Of a stretch of DNA of 64,000 nucleotides, positions 1 through 64,000 are shown in pieces. The notes under the pieces were generated by a model. The model was not told where the DNA came from and ran no database searches. It was given only the letters and a program-made list of their open reading frames with translations. Both the position numbers and the translations under genes were made by a program. Location: positions 1 through 64,000 of the IMG/VR virus record IMGVR_UViG_3300028569_002417. One strand, given 5' to 3'. Every line of letters begins with the position of its first letter. Positions within the stretch are counted from its first letter, which is position 1.

Positions 1-105
1 GTTGCACCAGCACCAGAAGTTGCACCAGCACCAGAAGTTGCACCAGCACCAGAAGTTGCACCAGCACCAGAAGTTGCACCAGCACCAGAAGTTGCACCAG
101 CATAG
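1..105 (+). CDS. 3' end of a protein with VAPAPE tandem repeats (partial)
   Basis: 18-bp unit gttgcaccagcaccagaa x5 plus a partial copy, in frame, ending at TAG 103-105. Confidence 0.75.
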   Translation, partial: VAPAPEVAPAPEVAPAPEVAPAPEVAPAPEVAPA

Positions 106-139
106 AGTTGAATTTAATTAATCGTAACTATAACAAGTT

Positions 140-772
140 ATGTTTTACTTTATTCTTCCTGATTGTTGTATAGCATTTAATGCCAAGGTTGCGTCAACAG
201 CCTTGGCATTTTCTATTGTTCATAAGTATTATCCTGAAAGATTAGTAGATACTTTAGAGAGGCACAGAAAGAACACAGAGGGATTATCTGCTGAATTCAT
301 AAAAACATTGCCTGAATCTATTCAAAAATCCATATACAATGATAAATGTGATTCTGTGGCATTTTGGCAGAGTGTATGTTTAACAAAACCAAATCCTAAT
401 CCTCCGATTCTTTTATTGGTAAGAGAGCCTGTTGACAGGTTTATATCTGCTGTTGCTCATTTGCAAATTGATCCAGAGGTAACGATAAGTGCTTTGGAAT
501 CAAATGGGAAGATGGTTTTTCAAAAACTGTCGAGAAACGCCAGAAATGATACTCATTTGTTGCCGCAGCATATTTATAATGGTCCTGATACAAAGTTATA
601 CAAGTTTCCTGATGATTTAGAGAAACTTTGTCGTGATGCGAATCTTGATTGGCCATTGCCTAGAGTAAATGAAGGCAAATATACTAAGCCTGTTTTGACG
701 GAAGATCAAATTAGAAGAATAGAGGCATATTATTCTGAAGACATGAAAATTTGGAATTCAATGAACGGTTAG
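140..772 (+). CDS. sulfotransferase family 2-like protein
   Basis: AKVAST (5'-PSB-like), VREPVDRFISA (3'-PB-like), HLLPQ and C-terminal Y.ED motifs. Confidence 0.65.
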   Translation: MFYFILPDCCIAFNAKVASTALAFSIVHKYYPERLVDTLERHRKNTEGLSAEFIKTLPESIQKSIYNDKCDSVAFWQSVCLTKPNPNPPILLLVREPVDRFISAVAHLQIDPEVTISALESNGKMVFQKLSRNARNDTHLLPQHIYNGPDTKLYKFPDDLEKLCRDANLDWPLPRVNEGKYTKPVLTEDQIRRIEAYYSEDMKIWNSMNG

Positions 773-795
773 TTATTCCAAGAAGAAAAAAGAAA

Positions 796-1179
796 TTAAT
801 AATCTTTTGGCATATGAATATATTTTCTGATTTCATAATCTATCTCAGGTTTATCGTGTCGTTGTAAAAAATATACATTATTTTTTATTTCAAAATCACA
901 AATTTTATTTATGCTTTCCACATCGCTCAAAATCCATTCCCAGCTTGATTCGGCACGATGTTGGCCACAAACAGCCATGTAGATGGTATTAATCATTTTT
1001 CCAGACCTATTGAGGTTATAGCTACGATTATTGCCTGCGTTAAATTGCAGGACGAAATTGATCCATTCTAAGGATGCTTCTTTCAAAATTCCAATAAATA
1101 AATCATTATTTAGCAAAGATTTGTCTTCGATTACTTTCTTTATGAGTTTCGAGAAAATTTTTGGCGTTTCGAGTTGCAT
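796..1179 (-). CDS. hypothetical protein
   Basis: 127-aa ORF with GAGG upstream. Confidence 0.65.
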   Translation of the reverse strand: MQLETPKIFSKLIKKVIEDKSLLNNDLFIGILKEASLEWINFVLQFNAGNNRSYNLNRSGKMINTIYMAVCGQHRAESSWEWILSDVESINKICDFEIKNNVYFLQRHDKPEIDYEIRKYIHMPKDY

Positions 1180-1327
1180 TTGAATAGCCTCTTCTATTGA
1201 GCTAGACTTGCCTTGAGATGGTTATTGCACTCTTGTTTAGTGAGAAAATAAAGGCCAGTTACTTAAGAAAGAAAGTTGGAAATAATTAAAATTATTTTGT
1301 TTATATTGATAAATAGCTTGAGGTTTT

Positions 1328-1813
1328 ATGAATAATTATTTTTATGAATCGAGTTATCTGCATTATTTAGCTGGTGTTATCAATGAGGATCAGTATCATG
1401 AGATATTGGGGTTTAATCTTCTTTCTCGTCCTGATTCAGACAAGGGTACTTTAGGTTTATATGATATTAATTTTGATAACAATCTGATGCATATTGATCC
1501 TGTTCGTTCAAGGGATGGTCTTAGTCCAGAGCAAAGTCGTCTTGCTAGCAAGAGTCGTATAAAGACTACTTTGGAGCTTACAGACGATCAGTTGGATGAT
1601 TTTGTTGATTCATTTGGTGATGACATTGCGAAGCATAAGTTGAAGGTTTATAAAAAATATAGTGTTAAATTTAACCATACGATTAGAGATGCCAAGTTAA
1701 AGATTATTGGGGACAAGTTGCACATTGATGCTTTGAACATTCACAGTGATTGTTTTGATTTTGCTTGTTTTATTGAGCTTTCTCCAGATCAGGTTTTTCA
1801 GATTAGAAGATAG
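1328..1813 (+). CDS. hypothetical late/virion protein with LAGVINE N-terminal motif
   Basis: TAAATA motif upstream; N-terminal motif shared with 9635-10831 and 53664-54392. Confidence 0.7.
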   Translation: MNNYFYESSYLHYLAGVINEDQYHEILGFNLLSRPDSDKGTLGLYDINFDNNLMHIDPVRSRDGLSPEQSRLASKSRIKTTLELTDDQLDDFVDSFGDDIAKHKLKVYKKYSVKFNHTIRDAKLKIIGDKLHIDALNIHSDCFDFACFIELSPDQVFQIRR

Positions 1814-2227
1814 TTGTCATTATGTGGATATCATGCTGTTGGCACTGAATATCAAGGGACAAGTTTTCCGATGCCTTGGGGTGCAGCGTACATTACTGAA
1901 GAAATAAGGGATTTGAATTTAATGACTAAAACATCTATTTGTGAAAAATGCAAGATTTGGATTTACGATAGAGATTATGATACTGGATGGCAACTTAGGA
2001 TAAGGCTTGGTAATAAACCTCATCATGCATTTAGGCAAATTCAAAATCAAGTGCCAGATTTAGGAAAATACAATACTGGATATTCACAAACATATGTTTA
2101 TGATACAAAAGTTATTGCACATCATCTAAAAGGTGGAAGTCAAATAGAGGGATCTTATACGGAAGAACAAGTGAAAGAAATAAGAGGAAAGTATACAGAA
2201 TGGATTTGGAGTCAGTTGTATGATTAG
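1814..2227 (+). CDS. hypothetical protein
   Basis: 137-aa ORF abutting the previous stop; TTG start uncertain. Confidence 0.6.
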   Translation: MSLCGYHAVGTEYQGTSFPMPWGAAYITEEIRDLNLMTKTSICEKCKIWIYDRDYDTGWQLRIRLGNKPHHAFRQIQNQVPDLGKYNTGYSQTYVYDTKVIAHHLKGGSQIEGSYTEEQVKEIRGKYTEWIWSQLYD

Positions 2228-2406
2228 TAAATCACTTCTGGTTCTTCTTCTTTAATATTCCAACATTTAGAAGAATCAGGAAAACTAACTGGATATCCCA
2301 TTTTCCATTCTAAACTGATTCCAAGTTCATGTCTACCAAAGGCATAATGTGTCATATTTTTGTTCCAGCATTTTTCTTGGCTGATATGATAAATGTTTCT
2401 TGTCAT
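2224..2406 (-). CDS. small hypothetical protein (microprotein array, distal member)
   Basis: 60 aa, ATGA overlap with the upstream gene, two CWN motifs. Confidence 0.5.
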   Translation of the reverse strand: MTRNIYHISQEKCWNKNMTHYAFGRHELGISLEWKMGYPVSFPDSSKCWNIKEEEPEVIY

Positions 2407-2421
2407 GCTGTTTGTTCGCTT
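2393..2421. repeat. 29-bp direct repeat copy 1 (copy 2 at 3226-3254)
   Basis: atgtttcttgtcatgctgtttgttcgctt vs atgtttcttgttatgttgtttgttcgctt, 27/29 identical. Confidence 0.85.
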
Positions 2422-3176
2422 TTTAATTCTTGCAAAAGATTAAAAAGTCTTTGTTGGAATTTACGCCAAAGTGTTGGTTTAGTTTTCCAATGCATCAAAG
2501 CCTCATAATCATTTCTGTTGATTATGCTACTGGTTATATCGTAATTTCCAGTTCTAAGAAATTCTTCTAATACTGATATTATTCTAGATTTATATTGTTC
2601 GTCTGTGTCATAAAATCTAAATTTAATATCAGACAAGATGCCCATTCCATAAGCATCAAATTCTTCTGGTGATTTATAATAAGAAGACACATTTCCCTGT
2701 GAAAAAAATTGTTTTCTTTCTGATGCTTTTTTTGCCCTATTTTCAGGATTTATTATTTGTGGATTAAGTTTTGGGTCGATTGCATGTATTGTTTCGTGAG
2801 ATAGTGCATTAACTATTGGTGGTATTTTTCTTCCGTTAGTATTAATGAAAAAGTTTCTGTTTTCTCTGAATATAATCAGAGATCTAATATTCATAACAAT
2901 TTCATCTGTCTTTGGATTATAATGTGCCATCCAATTATCGCCCAAGTCTTGAAGATAAACTGGAACTGATCTTCTTCCATCTTTTCTTTTAATTTCTCCG
3001 ACAAGAACTTTTTTTATAAAAGTTCTTGTATACAAATCATATAAATCTTCTTCAGAAGACTTTGAAATGACTATTTTCAATATTTTATCAGCGACTAAAT
3101 AAACATCTTCTTGTTGATCTTTATCAAGCTGCATGAACTTGCTTTCATTTATCATCCATTTTTTGAAATTTAACAT
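2403..3176 (-). CDS. HExxH zincin-like metallopeptidase domain protein with capsid-targeting-like N-terminus
   Basis: HETIHAID and downstream YYKSPEEFDAY; N-terminus MLNFKKWMINES; ctaaataatttATG upstream. Confidence 0.7.
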   Translation of the reverse strand: MLNFKKWMINESKFMQLDKDQQEDVYLVADKILKIVISKSSEEDLYDLYTRTFIKKVLVGEIKRKDGRRSVPVYLQDLGDNWMAHYNPKTDEIVMNIRSLIIFRENRNFFINTNGRKIPPIVNALSHETIHAIDPKLNPQIINPENRAKKASERKQFFSQGNVSSYYKSPEEFDAYGMGILSDIKFRFYDTDEQYKSRIISVLEEFLRTGNYDITSSIINRNDYEALMHWKTKPTLWRKFQQRLFNLLQELKSEQTA

Positions 3177-3225
3177 AAATTATTTAGTTTGTTTATTCGT
3201 TTATTTTCCAATGATAGGAAAATGT

Positions 3226-3254
3226 ATGTTTCTTGTTATGTTGTTTGTTCGCTT
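3226..3254. repeat. 29-bp direct repeat copy 2
   Basis: matches 2393-2421. Confidence 0.85.
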
Positions 3255-3442
3255 CTTTTCCAGTGAAGTGAAAATGAATGTCTCTTGGTCCAATGAAGGG
3301 CGCAAGATCTAAACATAGACCAAGAGCAAAACCAACTCATTGACCATGATTTGGATTTTCTATTTTGTCTTATAATAATAGACGTTGACCTATCGCCAGA
3401 CCAGCAATGATTCTCTGATACATTTTCAGTGTGTCTGTGCAT
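3236..3442 (-). CDS. Trp/Ser-rich microprotein
   Basis: 68 aa, CWS and SWSMSWFCSWS motifs. Confidence 0.55.
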   Translation of the reverse strand: MHRHTENVSENHCWSGDRSTSIIIRQNRKSKSWSMSWFCSWSMFRSCALHWTKRHSFSLHWKRSEQTT

Positions 3443-3680
3443 TTTCTTTCCTATCTAAACAACTGCTTTTTGAACTATCTTTCCAGTGAAGAGATATTTT
3501 TACATCATGTATAATTTTCAAATTCCAGTTAGCAGATCTGTTTATATCAAATATATTTGATTCAGAATAATGTAAAACACCATGATCAGATCGACATAAT
3601 GTGTCGAAACTAAACTTAGAAAAAGAAATAAATCCCGTGAAAGGGAAGCATGACGATAAATTATTTCTTTTGAATATCAT
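3426..3680 (-). CDS. small protein of the array (MIFK start)
   Basis: 84 aa, ATGA-coupled, SLHWK motif shared with the neighbour. Confidence 0.55.
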   Translation of the reverse strand: MIFKRNNLSSCFPFTGFISFSKFSFDTLCRSDHGVLHYSESNIFDINRSANWNLKIIHDVKISLHWKDSSKSSCLDRKENAQTH

Positions 3681-3913
3681 GACTTAAAGCTTCTCTGCCA
3701 GACTTTTGAATCGGGATTTTGCTGGTAGGTCCATTCGCACCCTGTTGCTTCGAGCATTACTACATGAGCAATGCTTTCCAATTCTGTCTGATACTGATTG
3801 GCATCATCATATCTTAAGGTGTCTTCGGCTTTTTCAAGAGCCTCATGTCGATCATTTGCAATCACATCAATCGTGTGTGTTTGCGTTGACGTAATCTTAA
3901 CAGTGTACTTCAT
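3677..3913 (-). CDS. DpnD/PcfM-like small protein
   Basis: MKYTVKITSTQTHTIDVIANDRHEALEKAE pattern; GAGGAG SD before ATG at 3913. Confidence 0.55.
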   Translation of the reverse strand: MKYTVKITSTQTHTIDVIANDRHEALEKAEDTLRYDDANQYQTELESIAHVVMLEATGCEWTYQQNPDSKVWQRSFKS

Positions 3914-3924
3914 CTTACTACTCC

Positions 3925-4062
3925 TCAAAAAATCATATCATTCCAAGGATAAGAACCAATTATTCTAAACGATCTGAAATATCCACTATCACATCTGCCA
4001 AAACAACAGATGTATCCTTTGTTCAATCTGCTCAAAGGGAGAGAATTTATTTTGAATATCAT
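3925..4062 (-). CDS. 45-aa microprotein (not in ORF track)
   Basis: hand translation MIFKINSLPLSRLNKGYICCFGRCDSGYFRSFRIIGSYPWNDMIF; ATGA overlap. Confidence 0.55.
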   Translation of the reverse strand: MIFKINSLPLSRLNKGYICCFGRCDSGYFRSFRIIGSYPWNDMIF

Positions 4063-4250
4063 ATTTCGCCACCAAATTTAGACCAAGAATCATCATTGGT
4101 CCAAGACCAAGATTCTGTTCTGGAATTATACCAAGACCAAGACCTAGACTTAGCCCACATGCTCGACCATTGATCATATGGCCTAGACCAAGACCTAGAC
4201 ATAAAACACCAAGATCTACTAGACCTTTCCCAAAATATTTTCAAGATCAT
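4059..4250 (-). CDS. Trp/Ser-rich microprotein
   Basis: 63 aa MILK...SRSWSW...FGGEI. Confidence 0.6.
   Translation of the reverse strand: MILKIFWERSSRSWCFMSRSWSRPYDQWSSMWAKSRSWSWYNSRTESWSWTNDDSWSKFGGEI
4093..4176. repeat. 84-bp repeat copy 1 (copy 2 at 6290-6373)
   Basis: 78/84 identical by hand alignment. Confidence 0.85.
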
Positions 4251-4271
4251 AGATCACCATTAAACTCAGAC

Positions 4272-4445
4272 TTAGAACTTATGCCAAGACCTAGACCAAG
4301 ACCTAGACACAAACATGGACACAGACATAGTGCTAGAATTAGCCCACAGTCTTGACCAAATTGACCAAGACACAGACCAAAACCAAGGTCTAGACCAACA
4401 TCTAGAATAATTATCAACATAAAAAAATCTTTGCGATCTTATCAT
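4272..4445 (-). CDS. Trp/Ser-rich microprotein, 57 aa; FNGDL tail shifted out of frame
   Basis: MIRSQRFFYVDNYSRCWSRPWFWSVSWSIWSRLWANSSTMSVSMFVSRSWSRSWHKF; SKSEFNGDL* lies in another frame. Confidence 0.55.
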   Translation of the reverse strand: MIRSQRFFYVDNYSRCWSRPWFWSVSWSIWSRLWANSSTMSVSMFVSRSWSRSWHKF

Positions 4446-4594
4446 ATTTCACCATTATGATAAACAAGTGAATACCTAAACTCAGAACCAGACCAAGACT
4501 TACACCAAGACACAGACCAAAACTCATACCCAGACCAACATCTAGACACAGACCAAGGGTCAGAATGCTTGCACCCAAATGCTTTTAATGTCAT
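4442..4594 (-). CDS. Trp/Ser-rich microprotein, 50 aa
   Basis: MTLKAFGCKHSDPWSVSRCWSGYEFWSVSWCKSWSGSEFRYSLVYHNGEI; ATGA overlaps at both ends. Confidence 0.6.
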   Translation of the reverse strand: MTLKAFGCKHSDPWSVSRCWSGYEFWSVSWCKSWSGSEFRYSLVYHNGEI

Positions 4595-4773
4595 AATTCA
4601 CCATTAAACAAAAAAGACCTATCTGAAGACAAGGACAAGGACAAAGACCAAGACCAAGACCAAGTCACAGACAAAAACCAAGACCTAGCACCAGACTCAG
4701 ACCAAGAATTAGATCTAGACTTAGATTTAGACCAACATTTAACAATTGAAGAACTATTGGTTTTGATGATCAT
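4591..4773 (-). CDS. Trp/Ser-rich microprotein, 60 aa
   Basis: MIIK...WSWSWSLSLSLSS...FNGEL. Confidence 0.6.
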   Translation of the reverse strand: MIIKTNSSSIVKCWSKSKSRSNSWSESGARSWFLSVTWSWSWSLSLSLSSDRSFLFNGEL

Positions 4774-4892
4774 GTATTATCATACCAATGTTTAGGTCGA
4801 AAACAAGCCATGTTCCAAGACCAAGATCTTGTCCAACGCTGAAGCACAGACCAGCATCTAGATGACCTGTTACGATTGTTTTTGAAGATCAT
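4770..4892 (-). CDS. Trp/Ser-rich microprotein, 40 aa
   Basis: MIFKNNRNRSSRCWSVLQRWTRSWSWNMACFRPKHWYDNT; ATGA overlaps at both ends. Confidence 0.6.
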   Translation of the reverse strand: MIFKNNRNRSSRCWSVLQRWTRSWSWNMACFRPKHWYDNT

Positions 4893-5101
4893 ATTTCACC
4901 ATTAAACAAAGAATTATTAAACCAAGACCAAGACTCATATAAAGACCTAGACCAATTCTCAGAATCAGCCATAGACCGATTCCCACACCTAGAGTAATAA
5001 ACAGACCAAGACCAAGAGTTAGAGCAATAAACAGACCAAGACCAAGAAATAGATCTAGAGTTATGCTTAATGCGATTGTGACCAACTGTTTTGAAAATCA
5101 T
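4889..5101 (-). CDS. Trp/Ser-rich microprotein, 70 aa
   Basis: MIFK...SWSWSVY x2...LFNGEI. Confidence 0.6.
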   Translation of the reverse strand: MIFKTVGHNRIKHNSRSISWSWSVYCSNSWSWSVYYSRCGNRSMADSENWSRSLYESWSWFNNSLFNGEI

Positions 5102-5262
5102 AAATCACCATTAAACAAAGTCATGCAATCTTCTGAGGATTTAACTATGCTCTGTGACCAACATAGAGATTCTCCCCAAGACCACGAATTGTTCCACCAG
5201 ACTGGAGATCCCCACAGATTGTGTGCAAAAGTTCTACAACAACATTCGCCAGTCCTGAACAT
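5098..5262 (-). CDS. Trp/Cys-rich microprotein, 54 aa
   Basis: GAGGA SD; MFRTGECCCRTFAHNLWGSPVWWNNSWSWGESLCWSQSIVKSSEDCMTLFNGDL. Confidence 0.6.
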   Translation of the reverse strand: MFRTGECCCRTFAHNLWGSPVWWNNSWSWGESLCWSQSIVKSSEDCMTLFNGDL

Positions 5263-5282
5263 AGATCGAATCCTCTATGCAA

Positions 5283-5726
5283 CTACCGTAGAAACTTAAC
5301 CCATCTTTGCTTGGGTTCTGTTGGCTGATCCGTTCTATTAATGACCCCGTCATTTCTTTTCCATTGACCACCATTTGTTACTGCTTCCATAATCCAACCA
5401 CTTGCTTTGAGACTGGTGCCCGGTTCGCTTTGTAATATGTAGGTTTGTATTTTGGTGTAACCCATTTCTTTAGCAATCCGAGCGCAGGCACCATACAGTT
5501 TTGAACAAGCGTTAGGTGTGCCATCAGTGCATAGTCTTGCCACTTCAAGAGTTAAACCATCATCTGAAGCACGAGCAACTGGTCTGCCACAAATAGCAAT
5601 CCCCACATAGATATCATCTTTAGTTAAACCTATGCTAAACTTATGTCCAACGCTAGTTTTATGATGTCGATGCCATTGTAAAACAATTTCATTTGCTTTT
5701 TTTAAGACGATAGGAACAATCTTCAT
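5283..5726 (-). CDS. XF1762-family (Mom-related GNAT-fold) protein
   Basis: HRHH..VGHKFSIG, GRPVAR..DDG.TLEV.RLCTDGT.NACS.LY, E.GTSLKASGW. Confidence 0.85.
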   Translation of the reverse strand: MKIVPIVLKKANEIVLQWHRHHKTSVGHKFSIGLTKDDIYVGIAICGRPVARASDDGLTLEVARLCTDGTPNACSKLYGACARIAKEMGYTKIQTYILQSEPGTSLKASGWIMEAVTNGGQWKRNDGVINRTDQPTEPKQRWVKFLR

Positions 5727-5836
5727 TGCAATCCAATCTCTGCTATTTTACAGTATAATTAGGTCATTCCCTGCGTAAACTGTATTGATATAGTCCTTGC
5801 GAGTCTTTTTCTCAAAGACTATTTGTGTGTTCATCG

Positions 5837-6223
5837 TCACCACCAGCTACTATAAAAAACATAAAGACCATCACCTATTGCTCTTTTAGACTGATAGATG
5901 AAATCAATATCATTTTCAATCGATTTACTATCAGGAGGATTATCGCCAAAGAAAAAACCTTCTGTGTTAGGAAGATTACCTCCTCTGATATCTTTTTCTA
6001 AATCTTCCAAATCTTCTAGCGTAAGCACAACATAATCACAATTGAACTCTCCTGTCCCACCTTTTTTATAATAAAGTTTTTTCATCCATCCATGAAGATC
6101 ATGATGCTTTCTCCAGTAAAATAATTGATTTTTATCGAGTCCTTCCACAAAGACTGGATTTGTGTCTTTCAGTTCAACAACATCTTCTTTTTTTACTGAA
6201 TAAACAAACATGTCAAGTCCCAT
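5837..6223 (-). CDS. conserved phage protein (MGLDM family)
   Basis: MGLDMF...YWRKHHDLHGWM...FNC...GFFFG...YSSWW pattern; AGGAG SD. Confidence 0.8.
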   Translation of the reverse strand: MGLDMFVYSVKKEDVVELKDTNPVFVEGLDKNQLFYWRKHHDLHGWMKKLYYKKGGTGEFNCDYVVLTLEDLEDLEKDIRGGNLPNTEGFFFGDNPPDSKSIENDIDFIYQSKRAIGDGLYVFYSSWW

Positions 6224-6279
6224 AAGACACTCCTATATGCCTGACCAAAACATAGACCAACTCCAAGGCATGGACCTAT

Positions 6280-6492
6280 TTAATCGTTTTCATTGTTCCA
6301 AGACCAAGACTCAGTTCTAGAATTATACCAAGACCAAGACCTAGACATAGCCCACATGTTCGACCATTGATCAACACGAATCCACCATGTGGAACGAACA
6401 TGCCTGTATCCATCAATAGTGCGCCAATTAAACATCATATCAAATCTAGACCATTCTCTAGATTTATTATGCGTATTTGCTCTAAGAATCAT
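6280..6492 (-). CDS. Trp/Ser-rich microprotein (paralog of 4059-4250)
   Basis: likely start MILRANTH; shares DQWS.MWA.SRSWSWYNSRTESWSW. Confidence 0.6.
   Translation of the reverse strand: MILRANTHNKSREWSRFDMMFNWRTIDGYRHVRSTWWIRVDQWSNMWAMSRSWSWYNSRTESWSWNNEND
6290..6373. repeat. 84-bp repeat copy 2
   Basis: matches 4093-4176. Confidence 0.85.
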
Positions 6493-6586
6493 AATGATTC
6501 CAACTGGTAAATCACTCAAAGCGAAAAATGTCACAGCCCTGAATTTCATCGAAATCAGAACTATGACATTACATTAAACCAAGAAA

Positions 6587-6820
6587 TTATTTAGACCTTA
6601 TCTTCTTTTTCTGCTGATTCTGAGGATATCTGGATTGCTGAACGCTTTGCGATGAGTACTTAGGCGATTGCGGTCTTTGTTGAATATATCTGCTGCCAAC
6701 AGATTGCTGATTGCTTCTTGAACTAGCCGACCGGCTAGATGTGGAAGATGGTCATGTTGGGCAATTAGGACTTGACTGTGTCATAACCAAAATACTTGCT
6801 AAAAAACTTAAATTCAACAT
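6587..6820 (-). CDS. candidate secreted selenoprotein, 77 aa, CxxU motif (in-frame UGA at codon 23)
   Basis: AAGGAG SD; MLNLSFLASILVMTQSSPNCPT-UGA then 54 open codons to TAA; SECIS-like hairpin after the UGA. Confidence 0.7.
6723..6751 (-). promoter_or_regulatory. bacterial-type SECIS element (candidate)
   Basis: UGA + 13 nt + CUAGCC-GGUC-GGCUAG perfect hairpin; loop and spacing resemble E. coli fdhF SECIS. Confidence 0.7.
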
Positions 6821-6851
6821 TGTAAACTCCTTATCATGGTGACCCGACATT

Positions 6852-6880
6852 ATCATAATCGGGGGAAAATAAACTTGCAA
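6852..6880 (-). promoter_or_regulatory. sigma70-type promoter
   Basis: TTGCAA-17 nt-TATGAT upstream of the ATG at 6820. Confidence 0.65.
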
Positions 6881-6911
6881 CTAGATTCCAGCCATTTACC
6901 AAAGAAAATAA

Positions 6912-7871
6912 TTAAGCTTGTGCTGTTCTTTGACCGCCAGCATCATTTCTAACAACGGTATTGATATGGTCAGCCATAAATCTGATAAAATTATGTAATT
7001 TAGATTTATCATTATTATTATAATAATGTAAATAAACTTGCCTCAAGTCTTGTACATCCACACTATAATTTTCTGGATTCATTATCAAATCCTTGAGAGC
7101 CTCACCAAAATTTTCTTTCGTCAATATCTCACCTGTTTTCTTGTACCAATTGCGCTTTAGTTCACCCAAACGAACACCAATTTCGGCACTATCAGTGAGA
7201 TATTTTAAGCCGGGATCGTCATTAGAAAGACTCGACTGAAACAACATGTTTTGAGTTGAATGAGATAATTCGTGACGCAAAGTTCTCAAATTTGAACGAT
7301 TATTTACAACACAAAACTTTTGACCACCGGGTATTGAAGTGCAAAAACCTGTACTACCCGGTTCGGCACCGGGATACTTATTTGGGTCCATAAAAACAAC
7401 TGGAATAGGTTTGTCTAATTCACTAGTTCTCATGTCGGCAGCAGAAGGGATTCTGGGCGCTTCAAAGTCACCAATTTTATCAGGAGAATCATAAGCCTTG
7501 GCTGACATGTCACGCACTTTTTCGTAATCTTTTCCATATTCAGGAGAAATAGCTTCACTTGGTCTTATCATCTGAACATCATTGAAATTGATGTCCAATC
7601 CAGTTTTATTTTTGATGTGATCAATAACAGATTGAATAACTGGACTTGTTGCAGACCTGACAATTGCTGGTTTCGGTGCCAAATCTACATCCATACGCTT
7701 AGGAGACGCACTACCCAATGCCAAAGCCGCACCAATACCTCCAATAATTCTTCTGACCCTGCCACTCATATCCTTGAAGAATTCGTCGTATTGAACCTCT
7801 GTCAGCATTTGAGAGAAAAGTTCAGGATCACGATTCTCAAGAAATTTAACGAATGTAAGATTAGTTTGCAT
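6912..7871 (-). CDS. HExxH metallopeptidase-like protein with capsid-targeting-like N-terminus
   Basis: TLRHELSHSTQ, downstream E in YLTDSAEIG; gtaaatattttcATG upstream; N-terminal hydrophobic segment. Confidence 0.65.
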   Translation of the reverse strand: MQTNLTFVKFLENRDPELFSQMLTEVQYDEFFKDMSGRVRRIIGGIGAALALGSASPKRMDVDLAPKPAIVRSATSPVIQSVIDHIKNKTGLDINFNDVQMIRPSEAISPEYGKDYEKVRDMSAKAYDSPDKIGDFEAPRIPSAADMRTSELDKPIPVVFMDPNKYPGAEPGSTGFCTSIPGGQKFCVVNNRSNLRTLRHELSHSTQNMLFQSSLSNDDPGLKYLTDSAEIGVRLGELKRNWYKKTGEILTKENFGEALKDLIMNPENYSVDVQDLRQVYLHYYNNNDKSKLHNFIRFMADHINTVVRNDAGGQRTAQA

Positions 7872-7886
7872 GAAAATATTTACATG

Positions 7887-8402
7887 TCAAGCAGCATAAA
7901 TTTCCAGAAATTTGTTTATATCTGCAAGAAGATTAATATTTTGCTCTACTTTTTCTTTTTCCCAATTCCACCATTCTATTTTCAGTAATTGATCTATTAC
8001 ATTTTTTTCAAATCTGTATCTAATTATTTTTGCAGGATTTCCTGCAACTATAGAAAAAGGCGGCACATCTTTAGTTATAACTGCCCTAGCACCAACTATA
8101 GAACCATGACCTATAGTCACGCCTCCAAATATCATTGCTTCAGTTCCAATCAAACAATCAGAACCAATTATGATTGGACCCCTGTCCTTTCCTATTGGAT
8201 AATTGGAATTAGGATAATGTGATCTAAATCTGAAAGTGCTTACAGTAGGATGATGCATACAAGCATGATCTATCGGTCCACCACACAAGAATGTCACTCT
8301 CCTAGCTATTCCTGAATAATTTCCAACAGTTATCTGGTAATTAGGGAAATGCATAATACAGTCTGGCGCAATACTCGAAAGAGTACCAAGAGTTATTCCC
8401 AT
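7887..8402 (-). CDS. CatB/xenobiotic-type hexapeptide O-acetyltransferase
   Basis: hexapeptide repeats, VITKDVPPFSIVAGNPAKIIRYRF, LLKIEWWNW; start uncertain. Confidence 0.85.
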   Translation of the reverse strand: MGITLGTLSSIAPDCIMHFPNYQITVGNYSGIARRVTFLCGGPIDHACMHHPTVSTFRFRSHYPNSNYPIGKDRGPIIIGSDCLIGTEAMIFGGVTIGHGSIVGARAVITKDVPPFSIVAGNPAKIIRYRFEKNVIDQLLKIEWWNWEKEKVEQNINLLADINKFLEIYAA

Positions 8403-8614
8403 GACTCACTCTCAAAAGAGAATTCTTCAAAAGGAAATATTTTTTCTTCAATGAAACAATGACAAAAAACTGAATTCATGTCAAATGTTCCACACAAAAT
8501 AATTCTTTGTGACCAACCTCTAGAATAACAAAAATCATTCCAATTTGAATGATATAAATCTTTCTTAAAAAGAAAGATTGACCAAAAATTATTTGCAGAA
8601 CCAATGGTTTTCAT
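8393..8614 (-). CDS. aromatic/Cys-rich microprotein
   Basis: MKTIGSANNFWS...WNDFCYSRGWS, similar to neighbours. Confidence 0.5.
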   Translation of the reverse strand: MKTIGSANNFWSIFLFKKDLYHSNWNDFCYSRGWSQRIILCGTFDMNSVFCHCFIEEKIFPFEEFSFESESWE

Positions 8615-8707
8615 GTGTATCCCGCCTAACAACTGCAAAATAAAATTCTGCCCCTATTATATCATAAAAAAAACGAAAATCAACAGTTTTATAATATGAT
8701 TGGGGCT

Positions 8708-8872
8708 TCATTGATCGAAAGACCAACAAGCAGAAAAAATGTAACCACGATGGTGTTCAGATATAATGGTAAATCCAGAGAAAGAACAATCGTCATTCCA
8801 TGACCTAGAAACTGGTTTGGTCAAAGACCAACAACAATTATTGTTGTAGTCAGAATTTGCCCTGAGAATCAT
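8708..8872 (-). CDS. Trp/Cys/Ser-rich microprotein, 54 aa (not in track)
   Basis: MILRANSDYNNNCCWSLTKPVSRSWNDDCSFSGFTIISEHHRGYIFSACWSFDQ; GGAG SD. Confidence 0.65.
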   Translation of the reverse strand: MILRANSDYNNNCCWSLTKPVSRSWNDDCSFSGFTIISEHHRGYIFSACWSFDQ

Positions 8873-8889
8873 TTATAAACTCCATATGA

Positions 8890-9051
8890 TCATTCGTTGT
8901 AAGACCAACACGAACAACAAATGTGACCATTCTGAACAGAGAAAATTGTAAATCCAGAGTAAGAGCAATAATTGTTCCATGATCTGGAAACCGATATATC
9001 TCCAGACCAACACCAGTTGGTGTGATTGTAAGAATTTTCTCTAAGAATCAT
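8890..9051 (-). CDS. Trp/Cys/Ser-rich microprotein, 53 aa, tandem paralog of 8708-8872
   Basis: MILRENSYNHTNWCWSGDISVSRSWNNYCSYSGFTIFSVQNGHICCSCWSYNE. Confidence 0.65.
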   Translation of the reverse strand: MILRENSYNHTNWCWSGDISVSRSWNNYCSYSGFTIFSVQNGHICCSCWSYNE

Positions 9052-9067
9052 TAATATTACTCAATTT

Positions 9068-9583
9068 TCAATATTTGGATCGCACCAAGTCAATCTCTGG
9101 GCGAAAATCTCTTCCACCGTAATCCTCTGGTCTTTTTCCCAATTTCTCTATACTCCAATAAACCTGATCGATCTTTTTATCATACCAAGTATCTTCTCTT
9201 CTAAGATTTCTCAAGAATAACCCTTGATCAGGTCTATTACCAGTGTGACGATTAACTGCACTCAATTTATTTGGATGTATTTTTTCCACAAGCAAATTAT
9301 ATAATGTTATAATACTGAATTGAAAATCTAACATCTTTCTTGCATCACGATTTGCATAAAAAAATAAAGACTGCACAATTTTATCACGCTGCATAGCCTC
9401 CCAATCCCAAGGCAAACTAGCAAAAGACTTTACATAATTTTTTGAAAATCCCTCTCCTTCATCACTCTCATTCAGCCATTCTGCAAAAGAAAATTTATTT
9501 TCTTTAACGCAATTTGGAACTGTTCTACCACCTTTCTTTTTCATTCCTATTTGCTTATAGCCTTTCCAACAAGCCTCATTCAT
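9068..9583 (-). CDS. putative virion protein with CWKGY..VPNCV module
   Basis: first ~40 aa nearly identical to 23602-24000; SFAEWLNES motif. Confidence 0.75.
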   Translation of the reverse strand: MNEACWKGYKQIGMKKKGGRTVPNCVKENKFSFAEWLNESDEGEGFSKNYVKSFASLPWDWEAMQRDKIVQSLFFYANRDARKMLDFQFSIITLYNLLVEKIHPNKLSAVNRHTGNRPDQGLFLRNLRREDTWYDKKIDQVYWSIEKLGKRPEDYGGRDFRPEIDLVRSKY

Positions 9584-9634
9584 GATTTTTACTCACTGAC
9601 ATAAAATACTGGAATTTGTTCCTCTTATCAAAAA

Positions 9635-10831
9635 TCACGGTGCCCATTTAGAATACCTCTCGTCTTTGTGTATCTGCCAATTAGTATTAGGACTAGTCTC
9701 ATGTGTGAATTTATATGGCAATGAAAAACCAAATATTTTTTCCATAGCAGAAGAATAAGAAGAACCATCAATAGCGTCAGAAAATAATTTCTTCCTCTGT
9801 TCTTGAGGTAAATTTTTAGCCCAATTATAATAATCTTCCTGAAAATCCAAATACTTCGACTTATATTTTTGATGATCATTAGCATCATCCACAATCTTAT
9901 GAATATTATTTCTTATAAGTTCTATCTTTTCTAAAACATTTTTATAATTTTCTCTCGTACTCTTATAACGCTTAAAAAATGCATCATTTTCCACAGATTT
10001 CTTCCACTCATCAAAATTCATAGTTGCTACTACATCACTTGTTGTAACAGAATCATATGACCTATAACCCCTTTCATCTGAACTCAAATATTCACCACCA
10101 GTATCGTGAACAGTCTTTTCAATCTGCTCAATAACTATATCGTCAATGGCTTCATATCCAGAAAAAGGATCATATAAATTAGGAATCTTCTTCACAAAAC
10201 TTGTTCTGTATTCTTTGGGGGATATCTTAAATTCATAAGAAATATACTTAGAAGGATTCTCTGGAGCCTTTTCGTCTGGAGGAACCATCACCTCGCCCGG
10301 ATACTTAGGAATCTCAATTTCACCAGACCTAATTTTAGCAATAGTATCTTCAAAAGATACAGAACTTTTCATTTTAGTTACAGCACTTTTAACATAATAA
10401 TTGATGTCTAGTCCTGACCTCCCTGTCTCTACCTTCTCCTCTTTACCTTTATAACGCAAAAATACAGCATTCTTGTCTACCCTATACTCAAAATCATGAG
10501 GAATCAAATTGTGCAAATCCCTGCAACCAGCGCAAACACCGGGATCAACTATTATAGCACCACTATTCTCATCGGTAGGCTTAGTGTCAAACTTGAAAAT
10601 ACATTCCTGATCATGCATTAAACAACATTGACCTTCCTTGCCTCTCTCAGGTAATGCTATTTTATAAATACGGGCAATTTTACCAATTATACCTCTCCTG
10701 CCTTCACTCCAACTAACCTTCACCTTCTGACCCCGCTGCAAATCATGCTCCAATAATTTTTCATATGCACTCTCATTCAAAACACCAGCTAACTTCAAAA
10801 TTTCATATTTTTCTTTCATGATATACTCCAT
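9635..10831 (-). CDS. hypothetical protein with LAGVLNE motif
   Basis: 398-aa ORF, TATATA motif upstream. Confidence 0.75.
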   Translation of the reverse strand: MEYIMKEKYEILKLAGVLNESAYEKLLEHDLQRGQKVKVSWSEGRRGIIGKIARIYKIALPERGKEGQCCLMHDQECIFKFDTKPTDENSGAIIVDPGVCAGCRDLHNLIPHDFEYRVDKNAVFLRYKGKEEKVETGRSGLDINYYVKSAVTKMKSSVSFEDTIAKIRSGEIEIPKYPGEVMVPPDEKAPENPSKYISYEFKISPKEYRTSFVKKIPNLYDPFSGYEAIDDIVIEQIEKTVHDTGGEYLSSDERGYRSYDSVTTSDVVATMNFDEWKKSVENDAFFKRYKSTRENYKNVLEKIELIRNNIHKIVDDANDHQKYKSKYLDFQEDYYNWAKNLPQEQRKKLFSDAIDGSSYSSAMEKIFGFSLPYKFTHETSPNTNWQIHKDERYSKWAP

Positions 10832-10854
10832 AAAACTATAATCCTATATATCCC

Positions 10855-11187
10855 TTATTCAAACTTTGTAACATATCCGCATCCAAGCTTTTCATATAAA
10901 TTCCGACACCATTTAATTACTTCTTCAGGCAGCAAATCTTTACTCATAGTAACTATGAAATGCTGATCATCAGAATCCCTAAAGTATCCATCGAAACTAT
11001 ATCCATCAGAAATGATTCTTTCTGGTGTGCTGTATTTACTGGTTCTCCAGAATTTAATAATAACAGAAAACTTTCTACCAATACTATCTTTTTCTGAATA
11101 ACTCCAACATTTATCGTGTTTGTTATTCAAATGATCATATGTTTTCTCAGCTTTGAATCCAGCAGAGATAATGTCTTGCTCTGTCAT
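10855..11187 (-). CDS. hypothetical protein
   Basis: 110 aa, ATGA-coupled. Confidence 0.65.
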   Translation of the reverse strand: MTEQDIISAGFKAEKTYDHLNNKHDKCWSYSEKDSIGRKFSVIIKFWRTSKYSTPERIISDGYSFDGYFRDSDDQHFIVTMSKDLLPEEVIKWCRNLYEKLGCGYVTKFE

Positions 11188-11423
11188 GATGGCACCAACA
11201 CCTTGTTAAAAAAAACTTCATCAACCTTATTGGTAAATATTTCATGGGACCATTGATCATTAGCAGAAAAACATTGTGATCTGATTACCCAAGATCTTCT
11301 GAAAAATCTGCTTGAATCATGATACGATGTAAATGCACAGCTACTTGCATGTCTGTTTACTTGAGCAACAGCTTCTGTCGTCCAGATAGAATGTTTCGGT
11401 GTATTCGCACTAAAATTGATCAT
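11184..11423 (-). CDS. small Ser/Trp-containing protein
   Basis: likely start MINFSANT; RSW and DQWS motifs like the array members. Confidence 0.45.
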   Translation of the reverse strand: MINFSANTPKHSIWTTEAVAQVNRHASSCAFTSYHDSSRFFRRSWVIRSQCFSANDQWSHEIFTNKVDEVFFNKVLVPS

Positions 11424-11493
11424 GTCATGATGGTACTTCAGTTTTAGTTGATTGTAAAGTAAAATTTCATGGTTGTTGTTGACTAAATAATTT

Positions 11494-12291
11494 ATGAATG
11501 AATTCAAGTTTTGGCTCAATCTACAAGAAGGTCTGGCTCTCAAAGGTGGGTTCAAAGGAAGCTGGTTCCAAAGATTAGTAGCAGCGATGTATGTCTTATC
11601 GCCTGAATCAGAGCCAGAAGCAGTTCAACTTTACATGGGTCCAGATGGTTTGACTGCGGCGATTAGTCATCAGTTCAATCAATTACAGAGCAAGTACACA
11701 CATGTTTTGAGTAGATCTGATCCTTTCAAAAGCAGTAAAGAATTGGCTCGTCATATTGATGATCAGAAGAAAGTTGGTATTCGTCGTCCTTCTGTTCCTT
11801 CTTATGATGCTGATTTGGGTCCGAATATTAAACTGGGTGAGAAGGGTCATCCTGTTTGGACTAAAGATCAAGACCAGCGTTTTGGTTGGGTTCACGACCT
11901 TATGACTCACTATGCTGGTAAGTTGCCTTTTGATGCTCGTGGAGAGGCGAGAGCATATTTGAAACATTTGAAAACATTATCTCCTCATTTAGCGCCAATA
12001 TTATTCACAGAAATTATAGCTCAAACATCATACTATTACATTTACGGAGACTTTCCCAAACAAAAAACTGTCATACTTAAAGACTTTGATTACTTTGATG
12101 TTGGAAAACTTGCACCTCAATCTAAACTAAACAATTTTTTTGCATTCAAAAACAAGGAACTTGTTCCTAAAAAAGAACTCAGTTTAGATGAACTGGAATC
12201 AGTTCACCCTCTACTTCCAAATATACTTAGAAATCAGGAATCTAGATGGCAAAATATCGATAGACCAAAACACAATTTAGCTGGAACTTGA
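11494..12291 (+). CDS. putative internal virion protein, zincin-like HDxxxH...GE domain
   Basis: MNEFKFWLNLQE leader; WVHDLMTH...RGEARAY..H; ctaaataatttATG. Confidence 0.65.
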   Translation: MNEFKFWLNLQEGLALKGGFKGSWFQRLVAAMYVLSPESEPEAVQLYMGPDGLTAAISHQFNQLQSKYTHVLSRSDPFKSSKELARHIDDQKKVGIRRPSVPSYDADLGPNIKLGEKGHPVWTKDQDQRFGWVHDLMTHYAGKLPFDARGEARAYLKHLKTLSPHLAPILFTEIIAQTSYYYIYGDFPKQKTVILKDFDYFDVGKLAPQSKLNNFFAFKNKELVPKKELSLDELESVHPLLPNILRNQESRWQNIDRPKHNLAGT

Positions 12292-12360
12292 CTGTTGTTT
12301 CTATAAATAATTTGAATAATTTTTTAAGATTATGCACCTTATATTTGGTAAAATAGAAGC

Positions 12361-13065
12361 TCATAATTTAATTATTTTTTTATTTGGCAAATAGGATTTA
12401 TCAAAAATTAAGTTAGCTAGATAGTAAATTTCATCATCAAATAATTTCATAAATTTTGGATTATCAATAAAATATTTATATCTTTGCATAACATTCATTT
12501 GTTGAGCTTTGCCGTCAAATTTTCTATTATCAAAACTACTTCCATATCCATAATCTAAAACTTGATTTATAGATACATCTGAATATTCTACTCCCATAAT
12601 TTCAGCCATTTTCTGTCTATAATTTTTATCTAAAAACCAATAGTCGAAGCAAAATATATTTTCTTTTTTTTCTATAAACATTTTAGCGTATGATTTCCAA
12701 TAAGACAAAGTTTTTAGTGAATTATTTTCATTATCAATTGTTTCTATTGACATTGAACTTTTTATTCTACTTGCCATCATATTAAAAGGATTCCTAAAAA
12801 CATAGAATGGCTCACACTGAACTCCTTCAACAAAATTTTCAAATTTTTTATTTGAAAAATTATATTCTTCAATATTACAAAAAAAGGCATCACAATTTTG
12901 CATATTTTCTATAATATGTTCTGAAATATTTATATTTTTAACATCCCAGTTTTGACTTGCTATATTGTTAACTAATTTTGTAGATCCTTTTACATTTGAT
13001 TGAAACCAATTCATAATTGCATGATGTCCAGATCTTCTCAAGCTATAAAAACATATTTTTCTCAT
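12361..13065 (-). CDS. sulfotransferase-like P-loop protein
   Basis: SLRRSGHHAIMNW, FRNPFNMMASR, GYGSSFD. Confidence 0.65.
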   Translation of the reverse strand: MRKICFYSLRRSGHHAIMNWFQSNVKGSTKLVNNIASQNWDVKNINISEHIIENMQNCDAFFCNIEEYNFSNKKFENFVEGVQCEPFYVFRNPFNMMASRIKSSMSIETIDNENNSLKTLSYWKSYAKMFIEKKENIFCFDYWFLDKNYRQKMAEIMGVEYSDVSINQVLDYGYGSSFDNRKFDGKAQQMNVMQRYKYFIDNPKFMKLFDDEIYYLANLIFDKSYLPNKKIIKL

Positions 13066-13066
13066 A

Positions 13067-13690
13067 TTATTTCATCTTAATTTTATAGGCATTAATTTTA
13101 TTTATCATTTTGTCTAAACAACTGAAAAATTCAATTTGTGGTGTATCAGGGTAAAATCTATCTACTTTATATTCTTCTTTGTGTATTACAAAACAGGTAG
13201 TGTTAGTCATCATTGCTAGATGTGTAACCCCACTGTCGATACCGACATAAATATGACTGGCACATATTTTTTCAAATTTATCTATGATGCTAAGACCGGA
13301 CTTTTCCCCCAAATCAATGGCATCAGGAAATTTTAATTCAAACTTTTTCTTATCATTAATTTTTAATTCTTTATTTTCACGATTTGAGCGAGCGTCGAAT
13401 TGATATGAAATTAAATTTTTTTTATTTATAATAATATGAGGCTTAATATATGGCTCTTTGATCCACGATACGTTAGAATTATTCCAACTTGGGAAAACAA
13501 TATTTGAATTTTTATTATTGTTGCTTAGTTTTATAGGTAGTTTTAATATTGTTAGCAAATCACTAACAGTTTTTTCAACTGAATTTCCACAACATGGACA
13601 ATAATCACTCGTAAAAATTTCATCAAATTTTAATCTTTGAATTATATTTATCAGATCGCCCAAGTGTTTGTGGTGTGTGGTTATTTTCAT
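13067..13690 (-). CDS. glycosyltransferase family 9-like protein
   Basis: LGD near N-terminus, YVGIDSGVTHLA. Confidence 0.7.
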   Translation of the reverse strand: MKITTHHKHLGDLINIIQRLKFDEIFTSDYCPCCGNSVEKTVSDLLTILKLPIKLSNNNKNSNIVFPSWNNSNVSWIKEPYIKPHIIINKKNLISYQFDARSNRENKELKINDKKKFELKFPDAIDLGEKSGLSIIDKFEKICASHIYVGIDSGVTHLAMMTNTTCFVIHKEEYKVDRFYPDTPQIEFFSCLDKMINKINAYKIKMK

Positions 13691-14292
13691 TTTAGAATTT
13701 GGTCAATGATTGATATTTTTGGACATTCATCAGTATTCAAAAATTCAATTTTAATCCCATTTTTTTCAAATTTTTTTTCATCATATATATGTATTCCTCC
13801 GGGCAAATTGAAATATTTATCTGCCTTAGATTTTTTACATAAATCAATAATTCTTTCTTCTCCTGAAAAATTTGATTTATATTGAGAAGAAAATGATATT
13901 TCGCAATTTAATTTAATTTTATTTTTAATCCACATAATTGATTTTGTCAAGACATCAACTAAATTTTTGTTATTATCTAATGTGATATAAAAATCATTAA
14001 ATTCTTTTACTTTGGATGTATTTCCATATATTGTAGAGAATGTTTTAACGTGTTTATGAGTCCAGCCGTTAATCACAGTCATTTGGTTTATTTTTGTATT
14101 TATTGGATTTTTATTAACAGGTATTGTTAATATTATTTTTTCGTCATGTTTGTTTTTAATGAAATTTCTATTGATCCATCCTCTTCTTGTGAATTGAACA
14201 TCGTCTAAAATAATAAAATTGTCAATTTCTGACATTAACTTGAAATAACCTAAATAAGGGAAAAAATAAGGTTGCATTATTGCGATCTTCAT
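13687..14292 (-). CDS. wbqC: WbqC-like protein
   Basis: IAIMQPYFFPYLGYF, DDVQFTRRGWINRN, YFNLPGG, SIID. Confidence 0.9.
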   Translation of the reverse strand: MKIAIMQPYFFPYLGYFKLMSEIDNFIILDDVQFTRRGWINRNFIKNKHDEKIILTIPVNKNPINTKINQMTVINGWTHKHVKTFSTIYGNTSKVKEFNDFYITLDNNKNLVDVLTKSIMWIKNKIKLNCEISFSSQYKSNFSGEERIIDLCKKSKADKYFNLPGGIHIYDEKKFEKNGIKIEFLNTDECPKISIIDQILK

Positions 14293-14312
14293 AAGGGTCC
14301 TATAAATAATTT

Positions 14313-15098
14313 ATGTTGAAAATATCCAGAAAAGTTTTACACCCTAAAATAGATTTTTTTATACAAAAAATAATTTCTAGAAATAATATAAATTTTTGCA
14401 AATTAAATTTTGGATTTTGGAATACATTGTATCAAGTAGAAAAAAACAAAATACTTCCCAATTTTAATTCAATTATTGAACCAGATGGTTGGTTGAATCT
14501 TTATGGACATGAATTTCTTGATGAAATTAAAAAAATAATCAATCTATTGCCTCAAGAAAATATCACTTTTGCTGCCAGTGATGCTTCGGCTCCGCAAGTC
14601 ACACATTATGAAGCAGCGATTGTAAATCTCAATGACTTTATATTCAGTCATTTCCCTAATGACTTCCCAATTATAAAGGGATGGATTATGAAAGATTATG
14701 CACAAAAAAACGAACTAGAATATTTAGTCGAAATAATTGCTAAAAATCATGATGTTTTAGTAGTTGGTCTAGAACACACAAATCAATTAAGTTCAAAATT
14801 CAATTTTAGAAAATTTGAGCATTTAGAAATATCTTTTGAAGCAGGTAAGCAAAGACATGAAATTAAAGAAAAAATTAAAACAATGATTAAAAAAATGAAT
14901 GATCCTTGTGTGATATATCAAGCTGGAGAAAGTCTTTCGTTATGGTTTACTTATGAATTGCTAAAGGAAAATTGCAAACATAATAGTTTTGATTTTGGAC
15001 GTTGTTTGGACAAATGGTGCAAGGTTGATAAATTTTATGAGATTCTACCAGACATAAAAGATCAACCGTGGCAAAAATTTATATTATTGAAGTCTTAA
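14313..15098 (+). CDS. hypothetical glycan-related protein (possible GT-D-like fold)
   Basis: context; C-terminal FDFGRCLD; tataaataatttATG. Confidence 0.5.
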   Translation: MLKISRKVLHPKIDFFIQKIISRNNINFCKLNFGFWNTLYQVEKNKILPNFNSIIEPDGWLNLYGHEFLDEIKKIINLLPQENITFAASDASAPQVTHYEAAIVNLNDFIFSHFPNDFPIIKGWIMKDYAQKNELEYLVEIIAKNHDVLVVGLEHTNQLSSKFNFRKFEHLEISFEAGKQRHEIKEKIKTMIKKMNDPCVIYQAGESLSLWFTYELLKENCKHNSFDFGRCLDKWCKVDKFYEILPDIKDQPWQKFILLKS

Positions 15099-15845
15099 GT
15101 TTTTTGCAATAAAAAACTGATAAAATTCCTGTAAGCAAAGTTTTTTCCATTTTATGTCATATCCTGTATAATGGACCGTTTGCTGAAATACAACATCTTC
15201 TTTTTCCAAAGATAATCTTGGAACATTAATTTTTGGATTTTTATTTATTTGCATATTTTTCAATTTATAAAATAAACTACAACAATGTTCATCGGTAGCT
15301 GTTTTGTCATAAAAATATTTTTCATGAATATTAAACAATTCATTTGTTACATCCATAGATGGATTAGGTATCCAAACCATTCCTGCATTATGAATGTAAT
15401 TTATTTCTATAGGAAGTGGACATTTAGTATTACTTTGTATGTCTCCGCCGCTAAAAGATTGGAAGAAATAAAATGGTTGATCCCATTGCAATTCTTCTTC
15501 CATAAAGGGATTAATTATAATAATGTCTGCATCCAGATACATACATGGCTCTGACAAAAGACCGTACATGTATAATTTTCCAAGATGATTTGATTCAAAA
15601 TTAAATTTATGATATATTATATTATCATGATCTTCATGTTTTTCATTTGTTATAACATGTAGTTTAGATTTAGGATATAAAATTTTTATTTGTTTGGCAA
15701 GCTGATGAAGAAGTAAAATTTGTATTTCTTGATATTCAAGCAAATTTCTTGTTTTTATATTTGGAAGCCAAGAAGGAGGAGGTTCCATTTCATTTTTTGT
15801 CCATCTCATGGTTATAAAATGATTTATTTCGATTTTTTTGATCAT
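15084..15845 (-). CDS. GT-A fold glycosyltransferase-like protein
   Basis: MYLDADI DxD motif, HNAGM, HYTG. Confidence 0.7.
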   Translation of the reverse strand: MIKKIEINHFITMRWTKNEMEPPPSWLPNIKTRNLLEYQEIQILLLHQLAKQIKILYPKSKLHVITNEKHEDHDNIIYHKFNFESNHLGKLYMYGLLSEPCMYLDADIIIINPFMEEELQWDQPFYFFQSFSGGDIQSNTKCPLPIEINYIHNAGMVWIPNPSMDVTNELFNIHEKYFYDKTATDEHCCSLFYKLKNMQINKNPKINVPRLSLEKEDVVFQQTVHYTGYDIKWKKLCLQEFYQFFIAKNLRLQ

Positions 15846-15912
15846 TTTTACTCAATTTTTAATATTGTCAATAGATCATAGTTCAATTTTTTGTTGCATT
15901 AAAGAGGTCCAA

Positions 15913-16320
15913 ATGAAATGTACAATATGTAGCAATAGTTTTGGAAAATCTTTTGAAATAGCGAATATGGTTGGATGGCCCATAAAAGTAGCTGCCGATG
16001 GAAACATCGAATTAAAAAAATACAATCTAATACATTTCATTTGTGCCAATTATGGAGATGAAGAACTTCAGCCCGAAATGGAAAAATTACTTATTTCAAT
16101 TAAAATAAATAAAAAACCATATGTCTTGCTTGAGATAGGTAATTCATTTGGAGAAGGAAAGCAATTTTTTGGGTGTTTGTCTGTTGCTAAAAAAATATTG
16201 TCTACAAAAAAATGGAATTGTCTAGCCTCATATTCACTAGATGCATTTCCTGATTATAAGCAAGATTATCTTAATTATTGGATTGCGACCATTAAAAAAT
16301 TGGGGAAAAAATATGAATAA
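15913..16320 (+). CDS. hypothetical protein
   Basis: GAGG SD before MKCTICSN. Confidence 0.55.
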   Translation: MKCTICSNSFGKSFEIANMVGWPIKVAADGNIELKKYNLIHFICANYGDEELQPEMEKLLISIKINKKPYVLLEIGNSFGEGKQFFGCLSVAKKILSTKKWNCLASYSLDAFPDYKQDYLNYWIATIKKLGKKYE

Positions 16321-17089
16321 AGAATATTTGAAAAATGGCTATTTTGTTTACAAAAATAAAATAAATCGTATTTTTCTTGAAAAAATAAAATATAAAATAA
16401 ACAAATTATTTAGTAGTGACAAGAATAAAGAAAATGATCAATTCGATCAGAACGTAATCGAATTGTTTGAAAATGATTTTCAAAAATTTATTGGATGCGC
16501 CCATGCTTCACAAAATTTATTTGAATTATATAAACTTTCTGTCAGCAATGATATACATGAAATATTAAAAGACTGTGGAATTAAAAATCCAAATATAAAT
16601 ACAAAACCACTACTTTTTTTTAGTTGCAAGTCAACTGCGAAGAAAGATAAAAATTGGAAATTAAAGGCACATCAAGATTGGCCAAGCACGATGGGAAGCT
16701 TAAATGGCGTAAGCATTTGGATACCATTTCAAGATACGTCAAAAGATTTAGGATGTTTAGAGCTTATACCAAAGTCGCACCTGCAAGGATATATTAAACA
16801 CACATTAGAAGATATACCAGTATTGGAATGCAATGAAGATGAATTTGTGCCAATAGAAATGAATGTTGGTGATGTTTTAGTTTTCAGTTGGTTTACAATA
16901 CACAAATCTGGAACCAACACTCACTCTGATAAAATTAGACTTTCTACGCATTTTAGATATAATGACTTAAGTGAACCAACATACGCACAAAGAAATTATT
17001 TTAGAAATAGAATAGATGAAACAAATTTTTGTGTTGATACTGATTTTCCTTCTTTGCAGCAAATTATGGAAACATTCAATGAACGATGA
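16313..17089 (+). CDS. phytanoyl-CoA dioxygenase (PhyH) family 2OG-Fe(II) oxygenase
   Basis: AHQDW, WIPFQD...GCLELIPKSH, GDVLVF...IHKSG.N...R. Confidence 0.9.
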   Translation: MNKEYLKNGYFVYKNKINRIFLEKIKYKINKLFSSDKNKENDQFDQNVIELFENDFQKFIGCAHASQNLFELYKLSVSNDIHEILKDCGIKNPNINTKPLLFFSCKSTAKKDKNWKLKAHQDWPSTMGSLNGVSIWIPFQDTSKDLGCLELIPKSHLQGYIKHTLEDIPVLECNEDEFVPIEMNVGDVLVFSWFTIHKSGTNTHSDKIRLSTHFRYNDLSEPTYAQRNYFRNRIDETNFCVDTDFPSLQQIMETFNER

Positions 17090-17918
17090 TGTATTGATTT
17101 ACGAATTGCAGAAATTATGTAAATTTCAATATAAAAATAAAGATGGCATTTGTACTTCTATTTCTTTTTTTGATCCTGACAATATATTTGAATCTACACT
17201 TAGACATAACTCTGATAGAAATAAAATTTTTAATATTTTAACAAAATTTCACAAATTAGAAGAATTGTCTCTAAGAAAGGCAAGAATCAATTTTTTCCCA
17301 CAAATTGAATCTCCAAATTTGAAATTTTTAGATTTAAGCTGTAATAATTTACACGAATGTGAATTTCTTAAATATTATCCTGAATTACAACACATTAATA
17401 TAGGATCTAACTTTATCAAGAATATTCCTGTGTTATCGGACAATGTAACAACATTAAAATTACATAAAAATATAATTACAGAACATCCATACATACCACC
17501 TAAAATACGATTCTTAAATCTTTTTTACAACAGATTTGAAAATTGCCCACAGTTAAAAAATTTTTCTGAATTGGAGATGTTCTGTTTTGGTGTTTCACCC
17601 ATTCAAAATATGCCAGATTTTCCAGATAAAATTAAATATATTATAATGCCATGCAATCAAATTTATTTTTTAGAGAACATTCAAAACTACAAAAACTTAG
17701 AGGTACTTCAAGTTTCCAAAAATAATATTAAACACTTACCAAAAGAAATAGGAGTGTCTAAAATAAAAGAATTATATTTATATAGAAATACAATTGAAAT
17801 TTTGCCAGATTCATTTTTTTTATTAAATTTGAAAAAATTAAATTTACAAGATAATCCAATTTGCAACAAAGAAATAATTAAAAAACATTTTAGTGAAATT
17901 GAATTTTTTCAAATATGA
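17079..17918 (+). CDS. leucine-rich repeat protein
   Basis: multiple LxxLxLxxN repeats (LKFLDLSCNNL, LEVLQVSKNNI, LKKLNLQDNPI). Confidence 0.85.
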   Translation: MNDDVLIYELQKLCKFQYKNKDGICTSISFFDPDNIFESTLRHNSDRNKIFNILTKFHKLEELSLRKARINFFPQIESPNLKFLDLSCNNLHECEFLKYYPELQHINIGSNFIKNIPVLSDNVTTLKLHKNIITEHPYIPPKIRFLNLFYNRFENCPQLKNFSELEMFCFGVSPIQNMPDFPDKIKYIIMPCNQIYFLENIQNYKNLEVLQVSKNNIKHLPKEIGVSKIKELYLYRNTIEILPDSFFLLNLKKLNLQDNPICNKEIIKKHFSEIEFFQI

Positions 17919-18673
17919 AAAAAATTTGCATATCTGCCGTCGAAAAAAGTTTTTTCAACTATGGCTTTAATATGTTTTCATCTTTCAAACACTTTCATCC
18001 AAATATTAAATGTATTTGTTGTGATTTTGGTTTAGAAAATTATCAAAAAAGATTTTTGAAAAAATTAGATGTTGAGGTGATAAAAGTTGATTATAAATTA
18101 AAAAATTTAAGATGCTCTGACATGATAATTTATGAATTTATTAAAAATAAAAATTGGGATAAAATCCTTTGGATTGATGCGGATACCATTTTGCTTTCTA
18201 GCATAGATGAAGTTTTTCAAAACACAGAAGAATTTGTAGCTGTGCCGGGGAGAAACAAAAATGGACTTATCCATTATACTAAAGATTTTTTAGGTTATGA
18301 AGAAAGCGATAACTTCTTATATTATTCTACTGGATTTTGGGTAACTAGCTCTAAAAAACTTCTATATGATTTTTCAGAATATTTGAAAAAGAATCCTAAT
18401 ACTACATTTGATTGTGTGCCAGTAACAAAAATTGTTAACCAGCATTATACTCACAAACACTTAGACGGGAACATTTACAATTTTGGTAGAGATTTAATTC
18501 CTATGGCTCAATTAAAAAACAATGAAATTTTTTATAAAATGAATGATGAAATTATTTACCCAAAACTTGTTCATTTTAGTTCTTGTGATGATGGTAAAAG
18601 ACTTGAATCTGACATAATTAAAATATTTTTTGAAAGGAATATCCAAGTAAAATGGCAAATAAAAATGTTGTAA
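17915..18673 (+). CDS. GT8-like glycosyltransferase
   Basis: KILWIDADTI, YNF, LVHF motifs. Confidence 0.7.
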   Translation: MKKICISAVEKSFFNYGFNMFSSFKHFHPNIKCICCDFGLENYQKRFLKKLDVEVIKVDYKLKNLRCSDMIIYEFIKNKNWDKILWIDADTILLSSIDEVFQNTEEFVAVPGRNKNGLIHYTKDFLGYEESDNFLYYSTGFWVTSSKKLLYDFSEYLKKNPNTTFDCVPVTKIVNQHYTHKHLDGNIYNFGRDLIPMAQLKNNEIFYKMNDEIIYPKLVHFSSCDDGKRLESDIIKIFFERNIQVKWQIKML

Positions 18674-19293
18674 TATTTGGTTGTAATGATACGGCAGCAT
18701 TGGCAAAGTTTTATCTTTTACATGATACAAATTACAAGCCAGTAGCTTTTACAGTAGATGCCAGCTATTTGAAAAACGATTCATATGAAGATTTACCAGT
18801 TGTTAGTTTTGAAAACATAGAGAAAAATTATCCGCCACAGTATTTTGATTTATTCGCACCCATTCATAGCAATCAACTAAGAGAAAATAAATTCCAAGAA
18901 GGAATTAAAAAGGGATATAATTTCATATCATATGTTAGCTCAAAAGCCACATGTTGGGGCAAAATTGGAATAAATTGTTTTGTTTTAGAAGACAATACCA
19001 TTCAGCCTTTTGTCGAAATAGAAGATAATTGTATACTATGGAGCGGAAATCATATCGGACACCATTCGACAATTAAACATTCGACTTTTGTTTCATCACA
19101 TGTTGTAGTTTCAGGACATTGCACAGTAAAAAGTTATTGCTGGCTAGGAGTTAATGCTACCATCAGAGATCACATTACAATCGAAGAAGGATGTTTGATA
19201 GGCATGGCATCTGTTGTAACTAAAAATACAAGTTCCTATAAAATATATTTCGGTAATCCAGCCAAGGAACAAGGAATATGTGGAAAAAATTAG
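18652..19293 (+). CDS. sugar O/N-acetyltransferase (NeuD/PglD-like)
   Basis: Rossmann-like N-terminus plus hexapeptide repeats, WSGNHIGHHS, GNPAK. Confidence 0.9.
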   Translation: MANKNVVIFGCNDTAALAKFYLLHDTNYKPVAFTVDASYLKNDSYEDLPVVSFENIEKNYPPQYFDLFAPIHSNQLRENKFQEGIKKGYNFISYVSSKATCWGKIGINCFVLEDNTIQPFVEIEDNCILWSGNHIGHHSTIKHSTFVSSHVVVSGHCTVKSYCWLGVNATIRDHITIEEGCLIGMASVVTKNTSSYKIYFGNPAKEQGICGKN

Positions 19294-20153
19294 GTAAAAT
19301 TTATTCGATTCAGAATGATAATAAATTCATGCACAGTCATGCAAGCTATCCCACAATTGATGTCTTAGACGATAAAATTCGCATATATTTTTCATCGAGA
19401 GATAATCAAAATGTATCCAGAATATTTTATTTTGATTATAAAAACAAAAAAGTTTTTTCAAACAATAGCATTGTTGTTAATTCTGGGATCAAAGGAGAAT
19501 ATGATTGTGATGGAATAGCTCCCAGATGTATTGTAAACAATAATTCAAAAAAAATTATGTATACAATCGGATGGAATCAATGCAAAAGCTTTCCATACAG
19601 CTTATCTATTGGAATTTGCGAAAATAAAAATAATATATGGCAAAAAATAGGACAAGTTCTAGGAAGAAATAGATATGATAAAATATTTTGCACATCACCT
19701 CATGTTATTTATGAAAATAGAAAATATAAAATGTGGTATTGCTCCTGCAATGAATGGTCAAATAATGATCCTAATTATTTTATAAAATATACAGAATCAA
19801 AAAATGGCTATGATTGGGACATAAGCGATACCATCTGTATTTCTAAAAAAAATAAATCTTATGGATGGCCATATGTAATAAAAAAAAATAATTATTATAC
19901 AATGTATTATTGCTCTAGACATAATAATGAATTTAGAAAAAATCCCAGTAAATCATATAAAATTATGTGCGCTTATTCCCAAGATGGAATTAAATGGGAT
20001 TCAAAAAATCAACAAATCCTAAAGCCTTCAATAAAAAGCGACGACTGGGACAGCGAAATGGTATGTTACCCTGCTGTTCATGAAAATCTCATGTTTTATA
20101 ATGGAAATGGTTTTGGAAAAACAGGAATAGGAATTGCGACTAATTCTTCTTGA
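19278..20153 (+). CDS. five-bladed beta-propeller glycoside hydrolase-like protein
   Basis: MWKKLG, IYFSSRD, YKMWY, SQDGIKW, WDSEMVCYP, YNGNGFGKTGIG. Confidence 0.8.
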   Translation: MWKKLGKIYSIQNDNKFMHSHASYPTIDVLDDKIRIYFSSRDNQNVSRIFYFDYKNKKVFSNNSIVVNSGIKGEYDCDGIAPRCIVNNNSKKIMYTIGWNQCKSFPYSLSIGICENKNNIWQKIGQVLGRNRYDKIFCTSPHVIYENRKYKMWYCSCNEWSNNDPNYFIKYTESKNGYDWDISDTICISKKNKSYGWPYVIKKNNYYTMYYCSRHNNEFRKNPSKSYKIMCAYSQDGIKWDSKNQQILKPSIKSDDWDSEMVCYPAVHENLMFYNGNGFGKTGIGIATNSS

Positions 20154-20808
20154 TCACACATAATCCACAATAAAAATGCAAGCTTTCAATATGATTTCTA
20201 AAATCTAAGGATTTATTGTTTTTTAATATGTGTTTTTTCATACCAGCCGCCCTAACAGACTTGTTGGCTTTGTTGGTTTTTGTAACATTCCCATAAATGT
20301 TGACATTGTCAATTGTATTTTTCAAATAATTTATCGCATGTATTCCACATGCGCCTTTGTGATTCGAGTCATAACAATCAAGTAAGTCTTCCATACAATA
20401 AAAACCATTTGAATTAAGATGTGGAAAAAGAAACTCAAAACTTTTTACCAAATGATCCCATATGTGACTACCGTCATCAATTATGATATCGAAATTATAA
20501 TTTGATATTAATTCAAATAAAATACTATCATCTGATTGATCTCCAATTTTAACTTTTATTCTTTCTTCTTCATAATTTTTGCATTTCACATCAATATCAA
20601 GTCCTACTATATTAGAATTATAAAAATAATCCTTCCACATTCTTAATGACTTGCCATCCAATACTCCTATTTCCAAAATTGTCATTTTTTTTGATCTTAT
20701 TGATTTGAAATGATCTTCATAGTAACGACAATAATCGTGTCTATTAGAACTCTTATCGGTTCCATGTTTCAAAGCCAATTCTTCAAGATCAAATTCTATC
20801 TTAAGCAT
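20140..20808 (-). CDS. class I SAM O-methyltransferase (MycE-like)
   Basis: HGTDK, ILEIGV..GKSLRMWKDYF, GDQSD, DIIIDDGSH. Confidence 0.9.
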   Translation of the reverse strand: MLKIEFDLEELALKHGTDKSSNRHDYCRYYEDHFKSIRSKKMTILEIGVLDGKSLRMWKDYFYNSNIVGLDIDVKCKNYEEERIKVKIGDQSDDSILFELISNYNFDIIIDDGSHIWDHLVKSFEFLFPHLNSNGFYCMEDLLDCYDSNHKGACGIHAINYLKNTIDNVNIYGNVTKTNKANKSVRAAGMKKHILKNNKSLDFRNHIESLHFYCGLCVIKKN

Positions 20809-21383
20809 AAAAACTTCCTTGATAAATCTGGATATTCATATTTTCTAACATTGTGATCTTTAATGCAATCTGCCAATACCATTCCTCTACTGGCCTGTTC
20901 TGGGGTCATGTACATGTTCCAACCCACAACATGAAAATATTCTTGTTCCAACAAAGGCTTTTCCTCTCTCCCCTCATACCTTGCAAGCTTAAACCACTTT
21001 ACAGCTTCTTCGTCATCCGTAAATATCATTCCGCCTTTTCCTATATTAATTATTTTATTTGCACTGAAAGATATACAATCAAATGTTCCAGATTTATACA
21101 TTTTTTTTATTAAACGACAAGCACTATCGTATATTGGATATGGTTTTAATTGATATGTACCTTCCCATTCAATATCTTCAAATAATACTTTCCCACCTGC
21201 ATGTATAACCGAACAAGGAACAGATATGTACGTTTTACAAGGTAAAACTACTTTTTCAACATTCAAATATTTACAGCATAAAAACAAAGCGTTTGTGCAA
21301 CTGTCAACTGCAACCGCATATGGACTGCCGACAAAATTTGCCATATATTCTTCAAATTGACAAATGACACTGTATGAATTCAT
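20796..21383 (-). CDS. DegT/DnrJ/EryC1/StrS aminotransferase (short form)
   Basis: AVAVDSCTNAL, DSA, SFSANK.INIGKGGMI (PLP lysine). Confidence 0.88.
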   Translation of the reverse strand: MNSYSVICQFEEYMANFVGSPYAVAVDSCTNALFLCCKYLNVEKVVLPCKTYISVPCSVIHAGGKVLFEDIEWEGTYQLKPYPIYDSACRLIKKMYKSGTFDCISFSANKIINIGKGGMIFTDDEEAVKWFKLARYEGREEKPLLEQEYFHVVGWNMYMTPEQASRGMVLADCIKDHNVRKYEYPDLSRKFLCLR

Positions 21384-21473
21384 AATTTTATAATAAAGTA
21401 TTTTTTTATTTTATGTTTTTTTGAAAATGCCACAATAAAATAAATTTCAATAAACATGTGATCCCTTGGCTTA

Positions 21474-22199
21474 TTATTCAAACATTTTCCACCATATTCT
21501 TTCAAACATGAATCCATGAGATTCATGCTTACTAGCAATACTGTGGCAATTGAAATAAAAATTTAGTGAGTGTTTCATTATTGCTTCTTTTTTAACTGCA
21601 AATATTCCACAGTAAAAAAAATTAAAAAAATCATTTTTACCAAAATCAGGATCTGGAAGACTAATCAAATTGCAAAAATGATTGATGACATCTTCACCAT
21701 GAGGAAGATTATGTAAATTACGATAATTATCACAAGTATGATTGATCCCATCATCCCAATGCCTAACTGGGGAAAGTGTATACCTACTAGCCTTTTCAAT
21801 AAAATAAGGAGTCAATGATGATTCCAAAACTTTTGGAGGAGGCAAATATTCATTCCACCTAATACTCAAAGGATATACAGATTCTTCCATACCACCATTT
21901 GCAATACCATAAACAAGATGAGAAAAATTTGGAGAATGATCCAAAGGATTACCTTGTGTGAAAATCACTATGTCAGAAAGCTTATCATACTCTTTTACAA
22001 TGTGACGCAAATAAGTTTCAGTCTCTCTTCCAGTATTATGACATTTATCCACAACTGTAATAATTGGATTGTCCAAAATTTTACGGTCTACTATGTCTGG
22101 CCCTTTATTGTAAATAATTACATTAATGTTCTTAGGCATAAAATCAAGCCATGCCAAACCTTCATTATATCTCGCTATAACCATAGTGATGTTTTGCAT
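21474..22199 (-). CDS. DUF3431-like protein
   Basis: VIARYNE.LAW, YNKG, NTGRE.ETYL.HI, FTQGNP.DH, FERIW. Confidence 0.8.
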   Translation of the reverse strand: MQNITMVIARYNEGLAWLDFMPKNINVIIYNKGPDIVDRKILDNPIITVVDKCHNTGRETETYLRHIVKEYDKLSDIVIFTQGNPLDHSPNFSHLVYGIANGGMEESVYPLSIRWNEYLPPPKVLESSLTPYFIEKASRYTLSPVRHWDDGINHTCDNYRNLHNLPHGEDVINHFCNLISLPDPDFGKNDFFNFFYCGIFAVKKEAIMKHSLNFYFNCHSIASKHESHGFMFERIWWKMFE

Positions 22200-22249
22200 A
22201 AATTAAATAAGTAAGAGCATACAAACAAAGAAAAAAATATCAAAAAATT

Positions 22250-23116
22250 CTATGATTTTCTTTTCTTGATCTCTTTAATTAGGTTTTCAATTAAATTAAT
22301 TGATTTATCAATCAAATCACTTTTACGCACATCGATATTGTTTTGGCTATATTTCTCTTTATATCCAAAAACATTTCCCTCTATGCAGTTTTCTGGTACA
22401 AAAATGCCACTGTAACGGCATTGATTGACAATTGGCATAATGGACTCTTTAGGACTGATGTAGTCTTGTGGCTTAGAATCTGCCATTGCTAATGGCATCC
22501 TTCGCCCAACATAGTCATCTGCACCATCATCTCCATGAATAAAAAATGCTCCTACTTTTCCTTCATAGTGGTTTTTCAAAAGATCACGATATTTTCCACT
22601 TTGTTCTGCTGCTATGGTCAGCTTTGGATTCTTAATGTCCTTTCCATAAATTTCTTTGGCATCTTCACGAGATAATGTCAAGTTAACACAAACAAGTCTG
22701 TCAAATAAAGCTTTGACTTGACTGCTTGGTCCATACCAATGAACTGGAGTAAAAACGACGAATCCGTCTGCCTCTTCCATTTTTTTATAGATATCTGCTT
22801 CATGCATGAGATCATTTGTTCCATCGCCTTTATCATAACAATCACAAGGATAATGGCAATGGAATCCATTGCTTGTTCCAATACATCCCTTACATGGACG
22901 GACTTGAGGATCAGTATCCATGACTTTTAGGTCAACAACTGTAAACTTGACATCTTTTGTTATTTCTTTTATTGCTTTTTTCATCAAGAAGCTTGTTTTG
23001 CTATCTCCTCCAGAACAAGAATTTTTTGTTCTTGGACTTCCTTGAAAAACAACAATTTTTATTTTATTGCTGTTGTTTTGAGTTGCTTCGGCAAGATATT
23101 CAATAAAACTGATCAT
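22250..23116 (-). CDS. flavodoxin-like NAD(P)H-dependent oxidoreductase / iron-sulfur flavoprotein
   Basis: FQGSPR, PCKGC..CHYPCDC, ADGFVVFTPVHWY...KALFDRL; true start likely MISFIEYLAEA. Confidence 0.85.
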   Translation of the reverse strand: MISFIEYLAEATQNNSNKIKIVVFQGSPRTKNSCSGGDSKTSFLMKKAIKEITKDVKFTVVDLKVMDTDPQVRPCKGCIGTSNGFHCHYPCDCYDKGDGTNDLMHEADIYKKMEEADGFVVFTPVHWYGPSSQVKALFDRLVCVNLTLSREDAKEIYGKDIKNPKLTIAAEQSGKYRDLLKNHYEGKVGAFFIHGDDGADDYVGRRMPLAMADSKPQDYISPKESIMPIVNQCRYSGIFVPENCIEGNVFGYKEKYSQNNIDVRKSDLIDKSINLIENLIKEIKKRKS

Positions 23117-23230
23117 ATAAATTATATATTTACAAGTTGGAATAAAATTTGGTCCTTTAAGAACTTGACTTGGCAAATGGTCTTCTGTACTATTTTGTGT
23201 ACGCACTGTTTGTGCGCTAGAGGGTTTATC

Positions 23231-23548
23231 ATGAAGAAGACTTTGTTTTTGGCAGTAGCTGCTCTTGGTTTCTTTAGCGTTGATGCTGATGCAGGAGTTA
23301 TTTTCAAGAAGAAGAGCAAAAGCTGCACTTCTTGCAACAGTAGTAAAGCTGCTGTTGTTGCAGCCCCAGCTAAGGTACAAGCTCCAGTTGCTCCTCAAAA
23401 GAAGGTGCAGGCTCCATCTCCCGTAAAATCACAAGCTCCAACTGCTTCTCAAAAGAAGGTGGAAGCTCCATCGCCTGTAAAGGCTCAGAATGCCGCTCCC
23501 GCAAAAGTTACAATTGAAAAGAAGAAGGTTGCTGCTCCTCAGCAGTAA
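23231..23548 (+). CDS. secreted CxxC protein with A/P/K/Q-rich repeats
   Basis: signal peptide MKKTLFLAVAALGFFSVDADA, CTSC, KKV.APSPVK repeats. Confidence 0.75.
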   Translation: MKKTLFLAVAALGFFSVDADAGVIFKKKSKSCTSCNSSKAAVVAAPAKVQAPVAPQKKVQAPSPVKSQAPTASQKKVEAPSPVKAQNAAPAKVTIEKKKVAAPQQ

Positions 23549-23566
23549 TTAATTTAAGTTAAAAAG

Positions 23567-23602
23567 AAAATGCCCTGATATTTATTTTTCAGGGCATTTT
23601 TT
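23567..23602. terminator. bidirectional intrinsic terminator
   Basis: aaaatgccctga...tcagggcatttt between convergent genes. Confidence 0.75.
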
Positions 23603-24000
23603 TAGCATTTACATTTCCAGACTCTTAGTGCTGCTCTTTGTTTGCTGTTTGGGTCATTCCTGCTTTTTGCTGTACCAGCTTTACACATCCTTGCACAGAA
23701 TGATTTTCTTCTTGCTTGTGTCTTCTTAGACATTTTTTTTACGCCACCGCTACGTTCAGCTTCTCTTTTTGTTTCAATGCCAGCATGAATTCCAAGTTTT
23801 TTGGCATAAGATGGCTTCAAACCACCTTCTGGATGATTCTTTTTTGAGTTATATCCCTTAAATGGTTTTTCTTTAGATTCTCTGATATCAACCCATTCTG
23901 CAAAAGAAAGGCGAGATTCTTTAACACAATTTGGCACTGTTCTACTACCTTTCTTTTTCATACCGACTTGCTTATAACCTTTCCAACAAGATTCGTTCAT
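23602..24000 (-). CDS. basic putative virion protein (CWKGY module plus RRKSFCARM module)
   Basis: RRKSFCARM...DPNS..AALRVWKC motif typical of T4-like phage small proteins. Confidence 0.8.
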   Translation of the reverse strand: MNESCWKGYKQVGMKKKGSRTVPNCVKESRLSFAEWVDIRESKEKPFKGYNSKKNHPEGGLKPSYAKKLGIHAGIETKREAERSGGVKKMSKKTQARRKSFCARMCKAGTAKSRNDPNSKQRAALRVWKCKC

Positions 24001-24023
24001 GATTTCTCCTTTGGGTTTTTAAT

Positions 24024-24040
24024 TTATTTATGCTAAATAA
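24024..24040. promoter_or_regulatory. back-to-back late-promoter motifs (TAAATA on both strands)
   Basis: ttatttatgctaaataa between divergent genes 24000(-) and 24044(+). Confidence 0.55.
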
Positions 24041-24043
24041 TTC

Positions 24044-24322
24044 ATGAATTTCAAAGAATGGTTTTATGAAATTGAAGAAATGTATTCAAGTAAGGGCAAA
24101 GGACATCCTTTCAAGCCCGGACCAAGAGACAATCCCCCCAAAAAGCCTCATCCAAGCCCTAAAGATCCAACACCAAGGTCTTTGGCAGGCCAAACTAAAT
24201 TATGCGGCCAAGGAGGAGGAGCAGGACCTTGTGATGGAGGAGGAGGTGGAGGTGGTGGAGCAGCACCAGCAGGAGGAGGAGGTGCGGCACCAGCGGCAGC
24301 ACCAGCAGCACCTCCATCTTGA
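24044..24322 (+). CDS. Gly/Ala/Pro-rich putative internal head protein
   Basis: MNFKEWFYEIEE leader. Confidence 0.7.
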   Translation: MNFKEWFYEIEEMYSSKGKGHPFKPGPRDNPPKKPHPSPKDPTPRSLAGQTKLCGQGGGAGPCDGGGGGGGGAAPAGGGGAAPAAAPAAPPS

Positions 24323-24324
24323 TA

Positions 24325-24897
24325 TTACTCATAGAATTGAAGCATACAGCTTGGAATTTTTGGTGCAACATATTTCAAGAATTCAAATGCACCTTTATTA
24401 GAGAAAACTATTTCATGTCGATCTCTTGCTGTATGAACTTCACAGTCGCAATCAAGTGAATTAAAATAATCGGCTATTGTTTGTGATCCTTCAAGTCCAA
24501 ACTTATGTGTTCTGAGATAAGCTTTTCTTTTGCTTTTTTTACCTGCATCAAGAAACCATGTCATCCAAGCTTCATCTGAAAGTATGTCCAACATTTCTTT
24601 TGTGATGATTTTTTTGCCTTCTTGATAAAATATTCTGTATACGTCATTAAAAACAGGATAGGCAACGCTGTAACAGCGATATGTGTTTTTGTCTTGCTTT
24701 ACAGTTTGTGTGTCAATTTTGAAAAAATCAGATAAAACTTCAATCTTGTAGTCTAACCAAAGCTTATTATTGTCTCTCATCGCCAGATAACAATTTTTCC
24801 CTCTGTCTGGCCTTACAATCGATGAACCACCAAGAATGGTTCCATATAATGTTTGTTTTTGGCTCTCCTTTAGAGTTGGCCCACATTGATAAGTCAT
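24325..24897 (-). CDS. LAGLIDADG_2-family endonuclease-like protein, degenerate motifs
   Basis: YGTILGGSSI and WMTWFLDAG motifs, LRTHKF. Confidence 0.7.
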   Translation of the reverse strand: MTYQCGPTLKESQKQTLYGTILGGSSIVRPDRGKNCYLAMRDNNKLWLDYKIEVLSDFFKIDTQTVKQDKNTYRCYSVAYPVFNDVYRIFYQEGKKIITKEMLDILSDEAWMTWFLDAGKKSKRKAYLRTHKFGLEGSQTIADYFNSLDCDCEVHTARDRHEIVFSNKGAFEFLKYVAPKIPSCMLQFYE

Positions 24898-25030
24898 AAT
24901 AAACCTCAAATTATATATTTACAATAATTTACTTTTCGCAATATTATTCCCAAAAATGAGTTATGATTCACAATCAATTTAATGTTAGATTAATATATAC
25001 ATATGTTCGTTTTTATAAGGAGAAATATAA

Positions 25031-25594
25031 ATGGCAGCTACAACTTCACAAGGAACCGGACCCGGTTCAGTTTCTAACATTAAGCCTTTAATTAAGAATG
25101 GCGATGTAAAAACATTAAACATTGAGCCAAACGCTGTTACCGCAGCTAGTCTTGATAACAATGCGTTATCAAAAGCTCCAGTCGTTCTTAACACAGCAGA
25201 ACAAACAATTGACTCTAGCTATGCTAACAAGCCTTTGGTTTTCACCAGAGCAGCTGGTGTTGTTGTCACTCTTCCAGCAGCAACTGGTACTGGTGATATC
25301 TATAAGTTTTTTGTAAACACCACTGTAACTAGCAATAGTTACAAAGTTCAGGTTGCAAATGCAACTGATGTCATTTGCGGTCTTGCATTTGGCGATGACG
25401 GCGATGGTGAACCAGCTAATGCTTGGGCATCAGGCGCTAGTTCTGACACCATCACAATGGATGGTAGCACACAGGGTGGTCTTAAAGGTGACAGCATTGA
25501 AATTATCGACGTAGCGACTGGTCTTTTCTCATGCAAAGTATTCATTACTCAGACTGGCACTGAAGCTACTCCTTTCAGCGCAGCAGTTTCTTAA
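25031..25594 (+). CDS. virion structural protein (decoration/fibre-like)
   Basis: A/T/G-rich beta-type sequence, VTLPAATGTG..Y.F, TITMDGSTQGG, ATPFSAAVS. Confidence 0.7.
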   Translation: MAATTSQGTGPGSVSNIKPLIKNGDVKTLNIEPNAVTAASLDNNALSKAPVVLNTAEQTIDSSYANKPLVFTRAAGVVVTLPAATGTGDIYKFFVNTTVTSNSYKVQVANATDVICGLAFGDDGDGEPANAWASGASSDTITMDGSTQGGLKGDSIEIIDVATGLFSCKVFITQTGTEATPFSAAVS

Positions 25595-25645
25595 CTATAA
25601 TTCCTTGGTGTTTGTTATCAAGGCATTTTTATTTTGGAGTTATTG

Positions 25646-25978
25646 ATGGGTGCTACAACCACTCAAGGTACAGGGCCGGGATCGGCTACTGAAAAAGCTA
25701 AAAAAATGGAACACCATAGTCTTGGGGTCAACAAACTTGTTGGCCCCAAGATCGTTTTTTGTAGTCAAGTATTGTTAGAAGGGAAGACAGGATTGGTTTA
25801 TATTCCATCTCAGTGCGGACAAGTTTCTGACTATTGTATCTTTTTGACGAATAACAGTTCAAGCCAAGCATTTATTTCTAGTCCTCTTACATCAATTCCA
25901 AATTCAGAAGAATGGAGATTCGGTGTCACTGCTGGAAGCAATGACATCGTTAATTTTATGGTTGTTAAAATAGGTTAG
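25646..25978 (+). CDS. putative virion protein
   Basis: shares N-terminal M.ATT.QGTGPGS with the upstream gene. Confidence 0.65.
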   Translation: MGATTTQGTGPGSATEKAKKMEHHSLGVNKLVGPKIVFCSQVLLEGKTGLVYIPSQCGQVSDYCIFLTNNSSSQAFISSPLTSIPNSEEWRFGVTAGSNDIVNFMVVKIG

Positions 25979-26538
25979 TCTTCGTCTTTTGGCTTAAAAA
26001 ACTTAATGTTTTTATCTGCCCATTCGATTGCCATATGTGATCCTCTGCTTAGCAATCCTACTAATTGAGTTGGATTACCACTTCCTTCTATGGCGATATT
26101 GTCTCTTTCTGCATTTTCGATCCAGACAAGAGCGAATACAAGACCTGTTCTTTGTTTTAGTTCAGATGCCATTTGACGAATTGTTAGAAGAGAAAGATCT
26201 GGAAGTCCTGATTCTTTTTGTTTAGCTTTGCGAAGGTCGCCGTTATTTTCAAGAATATTGATAAGTTTCTTTCTGATCATTTTGATTGTTTCTAATTTTT
26301 TAGGTGCATCAATAACGATTTGATAAGAAAAATCTTTTGGATCGTTTTGGTTTGCCAAAACGAGTAAGTTGCAAGGATAGTAATCCTTGATTTCAGTGAT
26401 TATTGTTGAGATAGCGTTCAGTGTATTTTCATTTTCGAGTTTGAAATGAATCCATGATTGGTCATGGCTTGTATCTATAATTTTAATTCCCTCGAATTTA
26501 TTGAGGGTGTTAACAAGTTTGTCGAATTCCTTTTCCAT
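25975..26538 (-). CDS. hypothetical protein
   Basis: 187-aa ORF coupled to the upstream gene. Confidence 0.7.
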   Translation of the reverse strand: MEKEFDKLVNTLNKFEGIKIIDTSHDQSWIHFKLENENTLNAISTIITEIKDYYPCNLLVLANQNDPKDFSYQIVIDAPKKLETIKMIRKKLINILENNGDLRKAKQKESGLPDLSLLTIRQMASELKQRTGLVFALVWIENAERDNIAIEGSGNPTQLVGLLSRGSHMAIEWADKNIKFFKPKDED

Positions 26539-27071
26539 TACTCCTCCAAAATACCATTATGGTAAAGAGAACGCACAAGTTTCATTAGATGTTTGCACAT
26601 TCCGGGCATTTCCAATGGATTAGAAGAACCCGGATTTATCTTTGCTTCATATTTCCTTCTTACTCTACCGTATAAAGATCTGTCTCTATGGTCTTCAAAG
26701 TTAAAGCGCCATTTGAAGTCGTTGCACCCGCAGCGAAGGACAACCTCTTTTCTAAGGTTTAGTTTTTCAAAGAAACATTTTCGGCCATTACTTGCGACGA
26801 TCTCTGCCCAATTCTGGTTTTTGGAATTGTGATAAATCACATTCTTGAACAAGATCATGGGCTTATATTCCGTGCCTTTCATTTCATTCTTCGCCAATCC
26901 TTTGACGAATAAAGTTTTCACACCTTGATATGGGACATACGACAAGTTTGCAATTGTGATCTCGTCAATTGCGTGCTGCCTTTTTGTAGTCCTTGGGAAT
27001 GCATCTATTGTACTTAAATACAATCCTTCAAGGTTTGACTCTTTCAGATCGAGCCATTGATGGAACTTCAT
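26538..27071 (-). CDS. SWIM-type zinc-finger protein with capsid-targeting-like leader
   Basis: RCGCNDF...NP...GMCKHL; MKFHQWLDLKES. Confidence 0.7.
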   Translation of the reverse strand: MKFHQWLDLKESNLEGLYLSTIDAFPRTTKRQHAIDEITIANLSYVPYQGVKTLFVKGLAKNEMKGTEYKPMILFKNVIYHNSKNQNWAEIVASNGRKCFFEKLNLRKEVVLRCGCNDFKWRFNFEDHRDRSLYGRVRRKYEAKINPGSSNPLEMPGMCKHLMKLVRSLYHNGILEE

Positions 27072-27160
27072 AACTATATTTACACATTCAAAAATAAATT
27101 CAAAGCAATATAACTCTTATTAATTTGCAGTTCATGTATTGTGGTGAAATTCGGAGAAAT

Positions 27161-27463
27161 ATGACTGACTCGAATGCATCAGAAATTTTCAATCCTGAAG
27201 AAATAGGGATGAAAAAGTTTGAAGTCCGAACTCGTCCAGCCAAGGGTGGAGGATTAGAAAACGCCATTTTTATTGGCGGTGAACTGCTTGATTGGCAAGT
27301 TAATTTGAACAGTTTAATGGAGGCATCCAAAATGGGGCCACATTATATGAGAGAAGTTCAAAAAGACATAGAACGTCATTTTATAGAGTCAGTTTCCGAT
27401 TTCATTGGAAGAAAAGTGACGGCTGAAGATATTAAAATCGCCACCAAAACAGGCTGGATTTAA
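27161..27463 (+). CDS. hypothetical protein
   Basis: GGAGA SD before MTDSNASE. Confidence 0.65.
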   Translation: MTDSNASEIFNPEEIGMKKFEVRTRPAKGGGLENAIFIGGELLDWQVNLNSLMEASKMGPHYMREVQKDIERHFIESVSDFIGRKVTAEDIKIATKTGWI

Positions 27464-27524
27464 TTTCTCCGTGTCATAACCCTGATGGGAGGTGATATCA
27501 GTTTATTGACAATGCGAGAAATGG

Positions 27525-27565
27525 GAAAGGGCTGATTGGTTCGTGCCAATCAGCCCTTTCTTTTT
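27525..27565. terminator. intrinsic terminator
   Basis: gaaagggctgattgg-ttcgtg-ccaatcagccctttc followed by a T-run. Confidence 0.8.
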
Positions 27566-29030
27566 AGTTCAACCAAGTTTTTTTCTTGCCAGCCCTAACA
27601 TGTCCCAATATCGACTCCAAGAAAATATTGTTATTCCTCTCTTCTCTACTCTCCTTACGCACTCTACTGGCGACACTTCCATCAGATTTTCCCATAAAAT
27701 TTTCAGTATCAGGGGCACTACTACTAGGAGCGGCAGGAGGAGCAGGAGCAGCAGCAGGAGCAGCAGCAGGAGCAGCAGCAGGAGCGGCACCACCTTGAGC
27801 AGCACCACCTTGAGCAGCAGCAGCTTGAGCAGCAGCAGCTTGTCTTCTTTCTTTTCTTTGTTGTCTATCTTGTTGATCATAGCCTTTTGACAAGGTGTTG
27901 AATTGTTTTTGGAAACCATTTACGAAACGTATAAAATTTGCATCAGGTAGAATTCCTAAACCTTGCATATTTTTGATAAGTTGTTTTATTTTTTGTTGCA
28001 CAGCTTGAAAATGAGGCAAATCTCTTTGCTGGTCTTTGAGTCGCTGCATATTTTCTCCAGCATTTCCTTGAGGACCACCCCATTGTCCTGTTGACATCCA
28101 TGCTCCTGCATTTGTCATTTTTCGACCAAGCCAATCAGCGGCTCCACTGAAAATATTTTCATTATTAATCAAACAATATTCAATGTAAAGATCAAGAACA
28201 CGATCTAGATCAATTCCTTGAAAAGCTAATTCCTCAAGAGAAGATTTAACTTCAGAATAAATTCTAGATCTTTCCCTAATCCCTAAATCATAAGAAATGT
28301 AAGGATTGAAGCCTTCTTTATTCATGTATCGTGATTGGGTTGTGTCCCTTCTTCTTGCAGCTATATTAGCTTGCAAACCGGTATCTATTACTTGTGGCTT
28401 TGCTGCTTGTACTGCTGCCGCTGCTTGTTCTTTACTCCATTGGTTTATTCGACCAATCATATCGTCTTGTGCTGGTTGCTGCGCTTGCTGTTGTGCTGGT
28501 TGTGTTTTATTTATCTCATCATCCAAGTTGAGATCTTGTTGCTGTTGATTTTGCTGCTGTCTTTGACCATAAACTTGGTTGCTTCTTCTTGCCGGAGTAG
28601 CATTAGAGATATTTCTTAATCCTTGCAATCCACGCATTAAATTTGTGGCAAGATCTTTACCCAATATAGCATTTATATTTGTTGAAACATTTGCTCTTTT
28701 ATACAAATTGTTAATTGCTGCTTCCAAATCCATAACAGAACGATTCAAAAGGTCTTTTTTATCTTGTCTTCCTTGTCTTTTAAGTCCCCTCAGCGATGTT
28801 GGTTGACTTCTTGGTGGTGCCATTGATTGTTGAAGTGAATTTACTTTTGATTGAAAATAATTTCCTAAAAACTCGTCTAATCTTCCGCTGACATAGTAAT
28901 TTGCACCTTTTGCATCAAACCATTCTACAAACTCGTTAAGATCGATACCAACTTCGACCATAGCCTGTAAAGCCTCACGAAGAGCCATGACGTTTTTGTG
29001 TTCGGTAAGTTTTTCTGTAAATGACTTCAT
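27564..29030 (-). CDS. Gln/Ala-rich putative internal head/core protein
   Basis: MKSFTEKLTE leader, internal repeat of L.....GIDL, poly-Q and PAAA runs. Confidence 0.75.
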   Translation of the reverse strand: MKSFTEKLTEHKNVMALREALQAMVEVGIDLNEFVEWFDAKGANYYVSGRLDEFLGNYFQSKVNSLQQSMAPPRSQPTSLRGLKRQGRQDKKDLLNRSVMDLEAAINNLYKRANVSTNINAILGKDLATNLMRGLQGLRNISNATPARRSNQVYGQRQQQNQQQQDLNLDDEINKTQPAQQQAQQPAQDDMIGRINQWSKEQAAAAVQAAKPQVIDTGLQANIAARRRDTTQSRYMNKEGFNPYISYDLGIRERSRIYSEVKSSLEELAFQGIDLDRVLDLYIEYCLINNENIFSGAADWLGRKMTNAGAWMSTGQWGGPQGNAGENMQRLKDQQRDLPHFQAVQQKIKQLIKNMQGLGILPDANFIRFVNGFQKQFNTLSKGYDQQDRQQRKERRQAAAAQAAAAQGGAAQGGAAPAAAPAAAPAAAPAPPAAPSSSAPDTENFMGKSDGSVASRVRKESREERNNNIFLESILGHVRAGKKKTWLN

Positions 29031-29038
29031 ATGAATCC

Positions 29039-29824
29039 TTAATTTGGCAATTTATATTTGTAATTCTGCAATTCCATTTTCACGAATGGAAGAACAGGCA
29101 AAGGCCTCTTTTCGTTATATATTGGCTCTAAAGCATTATCTAACTCATCATTCCATTTTTTTAGCATTTTTATGTCAGTAAAATAAGATTGATGGTTCAT
29201 TAGCTGATCTTTATGCTTTCTAATGGCCCTACATACGCCTATAGCCTTAAAATCATTAGTTTGGCATAAAGGCCCACCACTGTCTCCGATCATCGAATAG
29301 GCGTTAGTTCTGATTAAATCTTTGAATATTTCAGGTTTACTTGTCTTGGTCTGAGTTATTTGTCCATAATCAATCCTTGCATCATCCATCATTCCAAATC
29401 CTACATGAAAAATATTGCTTCCCATCATTGTTTTGTGATTGAAATCTAATTCCATAACAGGCATTTTTTCATCTGATTCAAAAACTCCAATTGCCAAATC
29501 CATATTTTCTTCTAGAGCATAAATGAACATAGGCATTGTTTTTTCTGATTCAACTTCAGAAATATTCTTGTATTTGAATTGTTTCACCAAGAAAGGACCA
29601 TTTCCTTCAACTGTGTGTTGGGCAGTTATAAGTGCGTTTCTATATTTCTTACCATGTTTTGTAGAACGAACCACAAATCCAGTTCCTCCACTTTGATTTA
29701 TTGTGTCAATAATCATGACTGTGGGATAAAGACATGATTCAAAAATCTTAAGATTTGGTTTTTCTTGAGAATAAGAAAAAAGAAGAAATAGGAAAAGACA
29801 TAGAAGAGAAATTAATTTTTTCAT
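29039..29824 (-). CDS. trypsin-like (S1) serine protease with signal peptide
   Basis: GTGF, ITAQH, DLAI, GDSGGP. Confidence 0.88.
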   Translation of the reverse strand: MKKLISLLCLFLFLLFSYSQEKPNLKIFESCLYPTVMIIDTINQSGGTGFVVRSTKHGKKYRNALITAQHTVEGNGPFLVKQFKYKNISEVESEKTMPMFIYALEENMDLAIGVFESDEKMPVMELDFNHKTMMGSNIFHVGFGMMDDARIDYGQITQTKTSKPEIFKDLIRTNAYSMIGDSGGPLCQTNDFKAIGVCRAIRKHKDQLMNHQSYFTDIKMLKKWNDELDNALEPIYNEKRPLPVLPFVKMELQNYKYKLPN

Positions 29825-29856
29825 GCGCCCTCACTTTTTATTTAGTAGGGGAATAA

Positions 29857-29889
29857 AAAAATCGCCCAGAATGATCTGAGCGACTTTTT
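29857..29889. terminator. intrinsic terminator
   Basis: aaaaatcgcccaga-atga-tctgagcgacttttt. Confidence 0.6.
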
Positions 29890-29907
29890 GAAAGATTTTA
29901 TTGATTA

Positions 29908-30141
29908 TCAGCCATTAATCCAAGTACCACCAGAGCCGTTGCTGTAGTCATCAATTGCCTGAGGAACATCGGTGAAAACTTCGCCATCGACAAGTTGAAG
30001 AACTTTATGATTACCAGCATCAACAGTTTCAATATAACCAGTACGCTGGAGTGAAACGCCGTTGAGGATTGATGTGTCGAGTGAACCTTCGGTTCCAAGG
30101 TTGATTAATGTCGGAGTGAGAGCAAGAGTGTATGTTGCCAT
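29908..30141 (-). CDS. small putative virion protein
   Basis: 77 aa, T/G-rich, GGGA upstream. Confidence 0.6.
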   Translation of the reverse strand: MATYTLALTPTLINLGTEGSLDTSILNGVSLQRTGYIETVDAGNHKVLQLVDGEVFTDVPQAIDDYSNGSGGTWING

Positions 30142-30201
30142 ATTTATCCCTTTATAAAAGAGGTTTACGAATTATATATGCTGCAAAGGGCAAATTATTC
30201 A

Positions 30202-30534
30202 TCAAGTTAAAGGTTGTAAAGTAAAATTCAACCTGATTTTGCCGGAAATCGCAAAAATGTCTACGCAAACATTTCTGCTTGATCCATCAAACGAAACAAT
30301 CGTCCAATTAGGATTGGTCAGCAGCATTCTCCTTGGGAGTAATAATTCGTAATACACCCAAGTTCCATTATTTATGTTGTACTTTATAATATTTTCAGAA
30401 ACATTAGAAAGGATTATAACTTCACCTGTTTCTACGACGATAGCTTTGCTTTTGTCGGCTTGGCTATTGAGCATTGCCAAAAGAGTTTCTTTAGGCAATG
30501 TTTGTAAATTTGTACATGGTTGTGAAATAATCAT
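30202..30534 (-). CDS. hypothetical protein
   Basis: likely start MIISQ after cataaata motif. Confidence 0.55.
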   Translation of the reverse strand: MIISQPCTNLQTLPKETLLAMLNSQADKSKAIVVETGEVIILSNVSENIIKYNINNGTWVYYELLLPRRMLLTNPNWTIVSFDGSSRNVCVDIFAISGKIRLNFTLQPLT

Positions 30535-30562
30535 AGTTTTTTCTCTATTACCAAAGGTATTT

Positions 30563-30772
30563 ATGAGCAACGATCAACAAAAAGAAGATTGTTATTTTTA
30601 CACAGACATTTCCTTGTCCAAAGATGAACAGGAAATCAGTGCTTTATGCATAGAGTGTTATAAAAAAAATCAGATAAATGGTTGGTTTTGGGAAGGCTCA
30701 AGATTAGGTTATGGTCCTTATGATTTTATTTGCAAAAAATGCGGCCATGAAATTCATAAAAAAAGAGGTTGA
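30563..30772 (+). CDS. small zinc-ribbon protein
   Basis: CIEC...CKKC; AAGGT upstream. Confidence 0.6.
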   Translation: MSNDQQKEDCYFYTDISLSKDEQEISALCIECYKKNQINGWFWEGSRLGYGPYDFICKKCGHEIHKKRG

Positions 30773-31530
30773 AAATGAAAATAACCCGTCCAGTAATTAA
30801 GATTACGAATGATAAGTGGTCGCTGAAAGACTGGATTATTTCAAATTTTCCAGAAGGTTATGAGGAAATGACATATGTCGAACCTTACGGAGGAACTGTT
30901 GATTTACTTTTCACAAAGAAAAAATCAAAGTTTGAAATAATAAACGATCAAAACCTTGAAATAATCAATATTTACAGGGCAATAAGAGACGAATCAGCAG
31001 AATTAATTAAAAGAATCAATTCTCTCAAATGCACACCAGAATCATTCGATAAAGTAATTAAAAAACAACAATTTGAAGATTACCTCGATCAAGCCACAAG
31101 TGACTTAATCCTAAGAAAATTGAGCAAAGGTGGTCTTAAACAAAAATTCCAAAAACCAAGTAATCTTGAAAGTTGGAAAAGCAGTGTCAAAAGCCTAACA
31201 GAATATTCCACAAGAATAAAAGATGTTTACATTACGAACAAACAAGCTTTGGACATTATCCATGCTTTCAACACAAAAGATTCTTTGATATATTGTGATC
31301 CTCCTTATCTTCATGAGAATAAAGTTTCAAAATCAGTTTACAGTAGTGAAATGACACCAGAATGTCACATAAAATTGTATCATGTGTTACAAGATTTCAA
31401 AGGTAAAGTCATATTGAGCGGTTGCACTTCACCTTTGTATAATCGTCTTTATAAAAATTGGAATATTGAAAAAAAGAGAATAGATAAAGACAAGAGTAAA
31501 CAGACCGAAATCATTTGGAAAAATTTTTAG
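30769..31530 (+). CDS. dam: DNA adenine methyltransferase (D12/Dam class)
   Basis: YVEPYGG, EIIND, YCDPPY. Confidence 0.85.
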   Translation: MKMKITRPVIKITNDKWSLKDWIISNFPEGYEEMTYVEPYGGTVDLLFTKKKSKFEIINDQNLEIINIYRAIRDESAELIKRINSLKCTPESFDKVIKKQQFEDYLDQATSDLILRKLSKGGLKQKFQKPSNLESWKSSVKSLTEYSTRIKDVYITNKQALDIIHAFNTKDSLIYCDPPYLHENKVSKSVYSSEMTPECHIKLYHVLQDFKGKVILSGCTSPLYNRLYKNWNIEKKRIDKDKSKQTEIIWKNF

Positions 31531-31540
31531 GTATAAAAAA

Positions 31541-31774
31541 ATGAAATGTGAAATGCCTGATTGTCAGAACGAAAGCTTAAAAAAAGTTTCCAAAAGTGGA
31601 ATTTTTTATGGAGTTTGCTTAGATGACCACACGATTATGGTGTGTAATGACCATACTATCAATGAAATTAATGAGCTTATCAATAACTCATGTAATGAAA
31701 AATCTTTAGATCAACAAATGTGTAATCCATTTGCTGATTCTTTATTGTTAAAGAAATCAAGGAATTTTGTCTAA
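31541..31774 (+). CDS. small Cys-containing protein
   Basis: 77-aa ORF. Confidence 0.55.
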   Translation: MKCEMPDCQNESLKKVSKSGIFYGVCLDDHTIMVCNDHTINEINELINNSCNEKSLDQQMCNPFADSLLLKKSRNFV

Positions 31775-31781
31775 ATAATTT

Positions 31782-31973
31782 ATGAAACTTAGCTTCAAAG
31801 AATTCATGTCAAAAGATCAGCCAAAAAGCACGACAGATTTGCGTAATGACGGAATGACTATTGATTTTGAAGGCGAAGATTCAAAAAACAAACCACCAAT
31901 AAAATCGAAAAAAATATCAGGACTAAATCCTGATAAGATGTACGGAAAAAGGAAGAAAAATGAGCTTCCGTAA
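31782..31973 (+). CDS. small putative head protein
   Basis: MKLSFKEFM leader; ctaaataatttATG. Confidence 0.65.
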   Translation: MKLSFKEFMSKDQPKSTTDLRNDGMTIDFEGEDSKNKPPIKSKKISGLNPDKMYGKRKKNELP

Positions 31974-32286
31974 ACTTTGGGAAAACATGAATTCGGATAA
32001 GGGCAATAGGCAACCACAAGAGGTTGATGAGTCTGCACTTACCGCAATAAAAAGTGGAATTGGAGTAAATGAAACCTTTTGGAGTGATTTCATTCAGGTT
32101 CTCAATAACTCTGAAGGTCTTTCTGTATTGCTTGATGTGCCTATAGATGAAATAAGCACTTGGCGCAAAAAAATAGAAAATGCGATTGATGCAATTGAAG
32201 CTAGAGATGGCGAACTCAGTATAAAGAAAAATAAAAAAATTATGAAAACCAATCTTCCAGACGATGAAGATTTTGATGGTGCTTGA
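31960..32286 (+). CDS. hypothetical protein
   Basis: MSFRKLWE leader, coupled. Confidence 0.7.
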   Translation: MSFRKLWENMNSDKGNRQPQEVDESALTAIKSGIGVNETFWSDFIQVLNNSEGLSVLLDVPIDEISTWRKKIENAIDAIEARDGELSIKKNKKIMKTNLPDDEDFDGA

Positions 32287-32296
32287 AAGGCAAAAT

Positions 32297-32716
32297 ATGA
32301 TAAGTTTTCTTGATTACCTACAACTGCGTGAAGATGATGAAATGCAAGATGCTAGTCATCCTAGCAATGATGCAAATCAAATGCAGGCCGTTAATCCTCC
32401 TAGCGATATGCCAATGGATAAGGCATCTGGATCAGGAGATAAACCAGTTGTTCCGGGTGATGGTCACAGTGAAAAACGCTTAGAAGAACTTAAAAACAAA
32501 TTAAATCACTTTCTCAATGAAAAACTTTTACCTGCAATTAAACATGGAAAAGTAAGCAAAGAAGATGCAATGAAATTAGTTCAGACTGAAATTTCAGCAT
32601 TTTCTAACTTAATTGGTATGGACGCTGCGAGTGGTAATGAAACTAGCAAAAACGCCATGGCGACTAACTCTGAACCTTTATCGCCTGTTCCTAACCAACC
32701 TACAGCAAATGGGTAA
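32297..32716 (+). CDS. putative head protein
   Basis: MISFLDYLQLRE leader. Confidence 0.7.
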   Translation: MISFLDYLQLREDDEMQDASHPSNDANQMQAVNPPSDMPMDKASGSGDKPVVPGDGHSEKRLEELKNKLNHFLNEKLLPAIKHGKVSKEDAMKLVQTEISAFSNLIGMDAASGNETSKNAMATNSEPLSPVPNQPTANG

Positions 32717-32718
32717 TT

Positions 32719-33840
32719 ATGAGAAGAGAAAGAATCGTATCAAGCGATCAAACAAGAAAAAAAATACAAGAAGCACTCAAGAGAAAAAATAACTTGGCTC
32801 TTCCGGGTGGAGTTGCTCCACCTGAAAAAATTCATGAATTAAGGAAAAACATAAATGTTGCAAACAAAAACAAAGATATGTTAAAACATGAACAAAAAAA
32901 AGTAACACATAGAATAGAAAGACCTCGTAATAATCCTATCAGGAGGCCAACAACTCAATATCTTACAAAAATAGAATCAGAAGTTACAAGATTATCTTTG
33001 CCAGAAAAAGGCAGTTTCAATGCTGGCTTGGTTGATTTAGGGGACAAATATCTTCTTGTTTATCGTCCCGATGAAATTGAACTAATAGCCTGTTTTTTAA
33101 CATATGACTATGTTGTTGTTCCAAATTCATTCTATAAATTCAAACTTCTTTATGTTTCTGACCCAAGATTAATTATAACTCCAGATAAAAAAGTATTGAT
33201 GTCTTATTCAAGATATACTTTCAACAATAATAATGAAAATATTGAAGGAAATATAATCATGGATTTGAATAAATCCAATAATGATATATTTCAAGGAGAA
33301 ACAATATCAATTAGTCCTAAGTCTATAGGAAGACAGAAAAATTGGATGCCTTTTATTCATGAGGAAAAATTATATTTTATAGCGCATGTTTGCCCTCATG
33401 TCATATATGAGGTTGATTGGAATGGCGAAAAAGAATCAGCTATTGTTCATATGGTCAATTGGAGACACAATTGGTTTTTGAATGAAGAACTTCGTGGCAA
33501 TACAAATGCAATAATGTTGGAAGACGGTAATTATCTTTGCACATTTCACACTGCTATGAGGAAAGGATCATGTAGTTTTTATGACAATGGAGCTTATATT
33601 TTTGAAGGAAAACCTCCTTTCAAACCTTTAGAATGCGGCCACAGAACTTATTTAAGAGCAGAGGCTGCTAAAGAGAAACATTTTAGAAAATCAGGAATAA
33701 TTATTTGCACATTTCCAATAAGCATGACTACAAAAGATAATAAATTGATAATAAGTTATGGCGATAATGATTCATGTGTAAAAATTATGGAAACGACAAT
33801 CGATGAAATGAAAAAAACCATGTCTAAAATTGGATGTTAA
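32719..33840 (+). CDS. beta-propeller glycosidase-like (GH130-like) protein
   Basis: FNAGL, DPRL, QKNWMPF, LRG, ISYGDND. Confidence 0.7.
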   Translation: MRRERIVSSDQTRKKIQEALKRKNNLALPGGVAPPEKIHELRKNINVANKNKDMLKHEQKKVTHRIERPRNNPIRRPTTQYLTKIESEVTRLSLPEKGSFNAGLVDLGDKYLLVYRPDEIELIACFLTYDYVVVPNSFYKFKLLYVSDPRLIITPDKKVLMSYSRYTFNNNNENIEGNIIMDLNKSNNDIFQGETISISPKSIGRQKNWMPFIHEEKLYFIAHVCPHVIYEVDWNGEKESAIVHMVNWRHNWFLNEELRGNTNAIMLEDGNYLCTFHTAMRKGSCSFYDNGAYIFEGKPPFKPLECGHRTYLRAEAAKEKHFRKSGIIICTFPISMTTKDNKLIISYGDNDSCVKIMETTIDEMKKTMSKIGC

Positions 33841-34905
33841 ATGCTTATGCACTATGTTCACAAAATATCACTGATGATTCACACAGCATCTTATGATGAT
33901 TTTTTAGAAAGTCAAGGAATTCCTAGTTATTTCACTGCTCTTCTAAAGAATTTAAGTCAACAAACCATCAAAGAGTTTGAACTTGTTTATGTTGATACTT
34001 TTTATGAGGACAACAAAGAAAAATTTGATAGTTTACTTCCCGGTCTGAAGTTTATTGTCAAACATGTTCCTGTTCATAAAGATCACAGATACTGGTATGA
34101 CAAAGGATACACATATATTTCAGCAGCAAAGAACACAGGCATATTACATGCTGATGGTGAAATTTGTGTTACTTGCGATGATGCAGAATTTTTCCCAAGT
34201 GATTTTCTAGAGACATATTTGAAACATTACAGAAGAGGATGTTTCATGTTTGGAATGCATCATCGCATGAAAAACATTAAAACAGAAAATGGAATACCAG
34301 TTTTTCCAATTACCGGCGAATTTTATATCAATGATCATAGATTCAGCGCAATCCAAGCGCAAATTCATAAACATAAAAATGGTAGTTGGGGATTCGCAGG
34401 AACAAGTTTTAATCTCCAAGACGCTTTAACTTTGAATGGATTCAATGAAAGAATGGATGGATGCAAAAGTCTTGAAGATTGTGATTTTGGTAATCGCCTG
34501 CAATTATTAGGAAGAGAGTTCGTTCAAGACAAAAATGGAATTTTTTACATCGTTGACCATCCAAGTTACAGCGAAATGAAGCCAACTAATTGGGAAATTG
34601 GTTCTGATGGTCAAAAAGAAAATATTCAAATTAAACAGAATAAGAAAAAAATTGATAATCTTATTGCAGTTGAAAATTTTGGAGTATTTAAGTGTTCTAC
34701 TGAACTCAATGAAATTAGGGCTAATTCTGAACCTATTACAAATAAGCATTTGGAAATTATCAAGAGAGAAACTTTACGCTACAGGAATTTTGATCCTTTG
34801 GCTCCAGACAATGCAGAAAAATTTGAAATTTGGAAAAATGTTCCGACATTTGATCTGACACAACAAAGAAAAGAACTTAGAAGTTCTTCTGAATGGAGAT
34901 GGTGA
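33841..34905 (+). CDS. glycosyltransferase family 2/7-like
   Basis: FELVYVD, AAKNTGI, CDD, LNGFNE.MDG..LEDCDFG.RL. Confidence 0.8.
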   Translation: MLMHYVHKISLMIHTASYDDFLESQGIPSYFTALLKNLSQQTIKEFELVYVDTFYEDNKEKFDSLLPGLKFIVKHVPVHKDHRYWYDKGYTYISAAKNTGILHADGEICVTCDDAEFFPSDFLETYLKHYRRGCFMFGMHHRMKNIKTENGIPVFPITGEFYINDHRFSAIQAQIHKHKNGSWGFAGTSFNLQDALTLNGFNERMDGCKSLEDCDFGNRLQLLGREFVQDKNGIFYIVDHPSYSEMKPTNWEIGSDGQKENIQIKQNKKKIDNLIAVENFGVFKCSTELNEIRANSEPITNKHLEIIKRETLRYRNFDPLAPDNAEKFEIWKNVPTFDLTQQRKELRSSSEWRW

Positions 34906-35528
34906 TGGATATCAATAGTTTTTTAGAAACACATCTTCCTACTATTGAGGGATGGTGTGAAAAAGACAAAGCTCTTAAGTTGTATGACATCATAAGAGAA
35001 GTCAAACCTGATTTATGTGTAGAAATCGGTGTTTTTGGTGGGTCATCATTGATTCCTCAAGCTTTGGCTCTTAAACATAACAACAAAGGAACAATTGCTG
35101 GAATTGATCCATGGAGCAATAATTCTGCGATTGAAGAAATGGAAAACTTTGCCAATAAAAATTGGTGGGGACAAGTTGATCTTCAAGGTGTGTATGATAG
35201 ATTTTTGAATAAACTGAATATTTATGAAGTTGAGCAATTTTGCAAAATTATAAGAAAAAAATCTAATCAAGCTGTTTCTAGATTTGATGATTCAAGTATT
35301 GATGTTTTGCACATTGATGGAAACCATTGTGAAAAGCTTGCTTATGAAGATTCAGTAATGTATTATCCAAAAGTAAAGATTGGTGGTTATATTTTCTTTG
35401 ATGATATTGGATGGACAGAAAATTCAAAAACCATATCGACAGAAAAGGGTTTGAATTTTTTAATGCAATATTGTGAAAAGATCTGTTTGGTGGGAAAAGA
35501 TTGCATGGTTTTGAAAAAGGTAAAATAA
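34905..35528 (+). CDS. class I SAM methyltransferase (Methyltransf_24-like)
   Basis: VEIGVFGGSS, GIDPW, DVLHIDGNH, GGYIFFDD. Confidence 0.9.
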   Translation: MDINSFLETHLPTIEGWCEKDKALKLYDIIREVKPDLCVEIGVFGGSSLIPQALALKHNNKGTIAGIDPWSNNSAIEEMENFANKNWWGQVDLQGVYDRFLNKLNIYEVEQFCKIIRKKSNQAVSRFDDSSIDVLHIDGNHCEKLAYEDSVMYYPKVKIGGYIFFDDIGWTENSKTISTEKGLNFLMQYCEKICLVGKDCMVLKKVK

Positions 35529-35569
35529 TATCTTGCTTGAAAAGAGTAAATAGGTGACAGGAGGCAATC

Positions 35570-36004
35570 GTGAAAAAGAATCTTACATCAATTGAAATTC
35601 AAGATGATTTGACTAAATTGAACACATTCCTTGAAGATACTAAGCAAAAGTGGGATGTAGAAAATCCACAGCCGAAATCATGGTTTGACAAGAATAAAGT
35701 TTATTTGGTTAAAACAACAAAATTTCTTATTTCCTGTACTGATCAATTAATTAATTTAGTTCAGACTTTTGCAGCTGCTGGCCCAAATAAAAAGATTGCT
35801 GTTTTAGCTATTTCAACACAAATATTTGATTACATAGTTGCCAAAGCTTTTCCTATTTGGATTTCTCCATTTGTGCCAATGATCAAACAAATAGTTATTA
35901 CTATTATCATTAGCAATCTTATTGAATTCATTGTTGCTAAATACAAAGAAGGGTCATGGAATATGGAGAAAAAAAATGAGCCAATTGAACCAACAACAAC
36001 CTGA
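35570..36004 (+). CDS. membrane protein (holin-like candidate)
   Basis: GGAGG+GTG start, C-terminal hydrophobic helix, coupled to the S8 protease. Confidence 0.55.
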   Translation: MKKNLTSIEIQDDLTKLNTFLEDTKQKWDVENPQPKSWFDKNKVYLVKTTKFLISCTDQLINLVQTFAAAGPNKKIAVLAISTQIFDYIVAKAFPIWISPFVPMIKQIVITIIISNLIEFIVAKYKEGSWNMEKKNEPIEPTTT

Positions 36005-36938
36005 TAAAATTAGTCTTTTACCTTTTATTCGTGAAGATATTGCAAGTGCTCAAGAGGTAAGGCAAAAATCTGGCTGGGAGATTACGGCTTTTAATTTGCC
36101 ACAAGCTTGGAAAACAAGTCAGGGAGAAGGAGTTGTTGTAGCTGTTCTCGACACTGGCTGCGATATCAATCACGATGATCTTCGTGATAATCTTTTGACT
36201 GGAAAAAATTTCCTTAATCCATCTAGTCCTCCGATTGATGGCAATGGTCATGGAACTCATATTGCAGGAACAATTTGTGCTCTTGACAATGAATTTGGAA
36301 TAGTTGGCGTTGCTCCAAAAGCAAAAGTTATGCCAGTAAAGGTTCTTGACGATCAGGGATCTGGCAATCTTCCAGTAGTGGCAGAAGGGATTCGTTGGTC
36401 AGTGGATCAAGGAGTTGACTTTATTGTCATGTCTTTAGGTTCACCAAATCCAACTCCCGTAATTTATGATGCTATTATGTACGCTGCAAGTAAAGGAGTG
36501 GTTACTTGGTGCGCTGCTGGAAATGCTGGTAAAACGAGACAAATTTTTTATCCTGCTGCTTATCCAGAATGCATTGGAATAGGCGCAATTGATGAAAGCA
36601 TGCATAGGGCTAATTTTAGTTGCACTGGTCCTGATTTAGACTTTATGGCTCCGGGAGTCAAGATACTTAGTACCGTTCCTACTAATTGGTATTCTGTTCT
36701 TTCCGGTACTTCTATGGCAACGCCTTTTGCTGCTGGAGTGGCTTGCCTTTTGCTTTCACACAAAAGAAAATATAACTTGTCTATAAACCTTAGGAACGCT
36801 CAAGATTATATGGACATGCTTAGAAACTATACTATTCCAACTAATGATCCTAAATTCGCTGGTCAAAGGTTTTTAGAAGGATTTGGAATTATCGATCCAC
36901 GCAAAGTTAATGAATGGTTATCTCAACAACATTCTTAA
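35976..36938 (+). CDS. subtilisin-like S8 serine peptidase
   Basis: VAVLDTG, HGTHIAG, AAGN, SGTSMATP. Confidence 0.95.
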   Translation: MSQLNQQQPDKISLLPFIREDIASAQEVRQKSGWEITAFNLPQAWKTSQGEGVVVAVLDTGCDINHDDLRDNLLTGKNFLNPSSPPIDGNGHGTHIAGTICALDNEFGIVGVAPKAKVMPVKVLDDQGSGNLPVVAEGIRWSVDQGVDFIVMSLGSPNPTPVIYDAIMYAASKGVVTWCAAGNAGKTRQIFYPAAYPECIGIGAIDESMHRANFSCTGPDLDFMAPGVKILSTVPTNWYSVLSGTSMATPFAAGVACLLLSHKRKYNLSINLRNAQDYMDMLRNYTIPTNDPKFAGQRFLEGFGIIDPRKVNEWLSQQHS

Positions 36939-37519
36939 TCTTTTTCTGGAAGTTTAGCTGGAGGCAATTCATAGAAAATATAATCTTGCTCTTGGCTTAG
37001 GCTTCCATATCCTTTGCCTTTCTTTTCACCATTTTTACCATCTTTTCCATTTCCTTTTTCGCCACCTTCTCCAGATTTTTCTCCTCTAACACCTTTTCCT
37101 TGTGCCATTTGTTTCATAACTTTTGTAAGTTTTTCATGCATATCTTCAGAATATGGAAGTTTATAGACTCTAGGCTGATTGATATTTTTATTTTTTGAGA
37201 AAGGGAATATACTATCTTCTTTATTTGATTCTACATCTTCAGTTGCCCAAATAAGAATTGCGCCTTTTTGATTTACATCATTTTTTGATGGTTCTTTAAC
37301 AAGAGCCCAATGCATTAGAAACTTTTCTGGTAGAGCTTGATCAACAGGCCAGCCAGCAAGTCCGCTAAGTGCAGCCCACATTCCTATGCTGAAATAAAGA
37401 GTCAGCGCAACAACAATAGCTTTAGCCCACCAATATCCTCTTCCTAATATAATGAACCAAAGACTAATTGAAATAATAATAATGAATGTTAAAGGAATGC
37501 CGATAGAATTTATGTCCAT
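36935..37519 (-). CDS. membrane protein associated with the ExbB/ExbD-like pair
   Basis: two N-terminal TM helices, GWP, PRVYKLPYS. Confidence 0.7.
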   Translation of the reverse strand: MDINSIGIPLTFIIIISISLWFIILGRGYWWAKAIVVALTLYFSIGMWAALSGLAGWPVDQALPEKFLMHWALVKEPSKNDVNQKGAILIWATEDVESNKEDSIFPFSKNKNINQPRVYKLPYSEDMHEKLTKVMKQMAQGKGVRGEKSGEGGEKGNGKDGKNGEKKGKGYGSLSQEQDYIFYELPPAKLPEKD

Positions 37520-37526
37520 TTTATCC

Positions 37527-38159
37527 TCATGGTGCTGAAGGAACTTCAAAATTATGTCCATGCTTGCCAATCATTTTTCTCTGAATTGTATTTGATGATT
37601 CTATTTGACCATCTTTATTTAATTTGAATCTAATGATTGTTTTTTCTTCTCCTTGTGAATCCAAAGTGATTTGATTTATCATCAGAGTTTTCATTGAAGG
37701 ATTAATTTTATCTATCTGAACAGTTACAGGGCATGGTCTTTTATCATTCATTTTATAAGCATGTGCGTTGACGCAATATTCACCTGTGTGGAATCCACGA
37801 AAAGTAACGATCTCACGATTGTATGGATATTTAACAATTCCTTGTGGAGTTTCAACAGTATCATTTCTGAATCCAAGATCGTCACGATCAAGGTGCATCA
37901 ATCCTGATTCACGACTTCGGAAAAAGACTAAATTTCCGTTAGGATCTTCAATATACAAATCTATGTCATTATCCATGTCATCAGGCCAACTCATTGTTAC
38001 TATGAATTCAGCTTTGACTTCAACGCTTGATTTGCTGATGTCTTTATTTTGATTGATCATGGCGAAAGCTAGCACGAAAAGCGCAGCAAATGCCAAAAGC
38101 ATATTGAAAAGAAGGTCAAGGAATGATGTATTGCAACTATAAAGTTTTTTATTTCTCAT
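37527..38159 (-). CDS. ExbD/MotB-like single-pass membrane protein
   Basis: TM helix with conserved Asp (SFLDLLFNMLL), W...NDIDL...HLDRDDLG. Confidence 0.75.
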   Translation of the reverse strand: MRNKKLYSCNTSFLDLLFNMLLAFAALFVLAFAMINQNKDISKSSVEVKAEFIVTMSWPDDMDNDIDLYIEDPNGNLVFFRSRESGLMHLDRDDLGFRNDTVETPQGIVKYPYNREIVTFRGFHTGEYCVNAHAYKMNDKRPCPVTVQIDKINPSMKTLMINQITLDSQGEEKTIIRFKLNKDGQIESSNTIQRKMIGKHGHNFEVPSAP

Positions 38160-38673
38160 CCTGATTCCAATTTTTTATTTGAGGTTCGAGTTTATTGAGT
38201 TGTTGACTCATTATGAAAGCTTCCATTTTCAGCAATTGGCCGCACATCAGACCAACTAGTGTGGTGTAAAGTGCTGTGGCCATACTTTTGCCAAGTTCTG
38301 AAAGCAATCCTTGTATGGTTTGCTGATTAGAAACATCAAGTTTCTCGAATCCAGATAACATCATGACGAATCCAATAATGGTTCCAAGCATTCCTAGATT
38401 TAGGCACAACTCGCTTACGAACCAAATATTTTCTTCTTTTCTTGAAAAATGATCATATTTTTCCTGATCGATTGATTTGATTTTTTCAATACTAAAAATG
38501 TATTTTCCGCATTGAATGCTTGTGATGAAAAATATAATTAGAGTTGTTAGGCTCAAATAGCTAGCATCTTTTTCCCACAACAATTTTATAAAACCCAAAT
38601 AGGCGGCAAATATCGTTGCCACCACTACGAGGGTGAACATGAACCACCATTTAAGGAAAGCTTCAAATTTCAT
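38149..38673 (-). CDS. MotA/TolQ/ExbB proton channel family protein
   Basis: LGMLGTIIGF...MATALYTTLVGL. Confidence 0.88.
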   Translation of the reverse strand: MKFEAFLKWWFMFTLVVVATIFAAYLGFIKLLWEKDASYLSLTTLIIFFITSIQCGKYIFSIEKIKSIDQEKYDHFSRKEENIWFVSELCLNLGMLGTIIGFVMMLSGFEKLDVSNQQTIQGLLSELGKSMATALYTTLVGLMCGQLLKMEAFIMSQQLNKLEPQIKNWNQDEK

Positions 38674-39175
38674 CTGTCACCTTTTTAATTTTGAGTAATC
38701 TGATCTTTTCTTTCAGAAAAGCGGCTTTTTCATAATCTTCAACTACAACTGCTTCTTTGATTCTTTTCTCTAAATTGTTTATTTCATCTTCGACATTAAT
38801 TGATTTTTCTTCAGCGATGAAATTTTTAGGATTTTTGCCAATATGCTTTGTGCCAATCTGACACCTTTCGATCATGAATAAAACATATTTTCTAAAAGTT
38901 TCGTAGCATTGATCGCACCCGAATCTTGATTTTTCAAGAAGATCTTCATATGTAGCGCAACATTGATTGCATTTTTTAGAACTGCGGTGTTTAGCAGCAA
39001 CATTTTCTATAACATCCATTAGTATTTCTAATTTGGATTTAGCTTTTTTGTCAAATTCATAGTAAGCACATTTTTCGCAAACATTTTTTTGTACAGTTTC
39101 TGCGCCTTCCGTTTGCGAAATTGAAAAGGACTTGCTATTGGGGCAAGGAATGTTGGTTAGTGGGCAATTTTCCAT
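38663..39175 (-). CDS. mcsA: McsA-like protein (UvrB/UvrC motif)
   Basis: CxxC motifs, RFGCDQCYETF, HIGKNP, EDYEKAAFLKEKI. Confidence 0.8.
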   Translation of the reverse strand: MENCPLTNIPCPNSKSFSISQTEGAETVQKNVCEKCAYYEFDKKAKSKLEILMDVIENVAAKHRSSKKCNQCCATYEDLLEKSRFGCDQCYETFRKYVLFMIERCQIGTKHIGKNPKNFIAEEKSINVEDEINNLEKRIKEAVVVEDYEKAAFLKEKIRLLKIKKVTDEI

Positions 39176-39179
39176 TATG

Positions 39180-39704
39180 CTAATCCTTCTTTCCTTCTGC
39201 CAAGTGAAGTTCTTTCAACTTACGCCTGATCATCTTCTTTTCGTCTTCAGTTATTTCGCTCTTGAACTCCATTAACATTTTATCAGAAAAAGAAGCAAAT
39301 TGCGAAGTAAATTTTTTCCTAACTGACAAAAGTTCTTCTGCGTATTTCTTCACATCTTCTTTTTTAGCTATATTTGGATTTTCAGATGCATACTCTTTTT
39401 GATCAAATTTTTTCAGTTCCTCTTCCCAAGCCTTCTGCAATTTAACAGATTCTTGGCTCAATTGTTGAGCCAAGACAAACACGAATGTTGATTTGTGAAG
39501 AGGAGCAAAATCTTTGAATTTTTTTATTTCTCTTGTTTTTTTATTTGTTACTTCAATTTCATTCCAGTATTCTTCTGTGAAAACTTTAGAACTGAAATTC
39601 TTGTAAACATCAATTGCGTCCTTGTAATTTTGATGAGTAGCTCTTGCTTTATCAGGTTCTTGGAAACCAGAAAGAGCAAGCAAGACACAAAGAATGCTTA
39701 TCAT
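39180..39704 (-). CDS. secreted helical protein
   Basis: N-terminal signal-like segment. Confidence 0.65.
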   Translation of the reverse strand: MISILCVLLALSGFQEPDKARATHQNYKDAIDVYKNFSSKVFTEEYWNEIEVTNKKTREIKKFKDFAPLHKSTFVFVLAQQLSQESVKLQKAWEEELKKFDQKEYASENPNIAKKEDVKKYAEELLSVRKKFTSQFASFSDKMLMEFKSEITEDEKKMIRRKLKELHLAEGKKD

Positions 39705-39713
39705 TATAAACCT

Positions 39714-40538
39714 TTACATTAAAACAGCATTGCCTTTTATCTTCAAAGTAAATCCATCATTTTCAACAGCAGAAGTGTTGGCGGGGACAACTCTTTTAAC
39801 CCAAACTGGGATTATATCAAGTGATTTCAATTCTTCAATTGCATAGACGCTATCTGAAAATAAAACGCTTGTTGGCGCAATTGTTTCAAAGTCTATAGGA
39901 TCGGCTTCTCTGTTGATAGGACTACCATCAACGCTTTTTATAAAAGAAGCAACAGGTTCTGATCCAGTATAAGTTAAATTATTCGCATTTTCTGATAAGA
40001 TTTCATGATATCGATTTGCTGATCCACCAAGAAAATTAATTTCAAAGACTACAGATCCAAGGCTTAGACTTCCAGAAACAGTAACGTCTTCAAGACCACC
40101 TATTGCGTTTATAGCAGTTTGGAAATTAGAAGAAAATACTGATACATCTGAATCATAAGAAAATGTAAAGTTATGTGTTGATGTATCGGTATAAGTGAGT
40201 GTTAATGTTCCTCCAGTAATACTATCGGAATTACTTATATTGACATATTGTCTGTCATTTTGAGTTAAAAATCCAAGCTGTACATGAACAGTGCCGGGAG
40301 TTTCATATGAAATATAAATTGTTGCATTGTAAAGACTATCTGTTAGATTATCGTTCGTAATATAAATACATCTATAATCAGTCGATCCAGAACTAGACTG
40401 TGCTGCTGTAACATTATCAAATAGCAAATTATTTGTTACTTGATAAATTGATGGCGTTCCTCCCAATGATAAATTTTGATTGGAGTTTGAAGCTCCACCA
40501 GAGTATAAGTATTTTATGTCACTAATGGCGATGGTCAT
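39714..40538 (-). CDS. virion structural protein
   Basis: LYSGG..N...SLGG, LFDNVT, DYRCIYI.N, VWVKRVVPA pattern of tail/baseplate-associated proteins. Confidence 0.65.
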   Translation of the reverse strand: MTIAISDIKYLYSGGASNSNQNLSLGGTPSIYQVTNNLLFDNVTAAQSSSGSTDYRCIYITNDNLTDSLYNATIYISYETPGTVHVQLGFLTQNDRQYVNISNSDSITGGTLTLTYTDTSTHNFTFSYDSDVSVFSSNFQTAINAIGGLEDVTVSGSLSLGSVVFEINFLGGSANRYHEILSENANNLTYTGSEPVASFIKSVDGSPINREADPIDFETIAPTSVLFSDSVYAIEELKSLDIIPVWVKRVVPANTSAVENDGFTLKIKGNAVLM

Positions 40539-40617
40539 TTAGATCCTCATTTTCATGGCAATTATACCAATGCCTGAAATTATTTAGGTACAATTGGTTA
40601 TATTTTCAACAGAGTGG

Positions 40618-40687
40618 TTGATTACATCTTCTTGAATACTTAAAATTAAGTATACTTTTGAAATCCGTCCTCCGTTGACGGGCGGAA
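40618..40687 (+). promoter_or_regulatory. sigma70-type promoter plus 5' leader hairpin
   Basis: TTGATT-17-TAAAAT, then aatccgtcctccgttgacggg. Confidence 0.55.
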
Positions 40688-40696
40688 TGGTGATCA

Positions 40697-41524
40697 ATGC
40701 ATCGAAAAGAACGCAATAATCGTCGTTCAGAAGATGTTCTCCCTAAAGGGGCGAATAGAAAGAATATTGTTTGGCCTGATTTTCAAAAAAAGGGCAGATT
40801 CCTTCAGATTTACAACAAAGGTTTAGAGTTTTCCATTCTTTCTGACAAGTACGAACAGTGTCATCCTTTTGTTTGGTGTAAAGATTTTCTTCATGATGTT
40901 GTTCATTCTTCAATTAACAATAAACCTTTTGAAATTTATAGATTTAATTATAATCCAGAAATAAATCCAAGACCTTGTCTTAAGCAGGCAAGAATTTTAA
41001 TTGCTAATTCTCGTGATTCAAAAATTGAAAAAAAGATACCGGCTTGTCTTGATTTTATCAATCAGATTGAAGACAAGCTAAAGATTCCTCGAACCAAGGT
41101 TCGCAAGTGTATAAACCCTACTCCAGAATATGCCAAGAATGGTGTTTATATCTTTCAGGGTCATAAGCGTTGGTTATTTGCCCCTCCAATGCTTTCCCTT
41201 TACACTTTATTGATAAGAGTTGGATTCGCACATTTCAAAGGACAGGAATATGGAACTACAATCAAAGGATTGAAACAAGGTTTAATAAAACCATATCAAA
41301 CGAAAGACTGTCGTTGGATTTTGGAAGTTGAACCTGCTTTACACAAGATTATCAGATTCGGTGACAAAAAAATATTCTACAGGGATATGAAATTAAATTA
41401 TCCTGCCTCGATGGCTACGGACGTGATGCACAGCCGAATGGGAATAGTTGGCTTTGCAACTGACATGATTGCTAAGAATGCTGGTCAATCAACGATCATG
41501 CCTTATTGGCACATCTATAAGTAA
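40697..41524 (+). CDS. hypothetical protein
   Basis: 275-aa ORF heading an early-type operon. Confidence 0.75.
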   Translation: MHRKERNNRRSEDVLPKGANRKNIVWPDFQKKGRFLQIYNKGLEFSILSDKYEQCHPFVWCKDFLHDVVHSSINNKPFEIYRFNYNPEINPRPCLKQARILIANSRDSKIEKKIPACLDFINQIEDKLKIPRTKVRKCINPTPEYAKNGVYIFQGHKRWLFAPPMLSLYTLLIRVGFAHFKGQEYGTTIKGLKQGLIKPYQTKDCRWILEVEPALHKIIRFGDKKIFYRDMKLNYPASMATDVMHSRMGIVGFATDMIAKNAGQSTIMPYWHIYK

Positions 41525-41543
41525 CCTTTTTTGGAGGCTTGAT

Positions 41544-42461
41544 ATGGAATTTACATTTGGAACCGATCCTGAATTCATGATTTCTCGTTGGGAAGATTTG
41601 CAAAGTTCAATATCATTACTTCCCAAGAAAGAACAAGCATTAGTTCGTAATGGTAGTAGTTTTTACTACGACAATGTGCTTGCTGAAATTGCAGTAAAAC
41701 CCGGAAAGACAAAAGAAGAAGTTTGTAATAATATCAAACAAGCACTTCAAAACCTTGCGAAACTTGTTAAACCATCAAGATTTGTGATTCAGGCTTCAGC
41801 TAAATATCCTGCAAAACAATTAATTGACAAAGATGCAAAGATTGCAGGTTGCAATCCAGAATGGAATGCTTACACACTTCGCTGTGTTCTTCCTCCAGAA
41901 GAGATTATTTCTAAAACACCATTCAGAACAGCAGGTGGTCACATTCATGTTGGTTCTGAAGGTCTTGATGATCCAATTAAGGCTTTTGATGTGATCCGCA
42001 TGATGGATCTATTCATTGGTATTCCTTCTCTTTTCATGGACACTGATCCAACTAGTAAGGAAAGACGCAAGATCTATGGTCACGCTGGTAGCCATCGTGC
42101 TACAGATTATGGATTTGAGTATCGAAGTCTTGGCAATTTCTGGTTTGCCAGTCCTGATCATGTTTCGTTGATTTACGATCTAACCGAATTCGTTCTTCAA
42201 TTTGTTGCAGATGAAAACCATAAAAAGTTTTGGTCTGTTAATGAAAAACTGTTGCAAAGTAGTGATCCTAGTCGTGCTTACACATGTTCAGGATATGATG
42301 TGAAAGCAATATGCAAGGCAATTAACACTTGCGATAAAAAGCAAGCTGAAAAATTCATGCTTTTTATTCACAATTATCTGTCAGATGATCTTGCTAGTAG
42401 GATTGAAAAGCTTTCAAATAAAGATCTTCCAGATCCATATGAGTCTTGGGGCATCGTGTAA
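41544..42461 (+). CDS. phiEco32-like COOH-NH2 ligase type 2
   Basis: FGTDPEF, DNVLAE, GCNP, RTAGGHIHVG, RRKIYG.AG, YGFEYRSLGNFW. Confidence 0.9.
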   Translation: MEFTFGTDPEFMISRWEDLQSSISLLPKKEQALVRNGSSFYYDNVLAEIAVKPGKTKEEVCNNIKQALQNLAKLVKPSRFVIQASAKYPAKQLIDKDAKIAGCNPEWNAYTLRCVLPPEEIISKTPFRTAGGHIHVGSEGLDDPIKAFDVIRMMDLFIGIPSLFMDTDPTSKERRKIYGHAGSHRATDYGFEYRSLGNFWFASPDHVSLIYDLTEFVLQFVADENHKKFWSVNEKLLQSSDPSRAYTCSGYDVKAICKAINTCDKKQAEKFMLFIHNYLSDDLASRIEKLSNKDLPDPYESWGIV

Positions 42462-43087
42462 TGATTGAAAATTGCATAATTAGCCACTCCCGAAATGGAA
42501 TTGACAAGCCAACACATGCAATTTTTTTATTGCATGGAAGGGGAGGAAGCGCCGAAAATATGCTTGGCGTTTTCAATCCACTTGTCGAATTAAATAAACT
42601 AATTATTTTTTCAATACAAGCTAAAAATGAGTGGTATCCAATTCCAAATGGAGCCAACGATCAAGACGAAGCTGTTTCTGGTCTTTTTGAAAATCTACCG
42701 CAAATTCGTGAATATATTCATAATGCCATAAAAGAAAATAACATACCAGTCCAAAACACTGTACTCATAGGATTTTCAGCAGGAGCAGTGGTTGCCATAG
42801 AACTAGCAATTCATTTTCAAGAATCATATGGATTGGTTGTCGCTCATAGCGGAGCTATACTTTGTCCAGAAAATGTTAAAAAATCGACAATATCAACATC
42901 ATTTATTGTTTTGCATAATCATGATGACGCATGCTTTAGTTGGGGAGAAAGATATATTCCAATGCACAATGCGTTTATTGAAAATGGATATGATGTTATT
43001 TTTGTTGAAAGAAGTTTTGGCAATCACATGATATTCAAAAATGATATTGACTATATCAGTCTGATTGTCTCTCAATATCTTTCCTGA
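42461..43087 (+). CDS. phospholipase/carboxylesterase (alpha/beta hydrolase)
   Basis: LLHGRGG, IGFSAGA, D and GNH triad candidates. Confidence 0.85.
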   Translation: MIENCIISHSRNGIDKPTHAIFLLHGRGGSAENMLGVFNPLVELNKLIIFSIQAKNEWYPIPNGANDQDEAVSGLFENLPQIREYIHNAIKENNIPVQNTVLIGFSAGAVVAIELAIHFQESYGLVVAHSGAILCPENVKKSTISTSFIVLHNHDDACFSWGERYIPMHNAFIENGYDVIFVERSFGNHMIFKNDIDYISLIVSQYLS

Positions 43088-43766
43088 TTTGACGACAGTC
43101 ATTTCTTATGTCTATTTTGCGACAATTCCTGCACATCCAAAGAAGACCATATTGCCTAAAAGCTCTGACCTCAAGTATGAGTCTTGTTTTGTGCATAGGA
43201 TATTTTTTAGAACATGTCTTGCAAATAGTTTTTGTGATTCCTTCACGATCTTTTGGTTTTGGAGGATGTGATTTTTGTTTTTTTGGTCTTAATCTTTTAT
43301 TTTGAAAATAAAACTTTTGAAGTTCTTCTGGCATTGGAGGAACTGGAAAACAGCTTCCTGTCAACCATTGATACTTACTTCCATCTTTATGTGTGCTTGG
43401 AGGAACAACTGATTGATGCAAATTTCCACGAAATTCAATTCCATGAAATACAAATCTAGTTAATTCTGGATCAGGATTTATAAAAAGATTATGTGTTGAT
43501 TTAGAGCTTCTAAAACTTGGTCTTTTGCATCCATCTATCATTCTTTCCAAAAGATCATTTGCTTCTTCAGAATCACCTTCTACATCAATAATTTTTCCAA
43601 GTAAAATACCCATGTTATAATCATTTGTTTGGAAGTATGGCCTCCATTTTTCAACACTCCAATCTTTATTCCAGCCTGCTTTCACAGGACATTTTTCTTT
43701 TTGATAAATTGCTATTGGTTTAAGTCCCAATTCAACATATTTATCGAAAAAATCAATTAAGTTCAT
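43056..43766 (-). CDS. bifunctional primase/polymerase N-terminal domain protein with C-terminal Zn ribbon
   Basis: K.P...GW, NMGILLG.IIDVE, H, VVPPSTH..G..YQW; CxxC pairs. Confidence 0.8.
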   Translation of the reverse strand: MNLIDFFDKYVELGLKPIAIYQKEKCPVKAGWNKDWSVEKWRPYFQTNDYNMGILLGKIIDVEGDSEEANDLLERMIDGCKRPSFRSSKSTHNLFINPDPELTRFVFHGIEFRGNLHQSVVPPSTHKDGSKYQWLTGSCFPVPPMPEELQKFYFQNKRLRPKKQKSHPPKPKDREGITKTICKTCSKKYPMHKTRLILEVRAFRQYGLLWMCRNCRKIDIRNDCRQIRKDIERQSD

Positions 43767-43908
43767 TTGTATGACTCTTGTAAAGCGACTATTATCTCAC
43801 GATATGTAAGTCGTTCAATGTTTTTGCCGTGTTTTTGAGCCCAAGATATGAGCTTCAACAACAAGCTGTTAGACTTCTTTACTCTATTGTTTGAAAGGGG
43901 AAAAGACA

Positions 43909-44814
43909 ATGAAGACTGTAGCATTGGTCACCGGAGCAACAGGTTTTGTTGGATATCACTTATGCAAGTGGCTATACGAAAACGATTACCATGTTATAGC
44001 AAATGGCATCAATGGTGAAAATAAACCTTTATGCCATGATTTACATTTATCACCACTGAATCATTTGCCATTTGACAAGATGCCCAAGATTGATATCTGT
44101 TTCCATCAAGCTGCGAACAACGACACTACTGAAAGCAGCTATGAAAAAATGTATGAAACAAATGTCAGCCATTCATCTACACTATTTCGTAAACTTTTGC
44201 AAGAAAATAATTGTAAGAATTTCGTCTATGCTTCTAGCTGTTCAATCTATGGAGACAGGCCAATTCCTTTCAATGAAATTGAAACTGAGCCGAAGCCATT
44301 AAACCCATATGCAGTTTCAAAGTTGGAGTTTGAAAATTTCGCAAAGGATTTCGCAGCACTAAATGGAGTTAAAACAATTGGACTGCGATATACGAATGTT
44401 TATGGTCCTTTTGAATGTCATAAAGGCAAAAGGGCCAGCATGATAAGTCAGTTATTATCGAAAATTGAACAAGGAGAAAATCCTATTCTTTTCAAGAATG
44501 GCGAACAAATGCGTGATTGGATTTATGTTGCAGATGTAGTAAAAGCAAATGTTCTTGCGAGCAAGGCCAATGCACAAGGCATATACAATGTTGGATACAG
44601 TATACCATATTCATTTAATTCATTGGTCAGAATGATATGTGAAAAGTTAAACAAAAAAGTTGAAATTCAGTATGTTGATTGTCCATTCTTAGACAAATAT
44701 CAGTCTTGCACTTCCGTAGACATATCTAGATCCAGAATAGATTTAGGATTTATGCCTAGATGGTCAATAAGAGAAGTATTGCCAGAAATGATTCAACAAA
44801 AAAACCGCTCCTAG
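43909..44814 (+). CDS. ADP-L-glycero-D-manno-heptose 6-epimerase-like NAD-dependent epimerase
   Basis: VTGATGFVG, YASS, PLNPYAVSK, GLRYTNVYGP.E.HKGKRASMI, RDWIYV.D. Confidence 0.88.
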   Translation: MKTVALVTGATGFVGYHLCKWLYENDYHVIANGINGENKPLCHDLHLSPLNHLPFDKMPKIDICFHQAANNDTTESSYEKMYETNVSHSSTLFRKLLQENNCKNFVYASSCSIYGDRPIPFNEIETEPKPLNPYAVSKLEFENFAKDFAALNGVKTIGLRYTNVYGPFECHKGKRASMISQLLSKIEQGENPILFKNGEQMRDWIYVADVVKANVLASKANAQGIYNVGYSIPYSFNSLVRMICEKLNKKVEIQYVDCPFLDKYQSCTSVDISRSRIDLGFMPRWSIREVLPEMIQQKNRS

Positions 44815-44828
44815 AGGAACGGTTTTTT
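44799..44828. terminator. bidirectional terminator
   Basis: aaaaaaccgctcct-ag-aggaacggtttttt. Confidence 0.7.
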
Positions 44829-44857
44829 GAAAATTATTTTGATCTACGATAGTTAAC

Positions 44858-46105
44858 TTATTCTTTTCTTATTGCCTGATAAAGATTGTCTGTATCAACA
44901 GCTTTGAAGAGTGATTCGCATCCACTGCTAAATTTAGTTGATGGATCTCCTTCTCCAATCATGCCATTAACGCTCTTCCACCAATTTGTTTCTTCCTTGG
45001 TGACTTTTTCATTTTTACTATGATTTTTCTTGCCTGATTTTAAGTTGCGAAGTTTTTCAAAATCATGATGTGTGATCTTGCCATCTGACTTGCCTTTTGG
45101 GCCTGAAACATCCAACTTCTTTTGGCCACCCTTAAGCATTTTCTTCATCTTATTCATTTTGCCAGATCCTTCTTCATCTCCTCCTCCGCAACCCATCTTC
45201 TTTTTGTTATACATCATTTTCTTGCTATACATCATTTTCTTTTTGTTCTTCTTTTTGCCATAATGACGAGATTCTGTTTGCTCTTCGCCTTCATCGTCAT
45301 GGTCAAAACTTCTTTCGCCATCTTCGTCTTCGTCGCCATGGTGCATGTGCATTTTTTTATCTTCGTCTTCATCACCGTATTCGTCTTCGTCTTCATCACC
45401 ATCTTCGTCTTCGTCTTCATCACCATCTTCGTCTTCGTCTTCATCACCATCTTCGTCTTCGTCGCCATGGTGCATGTGCATTTCGCCATCTTCGTCTTCA
45501 TCACCGTATTCATCTTCGTCTTCGTCTTCGTCTTCGTCTTCATCGCCATGGTGAAGGCGCATTTCTCCATCTTCGTCTTCGTCTTCATCTTCATCGCCAT
45601 GGTGAAGGCGCATTTCTCCATCTTCATCGCCATCTTCATCTTCATCGCCACGGTGAAGGCGCATTTCGCCATCTTCGTCTTCGTCTTGATATTCTTGGCG
45701 AGGCATATCTTCATCTTCTTCCATTTCTGAGAAGATTTTTTGACCAGCCTTGATAATCTGTTCATTCTCACACATGCTACATTTTTGTTTGGCCATCTTG
45801 TGCATTATTTGACCACATTTGGAACAAACTGAAAGATCTTTTTTCTTCTTACCTTTTCTGCTCTTATGAGGCTTATGATCTTTTTCTTCAACATCGACAT
45901 CAACATCTGGCTCATCTTTTTTCTCTGCTGGTTCAACGAGATCAGAATCGCCTTTCATCTTCTTTTTCTTCTTTTTCTGCATAGCACCTGATTCGTCAAA
46001 ACCGAACTGTGACTGGATGCCAAGATTAGAATGCCTGCCCAAACCAAGATTGAAGCTTGGAAGAATAGATTCATTCATAATCTTCCAGTTTTTATAAGAT
46101 AGCAT
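44858..46105 (-). CDS. Asp/Glu-repeat putative head core/scaffold-like protein
   Basis: MLSYKNWKIMNES leader, long (D/E) tandem repeats with MRLHHG/MHMHHG, flanking Lys runs. Confidence 0.8.
   Translation of the reverse strand: MLSYKNWKIMNESILPSFNLGLGRHSNLGIQSQFGFDESGAMQKKKKKKMKGDSDLVEPAEKKDEPDVDVDVEEKDHKPHKSRKGKKKKDLSVCSKCGQIMHKMAKQKCSMCENEQIIKAGQKIFSEMEEDEDMPRQEYQDEDEDGEMRLHRGDEDEDGDEDGEMRLHHGDEDEDEDEDGEMRLHHGDEDEDEDEDEDEYGDEDEDGEMHMHHGDEDEDGDEDEDEDGDEDEDEDGDEDEDEYGDEDEDKKMHMHHGDEDEDGERSFDHDDEGEEQTESRHYGKKKNKKKMMYSKKMMYNKKKMGCGGGDEEGSGKMNKMKKMLKGGQKKLDVSGPKGKSDGKITHHDFEKLRNLKSGKKNHSKNEKVTKEETNWWKSVNGMIGEGDPSTKFSSGCESLFKAVDTDNLYQAIRKE
45300..45690. repeat. coding tandem repeats (tcttcgtcttca-type; GDEDEDEDG and EM(R/H)(L/M)HHG units)
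   Basis: directly visible. Confidence 0.9.
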
Positions 46106-46183
46106 GTTGTTCCTTTTGAAAGATTAAACACAACTGATGAAACTATATATGTGGAACATTTGCTTTTTTAATTAGGATTAATC

Positions 46184-46978
46184 ATGGTAAAATTACTGAA
46201 TTTCACAGTAATTCTATGTGGCTTCCTAATCATTTTTTCATTATATCTGAAAAAAACAAATAAATTCCAAGATATTCCTTTAGAAGAACCAATAATCGAA
46301 CAAGAATATAGAAAAAAACTACCATTAGTCGATAAAATCAATGAAAAGAACAGAAAGATAGATTCGGTTGTTGTTCATTCAATGCCTGTAAAAGTGAAAA
46401 GCAATGGTTTTTCTTTTAGGTTAAGTGGTGATCTGGCTCATAAAAAAGATAAATTCTTCCGTTTTATAGTTACAAGTAAGATAACTGGAAGAGAAATGGA
46501 CCTTGGATCAAACCAAAATATTTTCTGGTTTTGGTCAAAGAGAGTGAATCCTCCTTCACTATATTTTGCTAAACATGAGGATCTTTATAAAACCAACTTA
46601 AAAACACCTCTGAATCCTGCTTGGATGATAGAATCATTGAATGTTGGCGCAATAGATCAAAGTAAAATTTATGCCTCAAAAGAAGACGATGTATACCTTT
46701 ATCTTTACGAGAAAAGAATAACAGCAAGTGGAGAAGATTGTGTTTTTATGACAGTTATCAACAAAAAATCCGAAGAAGTTCAGTCTAGAAAACTTATGGA
46801 TATGAATTCAAATGTTATTGTCAGCACAATATACAAAGATAATATTATTTTCATTGACTGGAAAGATGAAAACGCAAGCATGGAATGGGATGTAAAAGGC
46901 AAACAAATCAATGTTCATCTGCCTGATTCATTATGGAATTTACCAGAATATAAAAACAAAGTTAATATAGGCGAATAG
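46184..46978 (+). CDS. membrane-anchored protein resembling planctomycete envelope proteins
   Basis: N-terminal TM; EMDLGSN..IFWFWSKR..PP.LYF..H and P.W.IE.L motifs (recalled, not searched). Confidence 0.6.
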   Translation: MVKLLNFTVILCGFLIIFSLYLKKTNKFQDIPLEEPIIEQEYRKKLPLVDKINEKNRKIDSVVVHSMPVKVKSNGFSFRLSGDLAHKKDKFFRFIVTSKITGREMDLGSNQNIFWFWSKRVNPPSLYFAKHEDLYKTNLKTPLNPAWMIESLNVGAIDQSKIYASKEDDVYLYLYEKRITASGEDCVFMTVINKKSEEVQSRKLMDMNSNVIVSTIYKDNIIFIDWKDENASMEWDVKGKQINVHLPDSLWNLPEYKNKVNIGE

Positions 46979-47212
46979 TTACTTTCCCAGTGATTTCTTG
47001 ATCGCATCTCTACGCAAAGCCTGAACTTTTCTTTTTTCGGCGTTAATTCCGCCAGCATTTATGGGAGCCTGAGGAGTAAGAGATTGATTCCTAACCTCAG
47101 TTGGATTTCTGGCTGATGCAATTCCACCAGTCACAGACCTAGCTGATATAACTGGTCTAATAACAGGATTTCTTCCTCTAGAAGTATTGCCTTTGCCGCA
47201 ACCACAAGCCAT
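46979..47212 (-). CDS. small basic MACGCG protein
   Basis: GGAGG SD, 77 aa. Confidence 0.7.
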   Translation of the reverse strand: MACGCGKGNTSRGRNPVIRPVISARSVTGGIASARNPTEVRNQSLTPQAPINAGGINAEKRKVQALRRDAIKKSLGK

Positions 47213-47230
47213 TTTTCCTCCATTTGTTGC

Positions 47231-47404
47231 TTACTGTTTTTCTTGTAAGCGAACTTTTGATATTTTTGACTTTCTCATATGAACAGCATTAATCAGTGCA
47301 GCCAATTCCGTTTGGCTCTTAGTTAAAGTCTGAGGCGGCTTTACAAGATCACTAGACATGCGATTCCCGCCACAACCGCAACCAGTGTTTTGTTGTGATT
47401 CCAT
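47231..47404 (-). CDS. small GCGCGG protein, 57 aa (not in track)
   Basis: MESQQNTGCGCGGNRMSSDLVKPPQ...LQEKQ; cataaata motif upstream. Confidence 0.6.
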   Translation of the reverse strand: MESQQNTGCGCGGNRMSSDLVKPPQTLTKSQTELAALINAVHMRKSKISKVRLQEKQ

Positions 47405-47417
47405 ACTCTATTTATGC

Positions 47418-48923
47418 ATGTATACAGAAAAAGAAACTGAAGAACTTATAAGCCAAGCACTGGAAAAGGCTTATCAAAAATTCCATGAGAAAAAATTTGA
47501 GATTGTTTCTGTTTTAACAGAACAAATATTAAAGATTAGTCCTAAGAATTGCAATGCATTTCAACTTCTTGGACTTTCATATAGCCAACTTGGAAGGCAT
47601 GAAGATTCTTTAATAATACTTAAAAAGTGTTTAGAATATTATCCAGAAAATTCTGAAACAATAAACGATTTGGCTTTAGCGTATTCAAACAAGGGTGATT
47701 ACGATGAAGCAATAAAACTTTTGAACAAGGCAATTGAGATTAATCCCGACACGAGTTGCTTTCATAGCAATCTTGGATTGCAATATCGACATAAACTAAA
47801 CCATGAAGAAGCACTTTCTTGTTTTCAAAAGGCATTGGAAATTAAAAGGGAAGCAACAACACTTGCGATGATTGGTGGATGTTATGGTGAATTGAAAAAT
47901 ATGGATGAAGCAGAAAAATATATCCTTCAAGCAATTGAGATGAAGCCAGATTTCGCCGCAGCCCATGTTGATCTTGCTTCAGTACTAAAACTTAAAGGAA
48001 AATGGCACGAAGGATTTATCGAATATGAATGGCGATATGATGTTTATGATCAACTGAAAGTATGGAAAAAAATATATAACCCTGAGAAAAAATGGCATGG
48101 TCAAGACATAAAAGACAAAAGGATTTTAGTTCACACAGAACAAGGACATGGTGATGCAATTCATTTCGTAAGATATTTACAAAAGTTAAGGGAAATGAAT
48201 ACTTATGTAATTTTACATTGCTCTGAAATCCTAAAGCCTATTTTCACTGAACTAGCTGATGAAATTTTTACCAAAGACCCAAATTTAATTTCTTCTTGGG
48301 AAGATCAGAAAAGCGATGTGCCTTTGCATGATTATCATTGTTCTGTAATGAGTCTTCCCAATTTATTGCATTCAATAGTCACATATAGATCTTACATTAA
48401 TCATCCCGATTCTTTTGATTTAAGTGAATACAAACAATTTAATAAAATTGGAATTGTTTGGGCAGGCAATCCTCAACATCCAAACGATAAAGAAAGAAGT
48501 TGTAAACTTAGTAATTTCAAAGAAATAGCTAAAATTGAGAATGTTAAGCTTTTCAGTCTTATGAAAGACACAAGGCCCAGAGCTTATTCTCATGATGGCA
48601 AGATAATCGACTTGACTGAAGGATGCGAAGAAATGGGAGTTGTTGATTTGTCAAGTCACATCAATGATTTTGGAGACACAGCTTCGATTATAAATTCACT
48701 TGATTTGATAATTGGAGTTGATACCGCAGTTATGCATCTTGCTGCCTCTATGGGCAAAACATGTGTTCTATTGTTGCCATGGAATCCAGATTGGCGTTGG
48801 GAAATCGATGGTGAATTTAGTATTTGGTATGGATCAATGCATCTTTTGAGGCAAAAAGAAAAAAGTGAATGGGACTCAGTCTTTGCTGAAGCTAAAGATA
48901 TTGTGGAAAAATATTTTAATTAA
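47418..48923 (+). CDS. TPR-repeat protein with C-terminal GT9-like domain
   Basis: TPRs, EYEWR, EQGHGDAIHF.RY, IGIVWAGNP.H.ND, DLIIGVDTAVMHLAASMG, DWRW. Confidence 0.9.
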   Translation: MYTEKETEELISQALEKAYQKFHEKKFEIVSVLTEQILKISPKNCNAFQLLGLSYSQLGRHEDSLIILKKCLEYYPENSETINDLALAYSNKGDYDEAIKLLNKAIEINPDTSCFHSNLGLQYRHKLNHEEALSCFQKALEIKREATTLAMIGGCYGELKNMDEAEKYILQAIEMKPDFAAAHVDLASVLKLKGKWHEGFIEYEWRYDVYDQLKVWKKIYNPEKKWHGQDIKDKRILVHTEQGHGDAIHFVRYLQKLREMNTYVILHCSEILKPIFTELADEIFTKDPNLISSWEDQKSDVPLHDYHCSVMSLPNLLHSIVTYRSYINHPDSFDLSEYKQFNKIGIVWAGNPQHPNDKERSCKLSNFKEIAKIENVKLFSLMKDTRPRAYSHDGKIIDLTEGCEEMGVVDLSSHINDFGDTASIINSLDLIIGVDTAVMHLAASMGKTCVLLLPWNPDWRWEIDGEFSIWYGSMHLLRQKEKSEWDSVFAEAKDIVEKYFN

Positions 48924-48951
48924 AAAAGGGCATGTCAATCGACATGCCCTT
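48924..48951. terminator. terminator-like hairpin
   Basis: aagggcatgtc-aatc-gacatgccctt. Confidence 0.7.
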
Positions 48952-48975
48952 CAGAAGAATTTACTTCTATTTTAA

Positions 48976-49338
48976 TCAGCGACTGTTTGTTGGACGAGAA
49001 ACAGTGGTTGAACTCTGTGTCTGTGTTGGAATTGCAGCAACAGATGACTTCTTTGCAGCCTTCTTTGCGGCTGTGGTCTTTGTCGCAGTTGTCTTTGCTG
49101 CGACCTTAGGCTTTGCAGCCTTAGCTTCTTCACCGAAGTTTACATCGGCAAAGCCATAAGTCTTGGCGAAGTTGCGAGCAGCGCCAACGACCGCAGAGCG
49201 GGTTGGGAACTGGGTGCTGTCATCAGACTTGCGAACAAGCTTAAAAGGACGGCCACCACACATGCTAACGGTTCCTTCGTAGATTTCACCAGTTGTGATC
49301 TTACGAGTGGTAATGCGGACAGGTAGAGTATTGCTCAT
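48976..49338 (-). CDS. basic protein with histone-like AKK/TKT tail
   Basis: AKAAKPKVAAKTTATKTTAAKKAAKK. Confidence 0.7.
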   Translation of the reverse strand: MSNTLPVRITTRKITTGEIYEGTVSMCGGRPFKLVRKSDDSTQFPTRSAVVGAARNFAKTYGFADVNFGEEAKAAKPKVAAKTTATKTTAAKKAAKKSSVAAIPTQTQSSTTVSRPTNSR

Positions 49339-49427
49339 TGTGAAACTTGACCTTTCATTCGTCTTATTCCGTCAAAAATTGACGGATTATTAAAGTTATC
49401 CCGTCAACGGTAGACGGATTACTAAAA

Positions 49428-49456
49428 ATTCTATAATTGTCATAGTGTGAAGTCAA
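49428..49456 (-). promoter_or_regulatory. sigma70-type promoter
   Basis: TTGACT-17-TAGAAT followed by leader hairpins at 49366-49420. Confidence 0.7.
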
Positions 49457-49686
49457 GAATATTTTCTACATTACTTCTTAATTTAACTAAAATTTTTCAT
49501 TTTTTCTAAATTACTTCCTCATTTTTTGAAACGAAGAATAAATAAATTAAATAACTCTTTTGATGATGAGTTAAACAAGTTTTGGCTTGCATCTATAATT
49601 TGTGGCTTCATATGTGATAAATTTCACAAATTGCATACATATTAACATGTGAGTCAATTCATGTAAATTATGAAGCGAGGAAATTT

Positions 49687-49905
49687 ATGAATACATTTGT
49701 AAAATGGGCTGAAAAAACCAAGAAAGAACTTCCTGTTTATCAGCAAGAAGAAGCTGGATCACAGAGAAGAGCAGGAATCGCATATTGGGCCTATCCTGAC
49801 GCTTATGTTCGCAACCAATATCCAGACGCATATTTCACTCCTTACGCTGCTGATGCACTATTTAAGTTGGGTTATGGTAAGGGCGGACCAAAGGCAGGAA
49901 AATAA
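49687..49905 (+). CDS. small putative head protein (paralog 1)
   Basis: MNTFVKWAE; GIAYWAYPDAY. Confidence 0.75.
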   Translation: MNTFVKWAEKTKKELPVYQQEEAGSQRRAGIAYWAYPDAYVRNQYPDAYFTPYAADALFKLGYGKGGPKAGK

Positions 49906-49907
49906 TA

Positions 49908-50213
49908 ATGAAAAGCTTTATTCAATGGGCTGGTGACAATAAGGCAGAATTACCAGTTTACAAACAAGATGAAGGCGGCAGTATCGCAAGGAACGGTATT
50001 GCTCATTGGGCTTATCCTGATGGATATATAAGAAGTCATTATCCTGACGCATACTTTATGAGTCGTGCTGCTGATGCACTATGGAAGATGTCACCCGGAC
50101 CTCCTATTACAAAGCACAAGCATCATGTTAGCCATAAAACTCCACCTGATTATGCACTTGGGACTAATGGCGAACTAGAGTACGAAAAGGAAAGAGACTA
50201 CGATACAGATTGA
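49908..50213 (+). CDS. small putative head protein (paralog 2)
   Basis: MKSFIQWA; GIAHWAYPDGY. Confidence 0.75.
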   Translation: MKSFIQWAGDNKAELPVYKQDEGGSIARNGIAHWAYPDGYIRSHYPDAYFMSRAADALWKMSPGPPITKHKHHVSHKTPPDYALGTNGELEYEKERDYDTD

Positions 50214-50223
50214 AAAATGAATT

Positions 50224-50270
50224 TTTCTAGTTCAAGTCGATATCAACAAAGACTTGAACTAGAAATTTTT
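50224..50270. terminator. long hairpin between convergent genes
   Basis: tttctagttcaagtc...gacttgaactagaaa. Confidence 0.65.
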
Positions 50271-50273
50271 ATA

Positions 50274-50594
50274 TCATTTCGCTTTTTTCACTCTCTTTTT
50301 TTGATCTTCATCGTTTATGCTTTGAACATCATTGGGAACCATTTGTGGAACTCTTTCCCAATAAGCCCATTGATCATCGTTCTGAGGATTTTGGAAAACC
50401 ATTCCTTTTTTCCAATACTTATTGAGAAGTTCTTCAACTCGTTCTTTTGAAAGTCCTGACTCCTTAGCAATTGCAGCCACACTTCGCCATTGCCATTTAG
50501 GATTACGACCAAGAGCAATAAAAAACTCTTGTTCTTCATCACCAGCTTTGCATCCTTGTGGATAGACATCAGGCCATTTTGGAAGTTTTTTCAT
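50274..50594 (-). CDS. winged HTH-like DNA-binding protein
   Basis: WRSVAAIAKESGLSKERVEELL....KGMV. Confidence 0.6.
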   Translation of the reverse strand: MKKLPKWPDVYPQGCKAGDEEQEFFIALGRNPKWQWRSVAAIAKESGLSKERVEELLNKYWKKGMVFQNPQNDDQWAYWERVPQMVPNDVQSINDEDQKKRVKKAK

Positions 50595-50688
50595 AATTAC
50601 CTCTAAAAACTATATTACCAACATACTATAATATCAAGAAGTCTGGATAAATTCCAAATTTTTTGAAGCAAGAACAAGCGAGGTAGAA

Positions 50689-51180
50689 ATGAAATATGCA
50701 CCAAGAGCCAATCGACATGAACGCCGTCAAATGCACGCTGAAAAACTAGCTAGCGATCTTGGCGGATCAGGTCTTTATATATATGAAAATAACACGGACG
50801 GCGACCTGAAGCTGCCCAAGTCAACACCAACAGGTGTTAGGTCTATAGGACCAAGAAAACGCTTTCAGGGAGATAGTTATTTTATGAGTTTGGTAGGATC
50901 GCCAATGAACCTTCTTCGCTTGATTGAAGAAATTACACCAAAAAAGACTACTCAAGAAATTGCTGACGAAATCGCTCATAAAAAGGAGGATAAAACAATG
51001 GCAGAACACAAATTGATTCTCGATCAACCAGATACTATCACCAACAAGGGCAAAATTGAACATGTTGTTTCAAACGACAGCCCAGTTCAACCTCTAAATG
51101 ATTCTTCTGGCGCAAAACCTCATGGAGATGTTCTTCTTAACGAGAACCCTCTTGATGGCGTTGCTATTATCAAGAACTGA
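50689..51180 (+). CDS. hypothetical protein
   Basis: GAGG SD, 163 aa. Confidence 0.7.
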   Translation: MKYAPRANRHERRQMHAEKLASDLGGSGLYIYENNTDGDLKLPKSTPTGVRSIGPRKRFQGDSYFMSLVGSPMNLLRLIEEITPKKTTQEIADEIAHKKEDKTMAEHKLILDQPDTITNKGKIEHVVSNDSPVQPLNDSSGAKPHGDVLLNENPLDGVAIIKN

Positions 51181-51198
51181 TAATTAACTACCAAAAAT

Positions 51199-51231
51199 AA
51201 AAATAGCTCTGCCATAAGCAGGGCTATTTTT
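51199..51231. terminator. bidirectional terminator
   Basis: aaaaatagctctgc-cataa-gcagggctattttt. Confidence 0.75.
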
Positions 51232-51239
51232 ATGAAAAC

Positions 51240-51728
51240 TCAATATCCTCTTTGCTTAATCCATTCACCAAATGATTTAATTTGAGGTAATCTTTTATTT
51301 ATTTTGTTCTTAAAATAAAACCAATTTAACTTAAATCTTGGATGCAAACTCATCTTTTCCACTTCATCAAGATTAGCCCAACTATAATCGCTATGTTCAT
51401 CTGATAAAGTCACGTCAAAAGGCTTATCGATTGCGTAAAAGAATGTATGAAAATGATGACGACCATCAGCATCATCGTAATGACCGAATCGATAACCCGT
51501 AAAATTACCACACTCTTCTCTTGCTTCCCTTTGAGCAGCATCAATTATATTTTCGCCATTCTCAACTTTTCCTCCGGGTATGCTCCACTTGCCAAAATGG
51601 TCACCCTTCTCTGCTCTTTTGAGCAGAAGTATTTTTTTCCCATCAGTAAAGATGATACCAGCGCCTGCCTTGCCCCAATATTTTTTCCCATCTTTGCCAA
51701 TGTGATGATACTGCTCATACAAATTCAT
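51240..51728 (-). CDS. NUDIX hydrolase
   Basis: Nudix box PGGKVENGENIIDAAQREAREECG, LSDEHSDYSW, LHP. Confidence 0.92.
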   Translation of the reverse strand: MNLYEQYHHIGKDGKKYWGKAGAGIIFTDGKKILLLKRAEKGDHFGKWSIPGGKVENGENIIDAAQREAREECGNFTGYRFGHYDDADGRHHFHTFFYAIDKPFDVTLSDEHSDYSWANLDEVEKMSLHPRFKLNWFYFKNKINKRLPQIKSFGEWIKQRGY

Positions 51729-52318
51729 CGCTTAGGGCCTCTCTTCAAAGCAACAGGCTTAAGCTTTTCCCGATGTTTATCAGGTTGGTCTTTTAAGTGA
51801 TGCATAGTGTTGATTACTTCTTTACTAATTTCCGATGCAGATTTACCAGTACACCTCTCAGACTTCGATATGCTTATCGTGTTTCTATCACGATTGTAAT
51901 TACCTTTACTCAAAACAAAACACTTATGGTCAGGATGCCATGTGACACATCCAGCCCACTCTCCATCATCCCAATTTCTCGATGAAACCAAAAGCCTCAA
52001 AGGCTTTTGTGTGTAAACATGCTTGGTGTGATAACCAGCATTTTTAAGAGCAGCACTAATATATCCCAAACAAATCTTCGCAAAACCCTCAAGAACCTCA
52101 TCTGCATTAGTTCTGTAATTAACCTCAACCGAATATCTCGAAAGTTCAGCCGCCTCAATCAAATTTTCTTTCCTATATTCCTTAACAGTTTTCATATTTC
52201 CACGCAAAACTGATCCAAAATATTGGATGCATTCATCAAGGAACTCTTTTTTGCTTACAATTTGAAGCTGGGTTCCTTCCAGATCTTGTTCTTTTCGCCA
52301 ATCATCAAATTTTTTCAT
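51725..52318 (-). CDS. hypothetical putative head protein
   Basis: GAGGA SD before MKKFDDWRKE. Confidence 0.7.
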   Translation of the reverse strand: MKKFDDWRKEQDLEGTQLQIVSKKEFLDECIQYFGSVLRGNMKTVKEYRKENLIEAAELSRYSVEVNYRTNADEVLEGFAKICLGYISAALKNAGYHTKHVYTQKPLRLLVSSRNWDDGEWAGCVTWHPDHKCFVLSKGNYNRDRNTISISKSERCTGKSASEISKEVINTMHHLKDQPDKHREKLKPVALKRGPKR

Positions 52319-52342
52319 GTGATCCTCATGCTTATATATTGC

Positions 52343-52993
52343 ATGATACATCTTAATTTCTCCAACTGGCTACAAATCGAAGAACAGTCAACTGTAGGCA
52401 CTGAATTAGTTAATGCTTCACAGGTTCTTGCAAAATATGCAAAGATAAAAGATAGCATTGAACTTGTCAGAATGTATGACCAAAAATTAGATCCAGATCA
52501 TAAACTTTTATACAATATATCAACAATTGCAGATCTGCACTCAGGTAAAGCATTTGGTATGTTCATTAACACGGAAAACTCAAATGTCATTGGGCAAGAT
52601 GTAATGGATCAAATCAGGAAAATTTATCCGAACGACCCATTAATTGATAAGAAAGTCCAAAAACTTTCAAGGAAACAAATATTGGATCACCTTCCAGATG
52701 AAGCAAAAAAAACAATCAACCCCAAAAAAATCATTGCATCATCAATAATAAGAATCGATGTTGATGATCACATCAAGAAATATGGAGACAGTCCTGCTGC
52801 AATAATAGAAATTGCTAGCACGATAGCTCACGAAGCAACACATGTAATCGAATATCGTGACAAAGGTGAAACATTTGATGGACCCGGAACTATGGTTCAA
52901 CAAGCAGAATCATCATTCAAAGCATGGGTAAAGCAAAATTGGAATATGCTCTCTCAAAGATTTGGATTCAGCGGACCATATCCCTTTTCCTAG
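52343..52993 (+). CDS. HExxH metallopeptidase-like protein with capsid-targeting-like leader
   Basis: MIHLNFSNWLQIEE; ASTIAHEATHVIE. Confidence 0.7.
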   Translation: MIHLNFSNWLQIEEQSTVGTELVNASQVLAKYAKIKDSIELVRMYDQKLDPDHKLLYNISTIADLHSGKAFGMFINTENSNVIGQDVMDQIRKIYPNDPLIDKKVQKLSRKQILDHLPDEAKKTINPKKIIASSIIRIDVDDHIKKYGDSPAAIIEIASTIAHEATHVIEYRDKGETFDGPGTMVQQAESSFKAWVKQNWNMLSQRFGFSGPYPFS

Positions 52994-53022
52994 TTTACAA
53001 AAAAACATGTTCAACATATAAT
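52994..53022 (+). promoter_or_regulatory. sigma70-type promoter
   Basis: TTTACA-17-TATAAT, then AAGGAG SD. Confidence 0.7.
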
Positions 53023-53039
53023 CACTACCATCAAGGAGA

Positions 53040-53633
53040 ATGATTATGAAGAACAAAGGTTTTGAAGCTTGGAAAGCTCGTCTCGACTGGTTCAAAAGCG
53101 AATACCCATTTGGACCAATTCAACGATTTACAAATGAAGATGGACGATTGCATCGTGACAATGGACCAGCACTCATTAGCCCAACCCGAATCACATACTA
53201 CCAAAACGGCAGAAAACATGGAATCGATGCCGATAAATTTGGTTCAATCAACTTTTATTACGAAAACATCAGGATTCCACCTCATTTTTACCACAAGCCA
53301 GAAAATTTAACCATTGATGAGGTTTTCTCTCACAGCAACGCCGAAGTTCGGTATGTGGGAATGAAAATAATTGGTTTTGATAAGGTCATGGAAGACTCAA
53401 GAACCAAAATCATTGATCGGTGCAATGACACAGGAATGGTTCTTTTCCAAATCGATGGTATTTTCGATGAACCAGTAAGCTATCTAAAAGTCATAAACAG
53501 CACTCAAGAACCAGATGGTAGCTATAAAAACTACTACCTTTGCGTTCCACCTGAAGCAAAAAAATGCAAAGAAGCTGTTGCATGGACATTCGGAATGAAT
53601 GCAGATGAATACCAACCAGCACAAGAAACTTAA
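53040..53633 (+). CDS. DUF6745-like protein
   Basis: GRLHRDNGPAL, NAEVR, VINSTQEPDGSYK.YYL.VPP...EAVAWTFG...YQP..ET. Confidence 0.8.
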   Translation: MIMKNKGFEAWKARLDWFKSEYPFGPIQRFTNEDGRLHRDNGPALISPTRITYYQNGRKHGIDADKFGSINFYYENIRIPPHFYHKPENLTIDEVFSHSNAEVRYVGMKIIGFDKVMEDSRTKIIDRCNDTGMVLFQIDGIFDEPVSYLKVINSTQEPDGSYKNYYLCVPPEAKKCKEAVAWTFGMNADEYQPAQET

Positions 53634-53663
53634 GATATTTGAATACATATCGCAAGGAGTATT

Positions 53664-54392
53664 ATGAAAAAATTAAACGAAATGCAATATTTGGCTGGCG
53701 TAATCAATCAAGATCATTATTATGATGCGGGTCATGATAAGAATTCAATTAAAAAAATGACCCGTAGAATCAATAGAATTATTGAAAATATCAACGAAGC
53801 ATTAGAAGATGCAAAAAAATCAGCAGAATCAGAAGAATCAGAAAAAAATGCTGATGTTTCAAAGGAAAAATCTTCCGCTGTAGGATTTTTCAACCATCTA
53901 AGAAACGAAATTAAAGAAGATGAAATCGCCAGAATGTCACCAGCACAAATCGCCCAAAAAGGCGAAAAAGCTAAAAGCAAAATAGCAGAATTCAAACGAC
54001 AATTTGAAGCAAAATATCCAGAAGCCGCCTCTAAACTGAAAAAAGAAGCACAAAGTGATGCTCAGTCATTAAGAGGAGAACTACCTCCCACAACAGAAAG
54101 CATTATGGGAATGCTGGGCAAAGGCGCAGCTATGATCGGAGGAGCATTATTCTGGGCTGCATGGAAAGCAATTAAATTCATCTTGCTTCAAATATTAAAG
54201 GTAGTCATAAAAATTGCCAAAAACATCTTCACAACCCACGGCAAAGGCGTACTTCCTTTTGTCACAATATGTGGAGCAATCATATTCCCTTGGCTAGGAT
54301 TTGTTCAAGATCCTATTTTTCTCATCCCTGCTGGCATTTACTATATGGTCATAACAATTGGCGCTCTACTAAAAATCGGCGAACACGAGTAA
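53664..54392 (+). CDS. membrane protein with LAGVIN N-terminal motif
   Basis: MKKLNEMQYLAGVIN; C-terminal TM helices. Confidence 0.7.
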   Translation: MKKLNEMQYLAGVINQDHYYDAGHDKNSIKKMTRRINRIIENINEALEDAKKSAESEESEKNADVSKEKSSAVGFFNHLRNEIKEDEIARMSPAQIAQKGEKAKSKIAEFKRQFEAKYPEAASKLKKEAQSDAQSLRGELPPTTESIMGMLGKGAAMIGGALFWAAWKAIKFILLQILKVVIKIAKNIFTTHGKGVLPFVTICGAIIFPWLGFVQDPIFLIPAGIYYMVITIGALLKIGEHE

Positions 54393-54401
54393 AGATTTTT
54401 A

Positions 54402-54430
54402 TTTACAACACGACGAAATCCGCATATACT
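54402..54430 (+). promoter_or_regulatory. sigma70-type promoter
   Basis: TTTACA-17-TATACT. Confidence 0.65.
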
Positions 54431-54464
54431 AAAAATGCGACGATGAAACCAAAAGGAGAAATCC

Positions 54465-54785
54465 ATGCAGGCAAGACAAGGTGACATTTTCTTCAAGTCT
54501 GTCAAGGATATCCCATCCAAGACTAAACCACACAAAACCAATATCCTCGCCTATGGCGAGGTTACTGGTCATAGCCACAAAATTTCATCTCCATCAATCA
54601 GTGAGATGGAATCTGTAGTAGACGAAAAGGGCGACATCTATGTCCGCTCACTAAAATGTGACGTTACTATCACTCACGATGAACATAATTCCATAACACT
54701 CCCAATGGGGGAATGGATCTGTGTTTCTCGCCAAAAGGAATATGATCCCCTTTCGGCAAATCGTGAACGTCAAGTGGCCGATTAA
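54465..54785 (+). CDS. RQGD...GEVTGH protein (usual DUF6745 partner)
   Basis: RQGDI, LAYGEVTGHSH, HDEH, RQKEY...RQVAD. Confidence 0.8.
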   Translation: MQARQGDIFFKSVKDIPSKTKPHKTNILAYGEVTGHSHKISSPSISEMESVVDEKGDIYVRSLKCDVTITHDEHNSITLPMGEWICVSRQKEYDPLSANRERQVAD

Positions 54786-54818
54786 TCAATAGCTATCACC
54801 ATAAAGGAAGGATCTATC

Positions 54819-55133
54819 ATGGCTGTTAAGCGAAGCTTTGCCCGTGTATCACCAGAAAAGTCAACTGGCAGCAATATGGCTGCAATTATGCAAGAGTACA
54901 TTGGACAGCCTGTGGCTATCCTCTGCGCTCGTTTTAATTATCGGGGAATCCTGAGTAAGGTAACAGACGATTGTGTCATCCTAGCCCAAGCTAGGGCCGT
55001 AGAAAGCAGCGGCGCTAGCAATAGCGAAAAACCTAACTCAGAAGATCCAATCGGAAGCTCAGTTATTATCAGCTTAAATGCTGTGGAACTGATTTATCAG
55101 CCGGAATGGTGTCGGTTTGAAATGGATAATTAA
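54819..55133 (+). CDS. Sm/LSm-like fold protein
   Basis: helix then YIGQPVAI...YRGIL..V.DDCVIL..A (Sm1-like) and VIISLNAVE (Sm2-like). Confidence 0.55.
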   Translation: MAVKRSFARVSPEKSTGSNMAAIMQEYIGQPVAILCARFNYRGILSKVTDDCVILAQARAVESSGASNSEKPNSEDPIGSSVIISLNAVELIYQPEWCRFEMDN

Positions 55134-55168
55134 TGCATCAAATAGGCTGTTAAACAAAAAATCATTCA

Positions 55169-55199
55169 CCACTCGCAATAAAATGTGAGTGGTTTTTTT
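55169..55199 (+). terminator. intrinsic terminator
   Basis: ccactcgca-ataaaa-tgtgagtgg followed by T7. Confidence 0.7.
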
Positions 55200-55225
55200 G
55201 TTGATTTAATCTATAATTAAAAGTG

Positions 55226-55396
55226 ATGAATTCAGTTGCTATTTCTAATTGTTGGTTTATGCAATGCAATATCTGTCAAAACATTTCTTTCTGTTGGGAG
55301 CTAAATTGGAATGTTTCGATGATTGGCAAAGATGATTGGAAAAGAAATAGTTTTATGAGTAGTTGTTTCAAAGGCGATAAATGTTATTTCAAATAA
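55226..55396 (+). CDS. Trp/Cys-rich microprotein, 56 aa (not in track)
   Basis: MNSVAISNCWFMQCNICQNISFCWELNWNVSMIGKDDWKRNSFMSSCFKGDKCYFK. Confidence 0.45.
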   Translation: MNSVAISNCWFMQCNICQNISFCWELNWNVSMIGKDDWKRNSFMSSCFKGDKCYFK

Positions 55397-55398
55397 TC

Positions 55399-55584
55399 AT
55401 GAAAAAGAAATATTTCAATAAAAATTGGCCAAACACTTGGTGTCATAGCAGATCGTTTTCTTTTGATTCTAATTTATCTTCTGTTACATTGGTTCGATAC
55501 TCAGGAAACTTTAAGTGGGATGATGTTAGGAGCAGTGATTGGAGCATGCTTCGATCTAGTTCAGAGTGCTGGAAGAGTCATTAA
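55399..55584 (+). CDS. Trp/Ser-rich microprotein
   Basis: WCHSRSFS, DWSMLRSSSECW. Confidence 0.45.
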   Translation: MKKKYFNKNWPNTWCHSRSFSFDSNLSSVTLVRYSGNFKWDDVRSSDWSMLRSSSECWKSH

Positions 55585-56311
55585 CTTCCCACCATAATTT
55601 GTTTATATCAGTATTCTCACGTTTTTTCCAAGGTTTTTCAAGAGTGTAATGGATGACACAAATTTCATTCCTTAGTTCTTTCCATTTAATTGGAGCTACA
55701 TCAAAAACTCTTCGTGTGAAATTATAGATTGGTTTTAGTCTATGCCATTTTTTGGAAAAATAATGGTTTAGAAGACCTTGATCAGATGGATCTTCTGGTG
55801 TTTCGACAGTATCTTTCATTACAAGAAGTTCTTCAAATTTTTTCTTATCAGGTCTGAGTATCATTACCCCAGAATTAAAATAATCACCTCTCCACCCTGC
55901 TCTAATTGGCTTTCCTGTTTTTGCATCTAAAATAGTTTGAAAACTTGATCCTGCTGCAAAATCTGCTTCTATTTCAAAAAGATGATCAATATTTTTAATT
56001 ACCAAAACGTCTGCATCAAAATAAATTATTTTATCAAAATCTTGATTCCACAGATGGATTTTATTGTAACAATTATTGGCAAAGTTTGGATTTTCTCTAT
56101 AAGGTTGTGGCTTACAGGTTTTTGATCCAAGATATTCTGTGTCAATTATTGTGCAGCCAACAGACTGAAGCTTTTTTTTATTTTCTTCAGTAATGTTAAT
56201 GCTGATTACATGAAATGGATATTGTGTGATTTTTTGCAATGACTTTGCAAGACAATATACTCCGGGAGTAAAGTCATCACTCGCAACAGTAAAATATGCA
56301 AATTTAGGCAT
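55556..56311 (-). CDS. GT8 glycosyltransferase (glycogenin-like)
   Basis: KIIYFDADVL..NIDHLF, FNSGVM, DQGLLN, IHY...KPW. Confidence 0.92.
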   Translation of the reverse strand: MPKFAYFTVASDDFTPGVYCLAKSLQKITQYPFHVISINITEENKKKLQSVGCTIIDTEYLGSKTCKPQPYRENPNFANNCYNKIHLWNQDFDKIIYFDADVLVIKNIDHLFEIEADFAAGSSFQTILDAKTGKPIRAGWRGDYFNSGVMILRPDKKKFEELLVMKDTVETPEDPSDQGLLNHYFSKKWHRLKPIYNFTRRVFDVAPIKWKELRNEICVIHYTLEKPWKKRENTDINKLWWEVNDSSSTLN

Positions 56312-56343
56312 ACTACATTATAGTAAAATGCTATAATGTAGTC

Positions 56344-56402
56344 AATTCACCAAAAATATTACATCATTTTTATGGGCAATAAATCTTCGTAGCGGTTTAA
56401 TA
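56344..56402. repeat. 59-bp direct repeat copy 1 (duplicate of the neck gene 3' end)
   Basis: 58/59 identical to 57461-57519. Confidence 0.92.
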
Positions 56403-56426
56403 CAATTCAAATTAATCGCTTTTGTT

Positions 56427-57422
56427 TTATTGATTAATTTCAACTCCTTTATTTTTTAACCATTTCAGAAATTCATTTTTATTGTAAGACTTATTTTTTT
56501 TGCTATTTTCCTTAGCACACAAAGGCTGTAAATTTTCTATACAGTTAATTAATTTAATATCTTTTATTCCATGTTCAATAAATGCAGCTATAGGGAAAAT
56601 ATGATCAACATGCCATTTCTTATTACATACTTTTGGCCAATTAGGATGAGACTCTATGTGTTGCTTAAATTGCTCACTAGTGTAACCTAACATTTCATAA
56701 GAATGATCAATCTTAGACTCTTTAGTATATTTCAATACAGCATATATCATGCTGTAACACTTTTTCTTAAAACTCAATTCTTCTTTATATTCTTCTCTGT
56801 CTTTTCTAAAACAAGAAGAATTTTCTCCTGTATTTTTCAAATAACCACATTCTTTACAATGTGTTTTTAGAAATTTCATTTGACTTAGAACACAATAAGA
56901 TATTTTGCCACATTTACATTTATATTTTATTTTTTGTTTCGGACTTGTATATGCTTCTTCTAAAAGCTCACATTGGTTATCTGCAAAAATTTTGCGAATT
57001 TCATCAATGCTTGTTTTAACGCCACGCTTACACTTTGAACACCTACAACCGTTACGAAAATGATCTATTCTTATTTTAGAAATATTTCCACACTCACACC
57101 TATAAAGCATGGGTGTTTGGCATCCTTTGTAACCTTCTAAAAGTTCGCATCCACCATCTTGAAAAATCTTTTTTGCTTGTTCGTCTGTCATTTTCATTCG
57201 ACCAACGAAACCTTTAGATTTTCCTACTTGTTCATATTGACAATCACTACATTTTCTTCCGTCTTTGACTGCCGATAAAGAAAGTTCTGTTACTTTTCCA
57301 CAAACGCATTTTGCTGGTAATGGCTTCCATGTTGCACCATATCCAGACAACCATTCATCTGCTAAGCAGACATAACCATGTTGCTCAAAAATCTTCTTAA
57401 CATCTTCAATTGTGTGGCTCAT
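56427..57422 (-). mobile_element. free-standing HNH homing endonuclease with repeated Zn-ribbon modules
   Basis: three CxCG...CxxC repeats; WHVDHIFPI...NLQPLCAKENSKKN; AAGGAG SD. Confidence 0.88.
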
Positions 57423-57460
57423 AATCCTACTCCTTATCATATATAAGTAAAGTAGGAAAT

Positions 57461-57519
57461 AATTCACCAAAAATATTACATCATTTTTATGGGCAATAAA
57501 TCTCCGTAGCGGTTTAATA
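57461..57519. repeat. 59-bp direct repeat copy 2
   Basis: matches 56344-56402. Confidence 0.92.
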
Positions 57520-58366
57520 GAGAATCTTGCCAATCCTTTTTGTCTTGAATTCCTTCGGCGAGTATAGCTGCTCCATCTAGTTGTACTCCGCCACCGGGAC
57601 CGGGTGGATTTCCGATTCTTGAGCGTATTCTTCCAAGAATAATTTTAGCAAAAGCGAGAGCTCCTTCTTGCATTGCTTGGGTTACGATTTGGAAGTCTGG
57701 TTTTCTTTGGAGGTATCTAACAACGACTGGGTATGTTCGATAAGGTACTGGATAGAGTTTAATGTGTCTATAACCGCCGAGGTATTCCCATCCTCCTTGT
57801 TGTCCAGATATACGGTTGTACATATCTTCGTATTGTTTATAGAGAACCCAATCGCTCATTTTCCCCCATACTGGTTGTTGTGGGTTGATTCCCCCTGCGA
57901 TTGAGCCATAAGCTCCTGCTCCCATGTATTCGAGAGGTATTACTCCTCCGAGGTCTGATGCTGAGAATGCGTAGTTTGCAGTTTCTTTATATGAAATTTG
58001 GCGAACGAATCCGACATCGGGAGGAAGTTCGTAGACGCTTTGTCCGGGTGATGTATAAAATGAATAGTATTGGAAGTACTCTGCTGGGGCATAATCTTCA
58101 AATATTTGCAAAGAAAAATCTATACTATTTTCAAGTTGTTGGTCATCTAATTCAAGTGGTAGTACAGGTGCTCCGAGCATTGTTAGAACATAATCTTTGA
58201 TTTGTTCACGAACTTTTTCACGATTTTTGCGTGGTCCGATATTATAAATAGGGTCTGTTGGTCCTAGTCCTCCACAACTTCCTCCACCATTTCCGCAACC
58301 ACTTTTACATGACAATGAATTGTATTGATCTTGAGTTGGTCTTGGGATATAAATTGTGTTGCTCAT
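57476..58366 (-). CDS. neck protein, T4 gp13-like
   Basis: REQIKDYVLTMLGAPV..LELDDQQL, ALA.AK..LG.IRS, PGGGVQLDG. Confidence 0.85.
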   Translation of the reverse strand: MSNTIYIPRPTQDQYNSLSCKSGCGNGGGSCGGLGPTDPIYNIGPRKNREKVREQIKDYVLTMLGAPVLPLELDDQQLENSIDFSLQIFEDYAPAEYFQYYSFYTSPGQSVYELPPDVGFVRQISYKETANYAFSASDLGGVIPLEYMGAGAYGSIAGGINPQQPVWGKMSDWVLYKQYEDMYNRISGQQGGWEYLGGYRHIKLYPVPYRTYPVVVRYLQRKPDFQIVTQAMQEGALAFAKIILGRIRSRIGNPPGPGGGVQLDGAAILAEGIQDKKDWQDSLLNRYGDLLPIKMM

Positions 58367-58448
58367 ATACTTGCTGCCTTGCTTGAAAAAATGAATGATT
58401 CTTTTGTTATATAGAATAAGTAGAACTGGAATTGTTAAAAGGATTGAT

Positions 58449-61289
58449 ATGTTGAAATCATTCAAAGAATATATTTTTAAGACAACTGTATTGGGTCAAC
58501 GTGGTGAATTTTTTGATTTTCGTTTAGATGAGATGGCCAAAGAACGCCAAGTTGTAAGAAAATCTGTGCAGTTCGACAAAGATGATATCGAATTTTTGAA
58601 ACAATTTAATTATAATCTTTGGGGTCAGGCTCTTCATCAGCGTTATGAAATGCTTTTTAATCAAATTGAAAAATTGCATAATATTAAGACAACGAGAGAA
58701 TTTCCCAATCTTGTAACTGCAATCAAAAATTTCTTGAAAGAAAGGTCAGAGGATACTGCAAGAAGAATAATGGAAATTCCTGAACCCTTTGGGATGACCG
58801 CAGACGAAATAGAAACGATTAATACTTCTTCACCTCCTCGTTTAACTCGTAGCTTGACTGATAGACAATTGAATGATTTAGCAGAAAAATATGCTAATGA
58901 TCATTTTCACTCGAAGAATGAAGATAATGCACAACTTGTTGATGATCCTAATTCAGTAGATTTTATTTTCAAAAATATTATTTATATACCAAGAGAAAAT
59001 GGTGAGCCTCCTCGAAAGCTTGGAGGTAAACAAAGCAATAGAGATCTTGTTGTTAGGGCTCATCCTTATTTAAGAAGACTTTATCATAAGCTTGAAAGAA
59101 CAAAAGGTGAAGCACATCTGCGTGGATCTGGACTTCAAGGAGAAGTTGGTAAATATGGTTTTGAATTAAGAGATCCTGTAAGAGGAACTCAAGGACAGCC
59201 CAATGTGGTAAGAGGAATGCAATTTCCAACAGAAGATCAAGTAGATCGTGCTGTAAAAAGGTATATGGAATTAAATGCTCATCGTATTTTAGGAGATTTT
59301 GAGACTGATCCTAGTATCCAGTGGATGGATACTGGTTATAAAGATTCATTTGAGAGGGACAGGAAAGTTAAAAAGTATAAAGAAATAGTCAAACAAGAAC
59401 ACAGGCTTATGCGTGGAGAAGCAACAGATATTAAAGAAGATGAAATAGAAAGAGAAGCGATAAAGAGACTTGTTGCTGACTTCAAAAATGGAAAAGTAGA
59501 AATAAAAAGTCCTCCATATCCACCTACTTATCCAAAAGGTATTGATGCGACTGTAGAAACAAGAAGAGTCAAGGGTGAGAACAGAGAAGATATTATTGGT
59601 CCTCCTCTTTTCCTTCCTTTCAAAAAAGAAGGTGGAAAATGGGTTCCTCTTGTCAAGAAATCTCATTTTTATAAGGAAATTGAACCCGGAGAAACACATA
59701 GTTCAGATTTAATTGTTGGTCATAAAAAAGATTTCATCAAAGTAGACAATGAAAATATAGATCCATCTGGTAAGAAAATATCTAAGGATGGAGGTTTATT
59801 CCTCAATCACAATACACCAAAAAAGATGATGCTTATCAAGGGGACCCCTGAATACGAAAGGGCTTTTGAAGTTATCATGTCAAATCAACCTATGGCAAGC
59901 TATAGTGTGAGAAATGGGGATGCCTCTGCTTCTATTGACAATAATGGTAGTATGCATTATTACATACTAAAAGGAGTTGTTAATTGCATCAACAATCTTA
60001 ATTGTGGTCACAAAACTGATCATGAGAAGTTTTTGATGGTTCAAAATGTTCCTCTTATTTATAATTTTGCATTAAAGTATATTGAAAGTAATTTTGACAA
60101 TGATTTATTTTTTGTGCCAGATAGCAATGAGTACAGACAGGGGAGAAAATTAAATGCAGCAATTGTAAAAATGGCACATACTGCAACAAACTTGCTTTCC
60201 CAGAAAAGTTGGACTGGTGGAGGTGGATCACGAAGAAGAAGGGCTCAAACTGATGATACAAGGCAGCAGAGAGAAGAGAAGCCTTTGTTCAGCACTAGAA
60301 TACAACATACTGGTGATTACAATTATTTTGCTTATAATCCAGAAAACATGTCAAACTATTTGAAAGACTTAGCCCAATTGGAATCGGAAGCTCAAGAAGC
60401 TGAAAATAAAGCTCAAGCTGCCAAAAATAAGAGAGATGATACCAACATCAGTAAAGAAGAGCTTGGCAACCTTATCATGAACATGTCTTACAGTTCAACT
60501 GCTGTTATTGAAAACCTTACAATGATGCTTGCTAGTTTTTATAGAAGTGCAAACAGACTAACCTCTAAAGTAGCGCAAGAAAATGCAGAATCACAAATTA
60601 AATCTTGGAAAGAAGAAGGTTATGATCTGAAAAGAATGATTAGTGCTTTCAAAGAACTTCCAGTAGTAAAGTCTGCGATAGAAAAAACAAAATTAGTTCC
60701 TCCAACAGGAGGTATTGCTAGAAGATCGAATGTAATGATTCAAAGACAAATAAATGATGCTATGGAAGAACTTCAAAACGGAAAATCAACAATGCCTGAA
60801 GCTGCAATTCGTGGTAAGTTTTTACCTCAGGGATCGGAAAAATTCAGTGCATATGTTATTGAAATTGGAAAAGATTTAGCAACTGATCCTCAATTTCAAG
60901 ATGATCCTGAAGGTTTGGAAGAAGTTTTGGTTGCTGTTCAGAATGCATTGACTAAAAATATAGAAGGAGTTTCTCCTACTTCTCCTATTGCTCCTACTGC
61001 TTCTGCAATTCCTACTGCTACTTCTGTTACTCCTCAATCAGAAATCAATAGAATAAGGAAGTTACCTTCTGATAAAGTCAATTATATGAAATTGATGAGA
61101 GCAGAAAGAACTCCTGAAAACTTGTTTAATATTGTATTCGATCCAAAATTTGTAAATGCATCGGAACCAGTTCTCAATGCTGTTAAGAGTCGAATAAATG
61201 TTATAAAGGATAAGTTTAGAAAAGAAGACTATGATATTATGATGGCTAAGATTGAAGAATTGATTAAAATAAAAAGGGAAGAGGATTGA
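58449..61289 (+). CDS. large putative internal virion protein
   Basis: ~946 aa from MLKSFKEYIF leader; no catalytic motif recognised. Confidence 0.75.
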   Translation: MLKSFKEYIFKTTVLGQRGEFFDFRLDEMAKERQVVRKSVQFDKDDIEFLKQFNYNLWGQALHQRYEMLFNQIEKLHNIKTTREFPNLVTAIKNFLKERSEDTARRIMEIPEPFGMTADEIETINTSSPPRLTRSLTDRQLNDLAEKYANDHFHSKNEDNAQLVDDPNSVDFIFKNIIYIPRENGEPPRKLGGKQSNRDLVVRAHPYLRRLYHKLERTKGEAHLRGSGLQGEVGKYGFELRDPVRGTQGQPNVVRGMQFPTEDQVDRAVKRYMELNAHRILGDFETDPSIQWMDTGYKDSFERDRKVKKYKEIVKQEHRLMRGEATDIKEDEIEREAIKRLVADFKNGKVEIKSPPYPPTYPKGIDATVETRRVKGENREDIIGPPLFLPFKKEGGKWVPLVKKSHFYKEIEPGETHSSDLIVGHKKDFIKVDNENIDPSGKKISKDGGLFLNHNTPKKMMLIKGTPEYERAFEVIMSNQPMASYSVRNGDASASIDNNGSMHYYILKGVVNCINNLNCGHKTDHEKFLMVQNVPLIYNFALKYIESNFDNDLFFVPDSNEYRQGRKLNAAIVKMAHTATNLLSQKSWTGGGGSRRRRAQTDDTRQQREEKPLFSTRIQHTGDYNYFAYNPENMSNYLKDLAQLESEAQEAENKAQAAKNKRDDTNISKEELGNLIMNMSYSSTAVIENLTMMLASFYRSANRLTSKVAQENAESQIKSWKEEGYDLKRMISAFKELPVVKSAIEKTKLVPPTGGIARRSNVMIQRQINDAMEELQNGKSTMPEAAIRGKFLPQGSEKFSAYVIEIGKDLATDPQFQDDPEGLEEVLVAVQNALTKNIEGVSPTSPIAPTASAIPTATSVTPQSEINRIRKLPSDKVNYMKLMRAERTPENLFNIVFDPKFVNASEPVLNAVKSRINVIKDKFRKEDYDIMMAKIEELIKIKREED

Positions 61290-61567
61290 TGGCAAATTGG
61301 ATGGACATGATGGTCAACCCAAAGATTCATCATGTTAAGAAAACGATGTTTGAGGTTTTGAAAGAGAGATACGCTCAGAACGAGAATATTATTGAGCGTA
61401 TAGGTGTTGCGATGGCGACAGAAGGTGATCTAAAGGCCTTTTTTAGTCTTGTGACAGACATATATGAATTAGCTTATATGAAGGCTGTTGCTGATCATCA
61501 TGAGCAGTTAAGTAAGCTTGGTTTGGCTGTGAATATAGTTGCTGATAAAAAATCAAGAGTCGAATGA
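61288..61567 (+). CDS. small helical protein
   Basis: GAGGA SD, coupled to the upstream gene; exact start codon approximate. Confidence 0.65.
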
Positions 61568-62161
61568 TGGTTGATAATCTGAAGTTATGCAGTAGAGAAT
61601 AAAGCCATCTGCTTTAGGTTCTTTGTTTTTTACTTTCCACCAGCGTTTGTCTTTTGTTTTTGGGTAAATTACAGATCCTATTGTTATTTCGTTGGTGTCT
61701 GTCCATAGTTCAAATTCCATATCACGATGATTTAATATTACTCCTTCAAATGAAGTTGGGCTTCCGTATTGAACTGTTTTTATGACATCTCCATATAGTT
61801 CATCGATTTTTGTTCTTACTGTTGCTGGAAGGCAGTGTACAAAAACCTTTTCAATTTCTGGTTTTTTTTCTTCTTCGATTCTTTTTAGATCTTGGTGTAC
61901 GACTATTTTTCTTTCAAATATTGGTGTGTTTTCTGTTTCTTCTGGTTTTTTTTCTTCTGGTTTAGTTTCTTTTAGTTCTGATATGAATTCATTGGTATCG
62001 TTTTCAACTGGGGTGATGATGTTATCATCTTCTTTTATTTCAGGTTTACATTTCATATTATGAAGTATAAATTTTTCATTATTCCATAATGATTGTTGTT
62101 TCATTACTGGGTTTGGTTTCTGGAGTGTGTAGAGAGATCCGTCCTTATTTTTGAGTGCCAT
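61553..62161 (-). CDS. hypothetical protein, possibly head-closure (gp14-like) related
   Basis: DELYGD...YG.P..FEG C-terminal region; near the neck gene. Confidence 0.45.
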   Translation of the reverse strand: MALKNKDGSLYTLQKPNPVMKQQSLWNNEKFILHNMKCKPEIKEDDNIITPVENDTNEFISELKETKPEEKKPEETENTPIFERKIVVHQDLKRIEEEKKPEIEKVFVHCLPATVRTKIDELYGDVIKTVQYGSPTSFEGVILNHRDMEFELWTDTNEITIGSVIYPKTKDKRWWKVKNKEPKADGFILYCITSDYQPSFDS

Positions 62162-62224
62162 AAAATATAGTAGTGCAAAAAAAATTAGATTGTCATATAT
62201 AAAATGACGCAAGAAGAGGTATTT

Positions 62225-62647
62225 ATGGCATTGGTAGTTCCTAACGAGAGCGACATTTTGATGTTGCAATATATCGTTAATCAGTTGGCACAGGATGGTT
62301 CTGCTGGCTCCGCAGGGGGCGAAAGAATCTTGCGTTTATATACTAACAACTATGTACCTTCAAAAACGACTTCAATAGGTGATTTGACTGAGACAACTGC
62401 TTCTGGCTACTCTGTTATTACTTTGTATGGTGCCAACTGGACTGTGGCCACATCTACTGCTGGGACTAACTCAGCGGCATATAGTGAGCAAAGTTTCTAT
62501 TTTTCGGCAGCAGTTACTGTTTACGGTTATTATGTTACTGATTTGACATCTAATTTATTGTGGGTGGAAAGATTTTCCACGGCTCCGTTCACCTTACCAT
62601 CCGGTGGTGGCGAGATCGCAATTACCCCACGACTTACTCTTGATTAA
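62225..62647 (+). CDS. virion structural protein (tail-associated)
   Basis: LRLYTNN..P, GYS.ITL....W, VYGYYV, LLWVERF..APF pattern. Confidence 0.7.
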   Translation: MALVVPNESDILMLQYIVNQLAQDGSAGSAGGERILRLYTNNYVPSKTTSIGDLTETTASGYSVITLYGANWTVATSTAGTNSAAYSEQSFYFSAAVTVYGYYVTDLTSNLLWVERFSTAPFTLPSGGGEIAITPRLTLD

Positions 62648-62667
62648 AAAATATATAATTTAATTTC

Positions 62668-62699
62668 AAAAACCCTGATCTCTTGGGATTGGGGTTTTT
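62668..62699 (+). terminator. intrinsic terminator
   Basis: aaaaaccctgatc...gattggggttttt. Confidence 0.65.
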
Positions 62700-62765
62700 G
62701 TTTTTTTTATAAAATATCATTAAAAATTTGAGCTAACAAGTAAATAAAACAAAGGGGCAGAAATT

Positions 62766-64000
62766 ATGTTGGACTTTAGATCATGGCTTTTATTTACCGA
62801 AGCACCATCTGATTACACATGGATTGAAAAAGATCCAGAAGATTACGAAACAGAACTTGCAGCTTATATGCAATCAAAACTTGGTAAATTAGGACAAGGT
62901 GAAAGGCCAAGCCCCTACAAAAGAGTTATGGCTGACACCATAAAAGGTGTTATGTCTTCAGGTTCAGGTTCAGCAAAAACTAAAAAGAAGAAAAGAAAAA
63001 AGCCTGAAGGAACACCAGAAGAAAGAGCAGCAGCAAGAGAAATATCAAAAATAAAAAGTAAAGAAATAGCTCGCAATCCTCTTGTGCGATATATTAAAGA
63101 AATTGATGACGTATTCATGACTAAACTTGGACTTTTCAAAATAGAAAATGGCAAGAAAGTATTGGCAGAGAAAAGTCTCGCTGATATGATTATGAAAATT
63201 TGTCGTAAAGCTAAAGCGAATTTATTAAGGCGTGGAAAAGAAGTAGATATAGATGATATTTTTTCTGATACCATTAGCATATTGCACACGGCTCCAAAAG
63301 GAATTCTCAATGATAATAGCACCATCCCCGATAATCAGTTCCTAAAAGTAAAAGCAATGCAAAATTCTGATGGGACTTTGCCAGAAGATAAGTATGAAAA
63401 AGTAATGAGTATGGTTGGTAGCCAAGCAAAAAATTATTCTGGATATGTTGGTTGGGAAATAAGCATGTACGGAACAAGATGGAGAGATAGAAAAAATATA
63501 GAATCGCCAGACGTAATTAAATTCGAGCCAATTGCCACAGATAAAAAAACACAAAGACAAAAAGATATTGAAAGAGATGATCGCTTAGCTCTTAGATCAG
63601 GAATAGTAGGATCTCCAGCCGAGAGAATGTTAAATATTGAAAAAGATTTTCCAGACTTTTCTAAAAAGTTACTTGCCTATTTTAATGGTAAAGATTCAAA
63701 CGAGATGCTTCTTCAAATGGTTCGTAAACTTTTTGATGAAATGAAAAAAGATGCTGGAAACCAAAAGATAGTCAACCAAGATGAATTACAAAAAATTGTT
63801 GACAATGCTGAAATTTTATTCGTTGTCAAAAAAGAAGAAACTGCCGAAAGAGTCAAAGAAATTTCAAGAGTACAGCCAGAAACTTACAAATCTGAACGCC
63901 AAAAAAGATTAACTCGTAACCTTATTGGCACAAGCAGAGAGCCTTATACGAGTGTAAAAATTGGAGGAGAAGAAGAAGACGTATTTGCAGAACCTGATGA
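62766..64000 (+). CDS. large putative internal virion protein (runs off the window end)
   Basis: MLDFRSWLLFTE leader, gtaaataa upstream; N-terminal part translated by hand, frame assumed open to the end. Confidence 0.7.
   Translation, partial: MLDFRSWLLFTEAPSDYTWIEKDPEDYETELAAYMQSKLGKLGQGERPSPYKRVMADTIKGVMSSGSGSAKTKKKKRKKPEGTPEERAAAREISKIKSKEIARNPLVRYIKEIDDVFMTKLGLFKIENGKKVLAEKSLADMIMKICRKAKANLLRRGKEVDIDDIFSDTISILHTAPKGILNDNSTIPDNQFLKVKAMQNSDGTLPEDKYEKVMSMVGSQAKNYSGYVGWEISMYGTRWRDRKNIESPDVIKFEPIATDKKTQRQKDIERDDRLALRSGIVGSPAERMLNIEKDFPDFSKKLLAYFNGKDSNEMLLQMVRKLFDEMKKDAGNQKIVNQDELQKIVDNAEILFVVKKEETAERVKEISRVQPETYKSERQKRLTRNLIGTSREPYTSVKIGGEEEDVFAEPD

What the first reader, a model, noticed from the sequence alone, without database searches (positions are those of the whole stretch)
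2403..64000. About 20 unrelated proteins share a T4-type capsid-targeting leader
Seen: N-termini of the form M-x(1-5)-F/Y-x-x-W/F/Y-x(1-6)-E at starts 3176, 7871, 11494, 23116, 24044, 26538-27071, 29030, 31782, 31960, 32297, 46105, 49687, 49908, 52318, 52343, 58449 and 62766, internally in 9068-9583 and 23602-24000 (SFAEW...ES), and at the C-terminus of the Nudix protein (KSFGEW). Established: T4 internal proteins carry a ~10-aa capsid-targeting sequence (MKTYQEFIAE) removed by gp21 after Glu. Inference: a large packaged and possibly injected proteome, with the leader grafted onto diverse cargo.
Basis: partly seen in the sequence, partly recalled or inferred. Interest (0 to 1): 0.65.

Follow-up and report, generated by a model that had tools for sequence, protein, structure and literature searches.

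The report
T4-type capsid-targeting leader on many proteins
About one gene in ten of this uncultured giant T4-related lake phage starts with the same short peptide that phage T4 uses to load proteins into its head, so the phage probably packages, and perhaps injects, dozens of otherwise unrelated proteins.

Summary
In the window, 15 genes start with M-x(1-5)-[FY]-x-x-[WFY]-[LMV]-...-E. Two more have a weaker form, two carry the motif internally, and the Nudix protein carries it at its C-terminus.

The signal is in the peptide, not the DNA. Two relatives with 55% GC (this record has 36%) show the same excess.

The conserved positions are the ones shown by experiment to matter in the T4 capsid-targeting sequence MKTYQEFIAE: residues 4 and 7 for targeting, and 8 and 10 for cleavage. 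A matrix trained only on this clade puts the T4 ipI, ipII and ipIII leaders in the top 0.2% of its null distribution.

Relatives encode a T4-type protease, scaffold and major capsid protein in the gp21-gp22-gp23 order. This contig is about 52% complete and lacks the head genes.

About 40% of leader genes also have a T4-late-promoter-like CTAnATA 4-6 nt before the ATG. This suggests late mRNAs with little or no 5' leader.

Most cargo proteins have no known relatives; one is an FMN reductase. T4, KVP40 and Atu_ph07 show no comparable excess.

Packaging and cleavage are inferred, not shown. I rate it a new variant of a known kind.

The parts
2403..3176 (-). 257-aa protein with no known relatives. 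Leader MLNFKKWMINE|S. CTAAATA lies 4 nt before the ATG.
   Evidence: Matrix score 17.4; promoter-like element; no Pfam hit.
6912..7871 (-). 319-aa protein. Leader MQTNLTFVKFLE|N. GTAAATA lies 5 nt before the ATG.
   Evidence: Score 19.1; no Pfam or PHROG hit.
11494..12291 (+). 265-aa protein. Leader MNEFKFWLNLQE|G. CTAAATA lies 4 nt before the ATG.
   Evidence: Score 15.2; phrog_3170 of unknown function covers residues 117-202 only.
22250..23116 (-). 288-aa NADPH-dependent FMN reductase. Leader MISFIEYLAE|A, near-identical in pattern to T4 MKTYQEFIAE|A.
   Evidence: Score 15.5; the PF03358 domain starts at residue 19 and profile position 1, so the leader is an N-terminal add-on.
24044..24322 (+). 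92-aa protein. Leader MNFKEWFYEIEE. CTAAATA lies 4 nt before the ATG.
   Evidence: Score 17.0; contigs from RNA libraries lie on the gene.
26538..27071 (-). 177-aa protein. Leader MKFHQWLDLKE|S. GTAAATA lies 5 nt before the ATG.
   Evidence: Score 17.5. The G3 orthologue keeps a leader. In G1 the domain is the C-terminus of a 472-aa protein that has its own N-terminal leader. An RNA-library contig covers 26708-27061 and stops 10 nt inside the ATG.
27564..29030 (-). 488-aa protein with a weak leader, MKSFTEKLTE|H (Lys in place of the second aromatic).
   Evidence: Score 6.4. The N-terminus of G1 protein 235056-236627 (MQTFQDYVTS, score 14.6) resembles it by eye, with a shared FVEWF block, suggesting a homologue that keeps a canonical leader; no BLAST check was made.
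31782..31973 (+). 63-aa protein. Leader MKLSFKEFMSKD. CTAAATA lies 4 nt before the ATG.
   Evidence: Score 16.5.
31960..32286 (+). 108-aa protein with a degenerate leader, MSFRKLWE|N (aliphatic in place of the second aromatic).
   Evidence: Score 6.0. Orthologues start MTSFQRLLE (G1) and MVSFHKIME (G3).
32297..32716 (+). 139-aa protein. Leader MISFLDYLQLRE|D. Shine-Dalgarno type start.
   Evidence: Score 17.2.
44858..46105 (-). 415-aa protein. Leader MLSYKNWKIMNE|S. Shine-Dalgarno type start.
   Evidence: Score 11.2; no Pfam family above cutoff.
49687..50213 (+). Tandem paralogues of 72 and 101 aa (49687-49905 and 49908-50213). Leaders MNTFVKWAEK and MKSFIQWAGD.
   Evidence: Scores 16.5 and 17.0. 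This is the only paralogous pair among the leader proteins. Orthologues in G1, L010 and L011 keep the leader.
51240..51728 (-). Nudix hydrolase with the motif at its C-terminus (KSFGEWIKQRGY, then stop).
   Evidence: NUDIX domain covers residues 21-130 of 162; motif score 16.1 at residue 153. The G1 orthologue ends KKFTEWLACR; the G3 orthologue lacks it.
51725..52318 (-). 197-aa protein. Leader MKKFDDWRKEQDLE|G.
   Evidence: Score 16.4. The L011 orthologue starts MKKFDDWRRQQNLD. The G1 and G3 orthologues keep only the Trp.
52343..52993 (+). 216-aa protein. Leader MIHLNFSNWLQIEE|Q. TTATATA lies 4 nt before the ATG. It diverges from 52318, 25 nt away.
   Evidence: Score 17.0. The L011 orthologue starts MIRLDFSKWLMALE.
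58449..61289 (+). 946-aa protein beside the tail and neck genes. Leader MLKSFKEYIFK.
   Evidence: Score 14.2. The 40%-identical orthologue in L011 starts MSKSFREYFIRK; the G3 orthologue starts MNKSFAGFFNE. No family or Atlas hit.
62766..64000 (+). First part of a 957-aa protein that runs to 65639 of the record. Leader MLDFRSWLLFTE|A.
   Evidence: Score 17.9. The gene at the same position in L011 starts MVVLSFKNFFEY. No significant Pfam hit.
9068..9583 (-). 171-aa protein with the motif internal, at residue 33 (SFAEWLNE|S), after a CWKGYKQxGMKKKGxRTVPNC module.
   Evidence: score 13.4. The module matches several PHROGs of unknown function.
23602..24000 (-). 132-aa protein with the same N-terminal module and an internal motif, SFAEWVDIRE|S.
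   Evidence: score 18.0. RNA-library contigs from two runs of one sample both end at 24020.

Best explanation
The window comes from an uncultured, T4-related giant myovirus of lake water. The record is 225 kb and about half complete.

The shared N-terminus is this lineage's version of the T4 capsid-targeting sequence. It has the form M-x(1-5)-F/Y-x-x-W/F/Y-L/M/V-x(1-4)-E. It is modally a 12-mer, F4..W7-L8-x-L10-x-E12, where T4 has a 10-mer.

Proposed mechanism:
1. The genes are transcribed late by a gp55-type sigma factor. About 40% have a CTAnATA element only 4-6 nt before the ATG, which would give mRNAs with little or no 5' leader.
2. The two aromatic residues dock the new protein onto the scaffolding core while the prohead forms.
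3. After the shell closes, the gp21-type protease cuts after the hydrophobic-x-Glu that ends the leader, often before Ala, Ser or Gly.
4. The mature cargo stays in the head with the DNA and may be ejected into the next host.

Shown here:
- The motif, its excess, and that it is selected in the peptide.
- Its match to the functional positions of the T4 sequence.
- Its presence on mutually unrelated proteins.
- The T4-type head module in relatives.
- The link to the promoter-like element.

Inferred:
- Binding to the scaffold, cleavage, presence in virions and injection.
- Leaderless transcription.
For: - 28 against 4.8 in this record.
- 31 against 5.3 and 26 against 3.8 in relatives G1 and G3, which have 55-56% GC where this record has 36%.

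Clade-trained matrix at score 10 or more: 27 of 288, 30 of 427 and 23 of 367 genes, against 0.6 or fewer expected.

Shape of the motif:
- The first aromatic is modally at residue 4.
- Consensus F-[KR]-[EQ]-W-L-x-L-R-E.
- Hydrophobic-x-E follows the second aromatic in 67 of 114 cases, against 37 +/- 4.4 after shuffling. Ala and Ser are the commonest residues after the Glu.

Comparison with T4:
- The T4 record gives ipII and ipIII as MKTYQEFIAE|A and ipI as MKTFKEF.
- These score in the top 0.1-0.2% of the matrix null. T4 gp20-24, gp67 and gp68 do not.
- PMC9026906 reports targeting at residues 4 and 7, processing at 8 and 10, and gp21 cutting after L/I-x-E.

Head module in the clade:
- Relatives G001-G004 have Peptidase_S77 (E 1e-26 to 1e-29) next to Gp23 (E 1e-88).
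- PHROGs name a head maturation protease (4.6e-49), a major head protein (4.5e-83) and a portal.
- The clade's capsid protein itself starts MNANAxFLNE|A.

Late expression:
- TAnATA 3-6 nt before the ATG is linked to leader genes, with odds ratios of 20-25 and p of 1e-8 to 1e-9 in each of three genomes.
- A gp55-like sigma factor lies at 72707-73252 of the record (phrog_234 at 3.6e-7; Sigma70_r2).

Other support:
- Leaders persist in orthologues down to 22-40% identity.
- The FMN reductase domain starts at residue 19.
- About half of the leader genes lie between the head and tail modules, where 27-40% of genes lie.
Against: - There is no direct evidence that any of these proteins is in a virion or is processed.
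- The protease, scaffold and capsid genes are not on this contig. tblastn with the G3 head proteins finds nothing; Peptidase_S77 finds nothing. They are known only from relatives with 62-75% sheath identity.
- About 40% of candidate leaders (47 of the 114 pattern matches, which include chance matches) have no clear hydrophobic-x-Glu within 9 residues. Some end in Asp, which blocks processing in T4.
- The Glu usually lies 2 residues further from the second aromatic than in T4.
- The motif also occurs internally and at C-termini, which the classical T4 sequence does not do. T4 Alt is, however, processed at both ends.
- The cargo is more basic than other proteins only in this record (median pI 8.8 against 6.5), not in G1 or G3.
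- The enrichment between the head and tail modules is modest (p 0.01-0.07).
- The matrix counts are partly circular, because the matrix was trained on the same genomes. The pattern test and the T4 cross-check are independent of that.
Confidence: 0.7

Rival explanations
1. The motif is a short docking peptide for a different late partner. Candidates are another virion part (tail, baseplate, neck), a phage chaperone, the membrane or a host factor. On this view the proteins are not packed inside the head.
For: - The motif also works from internal and C-terminal positions, as a general binding peptide would.
- The two largest carriers (58449-61289 and 62766-65639) lie next to neck and tail genes: the sheath stabiliser, sheath and tube.
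- No virion data exist.
Against: - The conserved residues coincide with the T4 residues shown to direct capsid entry and gp21 cleavage.
- The T4 internal-protein leaders score high on the clade matrix.
- A hydrophobic-x-Glu site follows the aromatic pair far more often than chance, which a plain docking peptide does not need.
- The clade's own capsid protein has LNE at residues 8-10.
Confidence: 0.15
2. The leader proteins are one old, fast-diverging paralogous family, like the T4 internal protein genes. Only the N-terminus stays recognisable, so the leader was inherited rather than grafted onto unrelated cargo.
For: - Tandem paralogues share identical leaders with divergent bodies: MKSFYEFYLQIQRE twice in L010 and L011, and the 49687/49908 pair.
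- Most cargo has no recognisable fold or family, so common descent cannot be excluded for those proteins.
Against: - The leader sits on an FMN reductase, outside its domain.
- The motif sits at the C-terminus of a Nudix hydrolase.
- One cargo domain is found alone in this record and in G3, but fused behind another leader-bearing region in G1.
- Carriers range from 57 to 957 aa.
- This rival concerns origin only and is compatible with the capsid-targeting function.
Confidence: 0.1
3. The shared N-terminus is a by-product of an RNA-level signal for starting translation on leaderless or AT-rich mRNAs, not a functional peptide.
For: About 40% of leader genes have a promoter-like element 4-6 nt before the ATG and no Shine-Dalgarno sequence.
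Against: - The same peptide motif is equally enriched in relatives with 55-56% GC.
- About 45% of leader genes have ordinary Shine-Dalgarno sites, the same share as other genes.
- The key residue is Trp (a single codon, TGG), and Phe, Tyr and Trp interchange at the amino-acid level.
- The motif also occurs internally and at C-termini.
Confidence: 0.03

Closest known systems
Capsid-targeting sequence of the phage T4 internal proteins IPI, IPII and IPIII (MKTYQEFIAE / MKTFKEF...), removed by the gp21 prohead protease
   Same: - N-terminal and about 10-14 residues long.
- Aromatic at residue 4 and again three residues later, an aliphatic next, then hydrophobic-x-Glu, often followed by Ala or Ser.
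- Carried by small, fast-evolving proteins that are unrelated to one another.
- The phage lineage has a gp21/gp22/gp23-type head module.
- One leader here (MISFIEYLAE|A) matches the T4 pattern position for position.
   Different: - Scale: 23-30 strong carriers per partial genome (6-9% of genes). By the same pattern test, T4 has 7 against 4.2 expected, KVP40 13 against 4.2 and Atu_ph07 18 against 15.8.
- Trp is preferred at the second aromatic position.
- The Glu is usually 2 residues further on.
- The motif also occurs internally and at C-termini.
- There is a frequent link to a promoter element abutting the ATG.
- None of it is tested experimentally.
Short N-terminal propeptides of T4 gp24 (MAKINELLRE|S) and the two-ended processing of T4 Alt
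   Same: - A 10-residue propeptide ending in L-x-E. The clade's capsid protein starts MNANAxFLNE|A.
- Alt shows that a packaged enzyme can carry processed segments at both ends. This parallels carriers here that have motifs at both ends, such as G1 235056-236627.
   Different: The gp24 propeptide lacks the aromatic pair and scores negative on the matrix. No ADP-ribosyltransferase was found among the cargo.
Propeptides of ejection and inner-body proteins of phiKZ-like giant phages (phiKZ, 201phi2-1, SPN3US), cut by a gp21-related protease
   Same: Many different head-internal proteins are loaded by N-terminal propeptides and cut after Glu (PMC5694885 and PMC9026906). The scale of the packaged set is comparable.
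   Different: - The phiKZ-type motif is S/A-x-E and its propeptides are often over 100 residues with several sites.
- Here the residue two before the Glu is hydrophobic, as in T4, and the leader is about 12 residues.
- The clade's capsid protein and protease match the T4 families directly.

Membership tests
T4-type capsid-targeting sequence / gp21-processed propeptide | Short N-terminal peptide with the targeting determinants at residues 4 and 7 (aromatic in T4: Tyr4, Phe7) | tested here: met
   The first aromatic is modally at residue 4 (15 of 27 in this record) and the second is three residues later. The T4 determinants are taken from PMC9026906 and the T4 record.
T4-type capsid-targeting sequence / gp21-processed propeptide | Leader ends in the gp21 cleavage motif L/I-x-E | tested here: met
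   Hydrophobic-x-E lies within 2-9 residues after the second aromatic in 67 of 114 cases, against 37 +/- 4.4 after shuffling and 16% in other N-termini. Ala and Ser are the commonest next residues. It is absent or replaced by Asp in a minority.
T4-type capsid-targeting sequence / gp21-processed propeptide | The phage encodes a gp21-type (Peptidase_S77) prohead protease with a scaffold and a gp23-type capsid protein | tested here: inconclusive
   Met in relatives G001-G004. Not found on this 225-kb contig, which is rated 52% complete.
T4-type capsid-targeting sequence / gp21-processed propeptide | Carried by diverse proteins that are unrelated to one another; the leader is separable from the cargo | tested here: met
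   Only one paralogous pair by BLASTP. The FMN reductase domain starts at residue 19. One cargo domain appears in two different architectures.
T4-type capsid-targeting sequence / gp21-processed propeptide | Sequence resemblance to the T4 leaders themselves | tested here: met
   T4 ipI, ipII and ipIII score 8.3, 7.5 and 9.5 on the clade-trained matrix, in the top 0.1-0.2% of its null. T4 gp20-24, gp67 and gp68 score below zero.
T4-type capsid-targeting sequence / gp21-processed propeptide | Carriers are found inside the mature head with the leader removed; the leader alone suffices to package a foreign protein | not testable with these tools
   This needs virion proteomics and fusion experiments. 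The phage is uncultured.
phiKZ-type ejection-protein propeptides | Cleavage motif S/A-x-E, and long propeptides (often over 100 aa) with several sites | tested here: not met
   The residue two before the Glu is L, I, M, V or F, and the conserved leader is about 12 residues with no conservation beyond it.
Sec/Tat-type signal peptide | Hydrophobic core of 10 or more residues after a basic N-region | tested here: not met
   The leaders are amphipathic and rich in charged residues (K/R, E/Q and E at fixed positions). No hydrophobic run is visible in the listed sequences. No dedicated predictor was run.

The most novel reading that the evidence does not exclude
A widespread lake lineage of giant T4-related phages has turned the T4 capsid-targeting peptide into a general address label. 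It sits on roughly 50 or more genes per complete genome, at N-terminal, internal or C-terminal positions. It is co-regulated through late promoters fused to the start codon, giving leaderless mRNAs. If so, the phage delivers a large, fast-evolving injected set of proteins, comparable to that of phiKZ-like phages, and its members can be read off from sequence alone.
Probability: 0.45. Interest if true: 0.8.

Novelty: new variant of a known kind. Interest (0 to 1): 0.66.

Why it matters
Proteins that a phage carries in its head and injects with its DNA act before any phage gene is expressed. In T4 they include an inhibitor of a host restriction enzyme and an enzyme that modifies host RNA polymerase. 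They are normally found only by virion proteomics of cultured phages.

If this reading is right, a 12-residue motif marks the whole packaged set of an uncultured phage lineage that occurs in lakes sampled by at least 13 studies. That gives dozens of candidate first-strike proteins, such as anti-defence or host-takeover factors, to test.

It would also show that the T4 loading system can scale from about 4 cargo proteins to dozens. It offers natural variants of a peptide already used to load foreign proteins into T4 heads.

The promoter-to-ATG arrangement is a separate, testable case of leaderless late genes in a T4-type phage.

Tried and rejected
- Megablast of 20 kb of the window against 50,697 phage records found no match. 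The sheath protein by tblastn reaches only under 40% identity to T4-like phages, so there is no close cultured relative.
- Peptidase_S77 in this record: no hit. The same search rings in T4, KVP40, Atu_ph07 and SP-15, so the blank is real for this contig. tblastn with the G3 portal, terminase, protease, scaffold and capsid proteins also finds nothing here.
- I first inferred from synteny that the head module lies just left of the window. I dropped this because G004 has its capsid gene only 45 kb from the sheath gene, so the gene order is not fixed.
- A single-sequence search with T4 gp55 was blank in G000, G001 and G003. Profile searches then found a gp55-like sigma factor.
- Cargo function: Pfam and PHROGs on about 30 leader proteins gave only the FMN reductase and families of unknown function. 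The ESM Atlas gave nothing usable for the 946-aa protein.
- RNA evidence: only assembled contigs of four metatranscriptome runs were available. They lie on leader genes but cannot show transcript starts or exclude DNA carry-over.
- RNA-level explanation of the motif: rejected.
- Charge of the cargo as a T4-like trait: holds only in this record.
- The large protein searches (search for homologous proteins, the search of protein representatives) were not used, because no claim here rests on absence of relatives.

Full report
**What the window is**

The window is bases 1-64000 of a single 225,527-bp IMG/VR virus contig. The contig is linear and CheckV rates it 52% complete. GC content is 36%, and table 11 gives about 93% coding.

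The gene content is that of a tailed phage:
- A contractile tail sheath at 68757-71120, tail tube proteins and a sheath stabiliser.
- Tail-fibre-like giant proteins and a collagen-repeat protein.
- A DnaE-type polymerase and a SpoVR protein, each containing an intein.

There is no close cultured relative. Megablast finds nothing, and the sheath protein is under 40% identical to those of T4-like phages. The same DNA occurs in lake and freshwater metagenomes from at least 13 studies.

**The observation**

| Set | Observed | Expected |
|---|---|---|
| Whole record, 294 crude gene calls | 28 | 4.8 +/- 2.0 from shuffling residues 2-20 (maximum 11 in 500); 5.6 from internal Met positions; 3.8 from random internal 19-mers |
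| Window alone | 14 | 1.5 +/- 1.2, maximum 6 in 1000 |
| F-x-x-W alone, whole record | 16 | 1.2 |

Aligned on the aromatic pair, the consensus is [K/L]-[S/T]-F-[K/R/Q]-[E/Q]-W-[L/M/V]-x-[L]-[R]-E. Nothing is conserved beyond about 12 residues.

A matrix built from the clade gives these counts at score 10 or more:

| Genome | Genes at score 10 or more | Expected |
|---|---|---|
| This record | 27 of 288 | 0.6 or fewer |
| Relative G1 | 30 of 427 | 0.6 or fewer |
| Relative G3 | 23 of 367 | 0.6 or fewer |

The matrix was trained on these genomes, so the pattern test above and the T4 cross-check below are the independent evidence.

In the window, 15 N-terminal leaders are strong and 2 are weak. 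The weak ones are 29030 and 31960, which lack the second aromatic, although their orthologues keep a leader-like start. The pattern also gives false positives. Examples are the Prim-Pol protein, whose Pfam domain begins at residue 9, and the N-terminus of the Nudix protein.

**Peptide or nucleotide signal?**

The tail sheath protein finds 49 related loci in IMG/VR. I fetched two long relatives whole: G1 (343 kb, 56% GC) and G3 (262 kb, 55% GC). Their sheath proteins are 62-64% identical to this one.

Both show the same excess: 31 against 5.3 and 26 against 3.8. A motif that survives a 20-point shift in GC content is selected in the protein.

Leader genes have Shine-Dalgarno sites as often as other genes do, about 45%. 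The motif is therefore not tied to one way of starting translation.

**Unrelated cargo**

- By BLASTP at 1e-5, the only paralogues among this record's leader proteins are 49687 and 49908.
- Pfam and PHROG scans of about 30 carriers find one recognisable enzyme, an NADPH-dependent FMN reductase at 22250-23116. Its domain starts at residue 19 and profile position 1, so the 18 residues MISFIEYLAEATQNNSNK are an add-on. The rest match nothing or families of unknown function.
- Orthologues keep the leader while the rest of the protein diverges. The 946-aa protein is 40% identical in L011 and 22-24% in G1 and G3, and the leader survives in L011 and G3.
- The cargo domain of 26538-27071 stands alone behind a leader in this record and in G3. 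In G1 it is the C-terminal part of a 472-aa protein that has its own N-terminal leader.

**Internal and C-terminal copies**

Both have SFAEW[LV]...E at residue 33, after a shared Cys-containing basic module.
- The Nudix protein carries KSFGEWIKQRGY at its very end, 23 residues beyond its NUDIX domain. The G1 orthologue ends KKFTEWLACR. The G3 orthologue has no such tail.
- Matches that are not N-terminal exceed shuffles in all three genomes: 9 against 2.1, 15 against 1.7 and 10 against 1.7 at score 12 or more. Part of this excess is miscalled starts.
- Some G1 proteins carry a motif at both ends.

**Is it the T4 capsid-targeting sequence?**

From the T4 record, ipII and ipIII begin MKTYQEFIAE|A and ipI begins MKTFKEF.

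A review of the T4 head work reports three relevant facts (PMC9026906):
- The first 10 residues of IPIII suffice for packaging.
- Targeting depends mainly on residues 4 and 7, and processing on residues 8 and 10.
- gp21 cuts after L/I-x-E.

These are the positions conserved here:
- The first aromatic is modally at residue 4.
- The second aromatic is three residues later.
- An aliphatic residue comes next (Leu 3.8-fold enriched).
- A hydrophobic-x-Glu follows in 67 of 114 candidates, against 37 +/- 4.4 after shuffling. Ala and Ser are the commonest residues after the Glu.

The clade-trained matrix, which never saw T4, scores ipI, ipII and ipIII at 8.3, 7.5 and 9.5. That is the top 0.1-0.2% of its null. 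T4 gp20, 21, 22, 23, 24, 67 and 68 all score below zero.

The main difference from T4 is that the Glu usually lies five residues after the second aromatic rather than three. The typical leader is therefore a 12-mer.

**Does the lineage have the T4 head machinery?**

Not on this contig. Peptidase_S77 gives no hit, and tblastn with the G3 head proteins finds nothing.

Four relatives do have it:
- G001-G004 encode Peptidase_S77 (E 1e-26 to 1e-29) next to Gp23 (E about 1e-88). G004 is AT-rich and has 75% sheath identity to this record.
- PHROGs name the G3 genes head maturation protease (4.6e-49), major head protein (4.5e-83) and portal (6e-71). A 300-aa gene, presumed to be the scaffold from its position, lies between protease and capsid, as T4 gene 22 does.
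- The capsid protein is 83% identical between G3 and G004.
- In all four relatives the capsid protein starts MNANAxFLNE|A, with L-N-E at residues 8-10.

The family search was validated on T4, KVP40, Atu_ph07 and SP-15.

A T4-type myovirus must have these genes. I take their absence here to reflect the missing half of the genome, but for this phage itself the point is an inference.

**A second shared feature: a promoter-like element against the start codon**

Many leader genes have [C/A]TAnATA ending 4-6 nt before the ATG, with no room for a ribosome-binding site. An example is CTAAATAATTT-ATG at 3176, 11494 and 31782, with the near-identical CTAAATAATTC-ATG at 24044.
- The link between this element and the leader is strong in each genome: odds ratios 25, 23 and 20, with p of 3e-9, 1e-9 and 8e-8.
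- The spacing is 4 nt (14 cases), 5 nt (15) or 6 nt (5).
- The element keeps its sequence in the GC-rich relatives.
- It also stands 21-97 nt upstream of a few structural genes.
- It resembles the T4 late promoter TATAAATA (established knowledge).
- The record encodes a gp55-like late sigma factor at 72707-73252 (phrog_234 at 3.6e-7; Sigma70_r2 at 1.4e-7).

I infer late, co-regulated transcription that starts at or next to the ATG. This is not shown. Only assembled contigs from RNA libraries were available. They lie on several leader genes, and one stops 10 nt inside the 27071 start without crossing it. Contigs cannot define transcript ends or exclude DNA carry-over.

About half of the leader genes lie between the head and tail modules, where 27-40% of all genes lie. 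This enrichment is modest (p 0.01-0.07).

**How unusual is the number?**

I applied the same crude gene calls and pattern to three T4-type phages, all with an S77 protease:

| Phage | Observed | Expected from shuffles |
|---|---|---|
| T4 | 7 | 4.2 +/- 1.9 |
| KVP40 | 13 | 4.2 +/- 1.8 |
| Atu_ph07 (490 kb) | 18 | 15.8 +/- 4.1 |

In T4, the three internal proteins and gene 61.1 are the clear cases. None of the three phages approaches 6-9% of genes.

Related contigs with at least 62% sheath identity carry leaders near the tail module. Those at 40-56% identity showed none in the 15-20 kb sampled.

I found no paper in the searchable library that describes such an expansion. The T4 review does remark that the sequence may be a general way for T4-like phages to load various proteins. 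The idea is therefore known; the scale and the variants are new.

**Verdict**

The most likely mechanism is late synthesis, docking of the aromatic pair on the scaffolding core, cleavage after hydrophobic-x-Glu by the gp21-type protease, and retention of the cargo in the head, with possible ejection into the next host. My confidence is about 0.7.

The main alternative is that the same peptide docks to some other late partner. The RNA-level explanation is excluded.

The complex prediction that might have tested scaffold binding could not be run.

Noticed in passing
window 3177-3190, 11480-11493, 24030-24043, 31768-31781, 27072-27085, 52329-52342, and 12 leader genes record-wide: A [C/A]TAnATA element, like the T4 late promoter, ends 4-6 nt before the ATG with no ribosome-binding site. 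This implies late mRNAs with little or no 5' leader. It is conserved in relatives with 55% GC and strongly linked to leader genes.
   Followed up: partly
window 9068-9583 and 23602-24000 (- strand), residues 1-30: The two proteins share an N-terminal module, MNExCWKGYKQxGMKKKGxRTVPNCVKE, placed just before the internal leader motif. The module matches internal parts of several PHROGs of unknown function (phrog_727, 4359, 9737).
   Followed up: partly
L111:18966-19130 (- strand), phage T4 gene 61.1: This 54-aa hypothetical T4 protein starts MKTFKEFIKED. It scores 17.0 on the clade matrix, higher than the known T4 internal proteins. It may be an unrecognised carrier of the capsid-targeting sequence in T4 itself.
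   Followed up: no
record 223990-224502 (- strand; L109): This 170-aa protein has two leader motifs in tandem at its N-terminus (MVESFISWEKK-MEFKTFLESEE). The second starts at an in-frame Met preceded by a Shine-Dalgarno-like GGGAG.
   Followed up: no
record 187836-190634 and 204568-207087 (L007, L008): The SpoVR-like protein is interrupted by an intein with a LAGLIDADG domain. The DnaE-type polymerase fragment also carries an intein. The gene before SpoVR (184123-186201) looks like PrkA by eye only.
   Followed up: no
window 52318 / 52343: Two leader genes diverge from start codons only 25 nt apart. The promoter-like TTATATA of one overlaps the upstream region of the other. The arrangement is conserved in L010 and L011.
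   Followed up: no
window 23453-24020: Contigs from two RNA-library runs of one lake sample both end at 24020, 20 nt upstream of the start of 23602-24000. This may mark a transcript 5' end, but contigs cannot prove it.
   Followed up: no
window 35976-36938, 47358-48923, 32719-34905: The window also encodes a subtilase (Peptidase_S8, 1.8e-53), a TPR protein with a glycosyltransferase-9 tail, a GH130-like protein and a GT2 glycosyltransferase. None has the leader.
   Followed up: partly
window 45122-45730 (+ strand), antisense to 44858-46105: A long antisense open frame of repeated VFVFI-type units mirrors an acidic repeat region in the 415-aa leader protein. It is most likely a by-product of the repeat rather than a gene.
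   Followed up: no
record 66211-66552; L010 18179-19675; L011 17886-18952: Small proteins share the identical leader MKSFYEFYLQIQRE, followed at once by Ala/Pro/Gly-rich low-complexity sequence. They are single-copy here and tandemly duplicated, with different bodies, in two relatives.
   Followed up: partly
G003 19048-19848 (L074): The large terminase of relative G3 appears only as a 266-aa fragment next to the portal gene. The gene may be split by an intron, an intein or another insertion.
   Followed up: no

What the first reader, a model, noticed from the sequence alone, without database searches (positions are those of the whole stretch)
3236..5262. Translationally coupled array of Trp/Ser/Cys-rich microproteins
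Seen: ten 40-84-aa minus-strand ORFs (5098-5262, 4889-5101, 4770-4892, 4591-4773, 4442-4594, 4272-4445, 4059-4250, 3925-4062, 3426-3680, 3236-3442), half absent from the track. Most are chained by ATGA overlaps, begin MI(F/L/I)K-like and are built from SWS/SRS/CWS units (TCTTGG-type hexamers). The copies are highly divergent yet keep composition and coupling. Inference: a rapidly diversifying, stoichiometrically expressed microprotein family. It could encode RS-like RNA-binding or condensate peptides, anti-defence inhibitors, or precursors for post-translational modification; an XF1762 GNAT-fold gene lies directly upstream in the same transcript. I know of no described function.
Basis: partly seen in the sequence, partly recalled or inferred. 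Interest (0 to 1): 0.8.

Follow-up and report, generated by a model that had tools for sequence, protein, structure and literature searches.

The report
Coupled Trp/Ser-rich phage microprotein array
A freshwater jumbo phage carries a chain of real, back-to-back small genes for tryptophan/serine-rich proteins; they appear to have grown from a six-base repeat, are reshuffled between related phages, have no relatives elsewhere, and their function is unknown.

Summary
In detail: all ten minus-strand ORFs exist, and most are chained by ATGA stop/start overlaps. The TCTTGG repeat also leaves a second (LGLG) frame open, but comparison with relatives settles the frame. In the annotated frame dN/dS is 0.09-0.28, as in control genes. 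Substitutions by codon position pool to 22/21/56. The other two frames give about 1 or more. These are real genes, not a satellite.

Each unit has two parts. One is a conserved translation-coupling junction (SD-like GGTGA or GGAGG plus an [A/G]TGA overlap), kept in 33 of 33 junctions. The other is an (S-X)n core with X mostly W/R/K. Trp is 11.7% of residues versus 1.5% in long genes, and Trp and Cys are the best-conserved residues.

Unit content and order differ in at least seven related freshwater phage contigs, and two chimeras are proven at the DNA level. A profile search of 1.84 billion proteins finds only this clade. There is no Pfam, PHROG, PDB or Rfam match and no confident fold. The XF1762/Mom-like neighbour is real but not a constant partner.

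Function is unknown. My best guess is small basic polyanion-binding accessory proteins.

The parts
5283..5726 (-). XF1762-family / Mom-like GNAT-fold gene directly upstream. It is context, not a constant partner of the array.
   Evidence: NCBIfam NF045478 8.3e-55, above the cutoff; phrog_1384 7e-38. It is absent at this position in L062, L068 and L082.
5098..5262 (-). Unit 1: 54 aa, acidic (pI 4.9), 5 Cys. It is the first unit of the array in every relative.
   Evidence: Against L002: omega 0.25, substitutions by codon position 7/7/16.
4889..5101 (-). Unit 2: 70 aa, basic, (S-W)n core, MIFK start, ends in the FNGEI*/ATGA junction.
   Evidence: A diverged counterpart is present in L082.
4770..4892 (-). 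Unit 3: 40 aa, pI 11.4.
   Evidence: Against L002: omega 0.10, substitutions 5/0/6, no indels.
4591..4773 (-). Unit 4: 60 aa. It contains the longest hexamer tract of the array.
   Evidence: (period-6 repeat at 4640-4707).
4442..4594 (-). Unit 5: 50 aa, MTLK start.
   Evidence: Orthologs in L062, L082 and L147. Its 3' part is reused in the L081 chimera.
4247..4445 (-). Unit 6. The annotated ORF is 4272-4445. One extra T at 4276/4277 truncates the protein and puts the ancestral tail and ATGA junction (to 4247) out of frame.
   Evidence: the window has AAGTTCTAAG where L081 and L082 have AAG-TCTAAG. The intact 65-aa orthologs end in a normal ATGA junction.
4059..4250 (-). Unit 7: 63 aa, 10 Trp.
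   Evidence: Against L002: omega 0.19 and one 12-nt (two-hexamer) indel. It is the donor of both chimeras.
3925..4062 (-). Unit 8: 45 aa, MIFK start, less Trp-rich. It is the last unit before the 78-aa gene.
   Evidence: Orthologs in L062 and L082; those two differ by 2/1/5 substitutions by codon position.
3677..3913 (-). Ordinary 78-aa gene embedded in the chain (GAGGAG SD; its stop overlaps the unit 10 start).
   Evidence: Omega 0.13-0.57 across four genomes. No family match above threshold.
3426..3680 (-). Unit 10: 84 aa, MIFKRNN start, Ser/Phe/Cys-rich.
   Evidence: For the L002-L062 orthologs: omega 0.09, substitutions 3/3/14.
3236..3442 (-). Unit 11: 68 aa, basic. All six Trp and two Cys are invariant across six homologues.
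   Evidence: Alignment A3. Omega 0.28-0.5. A 97%-identical protein exists in ENA.
3189..3235 (-). Remnant of the 3' end of a deleted second unit-11 paralogue. The paralogue is intact in L058 at 698-892.
   Evidence: 52-bp repeat at 3189-3287; L058 layout; alignment A5 read by eye.
2224..2406 (-). Unit T: 60 aa, the most conserved member, with two CW motifs. It closes the array in all relatives. In the window a 257-aa gene (2403-3176) is inserted before it.
   Evidence: Omega 0.04-0.14, substitutions 1/2/14.
6280..6549 (-). Outlying member upstream of the 128-aa gene. It is a chimera: the 5' half of the 'up' gene joined to the 3' half of unit 7.
   Evidence: blastn: nt 57-171 match the L064 'up' gene at 84%; nt 176-260 match unit 7 at 93-100%.
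5097..5112 (-). Coupling junction 1/2 (AATGGTGA-NN-TATGAT: SD-like GGTGA plus ATGA overlap).
4888..4903 (-). Coupling junction 2/3.
4590..4605 (-). Coupling junction 4/5.
4441..4456 (-). Coupling junction 5/6.
4246..4261 (-). Junction 6/7. The sequence is intact but is uncoupled in the window by the upstream +1 T.

Best explanation
SHOWN. The region is a polycistronic block of genuine small protein genes (40-85 aa) belonging to one lineage-restricted family of a freshwater jumbo-phage clade.

Each unit has two parts:
- A portable translation-initiation junction. It consists of an SD-like GGTGA or GGAGG encoded in the last codons of the preceding unit, a 4-nt [A/G]TGA stop/start overlap, and an A/T-rich MI(F/L)K start, with a CW motif near residue 13.
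- A core that is essentially (Ser-X)n, with X mostly Trp, Arg or Lys. Its codon usage is that of an expanded TCT-TGG hexamer.

Orthologous units are under purifying selection, and Trp and Cys are the most conserved residues. The array as a whole turns over fast. Units are gained, lost, reordered, fused into chimeras and resized in frame, by recombination at or near the junctions and within the hexamer tracts.

INFERRED. The units are co-transcribed and translated by termination-reinitiation. Any new or shuffled unit would therefore be expressed as soon as it lands behind a junction.

The products are mostly basic (pI 9-11.6), with no confident predicted fold. Their strict two-residue periodicity would, in an extended conformation, give one all-Ser face and one aromatic-cationic (W/R/K) face.

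My best guess at the activity is binding of a polyanionic host target (nucleic acid or envelope polymer) by accessory host-takeover or counter-defence factors. These would be dispensable individually and useful in particular hosts.

The confidence given is for the whole statement: about 0.9 for the shown part and about 0.25 for the proposed activity.
For: Coding frame:
- Omega is 0.09-0.28 in the ORF frame for well-aligned ortholog pairs, against about 1 or more in both other frames. Control genes give Mom 0.22 and p78 0.13-0.57.
- Substitutions by codon position in five independent pairs pool to 22/21/56. My arithmetic gives chi-square 24 and p about 6e-6.
- All 13 ortholog groups show a third-position excess.
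- Net length differences between orthologs are multiples of 3 (12, 42, 18, 9, 3).

Coupling:
- 33 of 33 unique junctions keep the [A/G]TGA overlap.
- 29 of 33 have an SD-like motif at -17 to -4, against 11% of random sites.

Residue constraint: Trp is 97% and Cys 94% identical in aligned orthologs, other residues 61-85%. All six Trp are invariant in the unit-11 family.

Periodicity: 83% of W-W spacings are even, with 0 of 2000 shuffles reaching this. R/K fall in phase with W 187 times and out of phase 68 times.

Repeat origin: Ser is encoded by TCT 72% of the time versus 30% in long genes, and TCTTGG/TGGTCT are the top in-frame dicodons.

Turnover: at least seven different layouts occur in relatives. 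Two chimeras are proven at the DNA level. There is a two-hexamer indel, a frameshifted unit and a paralogue remnant.

Restriction to one clade: a profile search of 1.84e9 proteins finds 4 hits, all from this clade. There is nothing in GenBank phages. Relatives whose 128-aa neighbour is 53% identical or less lack the family.

Charge.
Against: - No expression evidence of any kind.
- AF2 gives no confident structure (pLDDT 54 and 47), so the two-faced strand picture is only a reading of the periodicity. That periodicity could equally be a passive legacy of hexamer expansion.
- The binding target and the host-takeover role rest on composition, charge and location in a variable region next to a DNA-modification gene. 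Nothing ties any unit to a target.
- Unit 1 is acidic in most genomes, and units 8 and 10 are not Trp-rich, so the family is not uniform.
- One unit is frameshifted in the window, which shows that individual units can decay.
Confidence: 0.6

Rival explanations
1. Gene nursery. The units are translated, but most are young, nearly function-free proto-genes. They are continually spawned by hexamer expansion behind a coupling junction and are tolerated rather than used.
For: - The family occurs in one narrow clade only.
- Ser codon usage has not equilibrated: TCT 72% versus 30%.
- Neither unit modelled has a confident predicted fold.
- Gain and loss are frequent, one unit is frameshifted and one paralogue is reduced to a remnant.
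Against: - Omega of 0.1-0.3 and 97% Trp conservation between orthologs are as strong as in ordinary neighbouring genes.
- Units 1, 10, 11 and T are retained in nearly all relatives.
Confidence: 0.17
2. RiPP-type precursor peptides. A short conserved N-terminal recognition sequence is followed by variable Ser/Cys/Trp-rich cores that are modified post-translationally, for example by cross-linking or glycosylation, by phage or host enzymes.
For: - Many tandem small genes share an N-terminal motif (M-I-x-K ... C-W) ahead of variable cores rich in modifiable residues.
- The window also encodes an S8 subtilase, a trypsin-like peptidase, a PhyH dioxygenase, a COOH-NH2 ligase and several glycosyltransferases.
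Against: - No radical-SAM, YcaO, lanthionine-synthetase or similar family appears among the hits in the window or next to the array in any relative. Only 25 of the 33 families found were displayed.
- The candidate enzymes are tens of kb away and are not shown to co-vary with the array.
- The conserved N-terminus is only about 14 residues and partly reflects the translation-initiation region.
- The conserved C-termini are dictated by the next gene's SD.
Confidence: 0.07
3. Non-coding degenerate hexamer satellite, or structured RNA, in which the ORFs are accidental because the strand is A-poor.
For: - The A-poor strand keeps two frames open.
- Period-6 repeats are detected.
- The array RNA folds better than shuffles, z = -4.9.
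Against: - Frame-specific purifying selection and a third-position excess are seen in every ortholog group.
- Indels are in multiples of three.
- The stop/start overlap is conserved in 33 of 33 junctions.
- An ordinary neighbouring gene has a comparable folding z-score of -3.4.
- There is no Rfam match.
Confidence: 0.03
4. The real products are the overlapping LGLG-frame ORFs, which would be small hydrophobic glycine-zipper membrane peptides. The Trp/Ser frame would be the artefact, or both frames would be used.
For: LGLG-frame ORFs of 54-73 aa span units 2, 5, 6 and 7 in the window and also occur in L062, L081 and L082.
Against: - Omega is about 1-4.9 in that frame.
- These ORFs have no SD-like motif and use scattered TTG or ATG starts.
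- They are not chained.
- Their openness is explained by the lack of A on this strand.
Confidence: 0.03

Closest known systems
Hyperplastic regions of T4-type phages, shuffled through PeSL cassettes (Arbiol et al. 2010, PMC2839356; PMC4122927)
   Same: Closely related phages differ by insertion, deletion and replacement of small non-essential ORFan genes. Recombination between short conserved sequences that flank each gene drives the shuffling.
   Different: PeSLs are transcriptional cassettes (an early promoter plus a stem-loop terminator) between unrelated genes. Here the conserved junction is translational (SD plus ATGA overlap) and lies inside coding sequence. No promoter or terminator enrichment is seen, and the shuffled genes are paralogues of one low-complexity family.
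'ORFanage' block of cyanophage S-PM2 (Puxty et al. 2015, PMC4503421)
   Same: A contiguous block of lineage-specific ORFans in a large aquatic phage. In that paper the block is dispensable in the laboratory and is proposed to be useful in particular environments.
   Different: From the abstract alone, that block is not described as a repeat-derived paralogous family with conserved coupling junctions. No sequence similarity to any deposited phage was found here.
In-frame tandem repeats that create disordered protein regions in Borg elements (PMC9879509)
   Same: Short nucleotide tandem repeats inside ORFs expand in frame, evolve fast and generate low-complexity peptide segments that are retained.
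   Different: The Borg repeats sit in archaeal extrachromosomal elements and mostly in larger proteins. Here a hexamer builds the bulk of whole microproteins, and the products are Trp-rich, which is atypical for disordered regions.
Trp-Arg ladder modules: the WSXWS motif of cytokine receptors and thrombospondin type-1 repeats (from my own knowledge)
   Same: Strings such as W-S-x-W-S, a module size of about 50-70 aa, a W/S/R/C-rich composition, and W and R in the same structural phase.
   Different: No match to any Pfam family, TSP_1 included, at E up to 5. No PDB sequence match. No conserved six-Cys pattern. No confident fold. The comparison modules are eukaryotic and extracellular.
Multi-copy RiPP precursor families with a conserved leader and a hypervariable core, e.g. 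prochlorosin-type lanthipeptides (from my own knowledge)
   Same: Many small paralogous genes with a conserved N-terminus and variable Ser/Cys-rich cores.
   Different: No maturase is linked to the array. The conserved N-terminal part is very short. The cores of orthologs are under purifying selection.
Trp/Arg-rich cationic peptides such as indolicidin, tritrpticin and the puroindoline Trp domain (from my own knowledge)
   Same: Cationic, Trp-rich and without a stable globular fold; they bind membranes and nucleic acids.
   Different: Those peptides are 13-25 residues long, secreted and Ser-poor. The phage units are 40-85 aa, 20% Ser, and have no signal peptide evident in their N-termini.

Membership tests
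Protein-coding gene (versus satellite) | Purifying selection specific to one reading frame | tested here: met
   Omega is 0.09-0.28 in the ORF frame and about 1 or more in the other two. Substitutions by codon position pool to 22/21/56. All 13 ortholog groups agree.
Protein-coding gene (versus satellite) | Indels between orthologs preserve the frame | tested here: met
   Net length differences are 12, 42, 18, 9 and 3 nt. The single exception is the +1 T that truncates unit 6 in the window.
Protein-coding gene (versus satellite) | Transcript, ribosome footprint or peptide evidence | not testable with these tools
Translationally coupled operon (termination-reinitiation) | Stop codon of the upstream gene overlaps or abuts the start codon of the downstream gene | tested here: met
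   33 of 33 unique junctions across 7 loci have the [A/G]TGA overlap.
Translationally coupled operon (termination-reinitiation) | Ribosome-binding site embedded in the end of the upstream ORF | tested here: met
   29 of 33 junctions have an SD-like motif at -17 to -4, against 11% of random 14-mers.
Translationally coupled operon (termination-reinitiation) | Downstream translation depends on upstream translation | not testable with these tools
   Needs reporter fusions carrying premature stops.
PeSL-type mobile regulatory cassettes | The cassette contains a sigma-70-like early promoter and a stem-loop terminator | tested here: not met
   Promoter-like and terminator-like sites in 2000-8000 are no more frequent than in shuffles, and none marks the junctions systematically.
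PeSL-type mobile regulatory cassettes | Recombination between repeated short cassettes shuffles small ORFan genes among close relatives | tested here: met
   At least seven layouts, with junctions always intact. Chimeras are shown.
RiPP biosynthetic locus | A maturase (radical SAM, YcaO, lanthionine synthetase, cyclase etc.) encoded with the precursors | tested here: not met
   No such family among the hits for genes flanking the array, for other large ORFs of the window, or in relatives' contexts. Eight of the 33 families were not displayed.
RiPP biosynthetic locus | Conserved leader followed by a variable core | tested here: inconclusive
   An N-terminal motif of about 14 residues, M-I-x-K ... 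C-W, is shared. It overlaps the translation-initiation region and is much shorter than typical leaders.
Thrombospondin type-1 / WSXWS Trp-Arg ladder | Sequence match to the family profile | tested here: not met
   No Pfam family at E up to 5 for nine units. The PDB profile searches are empty or insignificant.
Thrombospondin type-1 / WSXWS Trp-Arg ladder | Three-stranded fold with stacked Trp and Arg layers | tested here: inconclusive
   AF2 on unit 11 gives three strands, but at pLDDT 47. Unit 7 gives no secondary structure at pLDDT 54. W and R/K do share the same two-residue phase.
Thrombospondin type-1 / WSXWS Trp-Arg ladder | Conserved disulfide-forming Cys pattern | tested here: not met
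   Most units have 1-3 Cys, with no common pattern beyond the N-terminal CW.
XF1762 / Mom-like family (the neighbouring gene only) | Score above the curated family cutoff | tested here: met
   NF045478 scores 184.6 bits against a cutoff of 50; phrog_1384 7e-38. Pfam Mom scores 20.5, below its cutoff of 27.1.
Known defence-system components | Match to a PADLOC model | tested here: not met
   No hit at E up to 0.1 for ten proteins of the locus. That library covers defence proteins, not anti-defence proteins.

The most novel reading that the evidence does not exclude
The array is a self-renewing peptide library. A portable translation-coupling junction plus a slippage-prone TCT-TGG hexamer lets the phage mint, express and recombine new two-faced Trp/Arg-ladder beta-peptides. 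Selection then keeps those that bind particular host targets, for example defence proteins or nucleic acids, or that serve as substrates of the phage's own glycosylation or modification enzymes. This would be a microsatellite-driven route to new functional phage genes, and a previously undescribed Trp-ladder microprotein class.
Probability: 0.15. Interest if true: 0.8.

Novelty: new variant of a known kind. Interest (0 to 1): 0.55.

Why it matters
Variable blocks of small orphan genes are where large phages keep much of their unexplored host-interaction repertoire, and how such genes arise is an open question.

This locus gives an unusually legible case:
- The raw material (a hexamer repeat) can be read directly from the sequence.
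- So can the expression device, a conserved stop/start coupling junction that travels with every unit.
- So can the turnover mechanism: junction and repeat recombination, with chimeras caught in the act.
- The products are nevertheless under ordinary purifying selection, with Trp as the constrained residue.

A 12%-Trp, strictly two-residue-periodic microprotein family has no described counterpart in the libraries and literature searched here. If the units bind defined host targets, they would be a new class of phage effectors. They would also offer a compact natural scaffold for aromatic-cationic recognition. If they do nothing, they document proto-gene birth in a virus.

Tried and rejected
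Searches that found nothing:
- Megablast of the locus, and tblastn of unit 11 and of the 319-aa neighbour, against GenBank phages.
- tblastn of the 128-aa neighbour found only a 38% match, in Limnohabitans phage DC31.
- Word-indexed homology search with unit 11: one 97%-identical protein only.
- Exhaustive profile search with the core alignment: four hits, all from the same clade.
- ESM Atlas for units 7 and 11: chance-level scores of 0.64 and 0.82, no structure search possible.
- Pfam, PHROGs, NCBIfam and PADLOC on the units: nothing.
- PDB profile searches: nothing meaningful.
- Rfam at E up to 1 and a tRNA scan: nothing.

Structure and RNA:
- AF2 on units 7 and 11 was low confidence. I therefore did not run fold search, whose matches would have been meaningless.
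- RNA folding z-scores do not separate the array from an ordinary gene.

Wider scans:
- A junction-motif scan of IMG/VR gave multiple hits only in the window's own contig. The 52 single hits are chance.
- The metagenome scan found only more members of the same clade.

Literature: searches found no description of Trp-Ser repeat phage proteins. The hits for SWSWS/WSWSW strings appear, from their titles, to be unrelated uses such as degenerate DNA code.

Ideas considered and rejected:
- Alternative genetic code with TGA read as Trp. Long standard-code ORFs cover the window, and the p78 gene ends at a conserved TGA.
- Plus-strand PRPR/QDQD ORFs. They are short and have no support.
- A fixed Mom-array functional unit. 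Mom is absent from several arrays.

Full report
**Observation.** Read on the minus strand, they are chained by four-base ATGA stop/start overlaps at 5098-5101, 4889-4892, 4770-4773, 4591-4594, 4442-4445, 4059-4062 and 3677-3680.

The TCNTGG-type hexamers that give the Ser-Trp strings are confined to 4001-5250, with a second patch at 6251-6500. Tandem Repeats Finder sees degenerate period-6/12/24/30 arrays there.

In the core units Trp is 11.7% and Ser 21.3% of residues, against 1.5% and 6.6% in long genes of the same window.

- An ordinary 78-aa gene (3677-3913) lies inside the chain.
- Two further family members lie at 6280-6549 and 2224-2406.
- The A-poor strand also leaves a second frame open, which reads LGLGLG and gives 54-71-aa ORFs over units 2, 5, 6 and 7. 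Which frame is used, if any, therefore had to be decided by comparison with relatives.

**Source and relatives.** The window is the first 64 kb of IMG/VR contig UViG_3300028569_002417 (225.5 kb; JGI Ga0247843_1000055). Nothing similar is in the GenBank phage collection. The 128-aa neighbour has only a 38% match, in a freshwater Limnohabitans phage.

I used flanking and embedded genes as anchors and recovered a graded set of relatives:
- L002/L061/L064.
- L058/L060.
- L062.
- L065-L069 and L076.
- ENA lake-metagenome contigs L081-L085, on contigs of up to 194 and 340 kb.
- JGI freshwater contigs L140-L154.

This is therefore a freshwater jumbo-phage clade. Relatives in which the 128-aa protein is 53% identical or less, and Mom-like homologues at 90% identity or less in other phages, have no such ORFs.

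**Which frame is constrained.** For orthologous units I counted substitutions by codon position and computed Nei-Gojobori dN/dS in all three frames, with the Mom-like and 78-aa genes as controls.

| Comparison | omega in ORF frame |
|---|---|
| Unit 1 | 0.25 |
| Unit 3 | 0.10 |
| Unit 7 | 0.19 |
| Unit 10 (L002-L062) | 0.09 |
| Unit 11 (L002-L058) | 0.28 |
| Unit T | 0.04-0.14 |
| Control, Mom-like | 0.22 |
| Control, p78 | 0.13-0.57 |

In the two other frames, including LGLG, omega is about 1 to 4.9. Substitutions in five independent pairs pool to 22/21/56 for codon positions 1/2/3. By my arithmetic this is chi-square 24, p about 6e-6.

With more relatives, all 13 ortholog groups show the third-position excess. 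Net length differences between orthologs are multiples of three. These are protein-coding genes in the Trp/Ser frame.

**Rival readings tested against the sequence.**
- The LGLG ORFs have no SD-like motif and are not chained.
- There is no Rfam or tRNA match.
- The array RNA's folding z-score (-4.9) is not distinctive next to an ordinary gene (-3.4).

**Anatomy of a unit.** Across 33 non-redundant junctions from seven loci, every one keeps the [A/G]TGA overlap. An SD-like motif lies at -17 to -4 in 29 of them, against 11% of random positions.

The conserved C-termini are simply the next gene's ribosome-binding site read as protein. FNGEI* encodes GGTGA-N4-ATGA. In L062, SWRKSI* encodes GGAGG.

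The N-termini (MI[F/L/I]K, then CW near residue 13) are shared by most units, including 11 and T.

The cores are strictly two-residue periodic:
- 83% of adjacent W-W spacings are even, against 47% expected; 0 of 2000 shuffles reach this.
- Ser is the usual neighbour of Trp.
- Arg and Lys fall in phase with Trp 187 times and out of phase 68 times.

The cores are thus (S-X)n with X mostly W, R or K. Ser is TCT 72% of the time (30% in long genes), and TCTTGG/TGGTCT are by far the commonest in-frame dicodons. This points to expansion of a TCT-TGG hexamer followed by point mutation.

Most units are basic (pI 9-11.6, net +3 to +9). Unit 1 is acidic in most genomes. In aligned orthologs Trp is 97% and Cys 94% conserved, other residues 61-85%. 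In the unit-11 family all six Trp are invariant.

**Turnover.** Array layouts differ among relatives.

| Locus | Order of units |
|---|---|
| Window | 1-2-3-4-5-6-7-8-p78-10-11-(257-aa gene)-T |
| L002 | 1-3-7-d-e-p78-10-11-T |
| L062 | 1-d-f-5-g-8-p78-10-11-T |
| L068 | 1-3'-d-p78-10-11-T |
| L082 | 1-6-5-2'-8-x-e-11-T |
| L081 | Mom-1-(7/5 chimera)-6-5 |
| L147 | Mom-1-7'-x-5a-5b-x-e-11 |

L145 differs again. Unit 1 always opens the array, and units 10, 11 and T close it. The middle is a variable cassette zone.

Specific events:
- Two chimeras are proven at the DNA level. Window 6280-6549 joins an 'up' gene 5' half (84% to L064) to a unit-7 3' half (93-100%). L081 5001-5147 joins unit 7 (92%) to unit 5 (94%).
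- Unit 7 differs from its L002 ortholog by a two-hexamer indel.
- The window's unit 6 has one extra T relative to L081 and L082. This truncates it and explains the only uncoupled gap. It may be a real frameshift or an assembly error in a TT run.
- The 52-bp repeat at 3189-3287 is the remnant of a second unit-11 paralogue, which is intact in L058.
- The upstream XF1762/Mom-like gene is real but is missing at this position in L062, L068 and L082. It is therefore not a fixed partner.

**What the proteins are.** A profile of 14 core units searched against 1.84 billion representative proteins found four hits, all from this clade. The word-indexed search with unit 11 found one 97%-identical protein.

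No unit matches Pfam (E up to 5), PHROGs, NCBIfam, PADLOC or any PDB sequence. The ESM Atlas returns chance-level scores.

AF2 gives pLDDT 54 with no secondary structure for unit 7, and pLDDT 47 with three strands for unit 11. That is too weak to search folds.

No radical-SAM, YcaO or lanthionine-synthetase family appears beside the array in the window or in relatives. The window does encode many sugar-modification enzymes, an S8 subtilase, a trypsin-like peptidase, a PhyH dioxygenase and a COOH-NH2 ligase, but these lie at a distance.

**How it most likely works.**

Shown:
- A block of genuine small genes.
- A conserved coupling junction at every boundary.
- A repeat-derived periodic core.
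- Purifying selection on orthologs.
- Fast recombinational turnover.
- Restriction to one clade.

Inferred:
- The block is co-transcribed, since no promoter or terminator enrichment is seen.
- It is translated by termination-reinitiation, so any unit landing behind a junction is expressed.
- The products are basic, poorly folded or extended peptides. Their Trp/Arg/Lys face would bind a polyanionic host target.
- They act as individually dispensable accessory host-takeover or counter-defence factors, as expected for a hyperplastic region next to a DNA-modification gene.

I put about 0.9 on the shown part and about 0.25 on the proposed activity. Rivals are a gene nursery of nearly functionless proto-genes (0.17), RiPP-type or otherwise modified precursors (0.07), a non-coding satellite (0.03) and LGLG-frame membrane peptides (0.03).

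**Comparison with what is known.** The closest described phenomenon is modular shuffling of small ORFan genes in T4-type hyperplastic regions through PeSL cassettes (PMC2839356, PMC4122927), together with the S-PM2 'ORFanage' (PMC4503421). Here, however, the repeated cassette is translational, not a promoter-terminator unit, and the shuffled genes are paralogues.

The in-frame repeat origin recalls Borg tandem repeats (PMC9879509). The resemblances to WSXWS/thrombospondin Trp-Arg ladders, RiPP precursor families and Trp/Arg-rich cationic peptides come from my own knowledge. They fail, or remain inconclusive, on every membership feature I could test.

Literature searches found no prior description of Trp-Ser repeat phage proteins.

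**Limits.** The host is unknown. Only partial contigs exist for most relatives. The selection statistics rest on few, short and partly non-independent comparisons. The structural reading of the periodicity is not supported by a confident model.

Noticed in passing
window 1-102: A perfect 18-bp tandem repeat (5.7 copies, 100% identity) sits exactly at the start of the window, which is also the end of the contig. It could be a repeat-induced assembly break or part of a repetitive gene (VAPAPE-type repeat in one frame).
   Followed up: no
window 45360-45694, inside the 415-aa ORF 44858-46105 (-): Nested tandem repeats of period 6/24/51/81 (TCTTCG-type, up to 97% identity) inside a long ORF. This is a second case of in-frame repeat expansion in this phage; on the coding strand it would give an acidic Asp/Glu-rich repetitive protein.
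   Followed up: no
window 27729-27842, inside the 488-aa ORF 27564-29030 (-), and 24236-24310: Trinucleotide (AGC)n and (GGA)n tracts lie within or next to ORFs, so low-complexity coding repeats are common in this genome.
   Followed up: no
window 2403-3176 (-): This 257-aa gene of unknown function is a presence/absence polymorphism. It is present in the window and L058, between unit 11 and unit T, and absent in L002 and L062. Its N-terminus (MLNFKKW) resembles the MIFK-type starts of the array units.
   Followed up: partly
window 7887-16000 and 32000-48923: There is a dense set of sugar and envelope-type modification genes: hexapeptide acyltransferase, WbqC-like, sulfotransferase-like, GH130, a TPR-GT9 glycosyltransferase, GT8, epimerase/dehydratase and a DegT aminotransferase. 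The window also encodes an S8 subtilase, a LAGLIDADG endonuclease, Prim-Pol, an LRR protein and a MotA/ExbB-like protein.
   Followed up: partly
L081 3879-4265: The 128-aa gene in this relative has a Lys/Gln-rich patch (QKKKQKKKKK) where all other relatives read HHDLHGWMK. It looks like a local double frameshift or an assembly error in an A-rich run.
   Followed up: no
L062 7414-7590, L145 5989-6165, L147 5496-5672: Another small basic Trp/Cys-containing ORF (58 aa, ending ...CRCWSKNI) lies downstream of the methyltransferase gene in several relatives. It is possibly a further, more distant member of the family outside the main array.
   Followed up: no
window 3677-3913 (-): The embedded 78-aa gene has a weak, sub-threshold resemblance to DpnD/PcfM-like proteins (E = 0.02). 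In L068 its C-terminal third is replaced.
   Followed up: no

What the first reader, a model, noticed from the sequence alone, without database searches (positions are those of the whole stretch)
4059..5115. Conserved ~18-nt junction repeat separating variable cassettes
Seen: TTTAATGGTGA(A/T)(A/T/C)TATGA (minus strand) recurs at 5098-5115, 4889-4906, 4591-4608, 4442-4457, 4247-4264 and, degenerate, at 4059-4076, about 150-300 nt apart. It encodes the shared FNG(E/D)(I/L)* tail, but also holds an SD-like GGTGA plus the stop/start overlap. At 4247-4264 it is kept even though the upstream ORF stops early and the tail is out of frame. Inference: the conserved unit is the nucleotide junction (coupling cassette and possible recombination point), giving a repeat/variable-insert architecture where each insert is a gene.
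Basis: partly seen in the sequence, partly recalled or inferred. Interest (0 to 1): 0.65.

Follow-up and report, generated by a model that had tools for sequence, protein, structure and literature searches.

The report
Shuffling mini-gene array in lake phage
The repeated 18-base motif is the shared end-and-start boundary of a row of tiny tryptophan-rich genes in a large lake phage. Related phages gain and lose whole genes by recombining at that boundary, which is real and tidy but a variant of known phage gene shuffling.

Summary
There are six minus-strand copies at the stated places and none elsewhere in the 225-kb phage record. No shuffle out of 100 reached six copies.

The motif is the 3' part of a ~32-nt boundary repeat in a tandem array of paralogous mini-genes (40-70 codons, Trp 10-16%, Ser 20-33%). 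The array lies downstream of a Mom-like DNA-modification gene in an uncultured freshwater jumbo myophage.

Each boundary holds four things:
- the tail of one gene (LFNGE-I/L)
- an SD-like GGTGA
- an ATGA stop/start overlap
- the MI(F/L)K head of the next gene

Third-codon-position variation shows that the Trp/Ser frame is the coding frame.

About 15 related arrays carry 2-8 cassettes in different orders, and the first cassette is followed by four different partners. Contigs from other lakes lack whole cassettes, with crossovers inside the motif. Breakpoints are enriched at boundaries (41% against 20%) but are not confined to them.

Synonymous sites in the boundary vary as fast as in the cores. 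The "out-of-frame but kept" copy reflects a single extra base that contigs from two other lake runs and L067 lack.

The proteins are a lineage-restricted ORFan family of unknown function. The boundary repeat is neither a PeSL nor an integron site.

The parts
5283..5726 (-). Mom-like DNA modification gene directly upstream of the array, in the same orientation
   Evidence: phrog_1384, E 7e-38; weak Pfam Mom hit
5098..5262 (-). Cassette A (54 aa), the first array gene; tail LFNGDL. It is conserved in all related arrays
5089..5120 (-). Boundary repeat A/B (32 nt): tail, GGTGA, ATGA and head
4889..5101 (-). Cassette B (70 aa, MIFKTV...LFNGEI). It is absent from L009 and others
4880..4911 (-). Boundary repeat B/C
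4770..4892 (-). Cassette C (40 aa, tail WYDNT). The C/D boundary has the ATGA overlap and head motif only
4591..4773 (-). Cassette D (60 aa). L009 carries a 14-codon head-plus-tail remnant of it
4582..4613 (-). Boundary repeat D/E, one side of the E+F deletion joint
4442..4594 (-). Cassette E (50 aa, tail YHNGEI)
4442..4459 (-). Boundary motif E/F (2 mismatches)
4272..4445 (-). Cassette F, frameshifted by one extra base at 4276. Without that base it would run to 4247 and end in SEFNGDL
4238..4269 (-). Boundary repeat F/G, the other side of the E+F deletion joint
4059..4250 (-). Cassette G (63 aa, tail KFGGEI)
4050..4081 (-). Boundary repeat G/H (degenerate; GGTGGCGA)
3925..4062 (-). Cassette H (45 aa, MIFKIN...), the last array member before gene I
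3677..3913 (-). Gene I (78 aa, MKYTVKIT...), of ordinary composition; it marks the array's 3' border in relatives
3426..3680 (-). Gene J (MIFKRN...), ATGA-coupled to I and carrying the same head motif (3663-3680)
3236..3442 (-). Gene K, a Trp/Ser/Cys-rich relative
6280..6549 (-). Dispersed paralogue sharing the DQWS..SRSWSWYNSRTESWSW block with cassette G. Its likely true start is the internal MILR at about 6492

Best explanation
The motif is the gene boundary of a tandem array of paralogous, translationally coupled mini-genes in the accessory region of a freshwater jumbo myophage.

Each ~32-nt boundary encodes the C-terminal tail of one cassette and contains an SD-like GGTGA 3 nt before the next start. 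It overlaps stop and start as ATGA and encodes the next cassette's MI(F/L)K head. The RNA there is unstructured.

I infer two functions. First, the boundary lets ribosomes that terminate on one cassette re-initiate on the next, so the row is expressed as one polycistronic chain. Second, because it is the only long stretch of identity between otherwise diverged low-complexity cores, it is the preferred site of unequal homologous recombination or slippage. The phage has its own RecA/UvsX-like recombinase. Such events add, delete and reorder whole cassettes while keeping frame and coupling.

The cores, (S-W-S-R/K)n encoded by TCTTGG-type hexamers, also change by slippage.

Shown here: the anatomy, the coding frame, the SD enrichment, cassette-level polymorphism, and crossovers inside the motif. 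Inferred: actual coupling, and the recombination mechanism.

The protein function is unknown. My best guess is fast-evolving host-interaction or counter-defence mini-proteins, given the position behind a Mom-like gene.
For: - Motif statistics and uniqueness in the record; the 32-nt repeat family.
- A chain of ORFs joined by ATGA. 38 of 53 unique boundaries across relatives are ATGA, 4 are TAATG, and one locus uses GTGA.
- Variable sites by codon position are 56/53/123, which supports the Trp/Ser frame.
- SD pairing is -5.6 against -2.4 kcal/mol (p 1e-12). Non-homologous tails (WRKSI, WSKNI, WRRSI, SGDEI) carry GGAGG or GGAG.
- The junction RNAs fold no better than shuffles, z +0.4 to +1.6.
- There is no excess of promoters or terminators.
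- Cassette content differs among about 15 related arrays, with 300-1348 nt between A and I.
- A nearly identical contig in run X3 (7 mismatches over 809 nt) lacks E+F, with the crossover inside GTTTAATGGTGA. The same joint is seen in run X7. Joints A-to-E, A-to-F and A-to-G also occur.
- Alignment ends are enriched near starts, 41% against 20%.
- The record encodes a RecA-family recombinase.
Against: - Synonymous sites in the boundary vary as fast as in the cores, so selection on the nucleotides as such is not shown.
- GGT is invariant although GGA would give an equally good SD. This points to shared descent or homogenisation rather than SD selection.
- Most breakpoints (about 60%) lie outside the boundary, and the counts are not independent.
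- All read evidence comes from contigs, not raw reads. The only RNA-library contig does not prove transcription.
- No translation or coupling data exist.
- The structure predictions are of low confidence.
Confidence: 0.75

Rival explanations
1. Passive by-product. The boundary similarity is only what is left of recent tandem duplications of one small gene. Gene ends are kept by ordinary peptide-level selection, the boundary has no role of its own, and recombination there is incidental.
For: Third-position variability in the tail equals that of the core. GGT is invariant although GGA is the commoner Gly codon and would be equally SD-like. Cassettes share further elements such as SRCWS, as paralogues would. 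Breakpoints also occur in cores.
Against: The cores have diverged beyond alignment while the ends stay 78-100% identical. Tails with unrelated peptides still carry SD-like motifs. ATGA overlaps persist through many rearrangements, including a 14-codon head-plus-tail remnant.
Confidence: 0.2
2. A dedicated diversification device. The boundary repeat is selected for evolvability, so the array works as a recombination-driven library of Trp-ladder mini-proteins for an arms race with host defences. This would be functionally analogous to integron cassettes or contingency loci.
For: There is extreme cassette polymorphism among near-identical phages from many lakes. The array sits behind a Mom-like anti-restriction-type gene. 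It is a lineage-restricted ORFan family. Hexamer runs keep all three frames open.
Against: No function is known for any cassette. No recombinase specific to the site was found, and there is no tyrosine integrase in the record. Second-order selection is hard to show. The same pattern arises from any tandem paralogue array.
Confidence: 0.12
3. An array of precursor peptides for a ribosomally made, post-translationally modified Trp-containing natural product, with a short shared N-terminal region and a variable Trp-rich core.
For: There are many tandem small ORFs with a shared N-terminal pattern (MIxKxN...SRCWS) and Trp-rich cores containing W-S-K-S-type strings.
Against: No radical SAM gene lies in the 225 kb held. 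No maturase-like Pfam or PHROG family was found among the neighbours. The shared leader is very short, and the conserved C-terminal tail is atypical. No family match was found.
Confidence: 0.05
4. Not genes at all. This would be a non-coding microsatellite-like region whose open frames are a side effect of stop-free TCTTGG repeats, with the motif serving as a regulatory or protein-binding DNA site such as a PeSL or an attC-like site.
For: All three forward frames are open in the hexamer runs. The +1 frame even gives membrane-protein-like LGLG ORFs. Trp at 10-16% is very unusual.
Against: Variable sites concentrate at third positions of the Trp/Ser frame, 123 against 56 and 53, including in the non-repetitive cassettes. 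ATG starts tile the region exactly in about 15 divergent arrays. There is no excess of promoters or terminators, no stem-loop and no inverted repeats.
Confidence: 0.03

Closest known systems
PeSL (promoter-early stem-loop) cassettes that mediate modular shuffling in hyperplastic regions of T4-type phages (PMC2839356; PMC4122927)
   Same: Both are short conserved motifs at the borders of small accessory ORFan genes. Both include an SD and the start codon of the downstream gene. Recombination between copies explains insertions, deletions and replacements between closely related phages.
   Different: PeSLs are intergenic and consist of a strong sigma-70 promoter plus a terminator stem-loop. Here there is no intergenic space (ATGA overlap), no promoter or terminator signal and no stem-loop. 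The repeat is coding sequence shared by paralogues, and expression would be by translational coupling rather than by one promoter per gene.
Translational coupling of overlapping genes (ATGA/TGATG overlaps with an SD inside the upstream gene), as in many bacterial and phage operons (general knowledge)
   Same: It has a four-base stop/start overlap, an SD-like element in the last codons of the upstream gene and unstructured RNA at the junction.
   Different: The same junction is repeated up to seven times in a row between paralogues and doubles as the recombination tract. Coupling itself was not tested.
Tandem multigene families that evolve by unequal crossing-over (general knowledge); in-ORF tandem repeats that create low-complexity protein regions in Borg elements (bioRxiv 10.1101/2022.05.18.492195, abstract only)
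   Same: Copy number varies between close relatives, chimeric members occur, and slippage in short nucleotide repeats creates low-complexity protein segments.
   Different: The units here are complete 40-70-codon genes with their own starts and stops. The family is restricted to one uncultured freshwater phage lineage.
Integron gene cassettes
   Same: It is a row of small, same-strand, promoterless genes separated by a recurring boundary element, with cassette gain, loss and reordering.
   Different: There is no attC-type imperfect inverted repeat and no integrase. The cassettes are paralogues, and the crossovers look like homologous rather than site-specific events.

Membership tests
PeSL regulatory cassette (T4-type phages) | Sigma-70-like early promoter in the motif | tested here: not met
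   Promoter-like sites in 2300-7000: 16 found against 18.6 expected. Only one 9/12 match touches a junction, and its -35 lies in sequence unique to cassette A
PeSL regulatory cassette (T4-type phages) | Stable stem-loop (terminator/attenuator) | tested here: not met
   Five junction contexts fold no better than shuffles (z +0.4 to +1.6). No inverted repeats at the junctions. No terminator excess
PeSL regulatory cassette (T4-type phages) | Intergenic position between stop and downstream SD/start | tested here: not met
   Stop and start overlap as ATGA, and the repeat is coding on both sides
PeSL regulatory cassette (T4-type phages) | Copies flank indels and replacements between close relatives | tested here: met
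Translationally coupled overlapping genes | Stop/start overlap (ATGA, TAATG, GTGA) | tested here: met
   38 ATGA and 4 TAATG among 53 unique boundaries; GTGA in L075
Translationally coupled overlapping genes | SD-like element within the 3' end of the upstream gene | tested here: met
   75% of junctions have dG of -4 kcal/mol or lower, against 20% of interior windows
Translationally coupled overlapping genes | Downstream translation depends on upstream translation | not testable with these tools
   Needs a reporter assay or ribosome profiling
Integron cassette / attC | Imperfect inverted repeat that forms a folded attC | tested here: not met
Integron cassette / attC | Adjacent tyrosine integrase (IntI) | tested here: not met
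   No PF00589 match in the 225-kb record, which is only about 52% complete
RiPP precursor array | Conserved leader plus hypervariable core | tested here: inconclusive
   Only a 4-6-residue head and an SRCWS element are shared, and a conserved C-terminal tail is also present
RiPP precursor array | Modifying enzyme encoded nearby | tested here: not met
   No radical SAM in the record. The neighbours are Mom-like, hexapeptide transferases or unknowns
Any described protein family (Pfam, PHROGs) | Profile match for the cassette proteins | tested here: not met
   No Pfam hit even at E up to 10, and no PHROG hit below E 0.3. An exhaustive HMMER search of 1.84 billion representatives gave 5 hits, all from the same lineage

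The most novel reading that the evidence does not exclude
The array is a purpose-built diversification locus. It would be a recombination-driven, translationally coupled cassette library of basic Trp/Ser/Arg mini-proteins whose Trp residues sit on one face of beta-strand-like repeats. The ~32-nt boundary repeat would be maintained because it lets the phage population rapidly reshuffle its repertoire against host defences. That would make it a homologous-recombination counterpart of integrons in a lytic jumbo phage.
Probability: 0.12. Interest if true: 0.8.

Novelty: new variant of a known kind. Interest (0 to 1): 0.5.

Why it matters
The locus shows directly, in wild lake phage populations, how a short boundary repeat lets whole mini-genes be added, removed and reordered in frame. 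The outcome is the same as PeSL-mediated shuffling in T4-type phages, but it is achieved with a coding, translationally coupled junction instead of a promoter-terminator cassette.

It also defines a lineage-restricted family of extremely Trp-rich mini-proteins of unknown function next to a Mom-like DNA-modification gene. That makes them reasonable candidates for host-interaction or counter-defence factors.

The locus could serve as a natural marker of phage microdiversity and as a test bed for translational re-initiation.

Tried and rejected
- Megablast of 3000-9500 against isolate phages gave no match. The tail sheath is under 40% identical to any isolate, so the host is unknown.
- A long degenerate junction pattern scanned in viral contigs found nothing because it was too strict.
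- Loci L010-L063, found through the Mom-like gene, carry other downstream genes and no array.
- Pfam and PHROGs gave nothing for the cassettes. The ESM Atlas feature search gave no usable hit.
- AlphaFold2 gave low-confidence models. Cassette G with an 11-sequence alignment reached pLDDT 57. Cassette B alone reached pLDDT 65. The models disagree in secondary structure, so no fold search was run.
- A thrombospondin/WSXWS-like or Trp-zipper reading remains only a resemblance. Trp-Trp spacings of 4 and 6 are strongly enriched and odd spacings depleted, but there is no profile match.
- The membrane-protein-like LGLG ORFs in the +1 frame (for example 4870-5085) were rejected as by-products of stop-free hexamers, on the codon-phase test.
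- An alternative genetic code was considered and dropped. The long ORFs are intact under table 11.
- A CRISPR-like repeat-spacer reading was rejected. The units are coding, the 'spacers' are 150-300 nt paralogous genes, and the repeats have no structure.
- The literature search for Trp-rich tandem phage mini-proteins found nothing relevant.

Full report
**Context**

The window is the first 64 kb of a 225,527-bp IMG/VR virus record that CheckV rates about 52% complete. The record encodes a contractile tail sheath, PrkA and an intein-bearing SpoVR homologue. It also encodes a RecA/UvsX-family recombinase. GC content is about 35%. The tail sheath is under 40% identical to that of any isolated phage, and megablast of the region against isolate phages finds nothing. 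This is therefore an uncultured jumbo myophage. The runs that hold the stretch are lake-water or freshwater metagenomes from 13 studies.

**Observation**

Four copies are exact and two have 2-3 mismatches. Shuffles give a mean of 1.74, and none of 100 reaches six. There are no further copies in the 225-kb record.

The repeat is longer than 18 nt. Five boundaries share a 32-nt unit at 78-100% identity. A head element, ATGAT(A/C/T)TTCAAAA, also recurs at boundaries that lack the tail (4756-4773, 3663-3680).

**Anatomy**

On the minus strand, a Mom-like DNA-modification gene (5283-5726; phrog_1384, E 7e-38) is followed by eight small ORFs, A to H (5262 down to 3925). Then come gene I, of ordinary composition, and two more family-like ORFs, J and K.

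Seven successive boundaries are ATGA overlaps. The proteins have these properties:
- length 40-70 residues
- Trp 10-16%, against 1.2% in the phage's long ORFs
- Ser 20-33%
- mostly basic, pI 9-11.6

The cores are encoded by TCTTGG/TCTAGG-type 6- and 12-nt repeats. Trp-Trp spacings of 4 and 6 residues are enriched 2-3-fold, while odd spacings are depleted. So the Trp residues would lie on one face of an extended strand, often alternating with Arg or Lys.

Cassettes also share an SRCWS element near codon 12-16. They are therefore paralogues with conserved ends and a hypervariable core, not unrelated inserts.

**Are they genes, and in which frame?**

The hexamer runs contain no stops in any forward frame, so open frames prove little. 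The +1 frame even gives hydrophobic LGLG ORFs.

I grouped orthologous cassettes from related loci and counted variable sites by codon position in the Trp/Ser frame. The counts are 56/53/123 for positions 1/2/3, and the third-position excess also holds in the non-repetitive members A, H and J. ATG or GTG starts tile the region in about 15 divergent arrays. The Trp/Ser frame is the coding frame.

**Relatives**

The cassettes match no Pfam or PHROG family. A word-based search of 5.8 billion proteins found 8 hits. An exhaustive HMMER search of 1.84 billion representatives found 5. All hits belong to this phage lineage, so this is an ORFan family. Structure predictions are of low confidence, and I draw nothing from them.

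**Expression logic**

The region has no excess of promoters or terminators. The junction RNAs are less structured than shuffled controls.

Pairing to the anti-SD sequence in the 17 nt upstream of coupled starts averages -5.6 kcal/mol, against -2.4 for windows inside cassettes. A value of -4 or lower is reached by 75% of junctions against 20% of interior windows (p 1e-12). In a second array type the tail peptides are unrelated (WRKSI, WSKNI, WRRSI, SGDEI), yet they carry GGAGG or GGAG at the same place.

This supports the reading of an SD plus stop/start overlap, that is, translational coupling. It remains an inference.

**Recombination**

Seventeen related loci from viral and metagenome collections give about 15 distinct arrays with 2-8 cassettes. 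Between cassette A and gene I they span 300 to 1348 nt, and the window's array is the longest. Specific comparisons show the following:

- **Partners of A.** Cassette A's tail is joined to four different next cassettes (B, C, G or an E-type) in different phages.
- **L009 against the window.** L009 lacks B, with both breakpoints inside the boundary repeat. In place of D-E-F it keeps only a 14-codon head-plus-tail ORF that is still ATGA-coupled on both sides.
- **X3 and X7.** In run X3, a contig that differs from the window at only 7 of 809 positions skips 4254-4597 (E+F). The crossover lies within the shared GTTTAATGGTGA. The same joint is present in run X7, from another study.
- **Other joints.** Further joints link A directly to E, F or G at the motif.
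- **All pairs.** Ends of alignments with at least 85% identity lie within 20 nt of a start codon in 41% of cases, against 20% expected (maximum 31% in 2000 randomisations). These counts are not independent.
- **Breakpoints inside cores.** One protein combines G's head with E's tail, and about 60% of alignment ends fall inside cassettes.

(1) The copy at 4247-4264 that is 'kept although out of frame' is explained by one extra base at 4276. Contigs in X3 and X7 and locus L067 lack that base, and there F ends in frame with ...SEFNGEL. The frameshift may be recent or an assembly error, so it says nothing about nucleotide-level selection. L071 holds a second decayed cassette that keeps its junction, which is equally inconclusive.

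(2) Among orthologues, third positions vary in the tail (11%) as in the core (13%), and more in the head (22%). Positions 1-2 of the tail are more constrained, at 2-3% against 6%. GGT is invariant in the FNG tails even though GGA is the commoner Gly codon. This fits shared descent or homogenisation.

Conservation is thus largely at the peptide-plus-SD level. The nucleotides matter as the homology tract for recombination.

**Comparison with known systems**

The closest described system is PeSL-mediated modular shuffling in T4-type hyperplastic regions (PMC2839356; PMC4122927). The evolutionary outcome is the same. However, three defining PeSL features fail here: the promoter, the stem-loop and the intergenic position.

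It is not an integron. There is no attC-like structure, and no integrase was found in the 225 kb held.

A RiPP-precursor reading is not excluded but lacks a maturase.

**Verdict**

It is wrong on the frameshift argument and overstated on nucleotide-only conservation. The locus is a new variant of a known kind of phage genome plasticity, and it carries an unexplained ORFan family of Trp-rich mini-proteins.

Noticed in passing
window 1-102: A perfect 18-nt tandem repeat (GTTGCACCAGCACCAGAA, 5.7 copies, 100% match) sits at the very start of the contig. It may be part of a repeat-containing gene cut by the contig end, or an assembly end effect.
   Followed up: no
G000 187836-190634 and 184123-186201 (outside the window): The phage encodes a SpoVR homologue interrupted by an intein with a LAGLIDADG domain. 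A PrkA-type kinase lies next to it. This is an unusual host-like stress/sporulation gene pair for a phage.
   Followed up: no
window 6280-6549, 8708-8872, 8890-9051, 2224-2406 (all minus strand): Further Trp/Cys/Ser-rich small ORFs with MILR/MTRN heads are dispersed among other genes in the first 9 kb. In the 225 kb, ORFs that are clearly of this Trp-rich family lie only at 3.2-9.1 kb.
   Followed up: partly
window 4870-5085, 4247-4420, 4414-4578 (minus strand, +1 frame): Overlapping ORFs read as Leu/Gly-rich membrane-like peptides. The codon-phase test makes them by-products of stop-free hexamer repeats. Even so, any 1-nt indel would switch a cassette into this frame.
   Followed up: partly
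window 4596-4709: There is a depth spike in all runs (up to 7948 in the RNA library). It is caused by unrelated contigs matching the (GACCAA)n low-complexity run, and it is not evidence of expression.
   Followed up: no
window 3660-5199 (run X20): A 2,984-nt contig from a metatranscriptomic library carries a related array at 85-95% identity, with A joined directly to G. It is only a hint of transcription, because DNA carry-over cannot be excluded.
   Followed up: no
L080 4135-4532: In one relative the second cassette is ATGA-coupled directly to the gene I homologue, whose start is changed to MNYTVKIT. The array there has only two cassettes.
   Followed up: no
L010-L017 (downstream of the Mom-like gene): Homologues of the Mom-like gene at 74-90% identity sit in other viral contigs. 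There they are followed by unrelated genes, including a small zinc-ribbon-like ORF and a putative methyltransferase, and not by the array.
   Followed up: no
G000 162147-163364: This is a RecA/UvsX-family recombinase gene (PF00154, E 8e-33). It is relevant to repeat-mediated recombination but was not examined further.
   Followed up: no
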